A DNA stretch of 64,000 bases from a virus (IMGVR_UViG_3300032282_002699:1-64000); one strand, 5' to 3'; positions 1 to 64,000 are shown, counted from the first letter of the stretch. A program made the numbers and translations. Notes: generated from the sequence alone by a model not told the origin.

Positions 1-1043
1 GGGGTTGATCGCATGGACAACTTCTGCGAGCCCTACCGTAACCACTATGCTGCCTGCCCAAACTCCCCTAGTGACAGGAGGTTAAGGCAGATGGAGGGGC
101 TAGGGCTCGTGGAATACTGCGGGGACGCCTGGCAGTACCGGTATTACCGGGCCACGGAGGCGGGCAGGGAGGCGGCCCTGGAGAGTCACAGGAGGGCAGT
201 GGCAGCGATCCCAAAGAGCAAGAGGGTTTACCGTGCCTGGCTCTCCGTCAGTGACGTGTTGCCCGTAACCTTTAAGGAATTCCTCACTGATCCGGAATAC
301 AAAGACATTCGGAAGAGGGCTTGACTAATTCCGGGGCTGTCTTAACCTTACAAGGTAATCAGTTACAATATGGGGTCATGCACTCCCTTACTGACTTCTT
401 CCCTACCTCCGACACAATCAGAAACTGGGCTTCCGTTTTTGACAATACAGGTATCGACGAATACCATTTGTATCACATTATTGCAGGTCAGGCGGCTGCT
501 CTAATGACCCTGAACCTGGTTGCTAACGCCCCTGCAACCGGTAAGGATCTCAACTATAGACCAACTTTGGATCAGGTGGAGCAGTGGGTTTTACCCGTCA
601 AAGGTAGACTCGACCGAGAAGAGTTGCTAGAGTATGTGGCGGAACAGGGGGCAACCTGGGTTGTCCACCAACTGAAGGGGGATTGATGGATCGGCATAAG
701 GAACTATCCCTGATTTATCAAAGCACCCTCTACATCGAGGAAAACCTTAAGAGAGTAGCTGATCTAATCGGGCTCCCAGTAAAGCTTCCTAAGCTGTTTC
801 AACTGGATGCTTGCCTAAGATTTCTAAAATCAATCGAGAATGGTGATGTAGAGGGGTGTCGATTCACTCTGGAGTCCATGTTCATTTGGGGAGACTCTCA
901 CCAAGGGTATGAGTATTGGTCTTTTGTGTTTGAGGGACTGCCTAAGATTAAAGCAGAGAGCTTAACACAAATTAAGCTATGGGCCGTATACTCAGAGCTT
1001 AATCACCAAAAGTACATCCTTCAACGCTTAACTGAAAAGTAAC

Positions 1044-1634
1044 ATGCGAAACACAAACTACTTTGCCCTAGACCTTGAGCTTAACAATCTCAAGAACGGC
1101 CAAGTACCCAAGATCATCCAAGTTGGGGTTGCGATTGGTTCCCCCCTATGGCCCGATGACATTAACACCCATAGCTGGTACATCGACCCACAGGAACCCA
1201 TCTCCCCTTTCATTACGGATCTAACAGGGATCACCGACGAGATCATCCAATCCAAGGCGGTTGACCATCACACCGTGGCAAAGGAGCTTGGGGATCTGAT
1301 AACCGGGTCAGAGTGCTTCACCAATCCTGTGACATGGGGGCAGGGGGATGCAGATGAACTTAAGGCTGAGTTCGATGATAGGGGGATTGACTTTCCGTTC
1401 TTCGGTCGCCGGATCTTCGACGTTAAGACCATCTACGTGTTCCAGCAAATGGTAAGGGGGAAGGCCCTTTCTGGGGGGTTGAGAAAGTCAATGATTTCCT
1501 ATGGGATGAGGTTCATAGGAAGGGCACATAATGCGGAGTACGATGCTCTTAACACCCTGAGGTTCCTTTTCCATTTTATGGAGAGACAAAGGGTTTTTGA
1601 GGACCACCTTGACCAAATGAAAACCCTAAAATGA
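1044..1634 (+). CDS. DEDDh 3'-5' exonuclease (DnaQ/ERI-1-like)
   Basis: ExoI ALDLE, LTGIT, WGQGD, FDVK and ExoIII HNAEYDA motifs. Confidence 0.85.
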   Translation: MRNTNYFALDLELNNLKNGQVPKIIQVGVAIGSPLWPDDINTHSWYIDPQEPISPFITDLTGITDEIIQSKAVDHHTVAKELGDLITGSECFTNPVTWGQGDADELKAEFDDRGIDFPFFGRRIFDVKTIYVFQQMVRGKALSGGLRKSMISYGMRFIGRAHNAEYDALNTLRFLFHFMERQRVFEDHLDQMKTLK

Positions 1635-4153
1635 TGGATCTCAGCGAACTTTTTACAGGGGTGACAACAGCGTCCATAACCCTGTGCATTTTCAAGGTCG
1701 TAGGGTGGCTCCCCATACCTTGGTTATGGTGTTTCGCCCCATTCTGGTTTACTACTCTCCTTCTCGGAGTATGGATCTTTGTGTGGTTTATTGTGAGTTT
1801 CATCAAAGAGACCCTAAGTACAATGTTCTGGTGGTGAATGGAGAAACTTCTTAGGATGTTTGCCGAGGCAAGCAAACGTGGTATTCCCTACGATGTTACG
1901 TGGTACCCCAACTTGGGCTACTTCAGCATAACCTTCGACTTTCACAATGTTCACCTAGACATTACAGAGAGGAAAGGTTTCATGACAACAGACGGTTCGG
2001 ATCTGGGTCAAGCTGCTATGGAAATTTCCCTACGTCTTGGGGTTATTTAACCTTCACAAAAAAAAAGAAAAACAATTAAACTTTTTGGAAAAATGAAAGA
2101 GACTCTCTATCTCTACTTGTGCAAATCAGAAGTAATGATTCCGATTGTTGCCAAGGACGAGGATGACGCTCTAATCAGGTTAAATGAGGAGTATGAGGAC
2201 ATAGTTTCTACAGTCTTCAACCAAGTCCCTGAGGCCATCGAGAATGAGGTGTTGGATCGTGTCCATAGCCTCTCCCCTGACTCTATGTGGGAGGGTTACT
2301 GCCCCCATGGGGACTACTACGGCCCTCAAGAAACCTGCCGTTATTACACACTTGAGGCCCGTAAGGAGAGGGAAGAGGAGGAGAACCGCAGATACACAAG
2401 GGTCAGGGAAGCCCTTGAGGGACTATCTTCTCATGATCTTGAGTGCCTTAAGGAACTTCTTCTGTCAGACTCAGAGAAGGAGTTGCTAAGCAAGTTCATC
2501 GACCCTTGAATCAAAATGACACCCCATGTTTACGGTCAGCCTTTCCACCATTCTGATGCGTATCTGCTGGGGACTCCTGACGACCTAAGGGTGCTGGCTG
2601 GTGCTATTGACCTTGCCCTGTCTAAAGGGGTGGGGTGTATGGACACCTTTACAGACGATGGGGAGGGCTACACCCTATCGGTAATCTGTGCGGATGACGC
2701 TACGATGGAAAAGGCCCGACTTCCGTACTACGACGAGATGGCCACAGATACCCGCCCCCATGTTCTGAACCCTTGGCAAGTTCTGCCCCCTAACACTGAA
2801 ATACCAGGAGAAAGATGATCGAAGCTGAGGATGTTATTAAGGCTCTACTATCAGAGCTTGAGATTTACACCGGTCCCACTATGAGGTGCTTCCCAGGAGT
2901 GATGATGGCCAATGAGTGGCTACGATATAACTCTAAATCTTGTGAGGAAACCCTAAAGAATGCTGAAAGGGGGTAAACTTAGTAAAGTTTACATAAAAAC
3001 ATGAGACTAATTCCTGATTTCTTCGGTAAGGCAGAGTCTAAGAACAGGGGGCCAAACTCCACAGAGGCCACCTTCCTGGCCCTAATGAGTTCTATCCCCG
3101 GCCAATCCTGGTACTCTCTCAAATACCTTGAAGACGGAGAGCCTGATTGCTTTCTAGCCGGGATCAACTTGCCAACTGGCACAGTGACCTTGACTTTCCC
3201 TGCGTCTTTAACTACACTGGTTGAGAAGACCGGGGCTTCGGCCCTGCCCTTACCGTTCAGTTCTGGGACCACCTCTGAGGAGGAGTTTATAGACGGGATG
3301 GTGAGGTTTGCATCACGCTGACCTTTGCATTCAGGAAAATGATTTCCCCCGCCAAGAGCAAGACCCGCACTTTCCTGTCTTTCTCAGCCGTTATCCTGCT
3401 GGGACTTATTTGTGCCCTCAGTCTTAGGGATGGGTGTGAAAACCCAAACTTTGCTTCTTACGGTAATGCTACTGATTGCTCCCCTCGTAAGTAAAGGTGC
3501 AAGGGGGTAAAACTCTGTAACTTTACAGTGGTACCCCCATGAAAGACCCATTGAAGTTACAAGAAAAACTCGTTGAGATTCTTAAGAAACATCCGAACCT
3601 GAAGTTGATCTTCAGAATCCCCTGCTCCGATATCCGACTCAAGGAAATAGCAGGGGTTGTAAAGGACTTTGTTGACAACAGTGGGGATGTTACCAATGAC
3701 GATCCTCTACACGAATGGCTAGAGGAGTATCACTTTTACCATCAGGAAACCTTCACCAGAAGACCATGACGATCACCGAGGTATCTCTCAAGGCTCTTGA
3801 GTTGATTGCCCGTGCCCATGAGTTAAAGCCCCTCTTGGTAGAGACTGAGGTTACTTATGGGTTTTCCATCTCAGGTGGACGCCACTACACAATCAATGTG
3901 TATGACTGCCTGAGGTTCAACCAGCGGCTTCGAGTGGCCCACTTACAGGTTTCTACTAGCCCATCCGTTGAGGAGATGGAGCAAATAGTTGGACAGTTGG
4001 GGGATATGGACGCAGTGCTAAAAGCGTTCTGTTCAGGGAGGTCCGAAAGAGAGGCCATGGTTAGGCGAAAAGAGGAGCTTATGGGTAGTCTGAGCCTGGA
4101 GGACATGTGGCTGCTCGGTATAAGCTGAGGGGGCTAGGCAGTTACGGCATCGG

Positions 4154-4190
4154 TGTGCTATAATATAGGGGTCAGGCGGAGAGCCGCCAC
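4154..4190 (+). promoter_or_regulatory. Early promoter/stem-loop element, copy 1
   Basis: TGC-TATAAT(4159)-ATAGGGGTCA-GGCGG agag CCGCC-AC; ATG at 4212. Confidence 0.8.
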
Positions 4191-4211
4191 TAGCTTCAGG
4201 GGGTGAGAAAC

Positions 4212-4667
4212 ATGGCCAAGGCCTTCATCATGTGCGGTGCTCCCGGTGCTGGGAAGTCCACCCACGTTAAGCAACTGCTCCAGGAACACCCGGATGCCCT
4301 GGTGGTCTGCGGTGATGACATCCGGGAGGAACTGTACGGGGATGCTTCCATTCAGGGGGACTACTCGGACATTCAACGTCGGATGGTTGAAATGATCCGT
4401 GAGGGTCAGGGTAGGGTCGTCATTATGGACGGCACCCACTACCTGTCGTCTTATCGCAAGGCCGCCAAATCCATCCTGAAGGACCATGGTTACGACGAGG
4501 TTGACCTGGTTGTGGTCATCAAGCCCCTTGAGGTTTGCCTCCGTCAGAATGCTGAGCGTGACCGTAAGGTGCCGGAAGAGGTTATCGAACGGATGCACAG
4601 CAGTTTGCTGGCCAGTTTGCCCAACGTCGAGAAGGAGAACTTCAGCAACGTCAAGTTTGTCTATTGA
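4212..4667 (+). CDS. P-loop kinase (AAA_33; polynucleotide kinase-like)
   Basis: Walker A GAPGAGKST, GDDIR, MDGTH and RQNAERDRKVPEEVI lid motif. Confidence 0.85.
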   Translation: MAKAFIMCGAPGAGKSTHVKQLLQEHPDALVVCGDDIREELYGDASIQGDYSDIQRRMVEMIREGQGRVVIMDGTHYLSSYRKAAKSILKDHGYDEVDLVVVIKPLEVCLRQNAERDRKVPEEVIERMHSSLLASLPNVEKENFSNVKFVY

Positions 4668-4693
4668 CAAGCGCCCCTGCCCCATGTTAAAAT
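4664..4693 (+). promoter_or_regulatory. Sigma70-type promoter
   Basis: TTGACA-N18-TAAAAT with TGn; AGGAG RBS before ATG 4720. Confidence 0.7.
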
Positions 4694-4719
4694 ACTAATG
4701 TAGTCAAAGGAGAAAAGTC

Positions 4720-5451
4720 ATGAAAAAATCCGCTCTTACCTTTAGTGAGACCATTCGCCCCGGTGACGTCATTGCTCTGGGTGATATCCACGGTAGCTGG
4801 GATCTGTACAGCCAGTTCCTTGCTTGGATCAAGGATAGTGAAGCTAGTGTGATCCTTTTGGGAGACCTTATTGATCGTGGCGACGGGGATATGGAAGTCC
4901 TCAATGCTACGAGGAAGGTTCTCCATGATCCAGAGTCGTGGGGCCTGCAATCCTTCAATGCGCTCCGTGGCAACCATGAGCAGATGTTCATTGATGCCGC
5001 TAGCGGTCAAAAGTACCCGATGAAGCTCTGGCAGAGCAATGGAGGAGACATCCAACGTCTCCCTGAGATGGTCGATGAGCACCTGGAGTGGATCGAGGCC
5101 CTTCCGATTTACATGACGATTGGAGACACCATGTTCGCCCATGCTGGTGTCCTTCCTGGGGAAGACCCTGCCGAGACCATTGCTCGTGGAAAACTTGAGG
5201 AACTTGTTTGGGTCAGGAACCCCTTTCTCACCAAGGGGCCTCAGTTTGCCAAGTGGAGCAAAACCATCAAGAAGGTTGTTCACGGCCATACTATCACCTT
5301 GTATGAGCGGGATCAAGTTGAGCTGGGGCCAATCGTGAGAAAGGATAGGGTAAACATTGACACAGGGGCCTTCCTTCCCGAGGGATACCTCACTGCTTAC
5401 AACGTCACCCAGGACACTTTCAACCGGTTCGACAGATACCCACAGCTATGA
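4720..5451 (+). CDS. Ser/Thr protein phosphatase-like metallophosphoesterase (NinI/PrpA family)
   Basis: GDIHG, GDLIDRG, RGNHE, HAG, VHGHT and IDTGA motifs. Confidence 0.9.
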   Translation: MKKSALTFSETIRPGDVIALGDIHGSWDLYSQFLAWIKDSEASVILLGDLIDRGDGDMEVLNATRKVLHDPESWGLQSFNALRGNHEQMFIDAASGQKYPMKLWQSNGGDIQRLPEMVDEHLEWIEALPIYMTIGDTMFAHAGVLPGEDPAETIARGKLEELVWVRNPFLTKGPQFAKWSKTIKKVVHGHTITLYERDQVELGPIVRKDRVNIDTGAFLPEGYLTAYNVTQDTFNRFDRYPQL

Positions 5452-5976
5452 CATGAGGAAGCTTAGACTTCGTGTTCTACATAACGATGGCCAAGTTCGG
5501 TGGCATGTGCTACCCTGGGGTAAGAAATCCCTGGACTTGGCTAGAGAGTGGGGGCACATCGTTTTTAGCGAAGTATTCTGGGAATAGCACTCTTAACACA
5601 CTGAGGATCTAAACAGCATGAACTCCCTAATTTCCTACTCGATTCTCATGGGGGCATTTAGCCTGATTGACCTAGTGTTTCCGACTGTGGGAAGCCCCTC
5701 CATGGATCTAGGGTTCGCTTTTATTCTCTTAGGGCTTGGTTTGGCTGCGAAAGATGGTAGAGAAGTTTAGGGTTTATGGTAACTTAGGGCTGATCGCAGG
5801 GCAGTTTGCTCTACTATTCTACTCTCGCCAAGTGGGTCTGTGCATTATCTTGGCATGTAGCTTCATGAACCTTCCTTACTTTGTGAAGCACAAGTATTAC
5901 GACATAGTCTTGTTGATAGTGGTGGGCATAGTCATAAACATGGCTGGACTGGTCTGGGGTGTTGGCCGTTGACCCC

Positions 5977-6006
5977 TTGACGTTCCCCAAGCAGGGAGGT
6001 TATAAT
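5977..6006 (+). promoter_or_regulatory. Sigma70-type promoter
   Basis: TTGACG-N18-TATAAT. Confidence 0.7.
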
Positions 6007-6029
6007 AGGGGAATAATCGCATTAAGGCA

Positions 6030-6173
6030 ATGAACAACGAGTTTACAGGTCAGTTCAAGGTCGGCCCTCGCCAGAAGGGTCGTAAGGATAAGGGCAAGAA
6101 GCGCCCTCAAGCCGTTCGGCAGGCTAAGAAGCGCCGATCTGCCTTCGTCAAGTCGCTACCTCGCAGCGGCTGA
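6030..6173 (+). CDS. Small highly basic protein (47 aa), not in the ORF track
   Basis: MNNEFTGQFKVGPRQKGRKDKGKKRPQAVRQAKKRRSAFVKSLPRSG, directly after a consensus promoter. Confidence 0.65.
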   Translation: MNNEFTGQFKVGPRQKGRKDKGKKRPQAVRQAKKRRSAFVKSLPRSG

Positions 6174-6540
6174 CAGGGGTATAAATCAACTAACGTTCAG
6201 TTGGCATTGCGCCAGCCGGATTAAGCAAACTATCGTCAAGCAGAGTAAGCTACATAAGGCTCAGCTTGAGATGGCTAAAAACACCAGATGTAATGGAAAT
6301 CACAATTGTAAAAGAGTCATCGTCTGAGCCCCTGAGTAGGGCAGTCCACATGACTAATGACGAGTGGCTCATTTTGTCTCAGTGTGTGGAGGCTTTCGCA
6401 GGTACCTACCGTGCTCAGCACAGTCAGACAATCGCCACCTATCTGACTAGGGGGCAAGTTGACAACGCTCTGGCTGAGGCTGATAAGATGGATCAGTTGC
6501 TCAAGCGTCTGGACCACATACAGGTGAAGTTGGTATCGTG

Positions 6541-6942
6541 ATGGGAAAGTCAATCCTGGTGTTTGATATTGATGGGACACTGGCCAAGAAAGAGGATTTT
6601 GGGTCCATGGACTTGGTTAGTATTCCAGCGAAGGATAACATTGTAAGGATTGCTAAGGCTGCCCAGAGGCCAGACATGGGAAGGATGGCGATTGTTACAG
6701 CTAGACCTGAGTCCTCCCGTAAAGGTACTGAAGCTTGGGTAAAGAAGCACGGGTTGAAGCCAGAGTTCCTCCTAATGAGGGGGGAGGGTGACAGCCGCCC
6801 TGATTTCGAGGTCAGGGTAGATCAGGTAAGGAGTCTAATGAAGAGGATGGGTAACAACATTATCCTATACGATGATAAGCAGTCGAACTGCGAAGCTGTA
6901 CGGAAAGCTCTTGGCATAACTTGTAACCACATCAAAAACTAA
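6541..6942 (+). CDS. HAD-family phosphatase (like the 3'-phosphatase domain of polynucleotide kinase)
   Basis: FDIDGTLA, VTARP, LLMR..D.RPD and YDDK motifs. Confidence 0.8.
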   Translation: MGKSILVFDIDGTLAKKEDFGSMDLVSIPAKDNIVRIAKAAQRPDMGRMAIVTARPESSRKGTEAWVKKHGLKPEFLLMRGEGDSRPDFEVRVDQVRSLMKRMGNNIILYDDKQSNCEAVRKALGITCNHIKN

Positions 6943-7367
6943 TGACCAAACCTTACTCCCCTCCCACTTCCTTAAGTAAACGATGCGCCAGCGAAGAGAG
7001 GAAAGAAATGATGAGGCTCATGGCTGAAACTTCCTACAACCCTGCCAATGTAGTCCCATCAAAACAGGAGGAACTGGCCATGTTCATGGTCAGGCAACTC
7101 CACAGCTTTCACGCCGAACCCCACTCTGAAGGGGGGACTTTCACTAAATAACCTAAACTGGGTAAATGAGCAGAATAATTTCAATTTCCATGCCCAAGGA
7201 AGCATGGGAAGAAGTTGTTAACACTCTGGAAACCAAGAGAGTTGACCTTTACTTTAAGTCAGAGACGGCTTTAGGAGTTTACAGAGAAATCCTGGAGGCT
7301 GATATTCAAGAGCTATCTGAAGTTCTGTATGAGATCAAGACCGAGTTAAACCTTACCTAATTTTGCT

Positions 7368-7676
7368 ATGCTGTCCACAGAAACTCGCCTAAAGCTTCAG
7401 AACATCGCTCAGAGAATTGCTTCCAGAGAAGAGGTTTCCCTCACTGAGAGGGTTCTGATTCAGAAGTGGGCCAACCACAACAGAAGCGTTTATGAGATGT
7501 TGAGGAAAGCGGAGAGAGAGGCTTTTTTCGGTGATTCTGAAAGATCCCCCATGGATCAGTTTCTGTCTGACTTGAACCTGGGGGACCCTGATCCATCCAA
7601 TCATCGCACTAAGTTTGATGGTCCCGACGACCTAAGGGACTTCTTTAGAGCCCCGGACTGGACCCGCAGAGATTGA
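7368..7676 (+). CDS. Hypothetical protein of a type recalled from cyanophages
   Basis: MLSTETRLKL...LNLGDPDPSNHRT pattern; recognition from memory only. Confidence 0.5.
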   Translation: MLSTETRLKLQNIAQRIASREEVSLTERVLIQKWANHNRSVYEMLRKAEREAFFGDSERSPMDQFLSDLNLGDPDPSNHRTKFDGPDDLRDFFRAPDWTRRD

Positions 7677-8205
7677 ACTTCCAAAACTTCTTCGAACTTT
7701 TTAGGAAAAACCACATGATTGCTGAATCGACTACTGTTGTTGAGACGACCGATACGATTGGACATTCACCATGGATTGATGATCGGTTTAGGGTTGAGGA
7801 GAGCCGATGGGGTTCATGGAGTTCCTTTGACAAAATGGAAGAAAAACTTGTTACTTCATTGACAAAGGACCTCTGCATAGATGCTACGAGGTTTTATCTG
7901 AAAGGGCTGCAGGATGGATTCTCCCCCGACGATAAGACTCATAGCGGGACTGTAGACGGAAAGCTTTAAGTTTGGTTGGGTATAGGTAGGAAAAACTTAA
8001 TAACTAGGCAGTGTGTATGGTTAGGACCCTTTATGACGATAGAGTAGCTTTAGCAGAAGAGTTATCGTCCGTTATCGTAAGAGAGAAAAGTCGAGAGGAA
8101 CTAGAGGTTGTTGTTCGAGATGTGGTATTAGAGGAACTCCTGGGTCTAGGGTGGGGTGACATCACCCTCTTTGCCGAGGACTACGGATTATACATCCCCT
8201 AGTCA

Positions 8206-8235
8206 TTGACACCCACCCTCCGAACACCCTATAAT
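8206..8235 (+). promoter_or_regulatory. Sigma70-type promoter
   Basis: TTGACA-N18-TATAAT; the downstream gene probably starts at ATG 8260. Confidence 0.75.
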
Positions 8236-8550
8236 GGGGGACGTCAACGGTGCAAGGACATGGCTCAACCCAAAAAGCTCTATCCTGAGTTCAGATGGAT
8301 GCAAGTATCTGAGGACGGACTTCTCAGGCTTGTTAAAGACCGATGGGGGTACACCCACAGCTTCCTGGGGTACCCGTTTGAGTCCAGAGAAGAAGCACTG
8401 AAGGGCCTCTCAAACTATGTTGCCGAGAACGAAGATGTATACATGGGCTCATACACCCTCGTCGAGTCTTACCGGATCGAGTACGATTGAGGAGATTGAC
8501 CTGCACACCGGCCCCCAAATCATGGGGGCTCAAACCACACTGAGGATCGA

Positions 8551-9303
8551 ATGAGAGACCCCGTACTATTGCTACAGTCAGGCCCAGTGATGGCCGCTGA
8601 GAAGACCGCCTGCTGCTTCTCCAACTACCCTGTTGAGTATTGCAAGTATGAGGACTTGCATAAGAAAGAGGGCAAGATGCTTAAGTATGTCCCTGTGGGT
8701 AGCGTAGAGTTTACCGAAGCCTACTGTGAGGTAGTCGGTATCTCCGTGCCCCGCTCGCTCACCTACCCAAACTTTTCTCGCAATTACCTAGACAGGGACG
8801 TATCTGTAAAGACATTGAAAGATGCTGGGGGTGGAGAGTTTATCAAGCCCTTCCACAAGGTGAAGCTTTTTACCGGGTGTGTGAAGAATCAGCTCCATGA
8901 GCAAGGCGTGAAGGTAGACGGGGATACGGAAGTGTGGGCTTCCGAAGCAGTCCCCTTTGAGTCCGAGTTTCGGTTCTACGTGCATGACTTTGTAACCGAG
9001 CCCAAGATTTTCGGATGGTCCAGGTACGATGACCTTGATGTGACAAACCCGGAACCTGACGTGGGTTTAGTTGAGGCCATAGCTCAAGAGTTTCATGATC
9101 AGCTTGGCCCGAATGCCTACACGGTGGACATTGGCTGGAGGCCTGACCTTGGGAAGTATTCTCTGGTGGAGATAAATGACGGTTGGGCCTTAGGGTATTA
9201 TTCACCTAATGACCCGCAATCCAACCCACCAACTCGACAACAGTATGCGGACATGCTTGTTACACGATGGACCCAGATTCTATTCTGTAACTTGCCTTTC
9301 TGA
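8551..9303 (+). CDS. ATP-grasp domain protein (DUF4343/R2K-like)
   Basis: FIKP..KLFTG, SEFRFYV, YTVDIG and LVEINDGWALGYY motifs. Confidence 0.75.
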   Translation: MRDPVLLLQSGPVMAAEKTACCFSNYPVEYCKYEDLHKKEGKMLKYVPVGSVEFTEAYCEVVGISVPRSLTYPNFSRNYLDRDVSVKTLKDAGGGEFIKPFHKVKLFTGCVKNQLHEQGVKVDGDTEVWASEAVPFESEFRFYVHDFVTEPKIFGWSRYDDLDVTNPEPDVGLVEAIAQEFHDQLGPNAYTVDIGWRPDLGKYSLVEINDGWALGYYSPNDPQSNPPTRQQYADMLVTRWTQILFCNLPF

Positions 9304-9884
9304 CAGTATTCCCCAAACCATGACAAATGACGACAAAAGCAAGTTCACAAGATAAGATTTCACAACTGGAAAAGCAGATTATTGATTTGCAAAGAGAGTT
9401 AGACGCAGCAAGGAAGAACTCCACGTCCATCTGGTGCAAAGTCTTCGATGATCTTATTGACTCGGGGATTGAGCAGGATAGGGCTGATGAGCTAGCGGAC
9501 ATGTTCGCTAAGGCTGTGGTTGACTGGACAAAAGCCCAGAGGGCAAAGATCAATCGCAAGGTGTCTTCAATGGGAGTCATGCCCCCCTACACAGACTGCC
9601 TTAATGACCTCATCGTCAGTGCGTCCAATCCGGAAACTGACCATAGCGATCTGCTGCCCCCGGAGGAACCCGATCGTGACCTTTTGGCCGAGATCACCCC
9701 AGCAGTAAGGATCCCCACCCCACCTCCGTCGATTACCCAAGGCGACGACTCGTCCTTGCACATGGGCCCAGCAAAAATGCTCAGGGTAAATGTGCCCAAA
9801 CCCCGCTCTAGGACTGTAATTCCGCCCAGTCTCCCGGAAGAGCAACCCCAAGATTGAGGGGTATAGCCCCACAAGCCGGATAAG

Positions 9885-9923
9885 TGTGGTACAATATGGG
9901 GGTAAGGCGGCAGGAGCCGCCAC
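9885..9923 (+). promoter_or_regulatory. Early promoter/stem-loop element, copy 2
   Basis: TGG-TACAAT(9890)-ATGGGGGTAA-GGCGGC agga GCCGCC-AC; ATG at 9936. Confidence 0.85.
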
Positions 9924-9935
9924 CGCATTATTCCC

Positions 9936-10343
9936 ATGAACGACTTCCCTGTTATCGCTGCTCGCTTTGCCGGTCGTGTCGCTGGCACCGCTGTCCGTCG
10001 CTTCCGTGAGACGGATTGGGTGACCATCGCTGACCGCACCGCCGAATACGCCCTGATTGCCTGGGCTCTTCTCCAGATCCTGACTGCTTTCGTCGTCATT
10101 GCTGCTGAGTACGTCTGGGAGAACCGTGAGGAGATCCAGGATGCGGCCTACGCTGCTATCGCTGCAACTGTGGAGAAGGCTGAGGAGGTTTATGCCACTG
10201 GGCAGGAGTTTCGCCAGTGGTTGGAAGGCGTGAGTGAGGAGGTGGCCAACACTGCGGCCACCATTCCCGCACCATTCGCCCCTGTTGCCCCCATCGCTGG
10301 CCCCTTCCTCATGCTTTTCCGGGCTCTTACCCCGGCGGTTTGA
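9936..10343 (+). CDS. Ala-rich hypothetical protein with one predicted TM helix (cassette gene)
   Basis: ORF between the promoter element and a terminator; hydrophobic ALIAWALLQILTAFVVIAA. Confidence 0.7.
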   Translation: MNDFPVIAARFAGRVAGTAVRRFRETDWVTIADRTAEYALIAWALLQILTAFVVIAAEYVWENREEIQDAAYAAIAATVEKAEEVYATGQEFRQWLEGVSEEVANTAATIPAPFAPVAPIAGPFLMLFRALTPAV

Positions 10344-10395
10344 GTCCCGTTCTGATAGCAAAAGCAAACCGGTGCCCCTTCAGGTTTGCTCCCAT

Positions 10396-10421
10396 AAGCC
10401 CCGGCCTAACCGGGGCTTTTT
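10396..10421 (+). terminator. Rho-independent terminator
   Basis: AAGCCCCGG cctaa CCGGGGCTT followed by a T tract. Confidence 0.85.
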
Positions 10422-10499
10422 CGTAATTGTCAAGTCCCCTTGGCAAATGTCCCCAACCGCTCATATAATCGCCCCTACCCACACAAGCCCAACCCAACA

Positions 10500-10535
10500 T
10501 GGTATAATATGGGGGTAAGGCGGCAGGGCCGCCAC
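10500..10535 (+). promoter_or_regulatory. Early promoter/stem-loop element, copy 3
   Basis: TGG-TATAAT(10503)-ATGGGGGTAA-GGCGGC agg GCCGCC-AC; ATG at 10548. Confidence 0.85.
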
Positions 10536-10547
10536 CGTTTCAGAAAC

Positions 10548-10964
10548 ATGGACGCCATCACCGCTATCGAGAACCTGATCCGCCGCCTTTCCTCCATCGA
10601 GGAGCGTAAGGCTGAGCTAGACGAGCAAGGTGCTCCCATTCGCACCAAGCTGTTCGGTTTGCTTGAAGCCCACGTCAGCAACAAGGCCGAAACCATCTAC
10701 GGCCGGGTGAACCTCAAGGAGGAGAAGGTTTATGACTACTCCGGCAACTCGGATGTTGCACTGGCTATGGAAGCTGTAGAGGTTGCCAAGGCCCAGCTCA
10801 AGGCTGCTCAGAAAGCTGCCCAATCCACTTCCCCGTTCACTATCAAGCGCACCCTGGTGTTCTACCGGAACAAGGCAGTGAGCGCCCGTGCCAAAGGGAA
10901 GCGGGTCTACATCCGGTCGTTCCTGCGACTGCGCAAATCCCCCAAAACGACCACTGCCTCCTGA
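10548..10964 (+). CDS. Hypothetical coiled-coil protein with a basic C-terminus (cassette gene)
   Basis: Start placed downstream of the promoter element rather than at 10440. Confidence 0.7.
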   Translation: MDAITAIENLIRRLSSIEERKAELDEQGAPIRTKLFGLLEAHVSNKAETIYGRVNLKEEKVYDYSGNSDVALAMEAVEVAKAQLKAAQKAAQSTSPFTIKRTLVFYRNKAVSARAKGKRVYIRSFLRLRKSPKTTTAS

Positions 10965-11108
10965 TGCGCATAGGAAGGGGCAAGGGTATACCACTTGCCT
11001 TTACCCCTAAGCTGCTGTATAACTCCCCAGCCGACAAAAAACTTGTGCATCAGAGCGACTACTGAAGGGTAATGGGTATAACTACCTTTGTGGTTGCTTA
11101 TCTCAAAA

Positions 11109-12200
11109 ATGTCTAAGGGTTTTGGAGGGAGTAGGAGGGAACTGATACCTGAGACACACAGGGTCTGTAGGAGGGGCGATGGCTCCATCTATGGGATACC
11201 TGCTGGCAAGAAGTGTAGAAAGGGGGCGGAGGATTATACCACTGTTTACAGAGTAAAAAGGCTCAACGATAAAAAGGAGAGTTTGGGGAAAAAGTTGGTC
11301 GAGTTCATGGAAAAGCCAAGACCTGACGGTGTTGGAAACTTCATGGAGCACCCTGACGAGAAAGCTCTGAAAGTCGTTGACGAGGTGGGGAAGAGAGTTA
11401 AGAAGATAGATCAAAAGATTAACGTATTGGAGGGAAAAAACCCAAACCAGAAGAGATGGGTAGATGGTGACCCCTATGGACTGAAAAAATACTCAAACTT
11501 CTCTTCAACAGCCAGAAGAAACTATGAAGAGGAGATTAAGAATGAGATCTTGGCTCAGGGTGTGCCAGGGAAAAAGGCCGTTCTAGTTGTAGGGGGTCCG
11601 GGATCCAAAAAGATGACCTTATCGGAGAAGAAACTAGCGGCTGCCAAGGGGTTTGTCATCGTCAACCCAGAGGCTATTAGAAACCTGGATCCCGTAATGA
11701 GAGTCGGAAAGGCTTTAGGGGTAAGAAACTCCTCAGCAATGTCTCACGGTAACGCAAAGAGATTGGCTAAGGAGGTCTATGAGGCAGCTAGGGATAAAGG
11801 GTTAAATGTGGTCGTTAGTGTGTCGGGAGTTAAGGCTGATAAACACATTGAGAAGATTAGGGACTTGAAGGGTAGGGGGTACAGGGTGTCTGTATTGGCT
11901 TACCATGTGAACCCTAAAGAGGGAATAGCTCGATCCATATCCAGGTTAGAGAGGCTAGGGACGTTCATTCCCGTCAGCCATGTTCGGAGAGCCCATCTAT
12001 CTATACCTGAACAAATAGAAAAGATGTCTAGGGAAGCTGATAATGCAATTATGTTCGATGTGGGCAGGGGTAGAAACATCGTTCAGTACCAAGCAGGAGC
12101 TATGGTTGGACCGCTATCCCAAGATTTACAGGGGTTTAGAAGAGAGTTTGGCTCCCCCGGCCAACAGCAAACCGCCCCCATCCCCGTAACCACTACCTAG
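11109..12200 (+). CDS. Zeta-toxin-like P-loop protein with degenerate motifs and a Cys-containing leader
   Basis: Paralog of 12929; Walker A reads GGPGSKKMT; N-terminal CRRGDGSIYGIPAGKKCRKG. Confidence 0.7.
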   Translation: MSKGFGGSRRELIPETHRVCRRGDGSIYGIPAGKKCRKGAEDYTTVYRVKRLNDKKESLGKKLVEFMEKPRPDGVGNFMEHPDEKALKVVDEVGKRVKKIDQKINVLEGKNPNQKRWVDGDPYGLKKYSNFSSTARRNYEEEIKNEILAQGVPGKKAVLVVGGPGSKKMTLSEKKLAAAKGFVIVNPEAIRNLDPVMRVGKALGVRNSSAMSHGNAKRLAKEVYEAARDKGLNVVVSVSGVKADKHIEKIRDLKGRGYRVSVLAYHVNPKEGIARSISRLERLGTFIPVSHVRRAHLSIPEQIEKMSREADNAIMFDVGRGRNIVQYQAGAMVGPLSQDLQGFRREFGSPGQQQTAPIPVTTT

Positions 12201-12210
12201 TCTCAGTAAA

Positions 12211-12378
12211 ATGGCAAAAGTTGACATAAAATCCCTACTAAGTAGCGACAAAAGGGAAGAAGCTCAGGCTGATAAAATAGATAAGAAAGAGATTATAAAG
12301 GCTGTACGCAGGTACCCTAAAGATACCCCAGAGGAGTTCGATGAAATCGGATGGGAAGACTTCATGGACCCCCTCTGA
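12211..12378 (+). CDS. Small protein with an acidic C-terminus (55 aa), candidate antitoxin/immunity; not in the ORF track
   Basis: MAKVDIKSLL...PEEFDEIGWEDFMDPL; starts 10 nt after the upstream stop and fills the gap. Confidence 0.6.
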   Translation: MAKVDIKSLLSSDKREEAQADKIDKKEIIKAVRRYPKDTPEEFDEIGWEDFMDPL

Positions 12379-12391
12379 GTGAGGAGTTACT

Positions 12392-12925
12392 ATGAAAAGG
12401 TGTAGTAAAGGAAAGTCATGTGGAGGAACTTGCATCTCTAGGGTTAAAGTTTGCCTGAAAGGACTAGGGGCTAATGCAGATTCCTCTGTTGGACGGCTTA
12501 GGGAAAAGTTAAAGCCAAGCAAGGTTAGTGAAGAGTGGTTTAAGGAAGGTGCCTTCAAGGCGTTTAAGAAACCAGCTAAAGAGCCCTTTGAGGTGGCTCA
12601 AAAGGCAGGGACTATCCAGACCTTAGAGGGCCCTGTCAAGTATGGGAAGGGGTTCTACATAATAACTGGTCCAAAGGGAGAGAAGTACCCTATACCACCC
12701 GAAACTTTTGCCAAGTTGAAGGTTGACAACGGGGATGGCACTGCTAGTCCTAAGAAGATCGTAAAGTTGGCCAAAGAAGCTGACCACTCGGGGGAGGTTA
12801 AAACATCTTGGGGGGAAACTCTTAAGTATAAGCCGGGTGAGGATGTTATTGTAAGGCACGGGGACGGGGATTACGGGGTAGTCAAGAGGGGCATATTTGA
12901 GGAGACATATCAAAGGGAGGGGTGA
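12392..12925 (+). CDS. Cys-rich leader fused to a PGDYG-like domain
   Basis: MKRCSKGKSCGGTCISRVKVC; internal duplication ending in GDGDYGVVKRGIFEETY; GAGGAG RBS. Confidence 0.7.
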   Translation: MKRCSKGKSCGGTCISRVKVCLKGLGANADSSVGRLREKLKPSKVSEEWFKEGAFKAFKKPAKEPFEVAQKAGTIQTLEGPVKYGKGFYIITGPKGEKYPIPPETFAKLKVDNGDGTASPKKIVKLAKEADHSGEVKTSWGETLKYKPGEDVIVRHGDGDYGVVKRGIFEETYQREG

Positions 12926-12928
12926 CAA

Positions 12929-14062
12929 ATGGGTAAGCGGTGTAGTAAAGGGAAATCGTGTGGGGGAACTTGCATAGCCAGACTCAAAGCGTGTTTGATT
13001 GACATAAGTGGGAAGATAAAGTCTTTCCTGGGGAAGGCACGAGATAAGATAAGCGGGAGGCCCAAAGGAGAGTCGTCCGTTGAAGAGAAGATTGATAAGC
13101 TCACAAAGGCAAGAGAAAGGTTTGTAGAGCGGGAGTTCAATAAGCTAAACCAGGATAGGGGGGATGGTAAGGGAACTCACCTTGAAAACCCTAACGAAAA
13201 GTCCTATGCGATGCTGAAGAAACTACATGAGTATACTGAGAACGTAGATAGTATGCTCAACAGGTTAGAGAATAGGCCCCTGGTTACTGCAGTGGATGCT
13301 AATGGTAAAAAGTTTAAGCATGAGCCTAAACGTTGGTATAAAGATAGGCATAATCTGGGCAGGTTCAAGGACTTAAACTCCAAAGCCAGAAAGGAGTTTG
13401 AGGAGAGTCTTATTGAAAATGTCCTGAGTAAGGGGGTAAAAAGTGACTCTCCGCAGGCTATTTTCATGATGGGTGGTCCTGCTTCAGGGAAGTCTACTTT
13501 GCTGGATAAAAGATTTGGTGGGAACCCTAAGGGCTTCCTTGTTATTGACTCAGACAAGATAAAGTCCATTCTTCCTGAGTTTCTCTTTGGGGCCGGAGCT
13601 GGGGACAAGGAGATAGCGGGTAAAGTTCACCAGAGGAGTTCAGAAATAGCAAGGGAGATCCTTAGAAGGGCTAAAGAGAGGGGTTTTAATATAATGTGGG
13701 ATGGCACGGGGGCAGATAGAGAGCTATACACTAATAACGCTGTGGAACTAAAGAAGCTGGGCTACAAAACTCAGTTAATCGCTCAACATATCCCTGAGAG
13801 GGTCGGAATACAACGAGCAGTCAGAAGGGCAGAACTACCACTTAGTATGGGCGGAGGAAGATTCGTACCCCTAAACTTCATTGAAGATGCGTATAACAAG
13901 GTTCCCCGGCACTTTGAGCCACTGGCTAAGCTGTTCGGCTCAGCAACTATCTCTGATGGAATCAGCGGTAAGCAGATTATGCAGTATGGTGGGGGCAAGC
14001 TCACTTCTGAAGACCGCTCAACAGCCCCCCGGTTCCGCCGGAGGTACGGGGATAAGGGTTGA
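12929..14062 (+). CDS. Cys-rich leader fused to a zeta toxin-family kinase
   Basis: RCSKGKSCGGTCIARLKAC; intact GGPASGKST, IDSDKIK, WDGTG and RAVRR...GGRFVP. Confidence 0.8.
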   Translation: MGKRCSKGKSCGGTCIARLKACLIDISGKIKSFLGKARDKISGRPKGESSVEEKIDKLTKARERFVEREFNKLNQDRGDGKGTHLENPNEKSYAMLKKLHEYTENVDSMLNRLENRPLVTAVDANGKKFKHEPKRWYKDRHNLGRFKDLNSKARKEFEESLIENVLSKGVKSDSPQAIFMMGGPASGKSTLLDKRFGGNPKGFLVIDSDKIKSILPEFLFGAGAGDKEIAGKVHQRSSEIAREILRRAKERGFNIMWDGTGADRELYTNNAVELKKLGYKTQLIAQHIPERVGIQRAVRRAELPLSMGGGRFVPLNFIEDAYNKVPRHFEPLAKLFGSATISDGISGKQIMQYGGGKLTSEDRSTAPRFRRRYGDKG

Positions 14063-14087
14063 CACGTCCCCCCTTACCGGCTATAAT
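14059..14087 (+). promoter_or_regulatory. Consensus sigma70 promoter overlapping the zeta stop codon
   Basis: TTGACA-N17-TATAAT. Confidence 0.85.
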
Positions 14088-14113
14088 ATTGAAAGACGAC
14101 CCCCGAGGAAAAC

Positions 14114-14287
14114 ATGGACTACCTTAAGATGCTGGATCTGTTTCCCCAACCCGACGACACTGCCGACGACGCAGTGCTCACCCCTGAGAGCCTTGAGGCA
14201 GTGATGAAAAACACGTTTGCCCCTGACCCTAAGACGGATGAGGTCTACAAGGGGTTTAACTTCGATGCCGGTCTTGAACCTAACTGA
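14114..14287 (+). CDS. Small acidic protein (57 aa), candidate zeta antitoxin; not in the ORF track
   Basis: MDYLKMLDLFPQPDDTADDAVLTPESLEAVMKNTFAPDPKTDEVYKGFNFDAGLEPN; own promoter and GAGG RBS. Confidence 0.7.
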   Translation: MDYLKMLDLFPQPDDTADDAVLTPESLEAVMKNTFAPDPKTDEVYKGFNFDAGLEPN

Positions 14288-14448
14288 ACCGCAGGACTTA
14301 AGAAGACAATGAGCACTGAGATGACTTTCCCCGAGCTTGCGAGGACAGTTATAGATTCCTTGTACTTCTTCACTGCTTTTATAGGCGGCGTGTTTATTGG
14401 TTACCTGATGGGGTATAGAGATGGTAACGATAACTTCTGAGTGACGGT

Positions 14449-14640
14449 ATGGCTTCATTGAACGATGGGGATAAGGGACACAGGGTTCATCAGGTTAAGT
14501 CTCGGTGGTATTACATCTTTTGGGGGATTGCTACGGTCATAGTCTTTTCAGGCCAGATGTTTGTTGGGGTCGGGTATCGCCAAATGGCTGATCAACAACA
14601 CGAGCTTACTGAAGTTGTCCAGAAACTTCTCACTAAGTAA
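14449..14640 (+). CDS. Small membrane protein
   Basis: QVKSRWYYIFWGIATVIVFSGQMFVG hydrophobic segment. Confidence 0.55.
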   Translation: MASLNDGDKGHRVHQVKSRWYYIFWGIATVIVFSGQMFVGVGYRQMADQQHELTEVVQKLLTK

Positions 14641-14684
14641 CCTTTTAGTTATACTTACATTGGGGATAGGAAAGGTGGGTTAGG

Positions 14685-14714
14685 TTGACGGACGGGGGCC
14701 AGACCCTGTATAAT
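14685..14714 (+). promoter_or_regulatory. Sigma70-type promoter
   Basis: TTGACG-N18-TATAAT. Confidence 0.65.
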
Positions 14715-15290
14715 ATGCAAGAAGCTGCTTTAAGGTCACGTCCCGCTCCCTCCCCCCTCTGACACTGCCTTCCACCCCAGGTGCCCTGAAGGTGACTCCT
14801 GAGCAGTGGCTGGAGTATCTGGCCCCCACGCTGGAGGATCAGCGAGGGGACATGGAGACCTTTGGCCCCTGGAACATCCCGGTTCGCTTCAAGGCCCCCG
14901 CCGTCTCAATTGAATGGGGGGAGCACGGCTTCGCAGTCTCCCACACCCTGCACGGGTTCCGCACCTTGTCAGCACTGAAGGAGAGCGGGTACCAACTAGA
15001 GGGACGGGTCTCCATCCGGGGAGAGAAACGCCGAGGATTCACCAGCTCCCTGCTCTGCGAACTGCCTGACGGCAAGCTGCTGGAGACTGCTGTGATCCAC
15101 GTCTGCAAATCTTGAGACTTCCTGCACTTCAGGGGGATTGGCGAATATTCGCCTTGCCGATCCCCCTCCACTCCATTATGCTGTAACCACTGAGACACAG
15201 CCACTTGATTGACTCCAAAGGGACGGGGCAGCGTTCCCCTCCGTTCTTAACTGAGCTTAACACCGTCCCACCTAAATTCCGCCACGGAGA

Positions 15291-15833
15291 ATGACACTCC
15301 CAAACATCGAACATCTGGACATTGATAAAATGTCCATTGAAGACATTGATAACCTTATCCCTCAGTTGGATGAGGCAATGGAAGAACTCAAAAGCCGCAA
15401 ACCTATTCACGAGGTTGTAAGCGACAAGTTCTCTGAGTGTTGGCCACCCATTGAGGAAGAGCTTACCAACGAGTTTCAAGGGACCCTTGAGGAGGAAAAG
15501 GAGCAGTTCCTTTTCAACCACGGGTTTAAGTTGGTTCTTGAAAAGTCAATCGGCGAGGAACACACCAATGAGTTTCTCCGGGTTCTCAAGGTTTGTCTGA
15601 GGAAGAAAAACTTCCGGGCAAATGCAAGGTTTTATAGAAAAGTGAACAACCCCGAGGTCAGTAAAGTAGCCCAGGTAGGGTTCGCCGTTTACCGTCTTCA
15701 CCTTTCTAGCAAAAAGTCGGACAAGTTTATCGGAGGGAACTGGATTAAAGGGGAAATTTCTGAACTGAAAAGGGATGAGAGCCCCGCAGCCCAAGCTGCT
15801 ATCAGGGATTTCACGGAAATCGGTCTGATCTAA
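15291..15833 (+). CDS. Hypothetical helical protein
   Basis: 180 aa ORF with GGAG RBS. Confidence 0.6.
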   Translation: MTLPNIEHLDIDKMSIEDIDNLIPQLDEAMEELKSRKPIHEVVSDKFSECWPPIEEELTNEFQGTLEEEKEQFLFNHGFKLVLEKSIGEEHTNEFLRVLKVCLRKKNFRANARFYRKVNNPEVSKVAQVGFAVYRLHLSSKKSDKFIGGNWIKGEISELKRDESPAAQAAIRDFTEIGLI

Positions 15834-15867
15834 TCAGACCCTAACCATTTTTAACTCAAACAAAGTC

Positions 15868-16410
15868 ATGCAACCGACTGAAGTCTCCACCCTTGAAGCC
15901 TTCAAGGAAAACCTGCTCCAACGTAAAGCCGAGCTTGAAGCTCAGAAAGAACAAGAGGTATCGGTTAAGGAGAAGCTGGAAGACCTGCTGAATGGCAAGT
16001 GGGCTAAAAACCAAAAAGTTCTGGAGGATGGCTACAACAAGAGATTGTCTAGAATGAAGCAGATCGTTCAGTTGGAGCTGGCGATCATTGAGGCCATTCG
16101 GGAGTCAATTGAGCCTGAGGTGGTTGCAAAGGTCGAGGAGGTCTACCTTAAGGTTCGCAAGAGCAACGACCTTACTCAAACGGTCGGCATGTATAGTCAG
16201 TACGCCCGAGACAACTACAAAGTTCGCAAAGTCTTTAAGCTGATTAACGCCGTTTATAGATACAACCGGGATATTATTTCAGGGATGGTTCCTGCTACAA
16301 CCATCAAGTCCTTAATCAAGGATTGCGTTACCTGCCCCACCTGTGGTGAAGTGGCTATGGAAGTCCTATGCAGGATGATCGATAGCAAAGCAGTTCTTCT
16401 ACCTGCCTGA
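15868..16410 (+). CDS. Hypothetical coiled-coil protein with a C-terminal Cys cluster
   Basis: 180 aa ORF with CVTCPTC; followed by a terminator-like hairpin at about 16422-16443. Confidence 0.6.
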   Translation: MQPTEVSTLEAFKENLLQRKAELEAQKEQEVSVKEKLEDLLNGKWAKNQKVLEDGYNKRLSRMKQIVQLELAIIEAIRESIEPEVVAKVEEVYLKVRKSNDLTQTVGMYSQYARDNYKVRKVFKLINAVYRYNRDIISGMVPATTIKSLIKDCVTCPTCGEVAMEVLCRMIDSKAVLLPA

Positions 16411-16794
16411 CGTATAAGCCTAAGGCTTCAACGGGGGCCTTTTGGCCCCCTTATTCCCCCTGTCGAGTCAAATGCCTTCCTACTATGTTCAAACCGACGA
16501 AATCGGAGATTGGGTTGAGAGTTACACAGTTTGGGGGTATGACGGATCCCGCACCATCTGTAACACCTTAGAAGATGTTGAGAAAGTAACGGGTGACGAC
16601 TGGTGCTGGGTTAGTTTGGATGATGCCGTTGTTCATTGGACACGGCAAGCATCCTGGAAAGGCACCACCACTGTTGAGGCTAAGTTTTGGGACTCCCATG
16701 CCCATAAGCACTCTGTAAAGAAGGTTACTCTGAGGGGGTCAACCCCTTGGTATCGCCCTCAACTTACTGCCTGCTGACGAATCGCCGGTTAAGG

Positions 16795-16832
16795 TGGTAT
16801 AATATGGGGGTAAGGGCGGCCGAGCCGCCCAC
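16795..16832 (+). promoter_or_regulatory. Early promoter/stem-loop element, copy 4
   Basis: TGG-TATAAT(16798)-ATGGGGGTAA-GGGCGGC cga GCCGCCC-AC; ATG at 16845. Confidence 0.85.
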
Positions 16833-16844
16833 TGCCTCAAGCAC

Positions 16845-17090
16845 ATGGCTGACGCTGCCACCCTGACCGTTGACAACGCTCTCGACAACCAGGAGTTCAG
16901 TGACTGGTGGGGCAAGGTTCACGCCTCCCTCAAGGACATTTACTGTTGGGATAACGGGCTCATGCTGGAGATCCTGATCGGTTACTATCAGGAAGGGAAG
17001 GACCCTGCTGACACCGCCAAGGTCGCAACCGCAGACTATGAGCAGTGGCAAGGTGAGTTGGAAATGGCCATCCCCATTTGGGATCGTTAA
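16845..17090 (+). CDS. Small acidic hypothetical protein (cassette gene)
   Basis: ORF directly after the promoter element. Confidence 0.7.
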   Translation: MADAATLTVDNALDNQEFSDWWGKVHASLKDIYCWDNGLMLEILIGYYQEGKDPADTAKVATADYEQWQGELEMAIPIWDR

Positions 17091-17693
17091 CCATTATCTG
17101 CTGTATCTGTGGGGCTACCTAGCCCCCCAATCTCCACATCCCTATCTTGAAGGAAAATGGCCACCCCTGTCCCTAACCTCTTTCACGCCCTCAATACTGT
17201 TGCCGATGAGGACGGGTTTGTCCCGTTCTCTGTAGCGAGGTTTGCAGCCACTGCAGCAGCCGTGGACATCTCCTTTGACTATGAGTATGGCAGTCTTAAC
17301 AACATCCGAAGTATAGTGGGGGATTCTGTCGGCATTGATGCCAAAGAGTTCGCTGAGTGGATGGAGAAGGTTACGACAAAATGAACAATAACAACTTTGA
17401 AATAATGAACTTCAACCCAGACCTACTCACTCCGGCTCAACTGGAGGACGTGGAAAGAAAAATAGCAGAGTCTAAGCTCAAAAGGCAGCAGGTCAAGACT
17501 TGGGGAGTCACGTTCCGTGTGTCCTTCCTCCCGTTTGACCACCCAAACGAGGTCATAAATAGCAGGTGTGATTTCAGGAGCACCCTGGTCGATGCGCTAC
17601 CAGAGTTCATCGAAGGCCTGTTTAACCTCAAAGGGGTGGAAAGGGTGACTGACATCCGTGTGAGTGAGCATAATGGCGAAGGGGAGGGACCCC

Positions 17694-17750
17694 TTGCGTT
17701 TGGGCCGGGGGACGTAGTATAATATGGGGGTAAGGCGGCAGGGCCGCCAC
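17694..17750 (+). promoter_or_regulatory. Early promoter/stem-loop element, copy 5
   Basis: TTGCGT-N18-TATAAT(17718)-ATGGGGGTAA-GGCGGC agg GCCGCC-AC; ATG at 17763. Confidence 0.85.
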
Positions 17751-17762
17751 TGCTTCAGACCC

Positions 17763-18077
17763 ATGAACGACGTTATCCAGACCATGCTCAATCAGATCGG
17801 CGGCATCGGCCCCATCTGTGCCATGACGGGTGCTCGGATCATTTACGACAATGAGACCGACTCGGCCACCCTCCACTTCAAGCGTCAGATTGGTGCCAAC
17901 AAGATCAGCCACCTCAAGCTGACCTACAACCCTGGGACTGACTTGTACGACATGAAGGGCTACCGCTACAACAAGCGCACCTTTGCTTGTCCTGAAGTCT
18001 GGTCGCAGCAAATGGTTTATGCCGATTGCCTCAAGCGTGTATGTGAGGATGTAACTGGTCTCTACTTCACCCTCTGA
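17763..18077 (+). CDS. Phage hypothetical protein (cassette gene)
   Basis: QIGG...AMTGA...TDLYDM...VYADCL...TGLY pattern; start placed after the element. Confidence 0.7.
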   Translation: MNDVIQTMLNQIGGIGPICAMTGARIIYDNETDSATLHFKRQIGANKISHLKLTYNPGTDLYDMKGYRYNKRTFACPEVWSQQMVYADCLKRVCEDVTGLYFTL

Positions 18078-18111
18078 GGTGGTCGGTAAGGAACCGGTAA
18101 GAATGCGGATG

Positions 18112-18136
18112 AAGCCTCGGGAAACCGGGGCTTTTT
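18112..18136 (+). terminator. Rho-independent terminator
   Basis: AAGCCTCGG gaaa CCGGGGCTT followed by a T tract. Confidence 0.85.
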
Positions 18137-18333
18137 CTGTTGTTGGTTTTTCCTCGCCCCTCGGGATGCTGACGAAAGCAGACAGGGTTGCTAGTGGGGG
18201 TAATGTTAAGGACGGTAAATAAATTGGCCACTATGCGGGGCAATGACTTGCTTTACCGCCCCCCTAACGTTTAAGATAAATGGGTAAGGGCAACCAAATC
18301 GCCCCCATAACCCAAACCAAAGGAGAACCTAAA

Positions 18334-18600
18334 ATGGCGAACCGCTCTTTGACTATCCGTAAGCCTCTGGCCCTGTACTCCCGTCTGACGGACCTGGAAA
18401 ACCTCACAGTGAGGGAAGCTCAAGACACCAATGCTCGGGACAGGGTTCAGAACACTCTCCGTATCAACGGTGCTGAGGTGTCCTTCACCGTGACCCCGAT
18501 GGTGGCTCAACCTGGTCGTTACTACCGCCTCTTCCGTGTCAACGGGAAGCGGACTGCCAAAGAGGAAGTTCCCCAGAAGCTCCTGACCGGGGCTTCCTGA
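18334..18600 (+). CDS. Hypothetical protein, paralog of 18799
   Basis: AAGGAG RBS; shared IRKP..L..RL and INGA.V.FTVTP motifs. Confidence 0.75.
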   Translation: MANRSLTIRKPLALYSRLTDLENLTVREAQDTNARDRVQNTLRINGAEVSFTVTPMVAQPGRYYRLFRVNGKRTAKEEVPQKLLTGAS

Positions 18601-18620
18601 TCTGCCCCAGGGAACAAATG

Positions 18621-18652
18621 AAAAAAAGGGGGGGGAGACCCCCTATTTTTTT
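18621..18652. terminator. Bidirectional terminator-like hairpin
   Basis: A tract, G/C stem, T tract. Confidence 0.7.
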
Positions 18653-18743
18653 GTCTGTTTGGTTGGTCCGTAGGACATAGCTCCCGCCAGGAGTCAGGTT
18701 ATAGACAGGTCCAAGGGGGGCCTATTGCGTGCCCGTCCCAATG

Positions 18744-18781
18744 TGCTATAATATTGGGGTAAGGGCGGTTGACCCGCCCAC
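18744..18781 (+). promoter_or_regulatory. Early promoter/stem-loop element, copy 6
   Basis: TGC-TATAAT(18747)-ATTGGGGTAA-GGGCGG ttgac CCGCCC-AC; AAGGAG RBS; ATG at 18799. Confidence 0.85.
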
Positions 18782-18798
18782 CTTTAAGGAGAAACACC

Positions 18799-19056
18799 AT
18801 GCCCCCTCTCAACATCCGCAAGCCCCAGACCCTGTTCAACCGTCTGCAGAAGATGGAGACCGAGGCCATGCAAGAGGCCCAAAACGCAGGGATCCTGGAA
18901 CGGGTTCACCGGACTGCCCGGATCAACGGTGCTACGGTCACCTTCACTGTGACCCCCACCGTTCGCCGTGGGCAGTTCTACCGCTACTTCCGTATCGACG
19001 GGAAGCTGACCCCCAAGGAAACCGTCGCTCAGCGACTCCTGCCGGTTGCCGTGTGA
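18799..19056 (+). CDS. Hypothetical protein, paralog of 18334
   Basis: Collinear similarity to 18334; followed by the hairpin AGGGGGC ttcg GCCCCCT (19073-19090). Confidence 0.75.
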   Translation: MPPLNIRKPQTLFNRLQKMETEAMQEAQNAGILERVHRTARINGATVTFTVTPTVRRGQFYRYFRIDGKLTPKETVAQRLLPVAV

Positions 19057-19530
19057 ACTGGTGCTGACGGGTAGGGGGCTTCGGCCCCCTTCCTTCATAG
19101 GTAGTTCCTCTCATCACGATCAATCGCAATAGGGAAATGTTCAAGTTTGCCACCCCTACTCGCCCCAAAGTTGAGCCCATTACTCCGCCGACTGACCCCC
19201 AAGACAGGCGAGAGGAATTTAAGGTTCATGTAAGGTTCCCAGGCAAGCGGGTTCTGCTAGGATGGAGCCATCATGAGGGGATAACCCTTATGGCGCTCAG
19301 GGAGCCCAGTGTATCGGAACCTGTTGTTATGGGGAAAGTGTTTCAAACCCTTGAGTTCGATCTCGATACCCCTATTACCGAGGTTTGGCAAGGGGCCTCT
19401 GTCCTAGTTGCTTCACATTTGAGCTGATCATCGGTCACTCTATCGAGCTATTAGTTTCCCCTAGGTTTAGCAAATCTGGGGGAATGAGTCTAGTCAACTC
19501 TTCAATCGACTTCCTTCGACTTACTGAAAA

Positions 19531-21498
19531 ATGTTCAAGACTTTCGCAGAAAAAGTAACCAAGCAGTTCGACAAGATTGCTAAGAGCAACGAGCTTTACA
19601 TCGTTGACGCTGGTGACCTTTACCAGACTTATCTTGCGGCTTTCCCTGAGGGAACCAACCCGATCTTTCGGGAGCGTACTGAGCACGATTGCCAGTATTG
19701 CAAGAACTTCATCAACAATGTAGGTTCCGTCGTGGCTATCGCCAACGGGTCCATGCAAACCGTGTGGGATGTTGACGGTGTCGCTCATCCCTACGACAAG
19801 GTGGCGGAAGCAATGGCTAAAGCTGTGCGTAATGGCGCAGTAAAGTCTGTGTTTCGCACGGTAGAATCGGTCTTTGGTCGCCTGCCTAACGTCGATGCCA
19901 AGAACATTGACATCACATGGCACCACCTGTACTGCAAGGTTCCCCGCAAGTACATCACTAGCTCCCCCGGTTCCGCTATCGGTTCCTCTGTATCAAAGCA
20001 TCAAGTTTTGAACAGGGGGTTGAACGAGCTTGTTCCTGAGCATTTTGACACGGTACTCGATCTCATCGAGAGCAACTCCATTTATCGGGGTGAGGAGTTC
20101 AAGAACGCTGTCAAAGACTTCCAGGTTCTTCAGCGTAACTACCTTGCTAAGAAGGCGTCTGATGCTAATGAAGCAGGGTTGTTCGTCTGGGAGAACTGTG
20201 AGCACTGGAACGCAGGTTTCCGCAACACAGTTATTGGTACCCTCCTTGTAGACCTTTCTAATGGGGACTCTTTGGAGGAGGCAGTAAGGAAGTTTGAGCA
20301 GAAGACTGCTCCGACCAACTACAAGCGCCCCACTGCTATCATTTCCAAGCGGATGATTGAGGATGCTGTGAAGACGCTTAAGGAACTCGACATGGAGGAC
20401 TCTCTTGCTAGGCGATTCGCCAGAATCAGCGACATCAGCGTCAATGACGTTCTCTATGTAAACAACGCCATTTCGGGAGCTATGAAGGATGGGATTACTT
20501 CCCTCCTCATGGAAGCTGCCGTTTCCAAACCTCGCAAGGCAAGTAACCCCACCCCAGTCTCTATTGATGAGTTCATGTCGATGTCCCACAAGGACATTGA
20601 GATCATTTTGAGTCACGAACACGAGCCCAACTTCGTCACGGTGACTGCTCCGGTTCACGACGATGTGAACCAACTATTCAAGTGGGGTAACAACTTTGCC
20701 TGGTCGTATGACGGAAACGTCACCGACTCTATCAAGCAGAGGGTTAGGAAGGCTGGCGGAAACGTTACCAATGCAAAACTCCGGTGCTCCCTGGCATGGT
20801 TCAACCTGGATGACCTTGACATTCACTGCCGTGATCCCCTGGGTAGGCAAATCTACTACGGGAACAAGCAGGGGGTTTTGGACGTTGACATGAACGTGGG
20901 TAGCCCTGTTCGCAATGCAGTGGAGAACCTTAGCTGGAGAGAAGGCAGTCTGGCTGATGGTGTCTATACCATCACAGTCAACAACTTCAACCAAAGGGAG
21001 ACAAACGATCCCGGATGTATCCTTGAGGTTGAACACGATGGCAAAATCCAGCAGTTCCGCTATGACCAGCGGCTTGGGAAGAACATCCCAATGCTTGAAC
21101 TTCATGTTCAAGGCAAGGCCTTGACTAAGGTGGTTCCGCTAGCCAAGGGGCTTGTTTCCGGGGCTTCCGGTGAGAAATGGGGTGTTTCCATCGGTAATCC
21201 CGTCAAGGTGAACACCATCATGCTTTCCCCAAACCACTGGGAGAACTCCGGCAACACCGGGAATAAGCACTGGTTCCTCATCCTGGAAGGGTGCAAAAAC
21301 CCTGAGCCTACCCGAGGGATCTACAATGAGTTCCTGTCGGGTAAACTGGAAAAGCACCGGAAAGTCTTCGAGATTCTCGGGGACAAGACTAAGTGCGTTC
21401 CTGTGGAGGAACAACTCTCCGGGGTTGGGTTCTCTTCAACCCGTAAGGACAAAGTTAGCGTCATCGCTGATGGGAGGCCCTATGTGATCTCCTTTTGA
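19531..21498 (+). CDS. Large phage protein with an N-terminal HDCxxC motif and a YfaP/DUF2135-like domain
   Basis: EHDCQYC; LAWFNLDDLDIHC...LDVDMN...VENLSW...G.YTITVNNF. Confidence 0.6.
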   Translation: MFKTFAEKVTKQFDKIAKSNELYIVDAGDLYQTYLAAFPEGTNPIFRERTEHDCQYCKNFINNVGSVVAIANGSMQTVWDVDGVAHPYDKVAEAMAKAVRNGAVKSVFRTVESVFGRLPNVDAKNIDITWHHLYCKVPRKYITSSPGSAIGSSVSKHQVLNRGLNELVPEHFDTVLDLIESNSIYRGEEFKNAVKDFQVLQRNYLAKKASDANEAGLFVWENCEHWNAGFRNTVIGTLLVDLSNGDSLEEAVRKFEQKTAPTNYKRPTAIISKRMIEDAVKTLKELDMEDSLARRFARISDISVNDVLYVNNAISGAMKDGITSLLMEAAVSKPRKASNPTPVSIDEFMSMSHKDIEIILSHEHEPNFVTVTAPVHDDVNQLFKWGNNFAWSYDGNVTDSIKQRVRKAGGNVTNAKLRCSLAWFNLDDLDIHCRDPLGRQIYYGNKQGVLDVDMNVGSPVRNAVENLSWREGSLADGVYTITVNNFNQRETNDPGCILEVEHDGKIQQFRYDQRLGKNIPMLELHVQGKALTKVVPLAKGLVSGASGEKWGVSIGNPVKVNTIMLSPNHWENSGNTGNKHWFLILEGCKNPEPTRGIYNEFLSGKLEKHRKVFEILGDKTKCVPVEEQLSGVGFSSTRKDKVSVIADGRPYVISF

Positions 21499-21544
21499 CC
21501 CTCATTCCACAACAACGTAAATTCGCCATTCGCAAACACCGAAC

Positions 21545-21949
21545 ATGACTGAAATCTTTATCGAAGCCACCCGTAAGAAGTTCCGTTTCCCCAGTGATAA
21601 GGGTGAGCTTACTGTTGAGCAACTTTGGGATCTTCCCCTCACTTCTCGCAATGGGTTCAATCTGAACTCGGTTGCTATTGCGGTGAATACTGAGCTTAGG
21701 GGGCTCACGGAGGAGTCGTTTGTGGAGGTTAATCCTAACCCCCGCCGCTCCCAACTCCGGGACATGCTTGAGATTATCAAGTATGTGATTGCTACCAAGC
21801 AAGAGGAGAACAAGGCTGCAAATGAGCGTGCTGCTAAGGAAACTCTCAAAGAGCGCATCCGAGAGGCTATCGCTGCCAAGCGCAACGAGCAGCTTAACTC
21901 CACATCCCTGGAGGAACTGGAGTCTCAACTGGCTGCCCTTGGTGGTTGA
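21545..21949 (+). CDS. Coiled-coil protein, probable partner of 19531
   Basis: IFIEATRKKFRF..GELTVEQLWDLPL motif; followed by a terminator at about 21965-21988. Confidence 0.6.
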   Translation: MTEIFIEATRKKFRFPSDKGELTVEQLWDLPLTSRNGFNLNSVAIAVNTELRGLTEESFVEVNPNPRRSQLRDMLEIIKYVIATKQEENKAANERAAKETLKERIREAIAAKRNEQLNSTSLEELESQLAALGG

Positions 21950-22707
21950 CCCATCTTGAGGTGTGGCCCTGGGAAACCGGGGCCTTTCCCCTGTTCAAAT
22001 ACCTTAACTCAGGTTGACACAAAGAGAATGACAAAACCACTACTGAACAGTATCTTTAAGGTAACATCAATCCTTGTATCTGCTGCCAATGTGACCCACC
22101 AAGGGTACGAGGACTTCCATGATGGGTGGATTCAAGGGAGGAAAAACCTGGCCCTTTACATCTTTTCTGAGTTGGAGTTTGCCCTTAAAGTTATCCCAAT
22201 CATTGTTAATGAGGCTATCGCCCCTGACCCTGGGTCCGAAAGCTATGGTGATGGGTGGACTCAAGGGAGGAGGGACCTCTCTCAGCAGATTCTCACAGAG
22301 CTTGGGGTGGATCATGAAGTCTTATAACGGCTGCCCAACCATCTGAAAATGGAGAAGATGACTAAGCAAGGGATGAGAAGGTTGCTTGACTCTATGGCCA
22401 ACGTCAGGCTAATAAATGGTTGTTACAATCTGGTTACAGCCAAAGCTGAGTTTTCCAAATACTCCCTAGAGCTACAGGTGGAGGTCACACACCCGGCCTT
22501 AGTGTGGCAGTGTGGTAAGAAAAACAATGTGACACTCACCTACTGGAAGGGGTATAGTGGGGTTAACATTGACATACCTGACGAGCTTAGGGATAAGGTC
22601 GAGGTTATGAGAGTTTTGGGGACAATGGGTGATGAAGAGGCAGCGGCTTTGTCAAGAGGGAACGCAGCCTGTTTTGCCAAACTTTGTGATGACCTTGGCT
22701 TGGGGCC

Positions 22708-22736
22708 TTGACCATATGCAGCCAAGGTGCTATAAT
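22708..22736 (+). promoter_or_regulatory. Sigma70-type promoter
   Basis: TTGACC-N17-TATAAT with TGn. Confidence 0.7.
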
Positions 22737-23849
22737 AATGGTGAATCGCCCCCGTGGAAATGAAAACCTCTCCCTGGATCGTTAAAGACGGTTACTGCGC
22801 CATGCGAGTCATTGCGGGGTCAGACCCCAGCCTTACCGCTAATCGGGTTGCCTTCATTGAAAAGACCCCACGCATTCGGGTTGCTCCGTTTTCCGAGAAG
22901 GAAGACTTCAAGAACTGGGAGTCAGGCCCTAGTGGGAGCGGGGGAGGCGACCCTGAAAAGGACGAGACCTACGGATTCGATCCGTACTCCCGTAAGTGGT
23001 GCGATGAGCGGCTTATTGCTATGGGTTTTGAGCTTGGTTGAGGGTACCTTTTGTGAAATTAGAACTTTCCTGCAAATTGCTGAGCAGTTGTGTATGCTGC
23101 GGCCATGGCTCAGGTTTTTTCAGGGTTTTTGGTTACGGTCTGGCCTGGAAGGATACCAATGTTCACCCTTTACTCTTTAGCGAACGGCTAAGGGTAACAA
23201 AGTTCCTTAGGATTGGTCGTTACATCATAAAACCTCTCACGAGGGATCAACTGAACATTGTGAAATGAACTCAAGTGAAGCTAGAAGACTCATTGGCAAG
23301 GAGATACTGTGGGATGTAGCTATTGAAAGGCACCGAAGTATACTCGGCCCTAGCCGTGGCATTGTCGAGGACGTGTCAGGGAAGAACATTCTCATTAGTG
23401 GGGATTGGAGATGGTTGCCTGACATTCGCAATGTATCCGTGTTAAATGAATACTGACGCCCTACTAAGAACGTTCAACTTTAAGATGTTTTACTATGGGG
23501 TAGCCTTTGACGATGTCCCGACTAACTGGTTTGTAAGATGGTCTACTGGGAAGAAATCATGGAAAAGATTCTGGATCTTTAGAAAGTTGAAAGTCATAAA
23601 TAAAACAGAAGAGGACATTGAGGTATTTTGCCAGTACCTTGACATCTGGGATAAGAAACTCTATCTGTTCTTTACGCCTCCTGAGATTACCGGAAGTAGG
23701 AAGATTGTGTATTTTTCAAGTTCTCATGAACCTATGACAATGTTGGAAAGCCTTAAGGCTAAGCTTGATGCTAGTTCGTTGGGGGATCACACCCTGTTCA
23801 ACACAAAAGACCTAGGCTGGTAGTTCACCTTTAGACACATTTAGAAGTA

Positions 23850-24422
23850 ATGGAAAACAAAACTGTAGTAATTAACTTGTTTGGCGGATCAGGGTGCGGT
23901 AAGTCTACGACCGCCGCTCTCCTGTTTGCCCGCATGAAACTCAATGGAATGCACGTTGAGCTTGTCAGGGAGTATGTCAAGTATTGGGCATGGAATGACC
24001 GCAAGGTCAGAGAGTGGGATCAGCTTTACCTCCTCGGAAAGCAAAGTGCTTACGAAAGCATGTTGTATGGGAAGGTCGATTTCATTGTAACCGATAGCCC
24101 CATTCTCCTGGCTGGCATCTATCAGGACTACAGGTCTGGTGGACTTGACAAATACGTGGGCTATGCTGCAAAGTCTTTCATGAATCATGCAAAGTCCACA
24201 GGAGTGGAGTATGTGAACCTCATCCTGAAGCGCACTAAACCCTTCGATCCACGTGGACGATGGGAAACAGAAGAGGAGGCTAAAAAGATTGATGAGTTCG
24301 TTAGGAACTACCTAGTTGATTATGATGGTATCCCGATTGAAGTTTACGGACCCAACAACAAGAGGGATGAGGAGATTCTCAACATTTTGCAAGCAAATCG
24401 TAAGATCGAGTCTTGGGAGTGA
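23850..24422 (+). CDS. NadR/AAA_28-type P-loop nucleoside/nucleotide kinase
   Basis: INLFGGSGCGKST, ELVREY, VTDSPILL and GRWETEEEA motifs. Confidence 0.8.
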   Translation: MENKTVVINLFGGSGCGKSTTAALLFARMKLNGMHVELVREYVKYWAWNDRKVREWDQLYLLGKQSAYESMLYGKVDFIVTDSPILLAGIYQDYRSGGLDKYVGYAAKSFMNHAKSTGVEYVNLILKRTKPFDPRGRWETEEEAKKIDEFVRNYLVDYDGIPIEVYGPNNKRDEEILNILQANRKIESWE

Positions 24423-24486
24423 AGTCTGTTTCGGCAGATGTTGGGGGTTTCGGGTAAGGGAAAAGGAATCGTTAAATTTGATCCAC

Positions 24487-25314
24487 ATGAAACAGTCACA
24501 AAATAAAAGAGTTACAGGTAAAGAACAGTATTACACCCCGGTTGAGACAAGTTCCCACTGTCTTGAAATTATGCTGAAGTTCTCTCCAGATAGGGGGCAA
24601 ACATGGCTAGAGCCTGCGGGAGGGACAGGTTCATTTATTGAGGCTTTTACGCTGTCCGGTATAAAAGAAGACAAAATACTTTCATTTGACATAGAACCTA
24701 AGCACAGACTCGTAAGACTGACTGAAGACTTCTTACAAGAGGATATCTCTTTCATCGCAGGTTGCACCACATTAACTAACCCCCCATTCGGAAGGGCTAA
24801 TAAGTTATCTGTACCATTCTTCAACAAATGTGCTCAGGTTTCAGACTTCATAGGATTCATAGTGCCAAAGAGCTGGAGAAAATGGTCGGTTATTGACAGA
24901 CTGAACCCGAACTTCCACCTAGTTTATGACGAAGACTTGAGCATAGATTATGTCTACGATGAACATGACCAGAGCCGTAGTAAAGGGAAGTTGGCTACCG
25001 TTTACCAGATATGGGAAAGGCATGACTATGAGAGAGAACCCATAGTGGTAGAGGATAGAGGATACATTAAGAAATGTTCTCCTGAGGAAGCAGACGTTAG
25101 CCTAACTGTATTTGGTAGGGGGTGCGGAGGCTTATCGACTGAGTTTCCCCGAAAACCCAACACTACCCAAATGTTCTTAAAGGTTGCAGATGGGGCTGTA
25201 CTAAAAGCATTGAACTGTGTTGATTACGAAAGGTTTTTCAATAATGTTGCCTTTGTTGAAGCTCTCTCCATAAAAGAGATACGTTTCTTGCTGAATGAGT
25301 ATTTTGATAGTTAA
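24487..25314 (+). CDS. DNA adenine methyltransferase (gamma-class motif order)
   Basis: EQYYTP, motif I LEPAGGTGSF, FDIEP, motif IV TNPPFG, FIVP. Confidence 0.85.
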   Translation: MKQSQNKRVTGKEQYYTPVETSSHCLEIMLKFSPDRGQTWLEPAGGTGSFIEAFTLSGIKEDKILSFDIEPKHRLVRLTEDFLQEDISFIAGCTTLTNPPFGRANKLSVPFFNKCAQVSDFIGFIVPKSWRKWSVIDRLNPNFHLVYDEDLSIDYVYDEHDQSRSKGKLATVYQIWERHDYEREPIVVEDRGYIKKCSPEEADVSLTVFGRGCGGLSTEFPRKPNTTQMFLKVADGAVLKALNCVDYERFFNNVAFVEALSIKEIRFLLNEYFDS

Positions 25315-25425
25315 GGACTGAAAAGGATTTGGACTATTGACATGGGGAAATTGTGCCGCCCTCCTCCCAAGGTAGTTAGCGATGGGGTACCTGAACAAAA
25401 CTGAACGATTTTAGACTGATAAGAA

Positions 25426-26022
25426 ATGAGAACTGCCGAAATTAAAAAGACTTGCAAGGATCTTGAAATCGAAACTAATGTCCTATACAGTTGCCAAATT
25501 GACAGCTTGACTGTTAACGTGGGTGGAGTTCCGATCGATGTAACAGACACTATGAAAAACGGTAGAACAAATTATCAAATAACTGAAAACATCGTCTGTA
25601 AGTTCTTTAATCTTAACAAGGGAATCGGAGTAGACTTGGTTGACTATGCCGGGAATAAATATGAGATTAAAGCGTTTTTAGATAGCGACGCTTACCCCGG
25701 AGATGGGAAGAGAGAGGATAGGATCCACACTGCGGCATCCAGTGCATTTAAGGCAAATAATAATGGGCCAACAATCTCTAGGCTAGTAAAAAACGACAAC
25801 TATGGGGAGGCACTTTCGATTTGCGACAAACTAAGCTATAACAAAATTGACTACTTCATTTACACGAATACCCGTCAGTTTAAAGCTAGCCAGCCGCTCA
25901 AGATCATGTTTTTCGAAAAGGAATATGTTATGGACCGACTAGATCCTGAGGATCCACGGCTAATCTCACGCCGAACACTTTTGAACTCCTGCACCGGGAC
26001 GGTTCACCTTTCCCTTGACTGA
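25426..26022 (+). CDS. Putative PD-(D/E)xK endonuclease
   Basis: ITEN...GVDLVD...KYEIK motif; adjacent to the methyltransferase; AT-rich. Confidence 0.4.
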   Translation: MRTAEIKKTCKDLEIETNVLYSCQIDSLTVNVGGVPIDVTDTMKNGRTNYQITENIVCKFFNLNKGIGVDLVDYAGNKYEIKAFLDSDAYPGDGKREDRIHTAASSAFKANNNGPTISRLVKNDNYGEALSICDKLSYNKIDYFIYTNTRQFKASQPLKIMFFEKEYVMDRLDPEDPRLISRRTLLNSCTGTVHLSLD

Positions 26023-26042
26023 GGCTTGGGCATCGGCATCCC

Positions 26043-26100
26043 TTGCACTCCCCCCGGAAGTCTGGTATAATATGGGAGTAAGGGCGGCTGAGCCGTCCAC
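26043..26100 (+). promoter_or_regulatory. Early promoter/stem-loop element, copy 7
   Basis: TTGCAC-N17-TATAAT(26066)-ATGGGAGTAA-GGGCGGC tga GCCGTCC-AC; ATG at 26117. Confidence 0.85.
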
Positions 26101-26116
26101 CGCTGAGGGGGTCAAA

Positions 26117-26746
26117 ATGGAAGCAATCAAATACCCCCGGACGTTCCACCTGCCGTGGTCCGAGGCCATCACCTCCGACGACAAGGTTTCCCAGTCTGTG
26201 TCCCAGTTTGAGGGTCGCATGGTGGTGGTGACTGAGAAGATGGACGGTGAGAACACGACCATGTACCGGGACAACATTCACGCCCGCAGCCTGGATGGCA
26301 AGGGTGGGGAGGACCGGGCCTGGGTCAAACAGTTTTGGGCTCAAATCCAGGGTGACATCCCCCAGGGGTGGCGAATCTGCGGTGAGAACCTTTGGGCCCG
26401 CCACAGCATTTCCTACTCTGATCTGCAGTCGTTTTTCTACGGGTTCAGCATCTGGGATGAAAACAACATGGCTCTCTCTTGGGAGGATACTGTTGAATAC
26501 TTCGGTATGCTTGGTGTCCAGCCGGTGCCCGTTATCTACTCTGGGGTCTGGAACGAGAAGGAAATTCGCAACCTTGTGAAGGGCCTTGACGTGTCCAAGA
26601 CTGAGGGTTACGTTGTTCGCCTGGCTGATGCCTTTGCCTACGACAACTTCAGCCAATCCGTGGCAAAGTTTGTCCGCAAGGGCCATGTTCAGACCGACAA
26701 GCACTGGCGGCATCAGGCTATTGTCCCCAATGCCCTCATTGCTTGA
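26117..26746 (+). CDS. RNA ligase family nucleotidyltransferase
   Basis: KYPRTFHLPWS, motif I TEKMDGEN, CGEN, EGYVVR and AKFVR. Confidence 0.9.
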   Translation: MEAIKYPRTFHLPWSEAITSDDKVSQSVSQFEGRMVVVTEKMDGENTTMYRDNIHARSLDGKGGEDRAWVKQFWAQIQGDIPQGWRICGENLWARHSISYSDLQSFFYGFSIWDENNMALSWEDTVEYFGMLGVQPVPVIYSGVWNEKEIRNLVKGLDVSKTEGYVVRLADAFAYDNFSQSVAKFVRKGHVQTDKHWRHQAIVPNALIA

Positions 26747-26752
26747 TTGACT

Positions 26753-26777
26753 GGCCCCTGGGAAAGGGGCCTTTTCT
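26753..26777 (+). terminator. Rho-independent terminator
   Basis: GGCCCCT gggaa AGGGGCC followed by TTTTCT. Confidence 0.75.
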
Positions 26778-26835
26778 CTATTGACTATCGGCGGGTAAGA
26801 GAATGGGGTTGACCCGCCAAATAAATACCCCAGTT

Positions 26836-27600
26836 ATGAAATTAGAAGCAGTAATCGTCTGTGTGAACTACGCCGACTTCCTATCACATACTCTGCCAAG
26901 TTCCTCCTCTCAGATTGATAACCTCGTTGTTGTTACGCATCCTAGCGACAAGGACACACAGGCACTATGTTCCTATTATGGGGTTGAATGCGTTGTAACG
27001 GAAGTTTTTTACGAAAACGGAGACATTTTCAATAAAGGTAAGGGTATCTGTGAGGGGTTGAAACACCTTGACATGGACGGGTGGGTGCTTCACATGGATG
27101 CTGATATTTACCTCCCTCCAACAACTAGGAAGGCTCTTGATAATGTCCCATTGGACTCATCTAAGATTTACGGGGTTGACAGGTTGATGTGTCAAGGGTA
27201 TGACAAGTGGGTTAAGTTCATAGAAAACCCCCGGCCCATACACACTTCCGGCTACCTCGTCCACTTAGGCTATTTCCCTGTTGGAGCACGTTTGGTGAAG
27301 TACAAGGATCCGGGACAAGGGTATGAGCCGATCGGGTTTTTCCAGCTATGGGACCCTTCAGGGTCGGGGGTGTACGAGTACCCTAAGAAGCATGGTGCGG
27401 CGGACAAAACAGACGTCATCCATGCTAAGAAGTGGCCCAGGAGTAAGAGGGAGCTTTTGCCGGAAGTTGTTGTTATCCATCTGGCAACAACTCAGAAGAT
27501 GGGGGCTAATTGGAATGGTAGGACTTCCCCAAGGTTTGGAAACTTCTCCACCTCTGACTACCTTGACCTACCTGATTACGGAGGTTATTCATCAACCTAA
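26836..27600 (+). CDS. GT-A fold glycosyltransferase (GT2-like)
   Basis: AVIVCVNYADFL, FNKGKGI, HMDADI (DxD) and GFFQLW motifs. Confidence 0.75.
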   Translation: MKLEAVIVCVNYADFLSHTLPSSSSQIDNLVVVTHPSDKDTQALCSYYGVECVVTEVFYENGDIFNKGKGICEGLKHLDMDGWVLHMDADIYLPPTTRKALDNVPLDSSKIYGVDRLMCQGYDKWVKFIENPRPIHTSGYLVHLGYFPVGARLVKYKDPGQGYEPIGFFQLWDPSGSGVYEYPKKHGAADKTDVIHAKKWPRSKRELLPEVVVIHLATTQKMGANWNGRTSPRFGNFSTSDYLDLPDYGGYSST

Positions 27601-27653
27601 CGGTAACTACACTTTTCTAAAACTTTTCTAAACTTTCCAACAAGTTTTGTAAA

Positions 27654-28181
27654 ATGGTAACTATCTACAAACCTCCCACAAGTCTATCGAGTGTATGGTC
27701 ACGGGACAGGTATAAGGTGTTTCTGGCGGGATCAATCGAGATGGGGAAGGCTGAGGATTGGCAATCCCGCATTGAGAGTGAACTGTCCGATCTTGATATG
27801 GACATTTACAACCCCCGCAGAGATGACTGGGATTCCACCTGGGAGCAGAGGGCCGATAATCCTCAGTTTAGGGAACAGGTGGAATGGGAGCTTTCGGCCC
27901 TTGAGGCTGTCAACACCATTGTCATGTACCTGTCGCCTGGGACAATCAGCCCCATCTCCTTGTTGGAGCTTGGCTTATTTGCAAAACCTTTCAACGGGAG
28001 GCTAATCGTTTGTTGTCCCGAGGGTTTTCACAGAAAGGGCAACGTTGACATTGTTTGCCAAAGGTGCAACATTAAGCAGGTTGAGCAACTAGATGATGTG
28101 GTTTCTCTGCTAAGACAGAAAGAGGAAAAGTTCAGGAATGAACCTGCACCTGGTCCTTACGAACTTTTCATTATCTCTTGA
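27654..28181 (+). CDS. Nucleoside 2-deoxyribosyltransferase-like protein
   Basis: VFLAGSIE, NPRR, QVEWE and SPISLLELG motifs. Confidence 0.85.
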   Translation: MVTIYKPPTSLSSVWSRDRYKVFLAGSIEMGKAEDWQSRIESELSDLDMDIYNPRRDDWDSTWEQRADNPQFREQVEWELSALEAVNTIVMYLSPGTISPISLLELGLFAKPFNGRLIVCCPEGFHRKGNVDIVCQRCNIKQVEQLDDVVSLLRQKEEKFRNEPAPGPYELFIIS

Positions 28182-28579
28182 AGTGAGGGGGTAATAATAA
28201 TAAAAAAAAGTTTTTCATATTCTTTTGAAAATTATTTCTAGGCAAGTATGGTATCTCTGAAGATAGTTGTTAAGTCGGGAGGAAAGTGGCACCGGGCCAT
28301 CTATACAAATGACTCCACGGGGGTTCAAGTCGCTGTTCTGGTTAGGGAGCCCCAAGGGGACAAGGTGAGGCTGTCCATTCCGATCGAAGGGATGGGAGGC
28401 TGGGCCGTGACCCTCCCGTCGCCGCAACTGGCTACCAAAGTGGCTCACAGGGAGGTGTCGATGGTCGGAAGGCTCTACAACAGGATCGTGTTCCTGCCGT
28501 GGGCGTTCATCCGTCACGAGCTTCGTTGACCTCCGGCCCCCTGGCGTGCTATAGTGTAAGCAGTTAGGTGCCAACGGAA

Positions 28580-29215
28580 ATGCAAGTAAGGTTTATAGGA
28601 GATGTACACGGGAAGTGGAACATCTATAAGAAGATAATCAAAGGGTGTGACCGATCCTTGCAGGTGGGGGACTTTGGGGTGGGCTTCCGTAACCCGATGA
28701 CGGAAAAAGACTATAGCAATCCCCCCTACGACCACATGAAGAAGGGTGAGCATTACTTCATCCGGGGTAACCACGATAACCCCGCAGTTTGCTCTAGGCA
28801 CCCGTTCTGGATCAAGGATGGTGGCAATGTTTTCGGGAGAAACGACATCTTCTGTGTCGGCGGAGCACTGTCTATAGACAAGGATCGTCGGACTGAGGGG
28901 TACGACTGGTGGCACGATGAGGAGCTTTCCTATGGGCAGCTCTGCAATCTCATGGATGCCTATGAGCTTATCAAGCCTGCCATTGTCGTGAGCCATGAGT
29001 GCCCCGATACTGTGATTTCAAGGGTTTGCCATGAGAAGGGAATGCACAAGTATGACATCCCCTCTGTGACAAGAAGGTGCTTCGACAACTTCCTAGAGAT
29101 TCATAGGCCTGACATCTGGATTCATGGCCATTGGCATCTCTCGTATTGGGCTATTCACAGGGGAGTCCAGTTCATCGGTTTGGGTGAACTAGAGCATCTT
29201 GACCTTGACATTTAA
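28580..29215 (+). CDS. Calcineurin-like metallophosphoesterase
   Basis: IGDVHG, QVGDFG, RGNHD, SHECP and HGHWH motifs; promoter TTGACC-N18-TATAGT at 28526-28555. Confidence 0.85.
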   Translation: MQVRFIGDVHGKWNIYKKIIKGCDRSLQVGDFGVGFRNPMTEKDYSNPPYDHMKKGEHYFIRGNHDNPAVCSRHPFWIKDGGNVFGRNDIFCVGGALSIDKDRRTEGYDWWHDEELSYGQLCNLMDAYELIKPAIVVSHECPDTVISRVCHEKGMHKYDIPSVTRRCFDNFLEIHRPDIWIHGHWHLSYWAIHRGVQFIGLGELEHLDLDI

Positions 29216-30344
29216 CCCGTTGTTAGATGACCGAATCACTTAGTTTAATGGACATAGACGAGTTCATAGTTAGTTACGGGAAGTTGTTCGACTTCAAGGA
29301 GTTTAAGTATGACCTTCTCTACGAAGCAACAGAAGTTGAAACTTTCTTCGGTCGCAAGAAGGTTGAAAACAGGTACTACATGACACGCTCCTGCCGGGAT
29401 ACCATCTACGAAGGGGTGCATCATGTTTTCTCCTATGACCGCTTATTCGGCTCATACAAGTTTGTGAGGCCAAATCATTTACCACACGACAGGATATCTA
29501 CAGTGTACTGGGAAGATCGCCAAGATTCTATCAATTTCCTGACAACATTGAAGGGTCGGCTAGACCCGAAGGAGCACGTGTCTTATGTTGTGTTTAGCTC
29601 CGACGATGTTCCTTAGCAAGGGTAAAATCTTGACTGTCGTATCAATTCTCCCAGAGAAATGGGATTCCCTTATGGAGTAACAGCGGGGATCGGTCTTGTT
29701 TTACTAGCAACGATCTGGTTTATTTATTACGTTCTAACCCTAGATTCCACGAAATAGTAGAGAAATGTTTGAGCTTAAACTGAATGAGGCTGCGTCCATC
29801 GTATGCAGAAACCCTGTCCATGTGCCACAAGCTGTATCACTACTATCCAAATCACTACCAAAAGACAACTCCGTGTCCATGAGTGTGGACGCTATAGTTA
29901 GTCACTGGTGGGACCGACAGCTCTTCCTTAACATTAAGCTGACGTGAAAATAGGGTAATAGTTCAGCTAAAGGACTTTTTAACAATGTCCTAGTAGTTGT
30001 TCAGTTTAATCTATGGTTCACTTATTAGTATCGGAGGGGAGGAATACCGACCCAGTAAGATTCTTTCGCAGCAGGGTTAGGGTTTATGTGGGTGAAGACT
30101 ATGCCTATGGCTTCTGGGTAGATGAGGACGTTCTATTTTCTTTCCTAGACATTGACCAGAAGAAGGAATACCTGACTAAAAAGAAAGGAATCCCCTTAGA
30201 GTTGACAATAGAGCGCCGTCTGGTTCAGCGGCTTGTGGAGACCGATCACACCATCAAGGGTAAGAGGGAGATCCTCCAGTTTTTGTCAGAGGTTGACTAA
30301 GGTAGGGTAAAATGCTAAAATGGTAGGAGGACGCTCGGAGTCAA

Positions 30345-30506
30345 ATGGACATTAACAGCCCCGAAATCAGCAGGAAGCTTGCTATTCTGATTCAGTACCT
30401 TGACTTTGAGGAAAGGCGGAAGTTCCTTGAGAAGGCGGCTGAGTCCCCTGACCTGCGCTTTTTCCTGGAGAGTTTGATCGAAGCTAAGGGGGTTAAGGAC
30501 TTATGA
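30345..30506 (+). CDS. Small helical protein (53 aa), candidate immunity protein; not in the ORF track
   Basis: MDINSPEISRKLAILIQYLDFEERRKFLEKAAESPDLRFFLESLIEAKGVKDL; GGAG RBS; ATGA overlap with 30503. Confidence 0.65.
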   Translation: MDINSPEISRKLAILIQYLDFEERRKFLEKAAESPDLRFFLESLIEAKGVKDL

Positions 30507-31396
30507 CAATCCTTTCTTTCTCTGGCAAGGACAGATGCCACCTTGGTAAATCATGTGGGGCCTCTTGTATTTCCTCCCTAAAGAGATGTGTTATCGAACT
30601 GGGTGAGGTTTTTAAGGGTTCGCTTGATAAACTAAAGTCTCGTGTTTCTGGGGTTTTCAAAAAGGAACCTTCCCCATTAGAGGGGTCACCTAAGTATGAT
30701 AAGACGTTAGGAAGCAGGACACCCCTAGAGAAGGGGAAGGTCACAGATAAAACTACGCTTGCCGACGTTTATAAAATGCAAGGGTTCAACTCTAAGCCCG
30801 AGCTAGTTGCAAAGAGAACCGACCTACTGGGCAGAGGAGATACTCTCAGGGATAGTTCGGGAGCCCCGGTTATGTTTTATAGGGGTGTATCCAATAAGGA
30901 ATACTCTAACCAGTTTAAGGGGGCGGGGGAAAATGGGGGGGTTCACTTCCCAGGAAAGGGGGTATACGGGGATGGTACTTATGCCGCCGCTAGCTCTGTC
31001 AAGGACGAGAAAGCATCTAGACACGCTAGAAACACCGCCATTAGCTACTCACAGCCAACGAATGTACTGTCCTTATCCCCCGGTAAGAGAGAACTTAACA
31101 GGAGGGTAACTGCTTTTTCCTTGCGAAGGGATGCAAATCTAGTACAGTTTGAGGGGACTCCTCAGGAGAGGCACAGCAAGTTCTGGGAGTGGGCTAATAA
31201 AACCGTTGATGCAGCGAGAAAGCAAACAGGAGTTCCTATAAATGACGTTGGTCTTGCCGCTGCAATAATGGGCATCCATGCCTACCAGGTTCCACTAGAG
31301 CCTGTGGAAGGGAGGAAGTTCTCAGATTATTGGGTTATACTAAACCGGGGAGCAGTCATAGCAGCAGTGAATCCAGAGCTTTATCCTAAAAAATAA
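30503..31396 (+). CDS. Cys-rich leader fused to an ADP-ribosyltransferase-like domain
   Basis: RCHLGKSCGASCISSLKRC; QGFNSKP, MFYRGV, FPGKGVYGDGTYAA and YWVILNR motifs. Confidence 0.6.
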   Translation: MTILSFSGKDRCHLGKSCGASCISSLKRCVIELGEVFKGSLDKLKSRVSGVFKKEPSPLEGSPKYDKTLGSRTPLEKGKVTDKTTLADVYKMQGFNSKPELVAKRTDLLGRGDTLRDSSGAPVMFYRGVSNKEYSNQFKGAGENGGVHFPGKGVYGDGTYAAASSVKDEKASRHARNTAISYSQPTNVLSLSPGKRELNRRVTAFSLRRDANLVQFEGTPQERHSKFWEWANKTVDAARKQTGVPINDVGLAAAIMGIHAYQVPLEPVEGRKFSDYWVILNRGAVIAAVNPELYPKK

Positions 31397-31407
31397 ACCA
31401 CATAACT

Positions 31408-31939
31408 ATGGAAAGAACACAACCAACTAATCTTTGCGGACTTAAGTCCCAATATGAATTCGTAGAAGATTGCTTAGGCTACTATCGGAAAAACGGCATA
31501 GAGCAAGGCAACCCCGATCACGGTACTTGGGACAAGTGTCATTACCCAGCACCTAAATGTTTAGGGGGCAAGAATACTATCATGTTACTTAAAGAGCACC
31601 ACGCAGTTCAGGGGGTGCTTCAGTCTGAAGAGTATTGCCATCCCTGCATATTTGGTTGGGAGAAGAATTTTTTTTGTCAGGCAGGGAGTTAGAGACATGG
31701 GGATAAAAGCCAGAAAAAATGAGTCTTATGAGGTAAAGGCGGCCAGGGCTCTTGCTATACCTAAGGAGGCTACCGCTAAAGCGAGAGCTATACTAAACTC
31801 TAGAAAGTTTAGGTGCCTGGTTACGGGCAAAGTTTCTACATGCGGACCGCTAACCAGATTTCAAATGAAGAGGGGTATAGATCCATCTCTAAGGGAAGAA
31901 CTATTCAACCTTGACACGAAAAACCATGAATCAAACTAA
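31408..31939 (+). pseudogene. HNH-type homing endonuclease-like gene split at a T8 tract
   Basis: HYPAPKCLGG...EHHAVQGVLQSEE in one frame and FRCLVTGKVST..L.RFQ..RGID in another; T8 at 31668-31675. Confidence 0.55.
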
Positions 31940-33959
31940 CGGCTACATTCCTGTAAGTATAACCAAACAAGTCAAAGAAGATTATCTAGCTTACTCTCTC
32001 AGTGTCTTAGTAGGAAGGGCAATCCCGGATCTCTACGACGGTCTTAAAGTTTCCCAGAGAAGGATTCTACAAGTTATGGTAGAGGAAGGTCTCCTACCTG
32101 ACAAAAAATATGTAAAGTCCGCCAGGATCACCGGCTTGACTATGGGCCTTCTACACCCTCAAGGGGATTGCTATGGTACCTTGGTAAATATGGCAACTAC
32201 ATGGACTAACAATGTCCCTTGGATTGATGGACATGGCAACTTCGGTAGCAGTACGGATCAAGCTGCTAGCCCGAGGTACACTGAAGCTAAATTACGTCCA
32301 GAGGCTGTGGATCTCCTTCTACAGGATCGCCAGGTCTGGGACACTAAACCAAACTACGACGGCTCCCGCTCAGAGGCAGTTCGCTTTAACAGCTCAATAC
32401 CTACAGTTTTACTTAACGGGGACTCCGGAATTGCAGTAGGATTTGCAACCAAGTTAGCTCCTCACAACCTCCAATCAGTTGTTGAAAGTATCAAACTTAT
32501 CTGCAAAGACTCCGCTAGTGAAAAGACAAGGGTGGAGAACTTAAGGAAAGCTAGGGAATGTTTAGTACCGGATTTCCCTACAGGGCCGAACGTAGTTAAA
32601 GATGATCAATTGAACCAGTACCTCAAAACGGGTTCGGGAAACATAAGGTGCATCGCTAAGCACTCCGTCTCAACGGTTAAGAAGCAGGGGAAAGGGAAAG
32701 AACTCCCTACAATTACTTTTACTAACCTCCCTCCTGGCACCAATCCTGAACGCCTAGGGGAGCAGATCAAGAATGAACTGGAAAAGGGTAGGATTGTAGG
32801 TGTTACTGGTATAAACGACCTCTCCGACTTAAGCGGGGATCGCTTAGAGGTTGTCGCAAAGTCTGGCACTAACGTTGAATCTTTAAAACAACAGCTTTTC
32901 TTCTATACAGACTTAGACACCAAGTATTCAGCAAAAACCTTAGTAATAGATGGTACTAACCCTGTGGAACTACCTCCGGTAGACATAGTAAAAAGGTGGG
33001 TTTCATGGAGGCTTGGGGTATTACTGGCAAAGTTTAATAAGGAGTTAGGTCTTAAAAGAGATAGGGCTCACATTGTAGAGGGTCTAGTCAAAGCCATTGA
33101 CAAGATGGATCTTATCATTAAGAGGATCCGAGCGTCCAAGGACAAAGCGGAAGCCAAAGCGGCTCTGATGGGTGGTTCGCTTAAGTTCACTGAGCCACAG
33201 GCAGAGGCTATCCTGGAGATGAGGCTTCGCCAGCTAACTAACCTTGACCAGAAGGATCTAGAGGATGAACTGGCGAGTCTTTTGGCCAGGATTAAGGAAC
33301 TAGAGACTTTGGTGAATGGTGATGCTGAAGGGGTAGCCGCAAGGAAAAAGTTCTTAGTTCAGGTAGTTTCCGAGATAGGGAAGAAGTATGGGGAAGATCG
33401 CAAGAGCCCTTTGATTGAAGTGGCTGAGGAGTTTGTCAATAAGTCGGAAGGAGTAGCTAGGAAAACTATTGCTGCCGCACCGAAGCCCAAATTCATCAAA
33501 ATAGACGCTACCAAGGGGGTGGTTGAACAGTCTAAAGGACCCAGGGGAGCCCTTGTGATCGATGCTAAGGAGAAAGTCATCCTTATGACTGAAGATGGCA
33601 CTCTGAAGAAAGTCGGGGCTAACTTCAAGGGCCCAATCTCTGTCGGATTCTCTAAGGTAGTTTTAGGGAAAAGGGAGAAAGAAGTCTCTATCCGGTCTTA
33701 TCTGACAGTGTTTGAGCTGGAGGGTCAAGTCAGGGCAATGGTGGTGAAGGGGGAGGATTTATGTAAATCAACTAGCAAAGGGAAGAAGTGGCTACCGGAG
33801 GGGGCCAAACTGGTTTACTTTGGGGAGGGGACCCATACAATAGAGTGGGTGTCGAAGAGGAAGAAGCCGATGGTCGTCACCCTTGAGACCAAGGTTGGGA
33901 AGCCTGGGGCAAGGGGAGTGAAGATCGGGGATTCTAAGGACATTGCGTCGGTGGGGTAA
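31926..33959 (+). CDS. Type IIA topoisomerase subunit A (GyrA/ParC-like)
   Basis: GRAIPDLYDGLK.SQRRIL, KSAR, HPQGD, GNFGS, catalytic SPRYTE, GIAVG, PDFPTG and QAEAILEMRLRQL. Confidence 0.92.
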   Translation: MNQTNGYIPVSITKQVKEDYLAYSLSVLVGRAIPDLYDGLKVSQRRILQVMVEEGLLPDKKYVKSARITGLTMGLLHPQGDCYGTLVNMATTWTNNVPWIDGHGNFGSSTDQAASPRYTEAKLRPEAVDLLLQDRQVWDTKPNYDGSRSEAVRFNSSIPTVLLNGDSGIAVGFATKLAPHNLQSVVESIKLICKDSASEKTRVENLRKARECLVPDFPTGPNVVKDDQLNQYLKTGSGNIRCIAKHSVSTVKKQGKGKELPTITFTNLPPGTNPERLGEQIKNELEKGRIVGVTGINDLSDLSGDRLEVVAKSGTNVESLKQQLFFYTDLDTKYSAKTLVIDGTNPVELPPVDIVKRWVSWRLGVLLAKFNKELGLKRDRAHIVEGLVKAIDKMDLIIKRIRASKDKAEAKAALMGGSLKFTEPQAEAILEMRLRQLTNLDQKDLEDELASLLARIKELETLVNGDAEGVAARKKFLVQVVSEIGKKYGEDRKSPLIEVAEEFVNKSEGVARKTIAAAPKPKFIKIDATKGVVEQSKGPRGALVIDAKEKVILMTEDGTLKKVGANFKGPISVGFSKVVLGKREKEVSIRSYLTVFELEGQVRAMVVKGEDLCKSTSKGKKWLPEGAKLVYFGEGTHTIEWVSKRKKPMVVTLETKVGKPGARGVKIGDSKDIASVG

Positions 33960-34064
33960 ATCTAGGTATCTACTAGGGGTCGCATGGATGTATCCGTAAA
34001 AGTTTGGAGAAGTTTTCTCTTTTCTTGACTAAGTAACAAAAGACCATCTAATCACATTAAAGCC

Positions 34065-34607
34065 ATGTCAATCGTATATCCAGTATCCCGTTTACTAGCA
34101 CAACCAAAAATCTTCAACGCCATTGCTAATCATTTCAAAGGCCCTGATGCAGAAACGATCCGTACCTCCTTCTACGACCTGTTAGAGATTGAGTTTGACG
34201 ACCAGGAGCCGGAAGATTGTGAGTTTGATGCCCAGGAAGTGGAGTTTGAGTGTGAGGGTGATGGGGCAATCTTCACCATTCAACTGGATACTGGCATAGC
34301 CTGTAAGCTTGAGGCGGTTGAAGGTGAGGTAAGGGCTCACATTAAGACGGACAGGGAGCTAGCTGCCACCTCAGCAGTGTACCAAAGGCTGGTCACAGCC
34401 ATTGAGGAGAGCTGCCCTGAGTTTATGGGGGACATTGCCCTTTGCTCCCCACCGACCCCTGGAAATAACTTTCTCAGTTCAGAGGAGGGGGATTGTTTCA
34501 TTGGGAGCTTCCACCTGAAGTCTAACCCTGAGCAGAGGTTTTCGTTCAATGTTTTGGTAATTGACCCTGACTCTGACGAAATGCAGGCTACCATTAAACC
34601 AATGTGA
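34065..34607 (+). CDS. Acidic hypothetical protein
   Basis: 180 aa ORF in the core block. Confidence 0.6.
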   Translation: MSIVYPVSRLLAQPKIFNAIANHFKGPDAETIRTSFYDLLEIEFDDQEPEDCEFDAQEVEFECEGDGAIFTIQLDTGIACKLEAVEGEVRAHIKTDRELAATSAVYQRLVTAIEESCPEFMGDIALCSPPTPGNNFLSSEEGDCFIGSFHLKSNPEQRFSFNVLVIDPDSDEMQATIKPM

Positions 34608-34721
34608 ACTCAGGTTTGGTATTATGCGGTAGGGGGTTGACAGGCCGACCCCACCCACCTAAGATGGTGGCAGCAGGCTCCGCCCCGACTTCGGGCAGCT
34701 CAAAACAACGTAACAAACCGG

Positions 34722-35555
34722 ATGAACGAAAATCTAAGAAATGCCACTGAGTCTCTGAGAACGTCCATCAGACAGCTAAAGTCTAAGATCAATGCAGTTA
34801 AGGCCGACATTGAAGCATTGTCAATGGAGTTTGATAGGACTTTAGATAAGTTTGATAAAATTGAGAGAGAGTCGTTCTCCTATATTGACATGATGCACCG
34901 CCACTATGAAAGGAAGCTCAAGCTGGCGGAAAAAGAGATAAGGGTTGATACCATCAGACAGATAGTAAACAACACTGCCCTCTCTGAAGATGATGAGTTT
35001 AGTGACATTGACCCTGAGGATTTGGGTGTATCCACCACAGTGTCCATCCTAGAGGCGTTTATAGACATCATCGCAGACGGGGATGAGGGATTTGAATTGA
35101 TGTCCAGGGCGGTCCTATTCCGATGCGTCTATGAGAAGTTGGTGGGCACGGGTACAAACCCAGAGGACTACTTTATCCTCAAGGTTCCTGAAGATGCTGT
35201 GAGCATAGCTGACTATGGCCGAGAGTTCTCTAAAGAGATAATCAATAAAACTCCGTATCAACTTACAAACAAGGCTGTATGGGATTCGATCATAGGGGAA
35301 GTTTCCGAGTGGTGGAAAACGTCTATGTTACCTTTCCTTTACGGGGACGTTATTCCAGACGTGTCAGATGAGCCCTATCAACTAGACGATATCAAAAGGT
35401 GGAAAGATCACGAGGCGCTTAGGTACAAGGAGTTTCCCAGAGTCAATGACGTCACTAACAAACTACTGTCATTTAAGGATAGGATTGATAGAGCAGCCGG
35501 GGTGAGCGGGTTAACTACAGAATTTGTGAAGAGGAAGATGGGTAAGATTAGTTGA
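34722..35555 (+). CDS. Hypothetical protein with an N-terminal coiled coil
   Basis: 277 aa; preceded by TTGACA-N17-TAAGAT at 34637-34665. Confidence 0.6.
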   Translation: MNENLRNATESLRTSIRQLKSKINAVKADIEALSMEFDRTLDKFDKIERESFSYIDMMHRHYERKLKLAEKEIRVDTIRQIVNNTALSEDDEFSDIDPEDLGVSTTVSILEAFIDIIADGDEGFELMSRAVLFRCVYEKLVGTGTNPEDYFILKVPEDAVSIADYGREFSKEIINKTPYQLTNKAVWDSIIGEVSEWWKTSMLPFLYGDVIPDVSDEPYQLDDIKRWKDHEALRYKEFPRVNDVTNKLLSFKDRIDRAAGVSGLTTEFVKRKMGKIS

Positions 35556-35943
35556 TTACTGAGGATTAAAATGGTACCTAGAACCGTTCAGATGAGCAAG
35601 GTTATCAGCTCTGTGATTGGTCCATACTACGAGTCTCAGTTGGGGAACATTCTGGGACCGCAGGGGTTTGGTTGGTCAAACCTCAACGCCCAGTGGTTTC
35701 TTAACGGACCCACCACTCTGGGAAACCCCGCCATCTTCAGCTATGTGATCCATCACTATGATCCAGATGGAACGCCATACTACTCCCAGCCCCCTGTTAG
35801 AAGGCATCTGAGCCTAGGCTCCTGTCTCCACCCTGTGGCAGACAACCCCGTCCCGCCGCCCCTTTCCGACCTGTCACTAGGGATGTACGGAGGGTGATAG
35901 GGGTTAAACCCCTGTAAACCAATAAACTACAATCTATCGCTCC

Positions 35944-38829
35944 ATGAGACTTACAGAACTTGGTTATCCTGTCATTTCTAACGAAGCTCATGATAAGATT
36001 TTCGGGTCTGAGTCTCTAAGAGAGATGACCACGGAAGAGAGGTGGAGAACTGAGAACCTGTTGGAAAGATTTGGTATTAAGGTTCCGGTTGACTATCCTG
36101 AAAACCTTTACAATGGTCCGTTGCCTTTACCCGATCTAAAGGCAGGAAACCTCATGGATCACTTCAACAAGGTTGCTGAAGAGCAGGTTGGCAAATACAA
36201 GAAACTTGGTGATAGACTTAGTAGGTGTGATCTACCCAAGGCTCCAACTGTCAAGGACTTCATTTATCAGCCTGGGTGGACCCGGTATGAATGGGTATGG
36301 GGTGAAGGTGAGTTTAGAAAGGAAAGGGTGCCTTACCCGTTGGAGGAAGCATTCACCTTTGACACAGAGACCTTCGTGTATGAGGGGGCTTATCCTATCA
36401 TCGGCACCGCAGTGTCAGACAAGGCTTGTTACATCTGGTTAGCTTCAGAGCTTATCGACCTTACTATAAAGAGAGAGGACTGGGATCAGTTCAAGATGAT
36501 TCCGGTTGGGAAGGGGAGATTCATCGCCGGTCACAACATTTCCTACGATCGTGTTAGAACCAGGGAGGCGTATAGCCTAGATAACACCGAGCCTGAGAAC
36601 TTCTTCTTTGATACCCTATCTGCCCATGTCGGCGTTTCAGGTCTGGCCAGCGGGCAAAGGTGGCTATTCACCCTAGCTGATAAGAGCCCTGAAGACATGA
36701 CCAGCTCTGAGAAGAGTCTTCTTAGAAGATCCCCTGAGTGGTTCGATAAGGGGTCAACTAACAGCTTGGTAAAGTGTTACAACTTCCATGTTTGCAAAGA
36801 GCAGTTCTTCTCTGAGTTTGAGCCTATGGACATAGGTGAGAAGCGCATTAGAGACGTTTTCGTAGTCTCTGAGTACCTGTCTGAAATTGCGGCTGTCATG
36901 GATCAGGTGGTTGACTACGCCATGAAGGACGCTGTTTATACGGCTAGACTGTTCCAGGCACTATGGCCTAAATACCTGGACAGTACGCCGTCTATGGTGG
37001 CTCTTTGCGGTCACTACCACCTCAACGGATCCATCGTCCCTCTGGTGGACAACTGGTCCGATTGGATTGTGGAGGCGGAACGGGTGTACCAAGAGTATAA
37101 CAACGAGATGACAGGCTTGTGCCGTGAACTCTTACAAAAGACCTATTCAGAGTGGAGGGCCATTGTTGAGAGTTGTGAAGATGTGAAAGAGGGGCTTGAG
37201 AAGGCCAACGAGTGGGTTTCTAGTGATCCTTGGAACCGACAGCTAGATTGGAAAATAAAGACTTTTAAAGGGAAGTACGCAAAGATCCCCAACTGGTACC
37301 GGGATTTTGTTAAGGAGCCAGACCTACATATTGGGGTTAAATCCAAGCTCTCTCACTTCCTGCTCAAGCTTAAGTACAAAGGGACTCCTTTGTTGTTTGA
37401 GAAGGGAATGGGATGGTGCTTCACGGATGAGGGTGGAGACATTGCTAAAATACCTCACCCTAAGGGGACTGGGGAGAACGTAGGTGGAGTTCTTAGCAAG
37501 GACTTTGTACAGGACATGGAGGTGGGTAGGTTGAGCAGTGACCTACCTGAGGCTAAACGAGCCTTGGAAATTGCCAATGCTATCTCATACTGGACTTCCG
37601 TAAGGAAAAGGGTGATGAACCGCATTGTTACCCCTGCTGAGAATCCTTATGGTAAGGATGCCCTGGTCACCCTACCAGAAATCCTGTGTCATGGCACCGT
37701 GACCCGTAGGACAGTGGAAAACCTGTTCGTGACCATGTGTTCTACCAAGAACTGGAGGATCGGGACAGAGCTAAAGACTAGGGTTGTTGCCCCGGAAGGG
37801 TGGAAGATCGTGGGGGCTGACTTTGACGGGCAAGAAATGCAGGTTGCGTCTATTTACAGTGATAAGTGGGAGGGTGGGTTCATTGGGTGCTCGCCATTCG
37901 GGTATAACGTCCTGAGCGGCTCTAAGGAGTCTGGCACCGATCCCCATACTGCCTTGGCCAGGGCCATCATGCCCGAGTTGTTTGTAGGACTCACCTGGGA
38001 TAAGAAGCTGGGGATTTGTGAAACTATCAACGGGGAGCTTACCCCTGTATCACCGGAAAGGAAAAAGGAGCTGTCAAAGGCCAGGGATCTTGCTAAAGTT
38101 GTAGGGTTCACAACCCTCTACGGGGGAGGGGCAAAAGCTATCCAAACCTATATCCGTAAGATTTATCCCGACAAGACCGAAGCTGAGGTGGAACAGTTTG
38201 CCCGCACCGCCCTTAAGACCAAAAAGGGCACTATGGACGGGGGCTTATACTCTGGAGGATCTGACTCAGGCTGCTTCAACTTCATGGAGGAGATTGCCCT
38301 GCGACAAGAGGTTTCCACCTTGCCTTGCCTGGGTACCAAAATCTCTACGGCAATGCGCAAGAAAGCTGTGGCGGACGACTTCAAGACTGGTAGAGTCAAC
38401 TGGACCATCCAATCCTCAGGGGCAGAAATCCTATCAATCATCTTGACTTCGGTTCACTGGTTAGCCAAGGAATACAAGATCCCCTGCCGCTTTGTCCTGA
38501 GCATCCATGATGAGGTGTGGTTTATGACTCCGGAGAGGTATGCAGAGCAATTTGCTGTGTTATTCCAGATCGCACACGTATACACATGGTCATTGTTCCA
38601 TAGCAGAGTGGGTATACCTGAATTGCCCCTAAGTAGAGCTTATTTCTCATCCGTAGCTATTGACAACAGGATTAGGAAGTCTCCAAAGGAATGCACGGTA
38701 TCCCCGTCAAACCTCAATGGAGCTGAGGAGCCTAATGGGGTAGAACACTCCATGACCGAACTTTCGGAAATAGGGGCAATAAACAAACTGACTACCAGAC
38801 TGAATGCGATAAAGAGTGGGCTGATTTAG
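35944..38829 (+). CDS. Family A DNA polymerase, mitochondrial Pol-gamma-like
   Basis: FDTE, GHNISYDR, FFDTLSAH..VSG, YAMKD, IPHP.G, ISYW, GTVTRRTVE, motif A VGADFDGQE, GTDPH, AK....TLYGGG, RVNWTIQSSG and motif C SIHDEV. Confidence 0.93.
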   Translation: MRLTELGYPVISNEAHDKIFGSESLREMTTEERWRTENLLERFGIKVPVDYPENLYNGPLPLPDLKAGNLMDHFNKVAEEQVGKYKKLGDRLSRCDLPKAPTVKDFIYQPGWTRYEWVWGEGEFRKERVPYPLEEAFTFDTETFVYEGAYPIIGTAVSDKACYIWLASELIDLTIKREDWDQFKMIPVGKGRFIAGHNISYDRVRTREAYSLDNTEPENFFFDTLSAHVGVSGLASGQRWLFTLADKSPEDMTSSEKSLLRRSPEWFDKGSTNSLVKCYNFHVCKEQFFSEFEPMDIGEKRIRDVFVVSEYLSEIAAVMDQVVDYAMKDAVYTARLFQALWPKYLDSTPSMVALCGHYHLNGSIVPLVDNWSDWIVEAERVYQEYNNEMTGLCRELLQKTYSEWRAIVESCEDVKEGLEKANEWVSSDPWNRQLDWKIKTFKGKYAKIPNWYRDFVKEPDLHIGVKSKLSHFLLKLKYKGTPLLFEKGMGWCFTDEGGDIAKIPHPKGTGENVGGVLSKDFVQDMEVGRLSSDLPEAKRALEIANAISYWTSVRKRVMNRIVTPAENPYGKDALVTLPEILCHGTVTRRTVENLFVTMCSTKNWRIGTELKTRVVAPEGWKIVGADFDGQEMQVASIYSDKWEGGFIGCSPFGYNVLSGSKESGTDPHTALARAIMPELFVGLTWDKKLGICETINGELTPVSPERKKELSKARDLAKVVGFTTLYGGGAKAIQTYIRKIYPDKTEAEVEQFARTALKTKKGTMDGGLYSGGSDSGCFNFMEEIALRQEVSTLPCLGTKISTAMRKKAVADDFKTGRVNWTIQSSGAEILSIILTSVHWLAKEYKIPCRFVLSIHDEVWFMTPERYAEQFAVLFQIAHVYTWSLFHSRVGIPELPLSRAYFSSVAIDNRIRKSPKECTVSPSNLNGAEEPNGVEHSMTELSEIGAINKLTTRLNAIKSGLI

Positions 38830-39301
38830 TTCAACATCGCCTTTGGTGGAATAGTCAGATTTACAACTAGATAAAATGACTAAGAAACCAAGGGTTAAAA
38901 GACAAAGGGCCCAGAGCGTGATTATGCACGAGTGTAAAACCAAGGCATCTTCTTTCTGGCACCCATCACCGTTTGATAAGAAGAACAAGTTCATACCTTC
39001 CTCAGTGGACTGCCTCTTCAATCAAGAATACTTCAGTATGGACGAAGCAGCCAATATGCTTAGGTCGCTATAATGCCCTTCCCTCTTCCCCGGAATCCCG
39101 ATTTCATCAAAGAGGTTGTGAGTTCCTGGATAGACGACGTAGATGATAGGTTGCTTTTTGGTGACCTGGACGGGGCTAGGTTAAGCCTGCAAACGGCACA
39201 TAGGTTATACCTGTCCCTCCCGGCTGGGGCAGGGGACACTCTTTTGGAAGAAGGTCTTGTAAAAGCTGGGGTAAACATAGAACAGCATTCTCAAAAACAA
39301 T

Positions 39302-39649
39302 ATGCGAACTGTAACTGAGCAACAACCAACTCCCGCACTTGAAGTGCCACCTATTCCGGTAACCCCTCCTACAACTGTGGAAACCTTTAGTGCCACCTTA
39401 AGGAGTGGCAAGGTTGTTACTATTAGAGAAATGACTGGAAAGGATCTTGTCCACATTGAAGAGGAACTTGTCAACATGGGGGAAACTAGAAGAAGTTTCC
39501 ACATTATTGAGCTTCTAAACGTAGGAGAGAATAAGTATTCTTACGAGGACATCGAGTCCCTCGGGGTTAGGGACATTAAAACCATCTCCGACCTAATAGG
39601 TAAGGCCAATGGGGATACTGCTGATTCCGAGGAAAGTCCCCCAAAGTGA
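39302..39649 (+). CDS. Tail assembly chaperone (gpG-like), upstream frame
   Basis: VTIREMTGKDL...IESLGVRD pattern; ends in slippery C CCA AAG TGA. Confidence 0.6.
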   Translation: MRTVTEQQPTPALEVPPIPVTPPTTVETFSATLRSGKVVTIREMTGKDLVHIEEELVNMGETRRSFHIIELLNVGENKYSYEDIESLGVRDIKTISDLIGKANGDTADSEESPPK

Positions 39650-40071
39650 CGGTGGTTGACCTTGAGGACTTCTCCTATAAGGTAACTTTCAACTCCTATG
39701 GCCCTTTTCACATACGTGAGATAAAGCCTAAGGATCTATACTTAGCCCAAATACTCAGGAACGAGGATAAGAACTACCTACCTTTGATGCTCCGGCTTAT
39801 CCAAAACAAGGAGATGCTGGGATTAGTCCCATCCAGGATATTTAGACTAATGACCATCTGGGTTATGGAAAACGTCATGTCAGACAGCATCATGACTGTT
39901 GAAAATTGGATGGAAGTTGCTTTCCATTTATGTAAACAAAGGTGGGATTCCTCAATAGACTGGCTGGAAAATCAGCCTATGAGTAAGATCAAGCTCATGG
40001 TAGATATCAACAGGAAGTTCGCTCAACAACAGGAGGAGGACATGAAAAAGGCATCCAAGAGGAAGAGATGA
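39646..40071 (+). CDS. Tail assembly chaperone -1 frameshift extension (gpGT-like)
   Basis: In the -1 frame from CCCAAAG (39640-39646). Confidence 0.55.
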   Translation: MTVVDLEDFSYKVTFNSYGPFHIREIKPKDLYLAQILRNEDKNYLPLMLRLIQNKEMLGLVPSRIFRLMTIWVMENVMSDSIMTVENWMEVAFHLCKQRWDSSIDWLENQPMSKIKLMVDINRKFAQQQEEDMKKASKRKR

Positions 40072-40466
40072 TTTCTATAAGGTTTGAGGGGAGGTTTAGG
40101 CCCCTTAAGACAAACTGGTGGTTACCCACTAAGAAGGAATGGGCCCCCACCCTCATGGAAGATAACCGTGAAATCTGGCCTAAAATGGTCTCTGCTGATG
40201 GTAAACCCTGGAAGTCCTTGTCACCAAGTTATCAAAAATGGAAAACCGAGACCTTCGGACCTGGACCTATTTTGGAAGAAACTGGCGAAATGTTGAACCG
40301 GGCTTCCCTTAACGTCAGAGGCAACAAGTTTGTAGTCGTGACTAACGAAGAGGGTGTCTATAACCAGTTCGGAACCAGAAAGATGCCAGCTAGACCCTGG
40401 ATGGGGGTGCCCAATAAGTCTCTAAACAAGCTCTCTGAGCTAGCAGTTAAACACATTTTATCCTAA
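40068..40466 (+). CDS. Virion morphogenesis protein (Mu gpG / P2 gpS family)
   Basis: GKPWKSLS, ILEETG and YNQFGTRKMPARPWMG motifs. Confidence 0.8.
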   Translation: MISIRFEGRFRPLKTNWWLPTKKEWAPTLMEDNREIWPKMVSADGKPWKSLSPSYQKWKTETFGPGPILEETGEMLNRASLNVRGNKFVVVTNEEGVYNQFGTRKMPARPWMGVPNKSLNKLSELAVKHILS

Positions 40467-40867
40467 TTATTACTTATGGCAAGACGTCGTAGCAGTTCAT
40501 CAGAAGAACAAGAAATGGAGAATAGCGACCCGGTGACCATTACACCTGAGTTAGAAGAGTCTCCTGTAGCAGAATCACCAGCGGTAGAGCCAGTTAAAGC
40601 GAGTGACCCCACTGCCCCGGCTGTGCTGGAACTAAGGGTAGGGTCCACTGAAAACAAGTTGCCTGAGAAGCTCAGCAAGGAGAAAATCGAAGCCTCAGTT
40701 AAAGAGAAACTGTCCAGGAAGACTGATGACCCTAACTCAAACCCATTTGTCCCCCAAACCCAACTAGAGAACGAAGTTAAAGAGGTAGCTAAGGCTAAAG
40801 GGTTCCCCCTTTCCCGTGGTACTGAAATTGGAGCCAGACTATTGGCCAGATCAAGGAGAAAGGACGG

Positions 40868-41227
40868 GTGAACACCTTTACTTTCTCACCAAACTTTACA
40901 TGGAGGAAGGCAGGTTTTCTTTTCCTGTCTAACTCCCTCTCTTACCGTGAGGTTTTAGATGCCAACCCTGGCTGGGACATAACTAGCAGCCCTCCCCCAG
41001 GGTCAACTCTGAAAAGACCTAGTTCTGGCAAGGTGGGTGGACTTAACATGGCTCCCATAACGACCCAGAACTTCCCAAGCCCAACTCCCGAAGTTTACTA
41101 TCCCTTTAACTCCAAGGACGAGTATATCATGGCCACCATCCGGTACAGTCCCTCTGCTTTAATGGACGTTGAAAAGTGTAACGGTTATACCTCTACTTCC
41201 TCAAGGGTTCTCTCCGGTCTAGGGTAG
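40868..41227 (+). CDS. Tail X / LysM-like baseplate protein (tentative)
   Basis: TWRKAG...YREVLDANP...PPGSTLKRP resembles P2 gpX. Confidence 0.45.
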   Translation: MNTFTFSPNFTWRKAGFLFLSNSLSYREVLDANPGWDITSSPPPGSTLKRPSSGKVGGLNMAPITTQNFPSPTPEVYYPFNSKDEYIMATIRYSPSALMDVEKCNGYTSTSSRVLSGLG

Positions 41228-41364
41228 TTTTATAGAGAGAAAGTTGCCAACCTTGCAGTTGGGTAAAACTATACTGCAAACCCAAACCTTTGGCCTACGG
41301 GCACCACCGCTGGATACATCCTCGCCAGCACAAAGGAGGGAAAAAGGAGGATTAACTAAATAAA

Positions 41365-44300
41365 ATGGCAACCTTTTCTTTTGGAGTCGCCCCTGGCGCA
41401 CCCGGAACCTATATCAATGAGTCAGTCGGAAACGTTGCAGCCGCAGCTATCGCCTCATTCAGCACTGTTTACATGCTGGTTGAAACTGAGGAAACTGTAT
41501 CTGTAACTAACTTCCCATACAACAAGCCTATGATGGTAACATCTGTGGCTGACTATAAAGCTTTAGTCGGAGGAGTAATACCTGATTCTGGTATCCCCCT
41601 ACTCAGCTACAATTGCGTCAACTCCTTCTTCCAGAATGCCCAGGTGGGCGATCTGAGGGTAGTCCGTGTTGGAACCCCTAACCAGATCGTAGAGATTGAG
41701 ATCCTTGCTTCTGGTACGAAGATTAGCAACTCTGGTATCCCTTCCCCCTTAGAGGCAGGCGATATTGTCTATGCTCAGCTTCTCCTAAACAACCTGAAGC
41801 TAGTTGCTGGTGACGGGTCAACCGGGTACTCCTCTTCAGGGGATTGGTACGGTGTTCCTGTCACAATCCCTGTTGATTACATTGCCGGAGATACTGTCAA
41901 TAACAGGAAGATTTCAAAGGCTATCGCTGATGCCATTTCAGGCGCCATCGAAAGCAACCCAAGTGTGAGAAGTTCAGTCTTTGTCAGAGACTACGGTCTT
42001 CTTGTAGACCTAGACTCTACTTCAACTTCAGAGAACGCTTTTGTAAGCATCGCCGCTACAACCTATGGTGGCAGCCTGTCGGTAGTGACTCAGCAGAACC
42101 CAGTGGGCTCTAAGTCAATGCTCATGAACAACACTTACGATGTTCAGAACATTGTGGGCTTAGAGGGTAACCTAGTGCGGGTTCCCCAGGACTACATCCA
42201 GTGCATCAGCACTGCATTTGACGGTCAGCAAGACCAGGGCTACCTAATCACTCCTACCGCTTATGCCCAGTTTGACACGACTGGAAGGGCGGCTGTTGGA
42301 GCTGCTGCCGCTGCTCATTGCCAGAGCAATGACTTCAAGTGGATGGCTCTAGCTGACCCCGGTCCTTTCCTAATTACGGACGTTAACAAGTATAGCACCT
42401 ATGCTCCTCATCTACCTGCGGATGATCTGGAAACCGGTAAGAAGTACCTTGTTGATAATGCTATCTATGAGTGGACTGGTGTCGATGTTTCCTACGATAA
42501 ACTGAGGTACCAGGCAATCATCGGCGGCTATGACCCCAAAGTGGCTGTTCAGCAGTCTGTGGAGGCTGTTGGAGCTGGTGAAAAGGTGGGGGCTATTGAC
42601 CCTGGAACATTCACCCTTTCCTCTGAGTCACCTTATGCAGAGGACGGTAAGTTCATTATTACCTCATCAAGCGTTTGGCCCGCAGGACTCCAAATCATGG
42701 AGGTTAACCTGTCCAATAAAGGGGCTGATTTCGCTTCTCTAGGGGATCAGGTATACATCGTAGCACCTCCTTACGATTCTGCCCAATACGGCCCTTACCC
42801 CTCTGACGGATCAACTCAAATCGTTTACATCGCTACATCTGCAACCGCAGCTTCTAGCGTGTATAACGAGGTAGTGTCCCAGGGTGGTAGCGACCTAACG
42901 TCTTCAGCCCCCGTTGATTGCTTCTCCGTTTCTTCACCCGTTGGTTCAACCGTTGAAGCCTCTTACGGAACCCCAAGCTGGGATCTAGGCGCTCAGATCA
43001 ACATTAACGGTCAATCATCTAACCTGATCCAGAACATCAGCGACACCGAGAGCTACTATGTGAACACCACTCACATTCCTGGAACTCTCCAAGACTCCAC
43101 CAATGATTATCGCCTAGGTTTTGTCAGCAGAACGCTGTTCAACCCTCAGGACGTAATCTCCTCTACCACCATCGGAGGAAACTCCTATTGCCTGTTCACT
43201 TGCGACAACCACAAGCTTGTAAATGGTCAACAGGTATTCTTCACAAGAGCAATCAAGTACAACTCAACCACTGTATTTAAGGCCACCTCTCAAGCTAGCG
43301 TTAACCCTTACTACGTTAAGGCGATTGATCTCAACACCTTTGTGTTGGCATCTTCGTACTCTAACTACTTAGCAACTAGCTATGTGACCTACCCCGGTGT
43401 TATCACCACCGTAACCCCCTCAGTTCTCTACTCCAAAATTACCGGAGGAGAGCTAACCGCCATCAACCTTGGTGAACTATCCACCATCACGATGACGAGA
43501 GGACGTAAGTTCGGTCTTGCAAGTGGGTCTATTGCTAATACTGCTTATGACACTGACGAAGGGGCGGCCCAAACCCCCCCTAGCGTTTCCATCTACATGA
43601 ACAACAGCTCTGTTGTCCTCGGAAATGAGCAGATATTCCCATACGGTGAGGACATCAATGCTGGTTGGCAGCCCACCCTTGAGCTGGTCAACTACGGCAC
43701 ATCAACCACAGAGATTGAAAACTTCGTCTGCACCCCAACGGTAGATCAAAGGTACGGATCTGAGGCTTACCTCGTTCCTTCCATTGACGCTATTTACGGT
43801 GGTGAGTACGACCCATCCATGATGAACACTACTGGCCCTCTTGAAACTGTTGGAAATCTCTCCACAGGGGCTGTGGCAAAGCCTACAGGCACATACCAAA
43901 ATGTTGCCGTGTCGGGTGGTTCAGGAACCGGTGCAAAAGCCACTGTCGTAGTTGACGGTGCCCAAGAAGTTGTGAGCGTAACAATCACGGACGGAGGCTT
44001 AAACTACTCAGTGTCTGACACTGGGCTTGGTTTAAGTGACGGATCCCTGTACTCAGGCTTCACGATGGATGCAGCTACTGTCATGGTTCCTGCCGGTCCT
44101 CTATCCTCAGTTACTAACTTAGACGCTGGTGCTGTTTCTCAAGCTGCGGGTACTTACGTTGACGTTGAAGTGACAGGCGGTTCAGGCACCGGAGCCAAAG
44201 CCACTGTTGTAGTAAGCGGTCTCAACGTAGTCACAAGCGTTGTTATCACTACGGGTGGAACTGGCTATGAGCAAGGTGATACGGGTCTAGGCCTCTCGGG

Positions 44301-45492
44301 AGCCGGGTATTCCGGTTTCACTATGGACGTCTCGGAGATCGCTAGTGGATACGCAACGTCACTTTCTGACTACGCTATTGCTGCTGGTGTTGTAGATGGG
44401 GTTTCCGGAGAGAGACTCGGTGACCTGAAAGACACCCTTCTAGGCGTGTATTTCGACGTTACGGCAGACGGCTTGGCTCCAGACGGTACCCAGTCAGTTG
44501 TTTCCGGCGATCGTGTTGCCGTTGTGTATAGCGGATCTACCTACTCTTGGGCAGTTGTTCCTGCTGACTACCTGGGCGGGGACATGAGTTCTGTGGCACA
44601 CGTTTGCTACGGCGCTCAAGTCGAAATCTCACTGACTCAGGAGCAAGCACCTCCTAGCATCCTGTGGAGATTCGATGCAATCACCTCTACCGAGATCATG
44701 GACAATGCCCTAAGGGGTGTTGGGTTCAATGGCGAACCTCAAGCCGTGTTTATCGAGGCTGGTGTTGACAATGTAAACCGCCTGTATGAAGATAGCCAAC
44801 GCTACTTCAACGCATTCGGATTCATTGCCTACTACGGTTCTTACATCTACAACGCATCCGGTCAGTACATCCCACCAACCCCGTATGTCACTGGCGTGGC
44901 TATCCGCCGCTACCGTGCAGAAGGGTTCCAGTTCCCACCGGCTGGCGTCAAGTATCAGCTTGCTGATGCTATCTCTGTTCAGATTCCGGTGAACTCCGCT
45001 CAGCAGAACCTGCTCAACCCTGACGGATGCAACGTTGTTAGAACCCTGCCTGGCTACCCCGATACTTCAGTGTTCATCTGGGGTGGTAGAACTAGGGTAA
45101 ACAGTGATGTAGCCGATCAGCGCAAGTTCCAGTTTGTGAACACCCGTGTGATTCAGAACGTTGTTTATGGCTCACTGAGGAGCGCTTTCGACAACCAGAT
45201 ATTCTCTATCGTTGATGGGTTTGGGGTAGTATTTAACCAGATTGTTTCCATCGGAAACAGTGTCCTGGGTCAGCTATGGTCTTCCGGAGCCCTATTCGGT
45301 GCAAGACCTTCAGATGCCTTCCAAGTCATCTGCGACAACCGCATTAACACTTCCGAGAACCTGGAGAACGGCCTCGTATACGTTAAAGTATTCGACGTCC
45401 CCGTCCCAACTCTTGAAAGAATCGAGGTTGACCTGATCAGGGTGTCGGTTGGCCAAATGAACAAGGAGCTTGAATCTCAAGGTCTTTCCTAA
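41365..45492 (+). CDS. Contractile tail sheath protein with large insertions
   Basis: N-terminal APGTYINE, FFQN..G; C-terminal PPAG, QQNLLNPDGCN, IWGGRT, FVNTR, GALFG...AFQVICD..IN and PTLERI. Confidence 0.9.
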   Translation: MATFSFGVAPGAPGTYINESVGNVAAAAIASFSTVYMLVETEETVSVTNFPYNKPMMVTSVADYKALVGGVIPDSGIPLLSYNCVNSFFQNAQVGDLRVVRVGTPNQIVEIEILASGTKISNSGIPSPLEAGDIVYAQLLLNNLKLVAGDGSTGYSSSGDWYGVPVTIPVDYIAGDTVNNRKISKAIADAISGAIESNPSVRSSVFVRDYGLLVDLDSTSTSENAFVSIAATTYGGSLSVVTQQNPVGSKSMLMNNTYDVQNIVGLEGNLVRVPQDYIQCISTAFDGQQDQGYLITPTAYAQFDTTGRAAVGAAAAAHCQSNDFKWMALADPGPFLITDVNKYSTYAPHLPADDLETGKKYLVDNAIYEWTGVDVSYDKLRYQAIIGGYDPKVAVQQSVEAVGAGEKVGAIDPGTFTLSSESPYAEDGKFIITSSSVWPAGLQIMEVNLSNKGADFASLGDQVYIVAPPYDSAQYGPYPSDGSTQIVYIATSATAASSVYNEVVSQGGSDLTSSAPVDCFSVSSPVGSTVEASYGTPSWDLGAQININGQSSNLIQNISDTESYYVNTTHIPGTLQDSTNDYRLGFVSRTLFNPQDVISSTTIGGNSYCLFTCDNHKLVNGQQVFFTRAIKYNSTTVFKATSQASVNPYYVKAIDLNTFVLASSYSNYLATSYVTYPGVITTVTPSVLYSKITGGELTAINLGELSTITMTRGRKFGLASGSIANTAYDTDEGAAQTPPSVSIYMNNSSVVLGNEQIFPYGEDINAGWQPTLELVNYGTSTTEIENFVCTPTVDQRYGSEAYLVPSIDAIYGGEYDPSMMNTTGPLETVGNLSTGAVAKPTGTYQNVAVSGGSGTGAKATVVVDGAQEVVSVTITDGGLNYSVSDTGLGLSDGSLYSGFTMDAATVMVPAGPLSSVTNLDAGAVSQAAGTYVDVEVTGGSGTGAKATVVVSGLNVVTSVVITTGGTGYEQGDTGLGLSGAGYSGFTMDVSEIASGYATSLSDYAIAAGVVDGVSGERLGDLKDTLLGVYFDVTADGLAPDGTQSVVSGDRVAVVYSGSTYSWAVVPADYLGGDMSSVAHVCYGAQVEISLTQEQAPPSILWRFDAITSTEIMDNALRGVGFNGEPQAVFIEAGVDNVNRLYEDSQRYFNAFGFIAYYGSYIYNASGQYIPPTPYVTGVAIRRYRAEGFQFPPAGVKYQLADAISVQIPVNSAQQNLLNPDGCNVVRTLPGYPDTSVFIWGGRTRVNSDVADQRKFQFVNTRVIQNVVYGSLRSAFDNQIFSIVDGFGVVFNQIVSIGNSVLGQLWSSGALFGARPSDAFQVICDNRINTSENLENGLVYVKVFDVPVPTLERIEVDLIRVSVGQMNKELESQGLS

Positions 45493-45507
45493 TAAACTGA
45501 GTGAGTT

Positions 45508-45777
45508 ATGAGCAAGGAACTAAATCTACAAATTCCTGACTCACTCTTTAACTCTCTAGAAATGAGAGCCAAAGGGCAGGGTGTTTCAATAGAGGCACTC
45601 TGCCTTTCCCTATTGGATGGTGGGGGCAAGTTAGTAGAACCTGTCCTTTACTCCTCTATGGCTAATGGTGAGTTGAGAGCAGAGATAGGTCGGGTACTGG
45701 GAAGCAGCCTGCCCAAAGAAGAGATTAGGAAGAGGGTAAGAACTTTAGAGACCCAGATCACAAGATTTATCAAATGA
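45508..45777 (+). CDS. Ribbon-helix-helix-like small protein
   Basis: LNLQIPDSLFNSLEMRAKGQGVSIEAL. Confidence 0.55.
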   Translation: MSKELNLQIPDSLFNSLEMRAKGQGVSIEALCLSLLDGGGKLVEPVLYSSMANGELRAEIGRVLGSSLPKEEIRKRVRTLETQITRFIK

Positions 45778-46136
45778 GTACGCCCAGAATAAGGGGTTTG
45801 ACCTACCCGCTTACCGTAATAAATGGGAACTTAGGGGTCAGCACGGACTACAACCTTAAAACTCAGCAGATTCGTAGTGTTGTTGAGACAAGGTTCTATG
45901 AGAGGGTGATGCGGGCTGACTATGGAGTGAGCGACCATACCCTAGACATTATAGATCCGGGCCTTATCAACTCAGAGATGCAAACGGCAATCCTGGAGTA
46001 TGTGGACGGGCTATCGGCACTTACGGTAACCGGGGACTGGCAAACCTCTGGAGAAGACGGTCTTTACAGGGTTTTCATAACTTACTCTGTTGACGGGAAG
46101 CCTCAACCTCCTGTGCAGTTTTCATTAAGCAGGTGA
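45774..46136 (+). CDS. Baseplate wedge protein (gp25/gpW-like)
   Basis: GLTYPL, ETRFYERVMRADYG. Confidence 0.8.
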   Translation: MSTPRIRGLTYPLTVINGNLGVSTDYNLKTQQIRSVVETRFYERVMRADYGVSDHTLDIIDPGLINSEMQTAILEYVDGLSALTVTGDWQTSGEDGLYRVFITYSVDGKPQPPVQFSLSR

Positions 46137-46140
46137 TTAC

Positions 46141-46965
46141 ATGTTTACATACTTTGCTATAAATCTATCCAGTAAGAAGTTTCAAGTTGGAAGCACCTCC
46201 GATTTTCCTCGGAGATTTAAGGAACATTTGTGCTCTGACATGAACCCAGAGTTTAATAGGTCTTTGCGTAAGAACCCTGAGAACTTTTTCTGGCTAGTCA
46301 GTGAGGATGACGGTCTAGATGATAGGAGTGAGGAACAGTTTTATCTGGACTTTTACTACGGCACTGAGTGGTGTTATAACGCTAATCCAAATGCTCTAGA
46401 GCCCCCTTCCCAAGTAGGGACGAAATGGTGGACAGATGGGGTGACTAATACGATCTCTATGGATTGTCCGGGTGATGGGTGGAGACCGGGAAGGGTTGTA
46501 ACAAGGGATCATGCCAGAAAGATGAGTGAATCAGGGTCTGGTAGTGTATGGTGGAACAATGGAGTAGAGGAGACTAGGGCTAAGGAGTGTCCTGGCGAGG
46601 GTTGGGTATCCGGGAGGGTTTATAGCGCAGAGGGTAAAGTGGCTTGGACTGATGGTGTTAATAATACCTATAACATTGAGCCACCTGGACCGGAATGGTA
46701 CAGGGGGATTACTTTGTCGGAAGAGCAAAGGCGCAGAAGAGGAGATGCTAACAGGGGTAAAAAGTATGGGAAGAGGGATCCTTCTATTGGAAGAAAGATT
46801 TCTGAAAGTAAGAGAGGGAGGAAGTTTAGTGAATCCCATAAAAATGCGCTTTCAGAGGCTAGGTCGGATATTCCTACTCTTACTTGTGAAATCTGCGGCA
46901 AGGTAATTAGGGGAGGGAAGGGTAACTTGAGGCAACACTTGCATAAGCATCAGAGGGAGGGTTAA
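46141..46965 (+). CDS. GIY-YIG-like homing endonuclease with Trp repeats, NUMOD3-like segment and a C-terminal zinc finger
   Basis: FTY...FQVGST..RRFKEH; three W.(D/N)G...PG..W..G repeats; KISESKRGRKFSESHK; CEIC...HLHKH. Confidence 0.7.
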   Translation: MFTYFAINLSSKKFQVGSTSDFPRRFKEHLCSDMNPEFNRSLRKNPENFFWLVSEDDGLDDRSEEQFYLDFYYGTEWCYNANPNALEPPSQVGTKWWTDGVTNTISMDCPGDGWRPGRVVTRDHARKMSESGSGSVWWNNGVEETRAKECPGEGWVSGRVYSAEGKVAWTDGVNNTYNIEPPGPEWYRGITLSEEQRRRRGDANRGKKYGKRDPSIGRKISESKRGRKFSESHKNALSEARSDIPTLTCEICGKVIRGGKGNLRQHLHKHQREG

Positions 46966-49001
46966 TGGCTCAAAGATTTAAGACACCGCCTGTCCCCACT
47001 GGGGAGGTAAGTTCATACATAAGTGATCCTTATAATTTGAGCGCCATCTATATGATGGGATCGAGTTCTCCCTTCACAGGAGCGGGGAACACGATCGTTC
47101 GTCCCAGTGACGACCTCCTCATCTCAAAGGGAGGCAACAGGGCTCTATCCGTCTATCAACGCCTCCTATTCGATGAACACGTCCAATCCTCCTTTGCCAA
47201 GCTAGTCCAGGAGGTTACAGCTAGGCCCTGGTACGTTGAGGAGTATAGCCAGAAACCGGGGGATTTGGCCGTCCGTGACTACGTGGCTGAGGTTCTAGAG
47301 GAGCTGGCGATAGATGAGCTTTACAAGGGGATGTGTGAAGCCCTGATTGTTGGCTATTCTGTTGGAGAAGTCATGTGGAAGAAGACGAAGAGGGGGGTTA
47401 TCCCGTTCGACATTCGCATGAGAGATCAGCGTAGATTCGTCTTCCAGGAGAATGAGGATGCCCAGACTGGCTTCACCATGAGGTGTCTAACCTTCAACCG
47501 AATGTTTGAAGGTATTGAGCTACCTGCTAGGAAGTTCATCGTGAATAGGCACTGGGCCTTCCACAATGGAGACCCCTATGGTTCTGGCTTAGGCAGGGTC
47601 CTGTACCCCTTAGTAAAGTTCAGGCGCAGGGCGATTGAGTCCTATGTCCTCTACGGGGACAGATTCGCAACCCCCACCGTCGTAGCAACCTCCCCTTTGA
47701 GTGCATCAACGGCAGAAATCGACACTATTTACAATCACATATCTAACCTGTCTCAGGAGACGGCCCTTGTCCTCCCTGAGGGATTCAAGCTAGATTTTAT
47801 TAACCCCTCCGGCAATCCAGATGTCTTCAAAAGCCTTGTTGACTACATTGACAAGGAGATTAGTTTGCTCATTTGCGGTGAGAACGAAGCGGGTCAAGCT
47901 GAATCAGGTTCTAGGGCCTCCTCTCAAGTTGCCAACGTAGTTAGAGTTGTTAAAGCTGCGGAGATATCTGAAATTGTTTCCCAAGTCTTAACAAGAACCC
48001 TGATCCGGTGGATCGTTGACCTCAACTTTGGGGTTGATGTTGCCAGTCCTACGATAAAGAGAGAGTTTAGAATAGAGGAGTCTAGTCTAACTGTGGCCGA
48101 CGTATCAATGCTAATGCAATCTGGATTTAAGCCTAAGAAGGAATGGGTGGAAAGGCACTTTAGGGTTGACCTTGAGGAGGAGCCCCCCTCTTATACCCCT
48201 GGCGGGAAGCAAGACGACGACTCCCCTGTCAAGTACGACGCTGAGAAGGATAAGGATCTTTATGAGTCTATCTTTGGTCCTGAGGAACCTGTGGCGGAAA
48301 CACCTGAAGCTACCGCAGAAACTCCGGCTGAGGCCCCGGTTGAGGAGACACCTGAAACTCCTGTTGAGGCAGCTCCTGAAGCTACCGCAGAAACTCCGGC
48401 TGAGGAAACTCCCGAGACTGCCCCTGAAGAAGTACCAACTGAAGAAGCCGCACCTGTAGCTACCCCGGAGGAAACACCTTCACTAGAACCTGAGGTTCCT
48501 GCTGAGGAAACACCTGAGACCACACCTGAAGCTACCACGGAGGAAACACCTTCACCAGAACCTGAGGTTCCTGCTGAGGAAACCCCCGATGAAAACTTAC
48601 TGGCTGAAGCAGAAAACTTAACAGGAGAGGAGCCTAATACCCCGGCCGAGGAGACTCCAGAAGCCACTACAGAGGGGGCCCCATCTAGTAAAAACGAAGA
48701 CCTTCTAAGAGAAGCTAATACAATGTTAGATGAACTTCCCCCGGAGGAAACACCTGAGACTACCCCGGAAGCTACCACTGAGGAGACTCCGCCAGAGAGT
48801 GATGAGGATCTGTTGAATGAAGCTAGCTCAATGCTGGAGGAGGAGACTCCAAAAGGTAAGTCTAAGGCTGAACCCGCAAGTAAAAAACCCAAGAAAAAAG
48901 GTAAGAAAAAGGCTAAAACTCCGGCCCCGGTTGAGGAAGAGCCGAGAAGATCCATACCAACAGATGCAGAAATAGACGATCTGATCAACTCTGTACCCTA
49001 A
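46965..49001 (+). CDS. Portal protein (DUF935/Mu gp29 family) with an acidic low-complexity tail
   Basis: DEHV.S, GYSVGEVMW, GDPYGSGLGRVLY, DRFATP, EISLLICG, GSRA...V and WIVDLNFG motifs. Confidence 0.88.
   Translation: MAQRFKTPPVPTGEVSSYISDPYNLSAIYMMGSSSPFTGAGNTIVRPSDDLLISKGGNRALSVYQRLLFDEHVQSSFAKLVQEVTARPWYVEEYSQKPGDLAVRDYVAEVLEELAIDELYKGMCEALIVGYSVGEVMWKKTKRGVIPFDIRMRDQRRFVFQENEDAQTGFTMRCLTFNRMFEGIELPARKFIVNRHWAFHNGDPYGSGLGRVLYPLVKFRRRAIESYVLYGDRFATPTVVATSPLSASTAEIDTIYNHISNLSQETALVLPEGFKLDFINPSGNPDVFKSLVDYIDKEISLLICGENEAGQAESGSRASSQVANVVRVVKAAEISEIVSQVLTRTLIRWIVDLNFGVDVASPTIKREFRIEESSLTVADVSMLMQSGFKPKKEWVERHFRVDLEEEPPSYTPGGKQDDDSPVKYDAEKDKDLYESIFGPEEPVAETPEATAETPAEAPVEETPETPVEAAPEATAETPAEETPETAPEEVPTEEAAPVATPEETPSLEPEVPAEETPETTPEATTEETPSPEPEVPAEETPDENLLAEAENLTGEEPNTPAEETPEATTEGAPSSKNEDLLREANTMLDELPPEETPETTPEATTEETPPESDEDLLNEASSMLEEETPKGKSKAEPASKKPKKKGKKKAKTPAPVEEEPRRSIPTDAEIDDLINSVP
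48283..48850 (+). repeat. Degenerate tandem repeats encoding EETP/PEAT units in the portal tail
   Basis: Recurrent GAGGAAACACCT / CCTGAAGCTACC units; CCTGAAGCTACCGCAGAAACTCCGGCTGAG occurs twice. Confidence 0.85.
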
Positions 49002-49045
49002 GTTCCCATTAGGGTAAAAACAAGTTACTGTCACCTAATCGAAAA

Positions 49046-52000
49046 GTGTTTACGAAACGTCTCCACGTATTTAAGGCTGGGCCTCAGGTTTCAGCACAAG
49101 GGGTTGAAAGAGAGTTTTCTCCCAAAGACTTGCAAGAAGTTGTAGAATCCTATGACCCCAAAACCCACGAAGCGCCCCTTGTTATTGGGCATTCTGGGGA
49201 TAACGATAGCGCCCCTTCATACGGATGGATTGAGAAGTTCGTCCGAAAGGGTGATAACCTGTATGCTGATGTTAACTTTACAGACACAGCTAAGGATCTC
49301 GTCAAAGATGGGCATTATAGAAAGGTATCCATATCCTTCTACTCCCCGTCCTCTCCTATCAACCCCCATAAAGGTCAATGGAGTGCTAGGCACCTCGCCC
49401 TACTGGGTGCATCTCCACCGGCTGTAAAAGGATTGGAACCATTCTCATTCTCTGAGAAACAAGGTGTGTTTGACTTTGCTACAGCTTTGTCTCCAGATAC
49501 CATTTTTGATAAAGAACTAGGCCCTACCATGATTATAGAAAAAAGCCCACTAGAACTCCTTAAGGATCGCCTCGAAGAAATCAGAGGCCAAATCAATGAC
49601 TCTCTGGAAGAGTTAAAGGCAAACCAAGAGCAACAAGCGGAAAGCAACGTGGCCCCCGAAGAAAACATGGCTCCAGAGGGTGATAACGCATCCCCTCAAT
49701 CTCCTGAAGCTAGCTTTGCTGAGGGTAAGAAGAAAAAGATGGGTCTTGAAGGGACGGAAACGTCTGAAGCGTCACAGAAACTAGCGAACATGGAAACTAT
49801 GGCTCCGGATGATAGGTATGATGAAGGGGTGACCAGGAAGACCGCCAAAGGCGCTAATGGTCAAGAAGTGCAGGTTGTTGAGGAGGTTTTTGAGGAAGGT
49901 GTTGATCGGAAAGTATCTAAAGGTGCTCACGGTCATGAGGTCCAAGTGGTTGAGGAAGTCTTTGAGGAGTCTCCTAAGAAGAAGGCTAAGAAGGTCCCGA
50001 TGGAGATGGATGTAGAGGAGGAGGAGTTTAAGGAGAAGCATGGGAAAAAGGCTAAGGCCATGCCCATGGAAATGGATGATGAAGAAATGGAAGAGGAGGA
50101 GTTTAAGGAGAAAGGGTGTGGTAAAAAGACCAAAGCCATGGAAATGGGTGAGGATAAAATGGACGCCCTGTATAAGGAGAAGAGTGGGAAGAAGGCTGTG
50201 CCCATGGAAATGGATAGTGAGGAGGAAGAGGATCAGGAAGAGTTCGGTGAAGGTGTTGGCGATAAGTCCGCAAAAGGCGGCAAAGTCGCATTTGGACACC
50301 ATGCCGAAAAGACCGCTGATGTAGCAGGTAGGGGTTTAACCGGAAGGTCTAAGTCCGATAGCTATGGTGACCGTCAATCTGTCGGTAAGGGGGGAGGCGA
50401 CGGTAGGGACATGACCTCCGATGACAAAGGTTCCCAAGACAAGGATAGGGAAGCCACCACTAAGAACTCCGCTCAGAAGGAGAGCAGGGAGAAGCTCGCT
50501 AAGGCTAACGCTGCTGGTGATGCCGGTGATGCTGAGTCTCGTTGGGCCGATCAACCTGAGGCTAAGAAGTTGGCCATGAATGCTGACCAGTATGACGAGA
50601 AGGGTGGTGACTATGAGGATAGGCAGAAGCCCGGTATTTCAGATGGCGATGAGCCACATGGTAGGGATGGTGGTCCAACCAAGGTATCTTCCGTAATGGA
50701 AGAGGAACCCTCCAATGAGGAATTTGCTGTCGATGTGAAGAACTCTAAGGATAGCGACAAGGTTAGGGTCATTCACCAAACATCTAGCGGTAAGAGAGCT
50801 GCTGTCAAAGGCGGTGAGATTCCTACCGATGCCAAGGAAGCTGAGTATGTTGAAGGTGTGAGCCACAAGACTACAAAAGATGGCAAAGTGTCATTTGGCT
50901 ACCATGGTGAGAAGGGTGAAGATCCTACGGGTAGGGGTGAAGTTGCTAAGGCCGGAGAAGATGATTCCCGTGATTCCAAGGGGGCTGCCCCTGAGGAGGA
51001 CCGTGAAGGCGTCATTGCCAACGATGACCAGGACATGGATCGTGTCAAGACTGCTAGCGATGCTGAGCAGGATGATGATAGGGTTAAGGAAGCCAAGGCA
51101 GGTGAAGATGCCGGTGATGCTGAGTCCCGCTGGGAGGGTCAACCCGAGGCTAAGGAACATGCCATGAACAACGATCAGTTTGACGACTCTCACGACGCAG
51201 GCATTTCCGATGGCAATGAGCCCCATGGTAGAGACGGTGGCCCCACCAAAGTCTCCAACATCATGGAAGAAGAGCCTTCTAACGAAGAGATTGCTGTTCC
51301 CCTTCACAATGTTAAGGAAGATGACTCTGTCCGGGTCATGTATCAGAAGGCTGGTGAGAAGAGGGCCCCTGTCAAGGGAGGTGCTATTGATCACGCTGAA
51401 GGTGAGGCTGATGGCCTGACCAGAGAGCCTAAGGCTGCCAAGGTTTCCGGTAAGAAGGATGCTCATGGCAGAAGCGGCGGTCCTACCGAGTTCCCCGACA
51501 AGTCTGAAGAAGATCCCGATAACCTGGAAATGGCTGTGGATCTGCCGAACGCAACCCAGGACAAGAAGGTTAGGATTGTTCGCCAGAAGTCCGGTGATGC
51601 CCCCACCCTTGACCATAAGGAAAAGGCAAAAACCCCAATGACCAAAACTGGCAAGGGTTCTACTTACGGTCAGAAGACCCCTGTCCTTGTAGAGGAAGAG
51701 GAAGAAGTGGAAATGGAGGAGTATTGTGGTATGGGTTCCATGGGCCAAGCTAAGGCCATGGGTTACCCGACTGCAATGTTTGAGGAGCTGGAGGCCCTTA
51801 AGCAGGAGAACAACCGCCTTAAGAAGGAGTATGAGGAGCAGAAGGTCAAGGCTCGCAAGAACAAAATCGCTGAGTTTGTCGAAGGTCTTTATGTCTCTGG
51901 CAAACTAACCGATGGTGTCATCCCACAAAGGGAACTCCAGAACTACTGCGAAGGTCTTGAGTTTGGAACTCTTGAGTTCTCCGAAGGTGAGTCCCCCGTC

Positions 52001-52198
52001 TCCACCCTATTCGCTTTGCTGGAGAGACTCCCCAACATGGTGTACTTCGGTGAAGTTGTCTCCAATGCGCAGTATCAGGATCCTGCCGACGATGACCTTG
52101 ATCCCCACGAAAGGGCCATGAAGATGGTTGCTAATGGGGAAGCTTCTGACTATGTTGAGGCTATCAAGATGTGCATTCCCTGGGGAACCAGAGGGTGA
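49046..52198 (+). CDS. Mu gpI-like prohead protease/scaffold with an acidic repetitive insertion of about 670 aa
   Basis: EAPLVIGH, PSYGWI, YRKVSISFY and HLALLGASPPAVKGL; C-terminal scaffold EFVEGL...GKL...LEFSE...YVEAI. Confidence 0.85.
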   Translation: MFTKRLHVFKAGPQVSAQGVEREFSPKDLQEVVESYDPKTHEAPLVIGHSGDNDSAPSYGWIEKFVRKGDNLYADVNFTDTAKDLVKDGHYRKVSISFYSPSSPINPHKGQWSARHLALLGASPPAVKGLEPFSFSEKQGVFDFATALSPDTIFDKELGPTMIIEKSPLELLKDRLEEIRGQINDSLEELKANQEQQAESNVAPEENMAPEGDNASPQSPEASFAEGKKKKMGLEGTETSEASQKLANMETMAPDDRYDEGVTRKTAKGANGQEVQVVEEVFEEGVDRKVSKGAHGHEVQVVEEVFEESPKKKAKKVPMEMDVEEEEFKEKHGKKAKAMPMEMDDEEMEEEEFKEKGCGKKTKAMEMGEDKMDALYKEKSGKKAVPMEMDSEEEEDQEEFGEGVGDKSAKGGKVAFGHHAEKTADVAGRGLTGRSKSDSYGDRQSVGKGGGDGRDMTSDDKGSQDKDREATTKNSAQKESREKLAKANAAGDAGDAESRWADQPEAKKLAMNADQYDEKGGDYEDRQKPGISDGDEPHGRDGGPTKVSSVMEEEPSNEEFAVDVKNSKDSDKVRVIHQTSSGKRAAVKGGEIPTDAKEAEYVEGVSHKTTKDGKVSFGYHGEKGEDPTGRGEVAKAGEDDSRDSKGAAPEEDREGVIANDDQDMDRVKTASDAEQDDDRVKEAKAGEDAGDAESRWEGQPEAKEHAMNNDQFDDSHDAGISDGNEPHGRDGGPTKVSNIMEEEPSNEEIAVPLHNVKEDDSVRVMYQKAGEKRAPVKGGAIDHAEGEADGLTREPKAAKVSGKKDAHGRSGGPTEFPDKSEEDPDNLEMAVDLPNATQDKKVRIVRQKSGDAPTLDHKEKAKTPMTKTGKGSTYGQKTPVLVEEEEEVEMEEYCGMGSMGQAKAMGYPTAMFEELEALKQENNRLKKEYEEQKVKARKNKIAEFVEGLYVSGKLTDGVIPQRELQNYCEGLEFGTLEFSEGESPVSTLFALLERLPNMVYFGEVVSNAQYQDPADDDLDPHERAMKMVANGEASDYVEAIKMCIPWGTRG

Positions 52199-52257
52199 TA
52201 CTTTACTAAGATGACACTGTGCAACTATCTTTCATAGAGTCAACGGATCTCCTTTCC

Positions 52258-52998
52258 ATGGTGGGGCAATCCACTAAACGGAAGGGAGATTTTCTCTCTC
52301 AGGCAGAAAACTTGGCCAAGTTGGTTAAAACTCCCGAGAAGTTGGAGCGTAAGATGTTAGTGGAGTCCCGAATCCTTGTAAAGGCTCTTCGGGACAAACA
52401 GATTAAGTGGGATGAGTATTCTCGTTCCCTGATTCAGAATACTTTGGTTTCGGCCCTCTGTGCCGTTTACCTTGGCAGCAAGGATAATAACCCTAAGAAA
52501 AAGATGGAGGCTGCTTGGCCCATCATCATAGGGGACATGCTTCCCCCTCTTGTAAAGTTCTTAGCAGAGACTAAATACCGGATTGACACCGGGAAGCTGC
52601 TGCTGGGGGACACTACGGTGGACTTTGCAGATCCTGTGGAGTCTGAGGATTATGACCCTGGTGAAGAAGGTGAGGGGTGGGATGAGATAGAGTGGGATGA
52701 TGACGGGTCTGATGCTAACGAAAAGGAGAAGAAGGGTAAGACTTGGTTCGGTCTTTACGGCAGGGTAAATAGATACATGGTTACCCCTGTGTATTCCTAT
52801 ATTGCCCTAGCATCTTTCCTTATTAGGCAAGAGCAGGGATACAAGGAAATGAGAAGGGTAGCTGTGAAGGATAAGAAGACTTGTGATGATTGTAAAAACT
52901 TTGCCTCTTTGGGCTGGCAACCTATCGGGTATCTGCCTATGCCAGGGAGGAAGTGTACTTGTTATGACAGGTGTAGGTGTAAGATAGAGTATCGTTGA
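52258..52998 (+). CDS. MuF-like head morphogenesis protein
   Basis: RRVAVKDKKTCDDC...GWQPIGYLPMPG..CTCYDRCRC; position after the protease. Confidence 0.7.
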   Translation: MVGQSTKRKGDFLSQAENLAKLVKTPEKLERKMLVESRILVKALRDKQIKWDEYSRSLIQNTLVSALCAVYLGSKDNNPKKKMEAAWPIIIGDMLPPLVKFLAETKYRIDTGKLLLGDTTVDFADPVESEDYDPGEEGEGWDEIEWDDDGSDANEKEKKGKTWFGLYGRVNRYMVTPVYSYIALASFLIRQEQGYKEMRRVAVKDKKTCDDCKNFASLGWQPIGYLPMPGRKCTCYDRCRCKIEYR

Positions 52999-53026
52999 CC
53001 AAATAGTAAAACAACCCTGTAGAAAA

Positions 53027-53587
53027 ATGGCAATTTTATCAGCTTTATGGAAGAGCCAGTTTGAGGTATCCCTGGAAAGCACTGACGGGGAACTCAACTA
53101 CCCATCCTCCTTCATTACCACAACTGGCTTTGATATCGGGATCAAGGAAAACTACTCTGTTTTCAATCCTATCGAAATCGCAACTTGCTATGACCACGAA
53201 TACTTCGAGGATCTGATTGGCTATGTTTTAGACCTGTCCTCAAGCAGAGTCCTGGACAGCCCGTTCAAGGAGAAAAGGTTTGACCTTAAGGTTCTCACGA
53301 AGAACTGTACAGGGAGCAGGAACTTCGGATTTTCGTATTGCGCCCATGACTGTTACTTGACCGGTGCGAGATTCCTAGATGTTGATCGTTGCTTCTATGA
53401 TGACGAGGATACTAAGAAGACAGAGGGCCATGAGACAGGGGGTAATAGAGTAGCAAAACTGTCATTGACCCTTGTACCTCGCTACATCAGCCGTTTCATC
53501 CCTGAGGGGGACGTAGGGGAAGACAAGGAGGAAGAGTTGGGTAAAGATAGTGTATCTCAACTAGGTGAAAAACTAGTCCTAGAGTAA
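53027..53587 (+). CDS. Possible tail tube-like protein
   Basis: WKSQFEVSL...CYLTGARFLDVDR...VAKLSLTL, reminiscent of the gp19-type tube fold. Confidence 0.35.
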   Translation: MAILSALWKSQFEVSLESTDGELNYPSSFITTTGFDIGIKENYSVFNPIEIATCYDHEYFEDLIGYVLDLSSSRVLDSPFKEKRFDLKVLTKNCTGSRNFGFSYCAHDCYLTGARFLDVDRCFYDDEDTKKTEGHETGGNRVAKLSLTLVPRYISRFIPEGDVGEDKEEELGKDSVSQLGEKLVLE

Positions 53588-53617
53588 TCAACAAAGAAAA
53601 CCTTATCACAAAGAAAC

Positions 53618-54124
53618 ATGTCTCTGAATATCGCACCCGTTTACGGTCGTCAATACATTAGATACGCCTCTACCTGGGAAGCCGCTACTGATGCTGAAAC
53701 AGGTTCTGACAACGCCGTTGCCGCAGGAACCGAAATCGGTATCGTAGAAATCCCTGAGTTTGCTGTAGTTGCCTATGCAACCTACGACACTGCCCCCGCA
53801 AATAAGGTCTGCCGCCCCGGCGATCTTGCCACCTTTGAGGGTCCAGTCGTTGGCGTCAACCAAGGTTACATCCCTACCGCTCTGGCTCAGCCTTACACCG
53901 CTCGCCAAGCCTCCGTCGCCTCCAGCGGTTCACTCATCGTTGAAGTGGATCCCCTGAACGTTGCTGCCTTCACCCTCAATGCCCAACTATCCGTTGGTCT
54001 AACCGGTAAGGCTCTAACTGTTGCTGACGGTGGAGTCGAAGTGACTGTTGATGGTACCACCCCCCTCATCCGTGAGGTTGTGGACATCGGCGGTCGCCAC
54101 ATTCTGATCGTTTCCTTCAACTGA
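53618..54124 (+). CDS. Head decoration/cement protein (tentative)
   Basis: Ala/Val/Gly-rich beta protein; VVGVNQ...SVASSGSLIVE...LSVGLTGKA; followed by a strong terminator. Confidence 0.5.
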   Translation: MSLNIAPVYGRQYIRYASTWEAATDAETGSDNAVAAGTEIGIVEIPEFAVVAYATYDTAPANKVCRPGDLATFEGPVVGVNQGYIPTALAQPYTARQASVASSGSLIVEVDPLNVAAFTLNAQLSVGLTGKALTVADGGVEVTVDGTTPLIREVVDIGGRHILIVSFN

Positions 54125-54161
54125 TTAACCGGGGTTTTCACCCCTGTATCAAGTCGTTACC

Positions 54162-54188
54162 AAAGGCCCTTCGGGGCCTTTTTCTTTT
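54162..54188 (+). terminator. Rho-independent terminator ending the structural block
   Basis: AAAGGCCC ttcg GGGCCTTT followed by TTCTTTT. Confidence 0.9.
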
Positions 54189-54201
54189 GCGCAGCAAAAG
54201 G

Positions 54202-54230
54202 TTGACAGGCCTCTACAGGAGACCTACAAT
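54202..54230 (+). promoter_or_regulatory. Sigma70-type promoter opening the right accessory region
   Basis: TTGACA-N17-TACAAT. Confidence 0.75.
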
Positions 54231-57200
54231 AGATGGGAACGCCTTGGCATGAGTATGGAAGTCGCAAACTGGGGCGTAGGCCCCCTATGCCACCTTTACA
54301 CCTTCTACGATACTGAATGCAGGTTCGATAGGGTAAAGAGAAGGGTTAAGAGTGCCATTTGCGCAGGAAACGCTGTCAAGGGTTTTGAGTTTACCCGTGT
54401 GACCAGTGTTCCTGTTACCTATGATAGGGCCGTCAAGTCTATCGAGACCAGCACCAGGGGCAAGTATCCGAACGCAGCCATTGTTCGCTATGACGGAGAA
54501 CTGGTACATATGGTTTTGGCAGACGGCTCAGTCGCTATCTACCCTGAAACCCTGGGCTAATCGAAAACTAATGGAACTCATTCTCGTTAATCAGGTGGAC
54601 CCTGAGACTACGTACCATTGTATGTGGCGCAGCAGTAGCGGCATGTGGTCGATCGGAACATGGAAGGTGATGTTTGGTGTTCGGGCAGTCGCCTGGCGCA
54701 AAGGCTCTGCGGGTCCGTGTGTTGACTACTGCGCTGGCGATGACCCTGCCTTCCTGATTGAACTCCTAGCAACCTTGCGATCCATCTTCCTGCACCTCCC
54801 TGAGGGTATAAGCGAACGGGATGTGGTAGAATTGTTGCCCGGATGGCAAACACGTCCTATTAGCCATGACCCCTGCTGGGGGGCCCTACAGCAACTTGCC
54901 CAATCACTCATTACAGGAGGTAGAGCAAAATGAAGTTCACCCTAACCACCACAAAGCTGACCTATACGCCTGAAGAGGCCGATGAGCTTAAACCCCTAGG
55001 GTTCTCCTTTCTGAGCTATAACCCTATGTTACGGGAAGACCAGGAGGAGGTCTTGGCAATCGTGCAGACCAAGAACCCTTCCATAGAGTTGAACACCCTT
55101 GAGGAGCTGATGGAGTTCCGCAGGAAGTATGGGATGCTGATCCTTAGTGAAGGTCAGATAGAGCTTTATAATGGTTATCGTGAGTAACTGCTATGGTAAT
55201 GAAGGAGTTTTTTCAAGAGATTAGGGTAGAGGAAAAAAGCCCCGAAGACTGGAGGTCATTCCTTACTTGGCACGACTATGAGGACAGAATGACTTATAGG
55301 CTCCGGGGTTATGGGGATACTCCTGGGAAGGCGGCCGATGACGCCTGGAGACGGTATCAAGAAGGGCTGAAGGAGGATTTTGAGTACACCGAGATAGACC
55401 GTGCTGTGCCGTTCCCTGCCGACTGACTTTTTCGCAGAAAGGGGTTGACACTGTCCTGAGGGTGGTGTAGGCTGGGAATGTAAACGGAGTGAATCCCATG
55501 ATCTATGTTACTTTTTGCTCTAGAAAGGGGGTGTCTGGCCACGTCAATGACGAGGTTTTCGCCGATGAGTTGAAGGCTCAGATGGAGCAATCAGAAGTTT
55601 ACGGCATCCAGGCTGACGGTGATGAGTTGGCAGTTTGCTGCGACATCCTCGGCCGCAGACTACCGAGCAAGCGGGTTTATACCTTCTTGGGGGATAACGC
55701 CAAAGAGATTGCTCAGAACTGGTGACACTCCTGGGGTGCCGTCAAAAGTGCTATAGTGCCAATACGCACCCCATAACCAGCATGTCAGACGAAAAACTTT
55801 TCGAACTTCTTAAGAAAAAACTTCCAGATAATCTTGCTTTTAAGACAGAGGGAGGACTTAAGGGCAAAACTGAAATCTCGGGTAGTCTTGAAGACTTTCT
55901 GGATTTTGTCGAAAGAGTTTGGAAAGACGGGTACTATCTTGACCCCCAGGATTCCCACATAAACGCAGAGGGTGACTTTGTAGTCATGCCTGACTTTGAT
56001 AGGATTGCAGATGAGTATGATATTGTAGTCAGGGAAGGAGGGGTTGGTCTTGTCCCCAAGGGAAGGATTAACATGGCGGACGTCCGACCCCCACGACCCA
56101 CCCCTGAAAAAACAGAGAAACTTCCGTTTTCGGATCCCAAAAGGTGGGTAGAGTGGTGGCGCAACCCTCAGGAAGGCAAGGTGATCGACGTAACTGCTCA
56201 CCCCGTTGATGAGAATAATGACGATTAGCCCTGCTGCTCAGGCTGTTTTGGATGCGTACGGGAATGCTCCCGATTTCCAACGGAACTACAGTGTTGACGA
56301 GTTGGAAAGAGTTTGTGTTGCCGCCGCTATTCAAGAAGCTTCCAATCAGGCAAACCCTGAGGAGAATATTGAAGACATTGACTATGCCCACCAACTTTAT
56401 GTGGATGGTTGGAGGGATGCGTTGGAGACGATTCTTTCTATCGCCGCTGACTTGAGAAAATGAACCGTTTCAAACAACGTATCCCTGCGTTCATCGACTC
56501 TAGGGGGATAACGAGAGTTAACTTTGATTTCAATACGGTTGAGGAGCTTACCAGCCATCCTTTTATTCAAAGGTGGTTGAGTCACTACCCCGACTCAGTC
56601 CTTAGTAAAACAACCGGCACCACCTTGCTGGTAGTGTCCAATGAGGGGTTCACCTGGCGGGCCATCGGTTGGATTGACGATCCCGAAAGTCTTGATCTGC
56701 CCGTGTGGAGAGGGGGAAAGCACATCGTTAGGTATGCTGACGGGACAACTGAGGCGTTGACGCCAGAGAGTGACCCCAAGGTAGCAGTTGTCAGGTCTGG
56801 CGGAGAAGCTACCCTTAGCAATGGTGCCAAGTGCAGTATCATCGAGTACAATGACTGGATCAAGGACAATGCCCAAAAAATCTGATAAGACAATCAAGGA
56901 AGTTGACCTTAACAAGGTAAGAAAGATGATGGAGGGGTATCCGCAGGGAACCCGCATCAGGATGAAGGACGATCAGCCTTTGCCAGGCGTGACAGGGACG
57001 ATTGTGGGACGTTGCACCCAGGGTCAACCCGTGATCGGGATAAACTACATCATCCGCCCTGATGACTCTTCCCAGGTAAAATGCGAGCAATACCCGTACG
57101 ACTTCTTCTCTGCCTTTGAGTGCATGTTTACCGTCGTTGAAGGGGACTTGTGCCAATTTCTCCATTGACGGCACTTCTGACGATAACATCCAATTAAGGT

Positions 57201-57233
57201 GATTAACCCCCTATCCCCCCACCTGTGAGACAA

Positions 57234-57731
57234 ATGACAACTAAGAAGGATTTACAAGCAAAGATTGAGGAGCTAGAGTCACAGCTTACGGAGTTTAAGC
57301 ATCAGCTCTCACAGTTCAAGGATTATCCCAGTATTTCTGAGGCTAATGCAGGGGATACCTTGGAAGATGGCAGCGTCGTTATCTACAACCCATGCAGTGT
57401 AGCTATCGTAATAGCCCCCAAGGAAACAGAGCGGCTTTGTGAGTGGCGCCTAACCTTGGCTTCCCCCGTGTACAATGCCCTTGTCAATAACGGCTTTCTG
57501 CCAAGTCAGTGGTTTATCCCCACAGTCAAGCAGCTCCAGTATGCTATGGTTGCGGTTCCTGAGCAGTTCAAGGAAGGGACGTACTGGACGTCTGAAAAGT
57601 CCCAAGGCAATAACCACATTGAAAAGGGTGGTATAGCTCTTGGCTTCAACGGGAAAACTCCAGGCAACCCCTGCCACCTAATGTCCGATCTTCAGATGAA
57701 CGTTAGGGCATTCCGCTGCATCTTTCACTGA
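57234..57731 (+). CDS. Coiled coil plus DUF1566/C-type-lectin-like domain protein
   Basis: WFIPTVKQL...YWTSE...VRAFR motifs. Confidence 0.55.
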   Translation: MTTKKDLQAKIEELESQLTEFKHQLSQFKDYPSISEANAGDTLEDGSVVIYNPCSVAIVIAPKETERLCEWRLTLASPVYNALVNNGFLPSQWFIPTVKQLQYAMVAVPEQFKEGTYWTSEKSQGNNHIEKGGIALGFNGKTPGNPCHLMSDLQMNVRAFRCIFH

Positions 57732-58626
57732 CTTGCCATGGATACCATTATCTACTTGTTTGACCCCTGCACCCTAAGTGACGATGAACTCTGGGAACTT
57801 GTCAACCAGTATGAAGAGTTTCAGAGGGAAGGGGTGATCGGGGATTGCCGACTCAGGGAGATTGCCGAGAAAGAAGAACAGTATGAAGGGCTAGTCGCTA
57901 GCCTGACGATCATGAGGATGGCGATAATAGCTCATCGCTCCTCTACAGAAATCCTCCGCCGAAACTTCCCCCACAGATTTCAGGACGGCCAGGGGAGTGT
58001 GTGTTGTTCGGAGGGGGATTAGATGCCCAGGGAGATACTGCACCTTTACAAGCACCCTGAGATTGACTTCTCAGTTAGGGTGCCAACGGACTGGGATTAC
58101 TGGACCTATGACGGGGAAAGGGTTAACTTCAGGATCAAAAAACTGGAGAATCCTGACCACCCCAACCACACAGGGTTCTACATCATCCTGTGGATCTTCT
58201 CTATCGCACTGATTTGGATGAAACCCCGCAATGAAACTATCTGAAGAATCCTCTGTAGCCATCTCCTTTCTTATCGGACTGTTATTTTTCGGCCTGATTG
58301 CTTTTTCCTTCAACGCCTATGAAGGTTACTTAAAAGCATGGAGCACTCAGCAAGATCGACTAATGTTTCAGAAGGCATACGAGGCTGCCTTGGATTGCCG
58401 CCAAAAGGTTAGTCAATCCAGCTCTTCCCCCGGCAGCCGTATTATGGACCCAGATAAAATCTGCGGGACCGTCCCCTTCTTTACCGATTCTGTAGCATGA
58501 TCCTTGTATTTTGGGTTGTTACGTTTGCGGTTGACCTCTTATTCCCCCGTCATGGCCCCAGCTTCATGCTTGGTGCGATCTTCGGCATTGCGCTAACTGC
58601 TCTCTGTGCCAGGGGGGCTCCAGGGG

Positions 58627-58661
58627 TTGACAGGACCGGGGGGAGGGGACTATAATATGGG
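58627..58661 (+). promoter_or_regulatory. Sigma70 promoter, partial match to the early element
   Basis: TTGACA-N18-TATAAT-ATGGG; lacks the GGCGG/CCGCC hairpin. Confidence 0.75.
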
Positions 58662-58999
58662 AACTTGCCCCAGCACCGTGACCAAAGAAGTGTGGCACAT
58701 TCACAATTACGACGACCCGGACGGGGAGCAGTGCTGCTTCCCCACCTTCGACAGCCGCAAGGATGCCGAAAAGTGCATCGCTGATGTCAGGGCAATGGCC
58801 GTGAGGGAGGGGTGGGGATGGCCTTCCCTTGCCCCGGTAGAGGGGAATCCGCCCGCTCCAGCCCCGGCCATGGGTGACGTTATGGGTGAACACGTCTATA
58901 ACGGTGGTTGGTCATTCCCCGATCGTTAGCCAACCGCCAATACTTCTAAGTATGCTAAACTGCGACTCTTGCTCTTCTTAAAGTCTCAAGCATTACGGT

Positions 59000-60655
59000 A
59001 TGAAAATCAACCTGAGTGATGAAGATAAAAAACAGATAAAAGATTACCTAGATTCTAATAGTTATCTTCCTGATAAATACAGGTTCTTACTATTTGACAA
59101 TGACCGAAAAACCGAGCTAGTGTGGGAGGGAAAGACAGATCAAGTTTGCAATGAAGTAGTCCCCTTCGTAAACTCTGAGACAATAGGCTCTCAAGGCAGT
59201 AACTGCGAAGGTAATTGGGTTAATAAGTTGATATTGGGAGATAATAAGCTGATTCTGAGTTCGCTGAAGAATGGCCCCTTGCGGCAGCAAATCGAAGATC
59301 AGGGCGGCCTCAAGCTGATCTATATCGATCCGCCCTTTGACGTGGGTGCAGATTTTTCGATGGATGTCGAGATTGGAGAGAATAAATTCACTAAGAAGCC
59401 CAACATCCTTGAGGAGATAGCATACCGTGACACCTGGGGGAAGGGGGCCGATTCTTTCGTTTCCATGATTTTTGAGCGTCTTGTACTCATGAGGGACTTG
59501 CTTTCTGAGTCTGGAAGCATCTATTTGCATTGCGACTACAGAGTGACGGCAATCGTGAGATGCGCAATGGACGAAATATTCGGGGCAAAGAATCACATTA
59601 ACGAAGTCATCTGGTGCTACACTCAAGGCGGTAGGCCTCAAGAGGGATACCCCAACAAGCACGACACCCTCCACTTCTACGCAAAGAATATAGACGCATT
59701 TACCCTCAACAAAGACAAGATCAAAATCGCATACGACCTGTATTCCGACAAGTCATCCTCGGCCTTCACTAAAACAGATCAGGATGGCCGCAAATATTAC
59801 ACGAAGGTCGTAAATGGTAAGGAATATAGATATTATCAGGATGAAGGGAAGAATCCCTACGACTGGTGGAGTGATATCCCAAAAGTCACAGGCCGAGCTG
59901 CTGTTGCCGTGGGTTCCGAGCTAGTTGGATATCCCACGCAGAAGCCAGAAAAACTTCTTAATCGCATCATCCTGTCTGCTTCTGAAGAGAACGATCTAGT
60001 CGCAGACTTTTTCTGTGGTTCTGGAACAATGGCGGCAGTCGCCGAAAAACAAGGGCGTAAATGGATCGCAGCCGATCTTGGCAAGTTTGCAATACATACA
60101 ACCCGTAAGCGGATGATTGGTGTTCAAGGCCACCTTATAGACAATGGTAAAGACTACAGGTCTTTCGAGGTTATTGAAGCAAGGGGGTGCGGGAGGGATA
60201 AAAACCTAACCGAAATAGCTGATGCTGAAATTGTTTGGGAGGGTGATAGGTTTAAGGTGAACCTGATAAACTTTAGAGTAAGCTCTAGCATCTCACTAGA
60301 AGATGCAAAAAACAACTTGTTGTCCGGTAGAAAGAAAACAGCCACAGTAGTAGTCGATAACAATCTAGTAAGAGTTAGTAGACTGCCGGATAATAGTTTC
60401 TTCCAAACACAGCTAACTCACCACTGGTGTGACTGGATCGATTATTGGTCTGTTGACTTTGACTACGGTGGAAGAGAATTTAAAAGCCATTGGCAAAGTT
60501 TCAGGACCCGTAAGTGCAGGACTTTATGCTTAAGCTCTTGCGACTACCAACCTAATGGAACGACATCCATCGTGGCAGTAAAAGTTATTGACGTATTTTG
60601 TAACGAGGTCTCTCTAACTATCCCTCTGACCTTGTATAATGGTGACTTCTTATGA
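59000..60655 (+). CDS. Beta-class DNA methyltransferase (type III Mod-like), orphan
   Basis: LILGDN, IYIDPPF, YRDTW, GSIYLHCD, YPTQKPE, DFFCGSGT and DWIDYWSVDFDY motifs. Confidence 0.88.
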   Translation: MKINLSDEDKKQIKDYLDSNSYLPDKYRFLLFDNDRKTELVWEGKTDQVCNEVVPFVNSETIGSQGSNCEGNWVNKLILGDNKLILSSLKNGPLRQQIEDQGGLKLIYIDPPFDVGADFSMDVEIGENKFTKKPNILEEIAYRDTWGKGADSFVSMIFERLVLMRDLLSESGSIYLHCDYRVTAIVRCAMDEIFGAKNHINEVIWCYTQGGRPQEGYPNKHDTLHFYAKNIDAFTLNKDKIKIAYDLYSDKSSSAFTKTDQDGRKYYTKVVNGKEYRYYQDEGKNPYDWWSDIPKVTGRAAVAVGSELVGYPTQKPEKLLNRIILSASEENDLVADFFCGSGTMAAVAEKQGRKWIAADLGKFAIHTTRKRMIGVQGHLIDNGKDYRSFEVIEARGCGRDKNLTEIADAEIVWEGDRFKVNLINFRVSSSISLEDAKNNLLSGRKKTATVVVDNNLVRVSRLPDNSFFQTQLTHHWCDWIDYWSVDFDYGGREFKSHWQSFRTRKCRTLCLSSCDYQPNGTTSIVAVKVIDVFCNEVSLTIPLTLYNGDFL

Positions 60656-60739
60656 AATAATTGCGGGTGGAAACGATCTTTTTCCACATTTACAAGTTTT
60701 TTGCGAATAAATACAAAAACTTTCCCAATTCTCAAGAAA

Positions 60740-62191
60740 ATGTTACTGACTCAGGAACTGGTCAAAGAAACTGAAAAGAAGAAGCCTTACATCTCCATGA
60801 GGAAGATTGCGAGCTATCGCAAAAACCTTGTCAAAACTGAAAAAGGCAGGAGTGCTAATGCGGTATTCTCGGTGGTCGCCTTTGAGCATGAGGGCAAGGT
60901 GTCCTTTATCTGCGGTCACGGATGTAGACAATCACCGACCGACCACAAGTTCCTATTCTCCAACCACTTCACCTACACCCTGTCTCTAAAGACTAACAAA
61001 GATGGGCAGAAGAGGTTTACCTTCTATAAGGTGAATAAGGATGCTCGCACAGGGGCCAACAAAGTAATAACAGTGAGTCCCAACCGGCTAAGGGACAAGA
61101 TAGAGCAGGTGTTTGTAGATACCCGGCCCAAGAACAAAAGGGATGGTCTTCCCAAAGTTCAGCTACAAAGACTCCTATCTGTTGTTCGTGCATTCCTAAG
61201 GAGGAATGGGATCAGCTATAAAGGGCTGAGCAAAGACCCATTCTGCCTAATGTATCAGCTTTGCTACCCCGGCTCAGCAAACTTCCACGATCAGACGGTG
61301 AGGAACCTGGGATGTTCTCGACATCTGAGAAATGACCCTCTCAAAGAAGTTCTTAGGACGAAGGGAAAACTTAGTCGTAGGCTCCTCTATGGGGCAATCA
61401 TGAACCACCCCAGAGCATCTAATAAGATCCTAATCCTGGCAAGGTACATCCGCATACACAAGTCCCTTGACCATGCCCAGCAGTTCCTGAAGGCAGTATC
61501 TGAGTGTAAACGGTACTTGTCGGATGACCCGTTCATGGTCTACAAAATTAACAGCTTAAAAGTCGGGCAGATGAAAGTGTTTGACAAACTGGAAGTTACT
61601 GAGTTTGTCGAAGTCGTTAGAGATTCCCTCACCGTCTCTGACACATTCCGAATGATTGAGCAACTAGGGGGGAATAATGGCTTCAACCATGAGCAAATTC
61701 AATACAAGACGCTGAGAGAACTTCACGACCAACTGTCTCAGATGGTGCCTGGTATAGGTCGCCGGGGCCATACCATTGCATTTAAGCATTACGACTTTGA
61801 TGCGACCAAGCCGTCAATGGAGTTCTGCTCCCTGCTCTCTGAGAGAATGAGCAAGTATAAGGTTGAGTATGCGAAGAATACATTGGAACTTGAGGAACAA
61901 GCGAAGAAGATGCACAACTGCTCCTTTTTCTACCACTCTTCGATCGCAAGTGGCGGTTATGCCATCTTCTGCATTGACGATAAGTACATGTTTGGGGTTA
62001 ACCTCACAAGGGCTAAAGGGGGTTCGATCTTCGGCGGGATAGTCGAGTTAGACCAGGCTGTTACATTTTGTAATAGGAAGATTGAGGAGCATGAGCTGAG
62101 AGAAATGAATCAGGAGATTGAAAGGGTGCTGAGTGGGGTTGTCGATTATTGGTATTGTGGAAAGCTGGGAGTATGGGAAGATATTTGTTAA
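60740..62191 (+). CDS. PcfJ-like domain protein
   Basis: TLRELHDQL...LEEQAKKMHNC...Y...Q...FCN motifs. Confidence 0.6.
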   Translation: MLLTQELVKETEKKKPYISMRKIASYRKNLVKTEKGRSANAVFSVVAFEHEGKVSFICGHGCRQSPTDHKFLFSNHFTYTLSLKTNKDGQKRFTFYKVNKDARTGANKVITVSPNRLRDKIEQVFVDTRPKNKRDGLPKVQLQRLLSVVRAFLRRNGISYKGLSKDPFCLMYQLCYPGSANFHDQTVRNLGCSRHLRNDPLKEVLRTKGKLSRRLLYGAIMNHPRASNKILILARYIRIHKSLDHAQQFLKAVSECKRYLSDDPFMVYKINSLKVGQMKVFDKLEVTEFVEVVRDSLTVSDTFRMIEQLGGNNGFNHEQIQYKTLRELHDQLSQMVPGIGRRGHTIAFKHYDFDATKPSMEFCSLLSERMSKYKVEYAKNTLELEEQAKKMHNCSFFYHSSIASGGYAIFCIDDKYMFGVNLTRAKGGSIFGGIVELDQAVTFCNRKIEEHELREMNQEIERVLSGVVDYWYCGKLGVWEDIC

Positions 62192-62513
62192 CCCACCATA
62201 CGGAAAAGATAAAGAAACAAAGACTTCCATTAAAGATTGGCTCCGGCTATGTCACAATGCTAACCTTGTCCATAACTCCGAAGTCTTGGCTCTGATTCCG
62301 GTAGCCACTAATACAAGCCACTGGAAAAACTTCGTATTCGGTTCTGCTACGTCAGTATCATTTCTAGGAGACACTAGACTTAAGTTCATGATAAACGGTG
62401 TAGAAAGTGCCAAGGGTGCCCCCATGGCTTGCGCTATGGTGTATTGGGGCAATGACCACAGGAAGTTCAACAACGTATTCTCATCAGTCGGGGCGGTTGT
62501 CAGGTTGCGCTGA
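62133..62513 (+). pseudogene. 5'-truncated phage N6-adenine methyltransferase (Dam-like) fragment
   Basis: W..KIFVNPPYG...IKDW...ALIPVATNTSHW...RLKF...GAP; no N-terminal half or RBS; overlaps the upstream gene. Confidence 0.65.
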
Positions 62514-62553
62514 CTTGAGAGGGGCAGAACAGTCACGTCTCCTCAGTGCAGTG

Positions 62554-62588
62554 TGTTATAATATGGGAGTCAGCGGGCGAAGCCCGCA
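62554..62588 (+). promoter_or_regulatory. Early promoter/stem-loop element, copy 8
   Basis: TGT-TATAAT(62557)-ATGGGAGTCA-GCGGGC gaa GCCCGC-AC; ATG at 62602. Confidence 0.85.
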
Positions 62589-62601
62589 CCGCTCCAAAAC
62601 C

Positions 62602-62904
62602 ATGGACAACGCCAACCAGACCGTCAACCACGAGCTTATCCGCCAGGTGATCCAGGAGGCTGGGTCGAAGATGGTCTCCGTGACCTTCACCAAGGCCGAT
62701 GGCAGCGAGCGTCAGCTCACCTTCAACCCCCGCCACAAGGGGCAGATCCTGGGCACTGGCAACCCCATCAAGGATCCCGAGAAGGCTCAGAATGTCTTCC
62801 GCATCATGGACATCAACCTGAATGAGTGGAGGAGCTTTGATGCCCGCCGGGTCTACCGGGTCAAGTTCCAAGGGAAGGTGGTGGATCTGCCCACCGCCGC
62901 CTAA
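62602..62904 (+). CDS. Small Sm/SH3-like (WYL/DUF2693-type) beta-barrel protein (cassette gene)
   Basis: VTFTKADGSERQL...MDINLNEWRSF motifs. Confidence 0.65.
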   Translation: MDNANQTVNHELIRQVIQEAGSKMVSVTFTKADGSERQLTFNPRHKGQILGTGNPIKDPEKAQNVFRIMDINLNEWRSFDARRVYRVKFQGKVVDLPTAA

Positions 62905-62914
62905 TCCTTTTGTC

Positions 62915-62940
62915 AAGCCCTGGCTAACGCTGGGGCTTTT
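62915..62940 (+). terminator. Rho-independent terminator
   Basis: AAGCCCTGGC taac GCTGGGGCTT followed by TT. Confidence 0.7.
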
Positions 62941-64000
62941 CCCTATTTCCCTTCTTGCTTAGAAAATGGATAACCATCCGATGCAACCCTCAGAGCAACA
63001 ACTCAACCAGTGGTTCCGTGAGGCCCGGAATGCCCACCCTACCTCATACCTATGTGGCAAGGATACAGCCACCATTGCCCACCATGTTGCGAAACATGCT
63101 TATGCTGCTGCCGCTGACACTCAACTTGAGGTGTGTGCAGACTTCCTTGACAACTGCCTCCTCCCCTTAACACGGGCCAACCTCATGGAGAACTGTAGGC
63201 CGAAGCCCCTTAGCAAAAAGCAGAAGGCGCTGAAGGCTCTGGACAGGCTATCAAAGAGTGACTACCCAGCAAACATGCAGGATGATGCTGATTACGAGGC
63301 CATTCGGTCAGCATTGGATGAGATCCCTGGAGATTGACCTCACCTAAGGAACTGTAAATGTCCAAGAAAGATAGGTCAGGGTCAAGGCTTTTCCAGCATC
63401 GCTACAAAGGTGATGTTGTTGAAGTTTGGTATGGCCCTCCCGACGATTTCGAAAGCGAGCTTATCACAGCTATTCACTACACCTTCATCCCTGAGCTAAT
63501 TGCCACCCTTAGGGGTTGCCTTGGGGATAAGGCACGGTCTTACCCCAACGACTGAATCAAACCCCAGGAATAAGAAGGAATTTTCAATGGAAAGGGCAAC
63601 TGCGATTTCAGGGTCTATTGATGATGCAGTTAAGGGACTTGTGAGTGAGACAATGGGCCTAACCCTCAAACCCTGCCGTGGTGATCGAGAGAGGGTTATC
63701 GCCGCTGTTTTGCAATGGGTGGTTGATAACCTTAGCGCTCAGGGGGTTGAGGGAAGCATCATTTTAGAGGGGGATGTTGGGAAGGTTATTGAAAGGTTGA
63801 GGTTGTTGTCGGAGCAAAAGGAGGGCCGCCCTCTTGATAGAGTGACTGTCTGTGGAACTATGGAAATGACCTATCAACCTAGCTCCTTCAGGACAGACCA
63901 AAGTTCGGATAAACTTAAGGAGGAATGAAATGAACTACTTTGCACTGATTAGGTCCCCAAGAAGTGTATCCATAACTCTGCCCGATTCAGGGTTCCACAT

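What the first reader, a model, noticed from the sequence alone, without database searches (positions are those of the whole stretch)
11109..31396. Candidate phage polymorphic effector system: shared Cys-rich leader, variable toxin-like payloads and tiny partner ORFs
Seen: ORFs 12392, 12929 and 30503 start with the same leader, RCxxGKSCGxxCIxxxKxC (RCSKGKSCGGTCISRVKVC, RCSKGKSCGGTCIARLKAC, RCHLGKSCGASCISSLKRC), followed by a similar basic amphipathic helix. After that they diverge into PGDYG-like, zeta-kinase and ADP-ribosyltransferase-like domains. ORF 11109 carries a zeta paralog behind a different Cys leader (CRRGDGSIYGIPAGKKCRKG). Each toxin-like gene abuts a 53-57 aa ORF missed by the ORF track (12211, 14114, 30345). 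Established: a conserved N-terminal trafficking domain with a variable toxic C-terminus and adjacent immunity gene defines polymorphic toxin systems, including phage MuF toxins; this phage has a Mu-type head module whose MuF-like gene has no toxin extension. Inference: the Cys leader is a zinc-binding tag that loads effectors into the virion for injection (host shut-off, anti-defence or superinfection competition), detached from MuF.
Basis: partly seen in the sequence, partly recalled or inferred. Interest (0 to 1): 0.88.

Follow-up and report, generated by a model that had tools for sequence, protein, structure and literature searches.

The report
Cysteine address tags on cyanophage cargo enzymes
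A cyanobacterial virus puts one of two small, uncatalogued cysteine-containing tags at the front of several different enzymes, and the evidence suggests that these tags mark enzymes to be packed into the virus particle and delivered to the next host.

Summary
Exactly three ORFs in the 90 kb record (12392, 12929, 30503) begin with a four-Cys leader, C-x5-C-x3-C-x6-C. It precedes a PGDYG domain, a zeta-kinase domain and an ART-like domain. ORF 11109 carries a second tag with two Cys, and that tag is itself a large family. Neither tag matches Pfam or NCBIfam.

- **Distribution:** both tags sit almost always at the N-terminus, ahead of kinases, ARTs, NMNAT-like enzymes and other payloads, in uncultured viruses and in Synechococcus phage S-CBWM1.
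- **Interchange with MuF:** the ART-like payload occurs behind tag 1, tag 2 or a MuF head domain. A conserved ~50 aa ORF of the 30345 family lies next to it in 30 of 40 viral loci.
- **Head-protein fusions:** tag 1 is also fused to a Mu-type portal and to a prohead-protease-like domain.
- **Virion data:** the four S-CBWM1 enzymes that a later paper names as virion-detected all carry a tag.

Best reading (0.62): the tags load cargo into the capsid. Not supported or untested: a MuF gene in this record, partner status for ORFs 12211 and 14114, zinc binding, and toxicity. Other agents of this scan reported the same tags on other genomes. My four text searches in the held library returned no published description.

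The parts
11109..12200 (+). Tag-2 protein. The two-Cys leader CRRGDGSIYGIPAGKKCRKG lies at nt 11166-11225. It is followed by a zeta-kinase-like domain with a degenerate Walker A (GGPGSKKMT).
   Evidence: Zeta_toxin E 8.1e-18; the only tag-2 motif in the 90 kb.
12211..12378 (+). 55-aa ORF that fills the gap between two cargo genes. It has no known relatives, so its role is open.
   Evidence: 0 of 5 related genomes; called as a gene; a singleton cluster.
12392..12925 (+). Tag-1 protein. The four-Cys leader (Cys span nt 12401-12454) and its helix are followed by a PGDYG domain.
   Evidence: (PF14083 E 1.3e-7).
12929..14062 (+). Tag-1 protein. The four-Cys leader (Cys span nt 12941-12994) is followed by a zeta-kinase domain with an intact Walker A (GGPASGKST).
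   Evidence: (PF06414 E 7.9e-22), and 101-102. In 101-102, 12 of 15 close homologues carry tag 1, 2 further gene calls start inside or just after the tag, and 1 is a fragment.
14059..14087 (+). Perfect sigma-70-type promoter-like site (TTGACA-17-TATAAT) ahead of ORF 14114.
   Evidence: 12 of 12 matches. This is a consensus match only.
14114..14287 (+). 57-aa acidic ORF downstream of the zeta gene. It has no convincing relatives, so antitoxin status is unsupported.
   Evidence: (only weak 20-aa matches inside unrelated 360-aa ORFs).
30293..30321 (+). Promoter-like site (10 of 12 matches) ahead of the small-ORF/ART-like gene pair. A GGGTAA motif lies at 30305.
30345..30506 (+). 53-aa protein of a conserved family (M[ND]IN.P..SR.LA.LIQ...R..F..A). 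The family is linked to the ART-like payload, so it is a candidate immunity protein or chaperone. Here it lies upstream of the payload gene, with an ATGA overlap.
   Evidence: adjacent in 30 of 40 loci; 21 distinct sequences.
30503..31396 (+). Tag-1 protein. The four-Cys leader (Cys span nt 30536-30589) is followed by an ART-PolyVal-like domain (residues ~80-297).
   Evidence: (phrog_16619 'minor head protein', E 9.8e-21).

Best explanation
The four genes encode cargo proteins of a cyanophage related to S-CBWM1. Each has three parts: a short N-terminal address tag, a basic linker and one exchangeable enzyme domain.

- **Tag 1** is about 40 aa: basic residues, then C-x-K-G-K-S-C-[GS]-A-T-C-I-x4-K-x-C, then an amphipathic helix.
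- **Tag 2** is [FY]-D-F-T-R-C-x-R-x-[DN]-G-[ST]-x-Y-G-x3-5-C-R-K-G.
- **Payloads** in this window are a zeta-type kinase, a zeta pseudokinase, PGDYG and an H-Y-D-type ART-like domain.

Inferred mechanism: the tag docks the enzyme to an internal head-assembly component (portal, protease-scaffold or a tagged internal head protein). The enzyme is then enclosed in the procapsid and leaves with the DNA at the next infection, where it acts on host targets. On this reading the tags do the job that the MuF domain does in MuF toxins. The ~50 aa protein encoded next to the ART-like gene probably holds that enzyme in check, or chaperones it, in the producing cell.

Shown: the modular architecture, the interchange with MuF, the fusions to head proteins and the conserved small-ORF linkage.

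Second-hand: virion detection of tagged enzymes in S-CBWM1.

Inferred: docking, metal binding, ejection and the activity in the host.
For: 1. **Tag 1 is a real, N-terminal, virus-borne module.**
   - 314 representatives reach E<=1e-3, and 150 of the 150 listed carry the motif.
   - In 142 of 150 the motif starts within the first 50 residues.
   - Of the 145 scanned against Pfam, Pkinase matched 30, ABC1 18, APH 13, ADPrib_exo_Tox 6, ART 3 and Zeta 1. No family is shared by most members, so no Pfam model covers the tag. NCBIfam also lacks it.
2. **Tag 2 is a second such module.**
   - 558 proteins reach E<=0.01 among 8,000 scored candidates.
   - Of the 120 listed rows, the 111 proteins not seen in earlier calls (P0187-P0297) were checked. 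All 111 have the motif, 32 have two or more copies, and none has tag 1.
   - The payload classes overlap those of tag 1, with CTP_transf_like in addition.
3. **The N-terminal module is interchangeable on one payload.**
   - Of 24 homologues of the 30503 payload, 3 carry tag 1, 15 carry tag 2 and 6 match neither motif; one of those 6 is a start-truncated tag-2 form.
   - Of 40 viral loci, 21 carry tag 2 and 19 carry no tag.
   - Of 10 untagged long forms tested, 7 have Phage_Mu_F.
4. **Tag 1 is fused to head proteins.** P0076 is Portal_Mu followed by two tag-headed modules. P0141 is a prohead-protease-like N-domain followed by the tag.
5. **The cultured relative S-CBWM1** (portal 59.6% identical).
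   - It has 5 tag-1 and 2 tag-2 ORFs.
   - These include the APH-, ChoK- and RIO-like kinases, the NMNAT and a 'virion structural protein' next to the major head gene.
   - A passage in PMC10665884 says that APH, ChoK and Rio2 kinases and an NMNAT-like protein were detected in S-CBWM1 virions. That is 4 of 4 named enzymes tagged.
6. **Several tagged genes per genome:** 4 in this record, 8 in G001 and 5 in G002.
7. **Near absence from cellular genomes.** Two exact-pattern scans of 185,579 species genomes gave 0 hits and then 1 hit, and that one is a broken frame in a MAG contig.
Against: - No direct test of packaging, cleavage, metal binding or ejection exists for this phage.
- I did not see the S-CBWM1 proteome itself (Xu et al. 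2018 is not held). I saw only a later paper's summary.
- That later paper warns that non-structural proteins in CsCl-purified particles may be abundant contaminants.
- S-TIM5, S-CRM01 and S-CREM2 are reported to carry virion kinases but have neither tag: 0 of 3 records for either profile. The tags are therefore not the only route into a virion.
- The 30345/30503 pair sits behind a sigma-70-like site. If that site works, it suggests early rather than late expression.
- In multi-module giant proteins the tag recurs before each module. That fits a delimiter or processing role as well as a docking role.
- Some giant proteins carry two-Cys variants of the motif, so a four-ligand zinc site is not universal.
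Confidence: 0.62

Rival explanations
1. The tags are small metal-binding or disulfide knuckles that direct the enzymes to a common intracellular target, such as phage or host DNA, RNA polymerase or ribosomes. They would not direct them into the capsid. On this view the virion detection is carry-over.
For: - The tags are very basic and rich in Cys, Lys and Arg, like nucleic-acid-binding knuckles.
- Kinases and ARTs of T4 and T7 act on RNA polymerase (recalled, and PMC5512222 passages).
- PMC10665884 itself raises contamination as a possibility.
Against: - The payloads are too varied for one target: lipase/cutinase, LRAT-like, zincin, ParB-like, NMNAT and PGDYG.
- The tag is fused to a portal and to a protease-like head protein.
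- MuF, a head protein, replaces the tag on the same payload.
Confidence: 0.15
2. The tags are processing or delimiter elements. They would be recognition sites or pro-segments for the prohead protease or another peptidase, marking module boundaries and perhaps keeping enzymes inactive until cleavage. They would have no docking role of their own.
For: - The tag precedes each module in multi-module proteins: 32 of 111 tag-2 proteins have two or more copies, and the tag-1 giant proteins show the same pattern.
- T4 capsid-targeting sequences are removed by the prohead protease (recalled).
- Earlier scan notes report an Arg-x-Asp site ahead of such tags on other genomes (not tested here).
Against: - Two of the three window leaders start at residues 2-5 of the protein, which leaves nothing upstream to cleave off.
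- A 40-aa domain with invariant Cys, Gly and Ile plus a conserved helix is more than a cleavage site.
- This reading could coexist with docking.
Confidence: 0.13
3. These are ordinary phage-borne toxin-antitoxin or superinfection-exclusion modules that act inside the infected cell. The leaders would be incidental family features.
For: - Zeta_toxin domains are present.
- Small adjacent ORFs exist, and the 30345 family is linked to its payload.
Against: - The small ORFs match no epsilon/PezA-like family: 0 Pfam or PHROG hits.
- ORFs 12211 and 14114 have no relatives.
- The same tags head kinases, NMNAT and many non-toxin enzymes.
- The lineage looks lytic, and the tags are nearly absent from cellular genomes.
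Confidence: 0.06

Closest known systems
MuF polymorphic toxins (Jamet et al. 2017, PMC5576092; passages read)
   Same: - An N-terminal head-associated module is followed by a variable C-terminal enzyme or toxin, often with a small ORF next to it.
- Delivery with the DNA is proposed.
- The window's ART-like payload and its small-ORF family occur behind true MuF domains in other viruses.
   Different: - The window proteins have no Phage_Mu_F domain, and the record has none.
- Their N-terminal module is a ~20-40 aa Cys tag.
- MuF toxins were described as exclusive to temperate phages and prophages. This lineage is nearly absent from cellular genomes.
T4 capsid-targeting sequence proteins: internal proteins IPI-III and the ART Alt (recalled; Alt packaging and injection per PMC5512222 passages)
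   Same: - A shared short N-terminal address sits on unrelated proteins, one of them an ART.
- The proteins are packed in the head and injected with the DNA.
   Different: - There is no sequence likeness.
- The T4 CTS is about 10 residues and is cleaved by the prohead protease (recalled).
- The tags here are conserved Cys-containing mini-domains that can also lie inside giant proteins. Cleavage is unknown.
Phage-type polyvalent proteins (Iyer et al. 2017, PMC5512222; passages)
   Same: - The effector repertoire is the same: H-Y-D ARTs, protein kinases, zeta-like kinases, zincins and ParB-like domains.
- The predicted delivery with the DNA is the same.
- Giant relatives with several tag-headed modules exist.
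   Different: - The window proteins carry one payload each.
- The tags are not mentioned there: the words 'cysteine' and 'PGDYG' occur 0 times in the text.
Virion-associated kinases and NMNAT of Synechococcus phage S-CBWM1 (Xu et al. 2018, not seen; as summarised in PMC10665884)
   Same: - It is the closest cultured relative.
- Its virion-reported enzymes carry the same two tags.
   Different: - The passages I read in the citing paper, PMC10665884, do not mention shared tags, and the original paper was not seen.
- The GenBank starts of the RIO- and ChoK-like kinases lie downstream of the tag.
- The window's payloads (zeta, PGDYG, ART-like) differ.
Zeta/epsilon (PezT/PezA) toxin-antitoxin systems
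   Same: Both 11109 and 12929 have the Zeta_toxin fold family.
   Different: - No epsilon/PezA-like partner is present.
- The N-terminal tags are absent from classical zeta toxins.
- 11109 has a degenerate P-loop.
- The UNAG-binding GTxR motif (recalled) is not evident in the family consensus '..DGTGAN..'.

Membership tests
Polymorphic toxin/effector systems (Zhang et al. 2012; Jamet et al. 2017) | A conserved N-terminal trafficking module joined to variable C-terminal effector domains | tested here: met
   tag 1; tag 2.
Polymorphic toxin/effector systems (Zhang et al. 2012; Jamet et al. 2017) | The same effector cassette is found behind different N-terminal modules | tested here: met
   The ART-like payload occurs behind tag 1, tag 2 and MuF. 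Zeta occurs behind both tags in the window.
Polymorphic toxin/effector systems (Zhang et al. 2012; Jamet et al. 2017) | [quoted passage not shown] | tested here: inconclusive
   A 30345-family ORF lies directly downstream in 30 of 40 loci, but upstream in the window. ORFs 12211 and 14114 have no relatives. Neutralisation was not tested.
Polymorphic toxin/effector systems (Zhang et al. 2012; Jamet et al. 2017) | The C-terminal domain is toxic to cells that lack immunity | not testable with these tools
   This needs expression assays.
MuF toxins | An N-terminal Phage_Mu_F (PF04233) domain | tested here: not met
   The window proteins have no PF04233 hit, and the 90 kb record has none at E<=1.
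T4-type CTS internal proteins | A short N-terminal targeting peptide removed by the prohead protease; presence in the capsid | not testable with these tools
   No proteome or N-terminal data exist for this phage. The only information is a second-hand report for S-CBWM1.
Polyvalent proteins (Iyer et al. 2017) | Two or more unrelated effector domains in one polypeptide | tested here: not met
   Each window protein has one payload. Multi-module relatives exist elsewhere.
Zeta_toxin (PF06414) | HMM match above the cut-off and an intact Walker A | tested here: met
   12929 scores 78.1 bits against a cut-off of 22.3 and has GGPASGKST. 11109 scores 65 bits, but its Walker A is degenerate, so the feature is met only by HMM for that copy.
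ART-PolyVal (PF18760) / Tox-ART-HYD2 | HMM match; H, Y, D catalytic configuration | tested here: inconclusive
   Pfam gives no hit for P0007, nor for any of the 25 family members at E<=1. The ESM feature match is 0.92, and the structure TM-score is 0.49 to an ART-PolyVal cluster and 0.72 to a MuF-bearing cluster. H148, Y160 and D210 are invariant.
PGDYG (PF14083) | HMM match above the cut-off | tested here: met
   32.3 bits against a cut-off of 27. The family's function is unknown.
Zinc-binding mini-domain | Four metal ligands in a fold that binds zinc | not testable with these tools
   Four Cys are invariant in 153 sequences.

The most novel reading that the evidence does not exclude
Two unrelated cysteine tags and the MuF domain are interchangeable addresses for a single capsid-loading route in S-CBWM1-like cyanophages. 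The tags would work by metal-bridged co-assembly with tag-bearing head proteins: the portal extension, the protease-scaffold, or the internal head protein next to the major capsid gene. If so, the tag is a portable signal of about 40 aa that could load any protein into a phage head. The tagged set would define the injected 'first-minute' arsenal of a whole clade of aquatic phages.
Probability: 0.3. Interest if true: 0.85.

Novelty: new variant of a known kind. Interest (0 to 1): 0.7.

Why it matters
Phages are known to inject enzymes with their DNA: T4 Alt, the N4 RNA polymerase and MuF fusions. How free-standing enzymes get into the head is understood for very few phages.

- **A sequence-readable address** would let one predict the injected proteome of uncultured cyanophages from the genome alone.
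- **An unexplained observation** would be accounted for: kinases and NMNAT-like enzymes keep turning up in cyanophage virion proteomes.
- **A small portable tag** would be available for loading foreign proteins into capsids.
- **Annotation:** gene callers often start these genes downstream of the tag, so the tag is hidden in many database entries.

Tried and rejected
**Dead ends**
- DNA similarity of 11000-14400 to isolated phages gave no match.
- Curated libraries do not cover either tag: Pfam, PHROGs and NCBIfam.
- A PDB sequence search with the ART-like family profile gave nothing below E 0.15.
- The ESM Atlas search on the leader alone gave no usable feature hit and only generic helical matches.
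- A tag-2 scan of viral contigs with a three-sequence profile matched 42 pattern stretches, none confirmed. The protein search answered the question instead.
- Zeta-payload scans of viral and metagenome contigs returned only distant zeta genes (24-34% identity) with no tags. I therefore could not test whether ORFs 14114 or 12211 travel with zeta genes.
- The record has no homologue of the S-CBWM1 major head protein or of gp023 beyond the tag itself, so I could not study a tagged scaffold-like protein in this phage.

**Rejected readings**
- Chance or low-complexity origin of the leader is rejected.
- A lipoprotein or signal-peptide reading is rejected. The tags have no hydrophobic core and are strongly basic.
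- A MuF gene without an extension in this record is rejected, since none was found.

**Correction.** My note says 22 tag-2 loci and 18 without a tag. The recount is 21 and 19.

**Literature.**
- The original S-CBWM1 paper is not held.
- Supplements were not opened, and they may hold the virion protein tables.
- The statement that the tags are not in print rests on four text searches:
  - 'KGKSCG' anywhere in the library gave 0 papers.
  - 'cysteine' occurs 0 times in PMC5512222.
  - 'cysteine' occurs 0 times in PMC7824862.
  - 'cysteine' occurs 0 times in PMC5576092.
- PMC9503650 has 3 unrelated uses of 'cysteine'.

Full report
**Context**

The window is the first 64 kb of a 90,322-bp IMG/VR virus record that CheckV rates about 32% complete. 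Identical proteins also occur on a 188,647-bp contig. Nearly all long ORFs are on the + strand. The window encodes the following proteins:
- a Mu-type portal (PF06074, E 1e-71);
- a Mu-like prohead protease;
- a tail sheath;
- a DNA polymerase;
- a topoisomerase II.

The closest cultured phage is Synechococcus phage S-CBWM1, with a portal 59.6% identical over 64% of the query. The next closest are the S-TIM5-like cyanophages at about 34%. The window is therefore from a cyanomyovirus of the S-CBWM1 lineage.

**The observation**

A six-frame regex over the whole record finds the core C..G..CG..C three times, at the starts of ORFs 12392, 12929 and 30503, and nowhere else. The three leaders share 14 invariant columns of 58.

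Pfam confirms three of the payloads:
- PGDYG in 12392;
- Zeta_toxin in 12929;
- Zeta_toxin in 11109.

ORF 11109 has a degenerate P-loop, GGPGSKKMT against the family's GGP[AG]SGK[ST].

The 30503 payload has no Pfam or PDB sequence match. It does match the C-terminal part of phrog_16619 'minor head protein'. Its nearest ESM Atlas clusters are ART-PolyVal (features 0.92, 173 shared) and, by structure, a MuF-bearing cluster (TM 0.72). Its family keeps H148, Y160 and D210 invariant. That fits the H-Y-D site Iyer et al. describe for ARTs of polyvalent proteins (PMC5512222, section 9 passages). 'ART-like' is thus a reasonable but unproven label.

**Tag 1 is a large, uncatalogued family**

A profile of the three leaders finds 314 cluster representatives at E<=1e-3.
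- All 150 listed carry four Cys at fixed spacing.
- In 153 sequences the four Cys, G+3 and I+11 are invariant. K+4 and S+5 are nearly invariant. A conserved helix (L-V-[DE]-L ... K-[VL]-[RK]) follows, and then a Lys-rich linker.
- The motif starts within the first 50 residues in 142 of 150.

Pfam scans of 145 of the 150 gave these matches: Pkinase 30, ABC1 18, APH 13, ADPrib_exo_Tox 6, OspG_kinase 4, ART 3, Zeta 1, and 13 further families in one or two members each. No family is shared by most members, so Pfam has no model of the tag. NCBIfam also has none.

The five longest proteins were scanned apart.
- One (P0076) is a Mu-type portal followed by two tag-headed modules, ParB-like and a C-terminal domain. 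Its portal part is homologous to the window's portal (E 2e-50).
- The other four (P0106, P0119, P0138, P0157) carry two four-Cys tags each, lying among their lipase/cutinase-like or LRAT-like domains.

P0141 joins a domain homologous to the window's prohead-protease N-terminus (E 1e-15) to the tag.

In viral contigs, 14 loci carry the tag on kinase-like, HExxH-containing and Pro/Lys-rich proteins. Two or three tagged genes often lie within a few kb of each other.

**Tag 2**

The 'different' leader of ORF 11109 (CRRGDGSIYGIPAGKKCRKG) recurs on homologues of the 30503 payload. Of 24 such homologues:
- 15 carry C-x-R-x-[DN]-G-[ST]-x-Y-G-...-C-R-K-G;
- 3 carry tag 1;
- 6 match neither motif, and one of those 6 is a start-truncated tag-2 form.

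A profile of tag 2 finds 558 proteins at E<=0.01 among 8,000 scored candidates. Of the 120 listed rows, I checked the 111 proteins not seen in earlier calls (P0187-P0297). All 111 have the motif, mostly at residues 15-40. Thirty-two have two or more copies, and none has tag 1. The payloads again include protein-kinase-like and ART domains, plus cytidylyltransferase/NMNAT-like domains. The window has one tag-2 ORF.

**Interchange with MuF, and the small ORF**

Forty viral loci encode the 30503-type payload. Its N-terminal part is tag 2 in 21 loci and untagged in 19. Of 10 untagged long forms scanned, 7 have Phage_Mu_F.

A homologue of ORF 30345 lies directly downstream of the payload gene in 30 of the 40 loci. 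In most it overlaps or abuts the stop codon, and the largest gap is 52 nt. Three of these 30 loci are among the seven MuF forms. Many loci are near-duplicates: the small proteins reduce to 21 distinct sequences of 49-57 aa with eight invariant positions.

One payload plus small-ORF cassette therefore travels behind three alternative N-terminal modules, and one of them is a known head protein. In the window the small ORF lies upstream, overlapping the payload start by ATGA. This order was not seen in the other 30 loci.

**The other two small ORFs**

- ORF 12211 has no match in five related genomes.
- ORF 14114 has only weak 20-residue matches inside unrelated ~360-aa ORFs.
- Neither matches any of the other fetched loci.

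Both are called as genes in public collections but are singletons. ORF 14114 has a perfect sigma-70-type consensus site ahead of it. Nothing supports or refutes a partner role for either.

The close homologues of the 12929 zeta protein almost always keep tag 1. Of 15 such homologues, 12 carry it, two more are gene calls that begin inside or just after the tag, and one is a fragment.

**Virion evidence from the cultured relative**

S-CBWM1 has five tag-1 ORFs:
- the APH-like kinase;
- the ChoK-like kinase;
- the RIO-like kinase;
- hypothetical protein gp106;
- a 'virion structural protein' encoded just upstream of the major head gene.

For the ChoK- and RIO-like kinases, the annotated start lies downstream of the tag, but the frame is open through it. 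S-CBWM1 also has two tag-2 ORFs, the NMNAT and gp165.

[quoted passage not shown] It also lists an NMNAT-like protein among the virion proteins of S-CBWM1, citing Xu et al. 2018. All four named enzymes are thus among the seven tagged ORFs of a genome with about 180 protein genes. The PknB-like kinase gave no hit with either tag profile and is not named there.

Three caveats apply.
- I did not see the primary proteome.
- The same paper notes possible contamination by abundant proteins.
- S-TIM5, S-CRM01 and S-CREM2, also said to carry virion kinases, have neither tag.

**Distribution**

Exact-pattern scans of 185,579 prokaryotic species genomes gave 0 confirmed hits, then 1. That one is a broken frame on a 7.4-kb MAG contig. 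The patterns were narrow, so this is weak evidence, but it fits a module of lytic viruses.

Tagged genes per genome: 4 here, 8 in G001 (2 tag 1 and 6 tag 2) and 5 in the complete 279-kb G002.

**Expression**

GGGTAA is enriched in the window: 66 sites against 37.7 +/- 6.1 expected, 49 of them on the + strand. It lies about 40 nt upstream of 11109 and 30345, as it does upstream of the portal and the protease. Another first-stage note calls it a candidate late promoter. I did not test that. A sigma-70-like site also precedes 30345. Timing remains open.

**Interpretation**

The most economical reading is that both tags are capsid-loading addresses that do the job of MuF. The enzymes would be cargo delivered with the DNA, and the 30345 family would be an immunity protein or chaperone for the ART-like cargo.

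The rivals are a common intracellular target, a processing or delimiter element, and ordinary toxin-antitoxin modules. They fit fewer observations but are not excluded.

Whether the tag binds zinc is unknown.

**Novelty**

The concept is established: head-packaged enzymes, MuF toxins and polyvalent proteins. The two tags are not in Pfam or NCBIfam, and four text searches in the held library returned no description of them.

Other agents of this scan reported the same four-Cys and two-Cys tags on other cyanophage genomes, with a similar reading. Within the scan this is therefore a repeat sighting.

What this window adds:
- both tags in one short gene cluster, on paralogous zeta genes;
- the three-way interchange (tag 1, tag 2, MuF) of one payload with its conserved small partner.

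Noticed in passing
window 49046-52198: The prohead protease ORF is 1050 aa against 480 aa in S-CBWM1. Residues 2-181 and 340-472 of the S-CBWM1 protein match the two ends of the window ORF, at nt 49052-49585 and 51776-52177. About 730 aa of unmatched sequence lie between them, either an insertion or a much expanded scaffold part.
   Followed up: partly
window 46141-46965: A GIY-YIG homing-endonuclease-like ORF sits directly upstream of the portal gene and abuts it.
   Followed up: no
window 46965-49001: The portal is 678 aa. Only residues 3-438 align with the S-CBWM1 portal. The C-terminal ~240 aa are an acidic, Pro/Glu/Ala-rich extension without a tag.
   Followed up: partly
window 12929-14062; S-CBWM1 NC_048106.1 70398-71324 and 117830-118702: Gene callers start tagged genes downstream of the tag. 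The public call of the window's zeta gene is 355 aa and begins after the last Cys. The S-CBWM1 RIO- and ChoK-like kinases are likewise annotated without their tags.
   Followed up: yes
window, whole (66 sites): GGGTAA is enriched: 66 sites against 37.7 expected, 49 of them on the + strand. It lies 34-45 nt upstream of several gene starts, including the portal, the protease, 11109 and 30345.
   Followed up: partly
S-CBWM1 NC_048106.1 66779-68341 and 132375-133961: Two tagged S-CBWM1 proteins, gp106 and the 'virion structural protein' upstream of the major head gene, look like paralogues. Both have an HNH-like stretch (ExxH ... N ... N) in the middle. No family scan was run on them.
   Followed up: no
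P0106, P0119, P0138, P0157 (metagenome proteins): Giant tag-1 proteins repeat one unit: a small beta-rich domain, the tag, a helix, a low-complexity linker, a Gly/Ala-rich hydrophobic helix, and then a lipase/cutinase-like or LRAT-like domain. They also hold two-Cys variants, C-G-x-x-[YF]-I-x5-C.
   Followed up: partly
window 60701-62191: A 496-aa ORF with a weak PcfJ-like match (E 5.8e-5, below the family cut-off) lies next to a DNA methyltransferase at 59000-60655.
   Followed up: no
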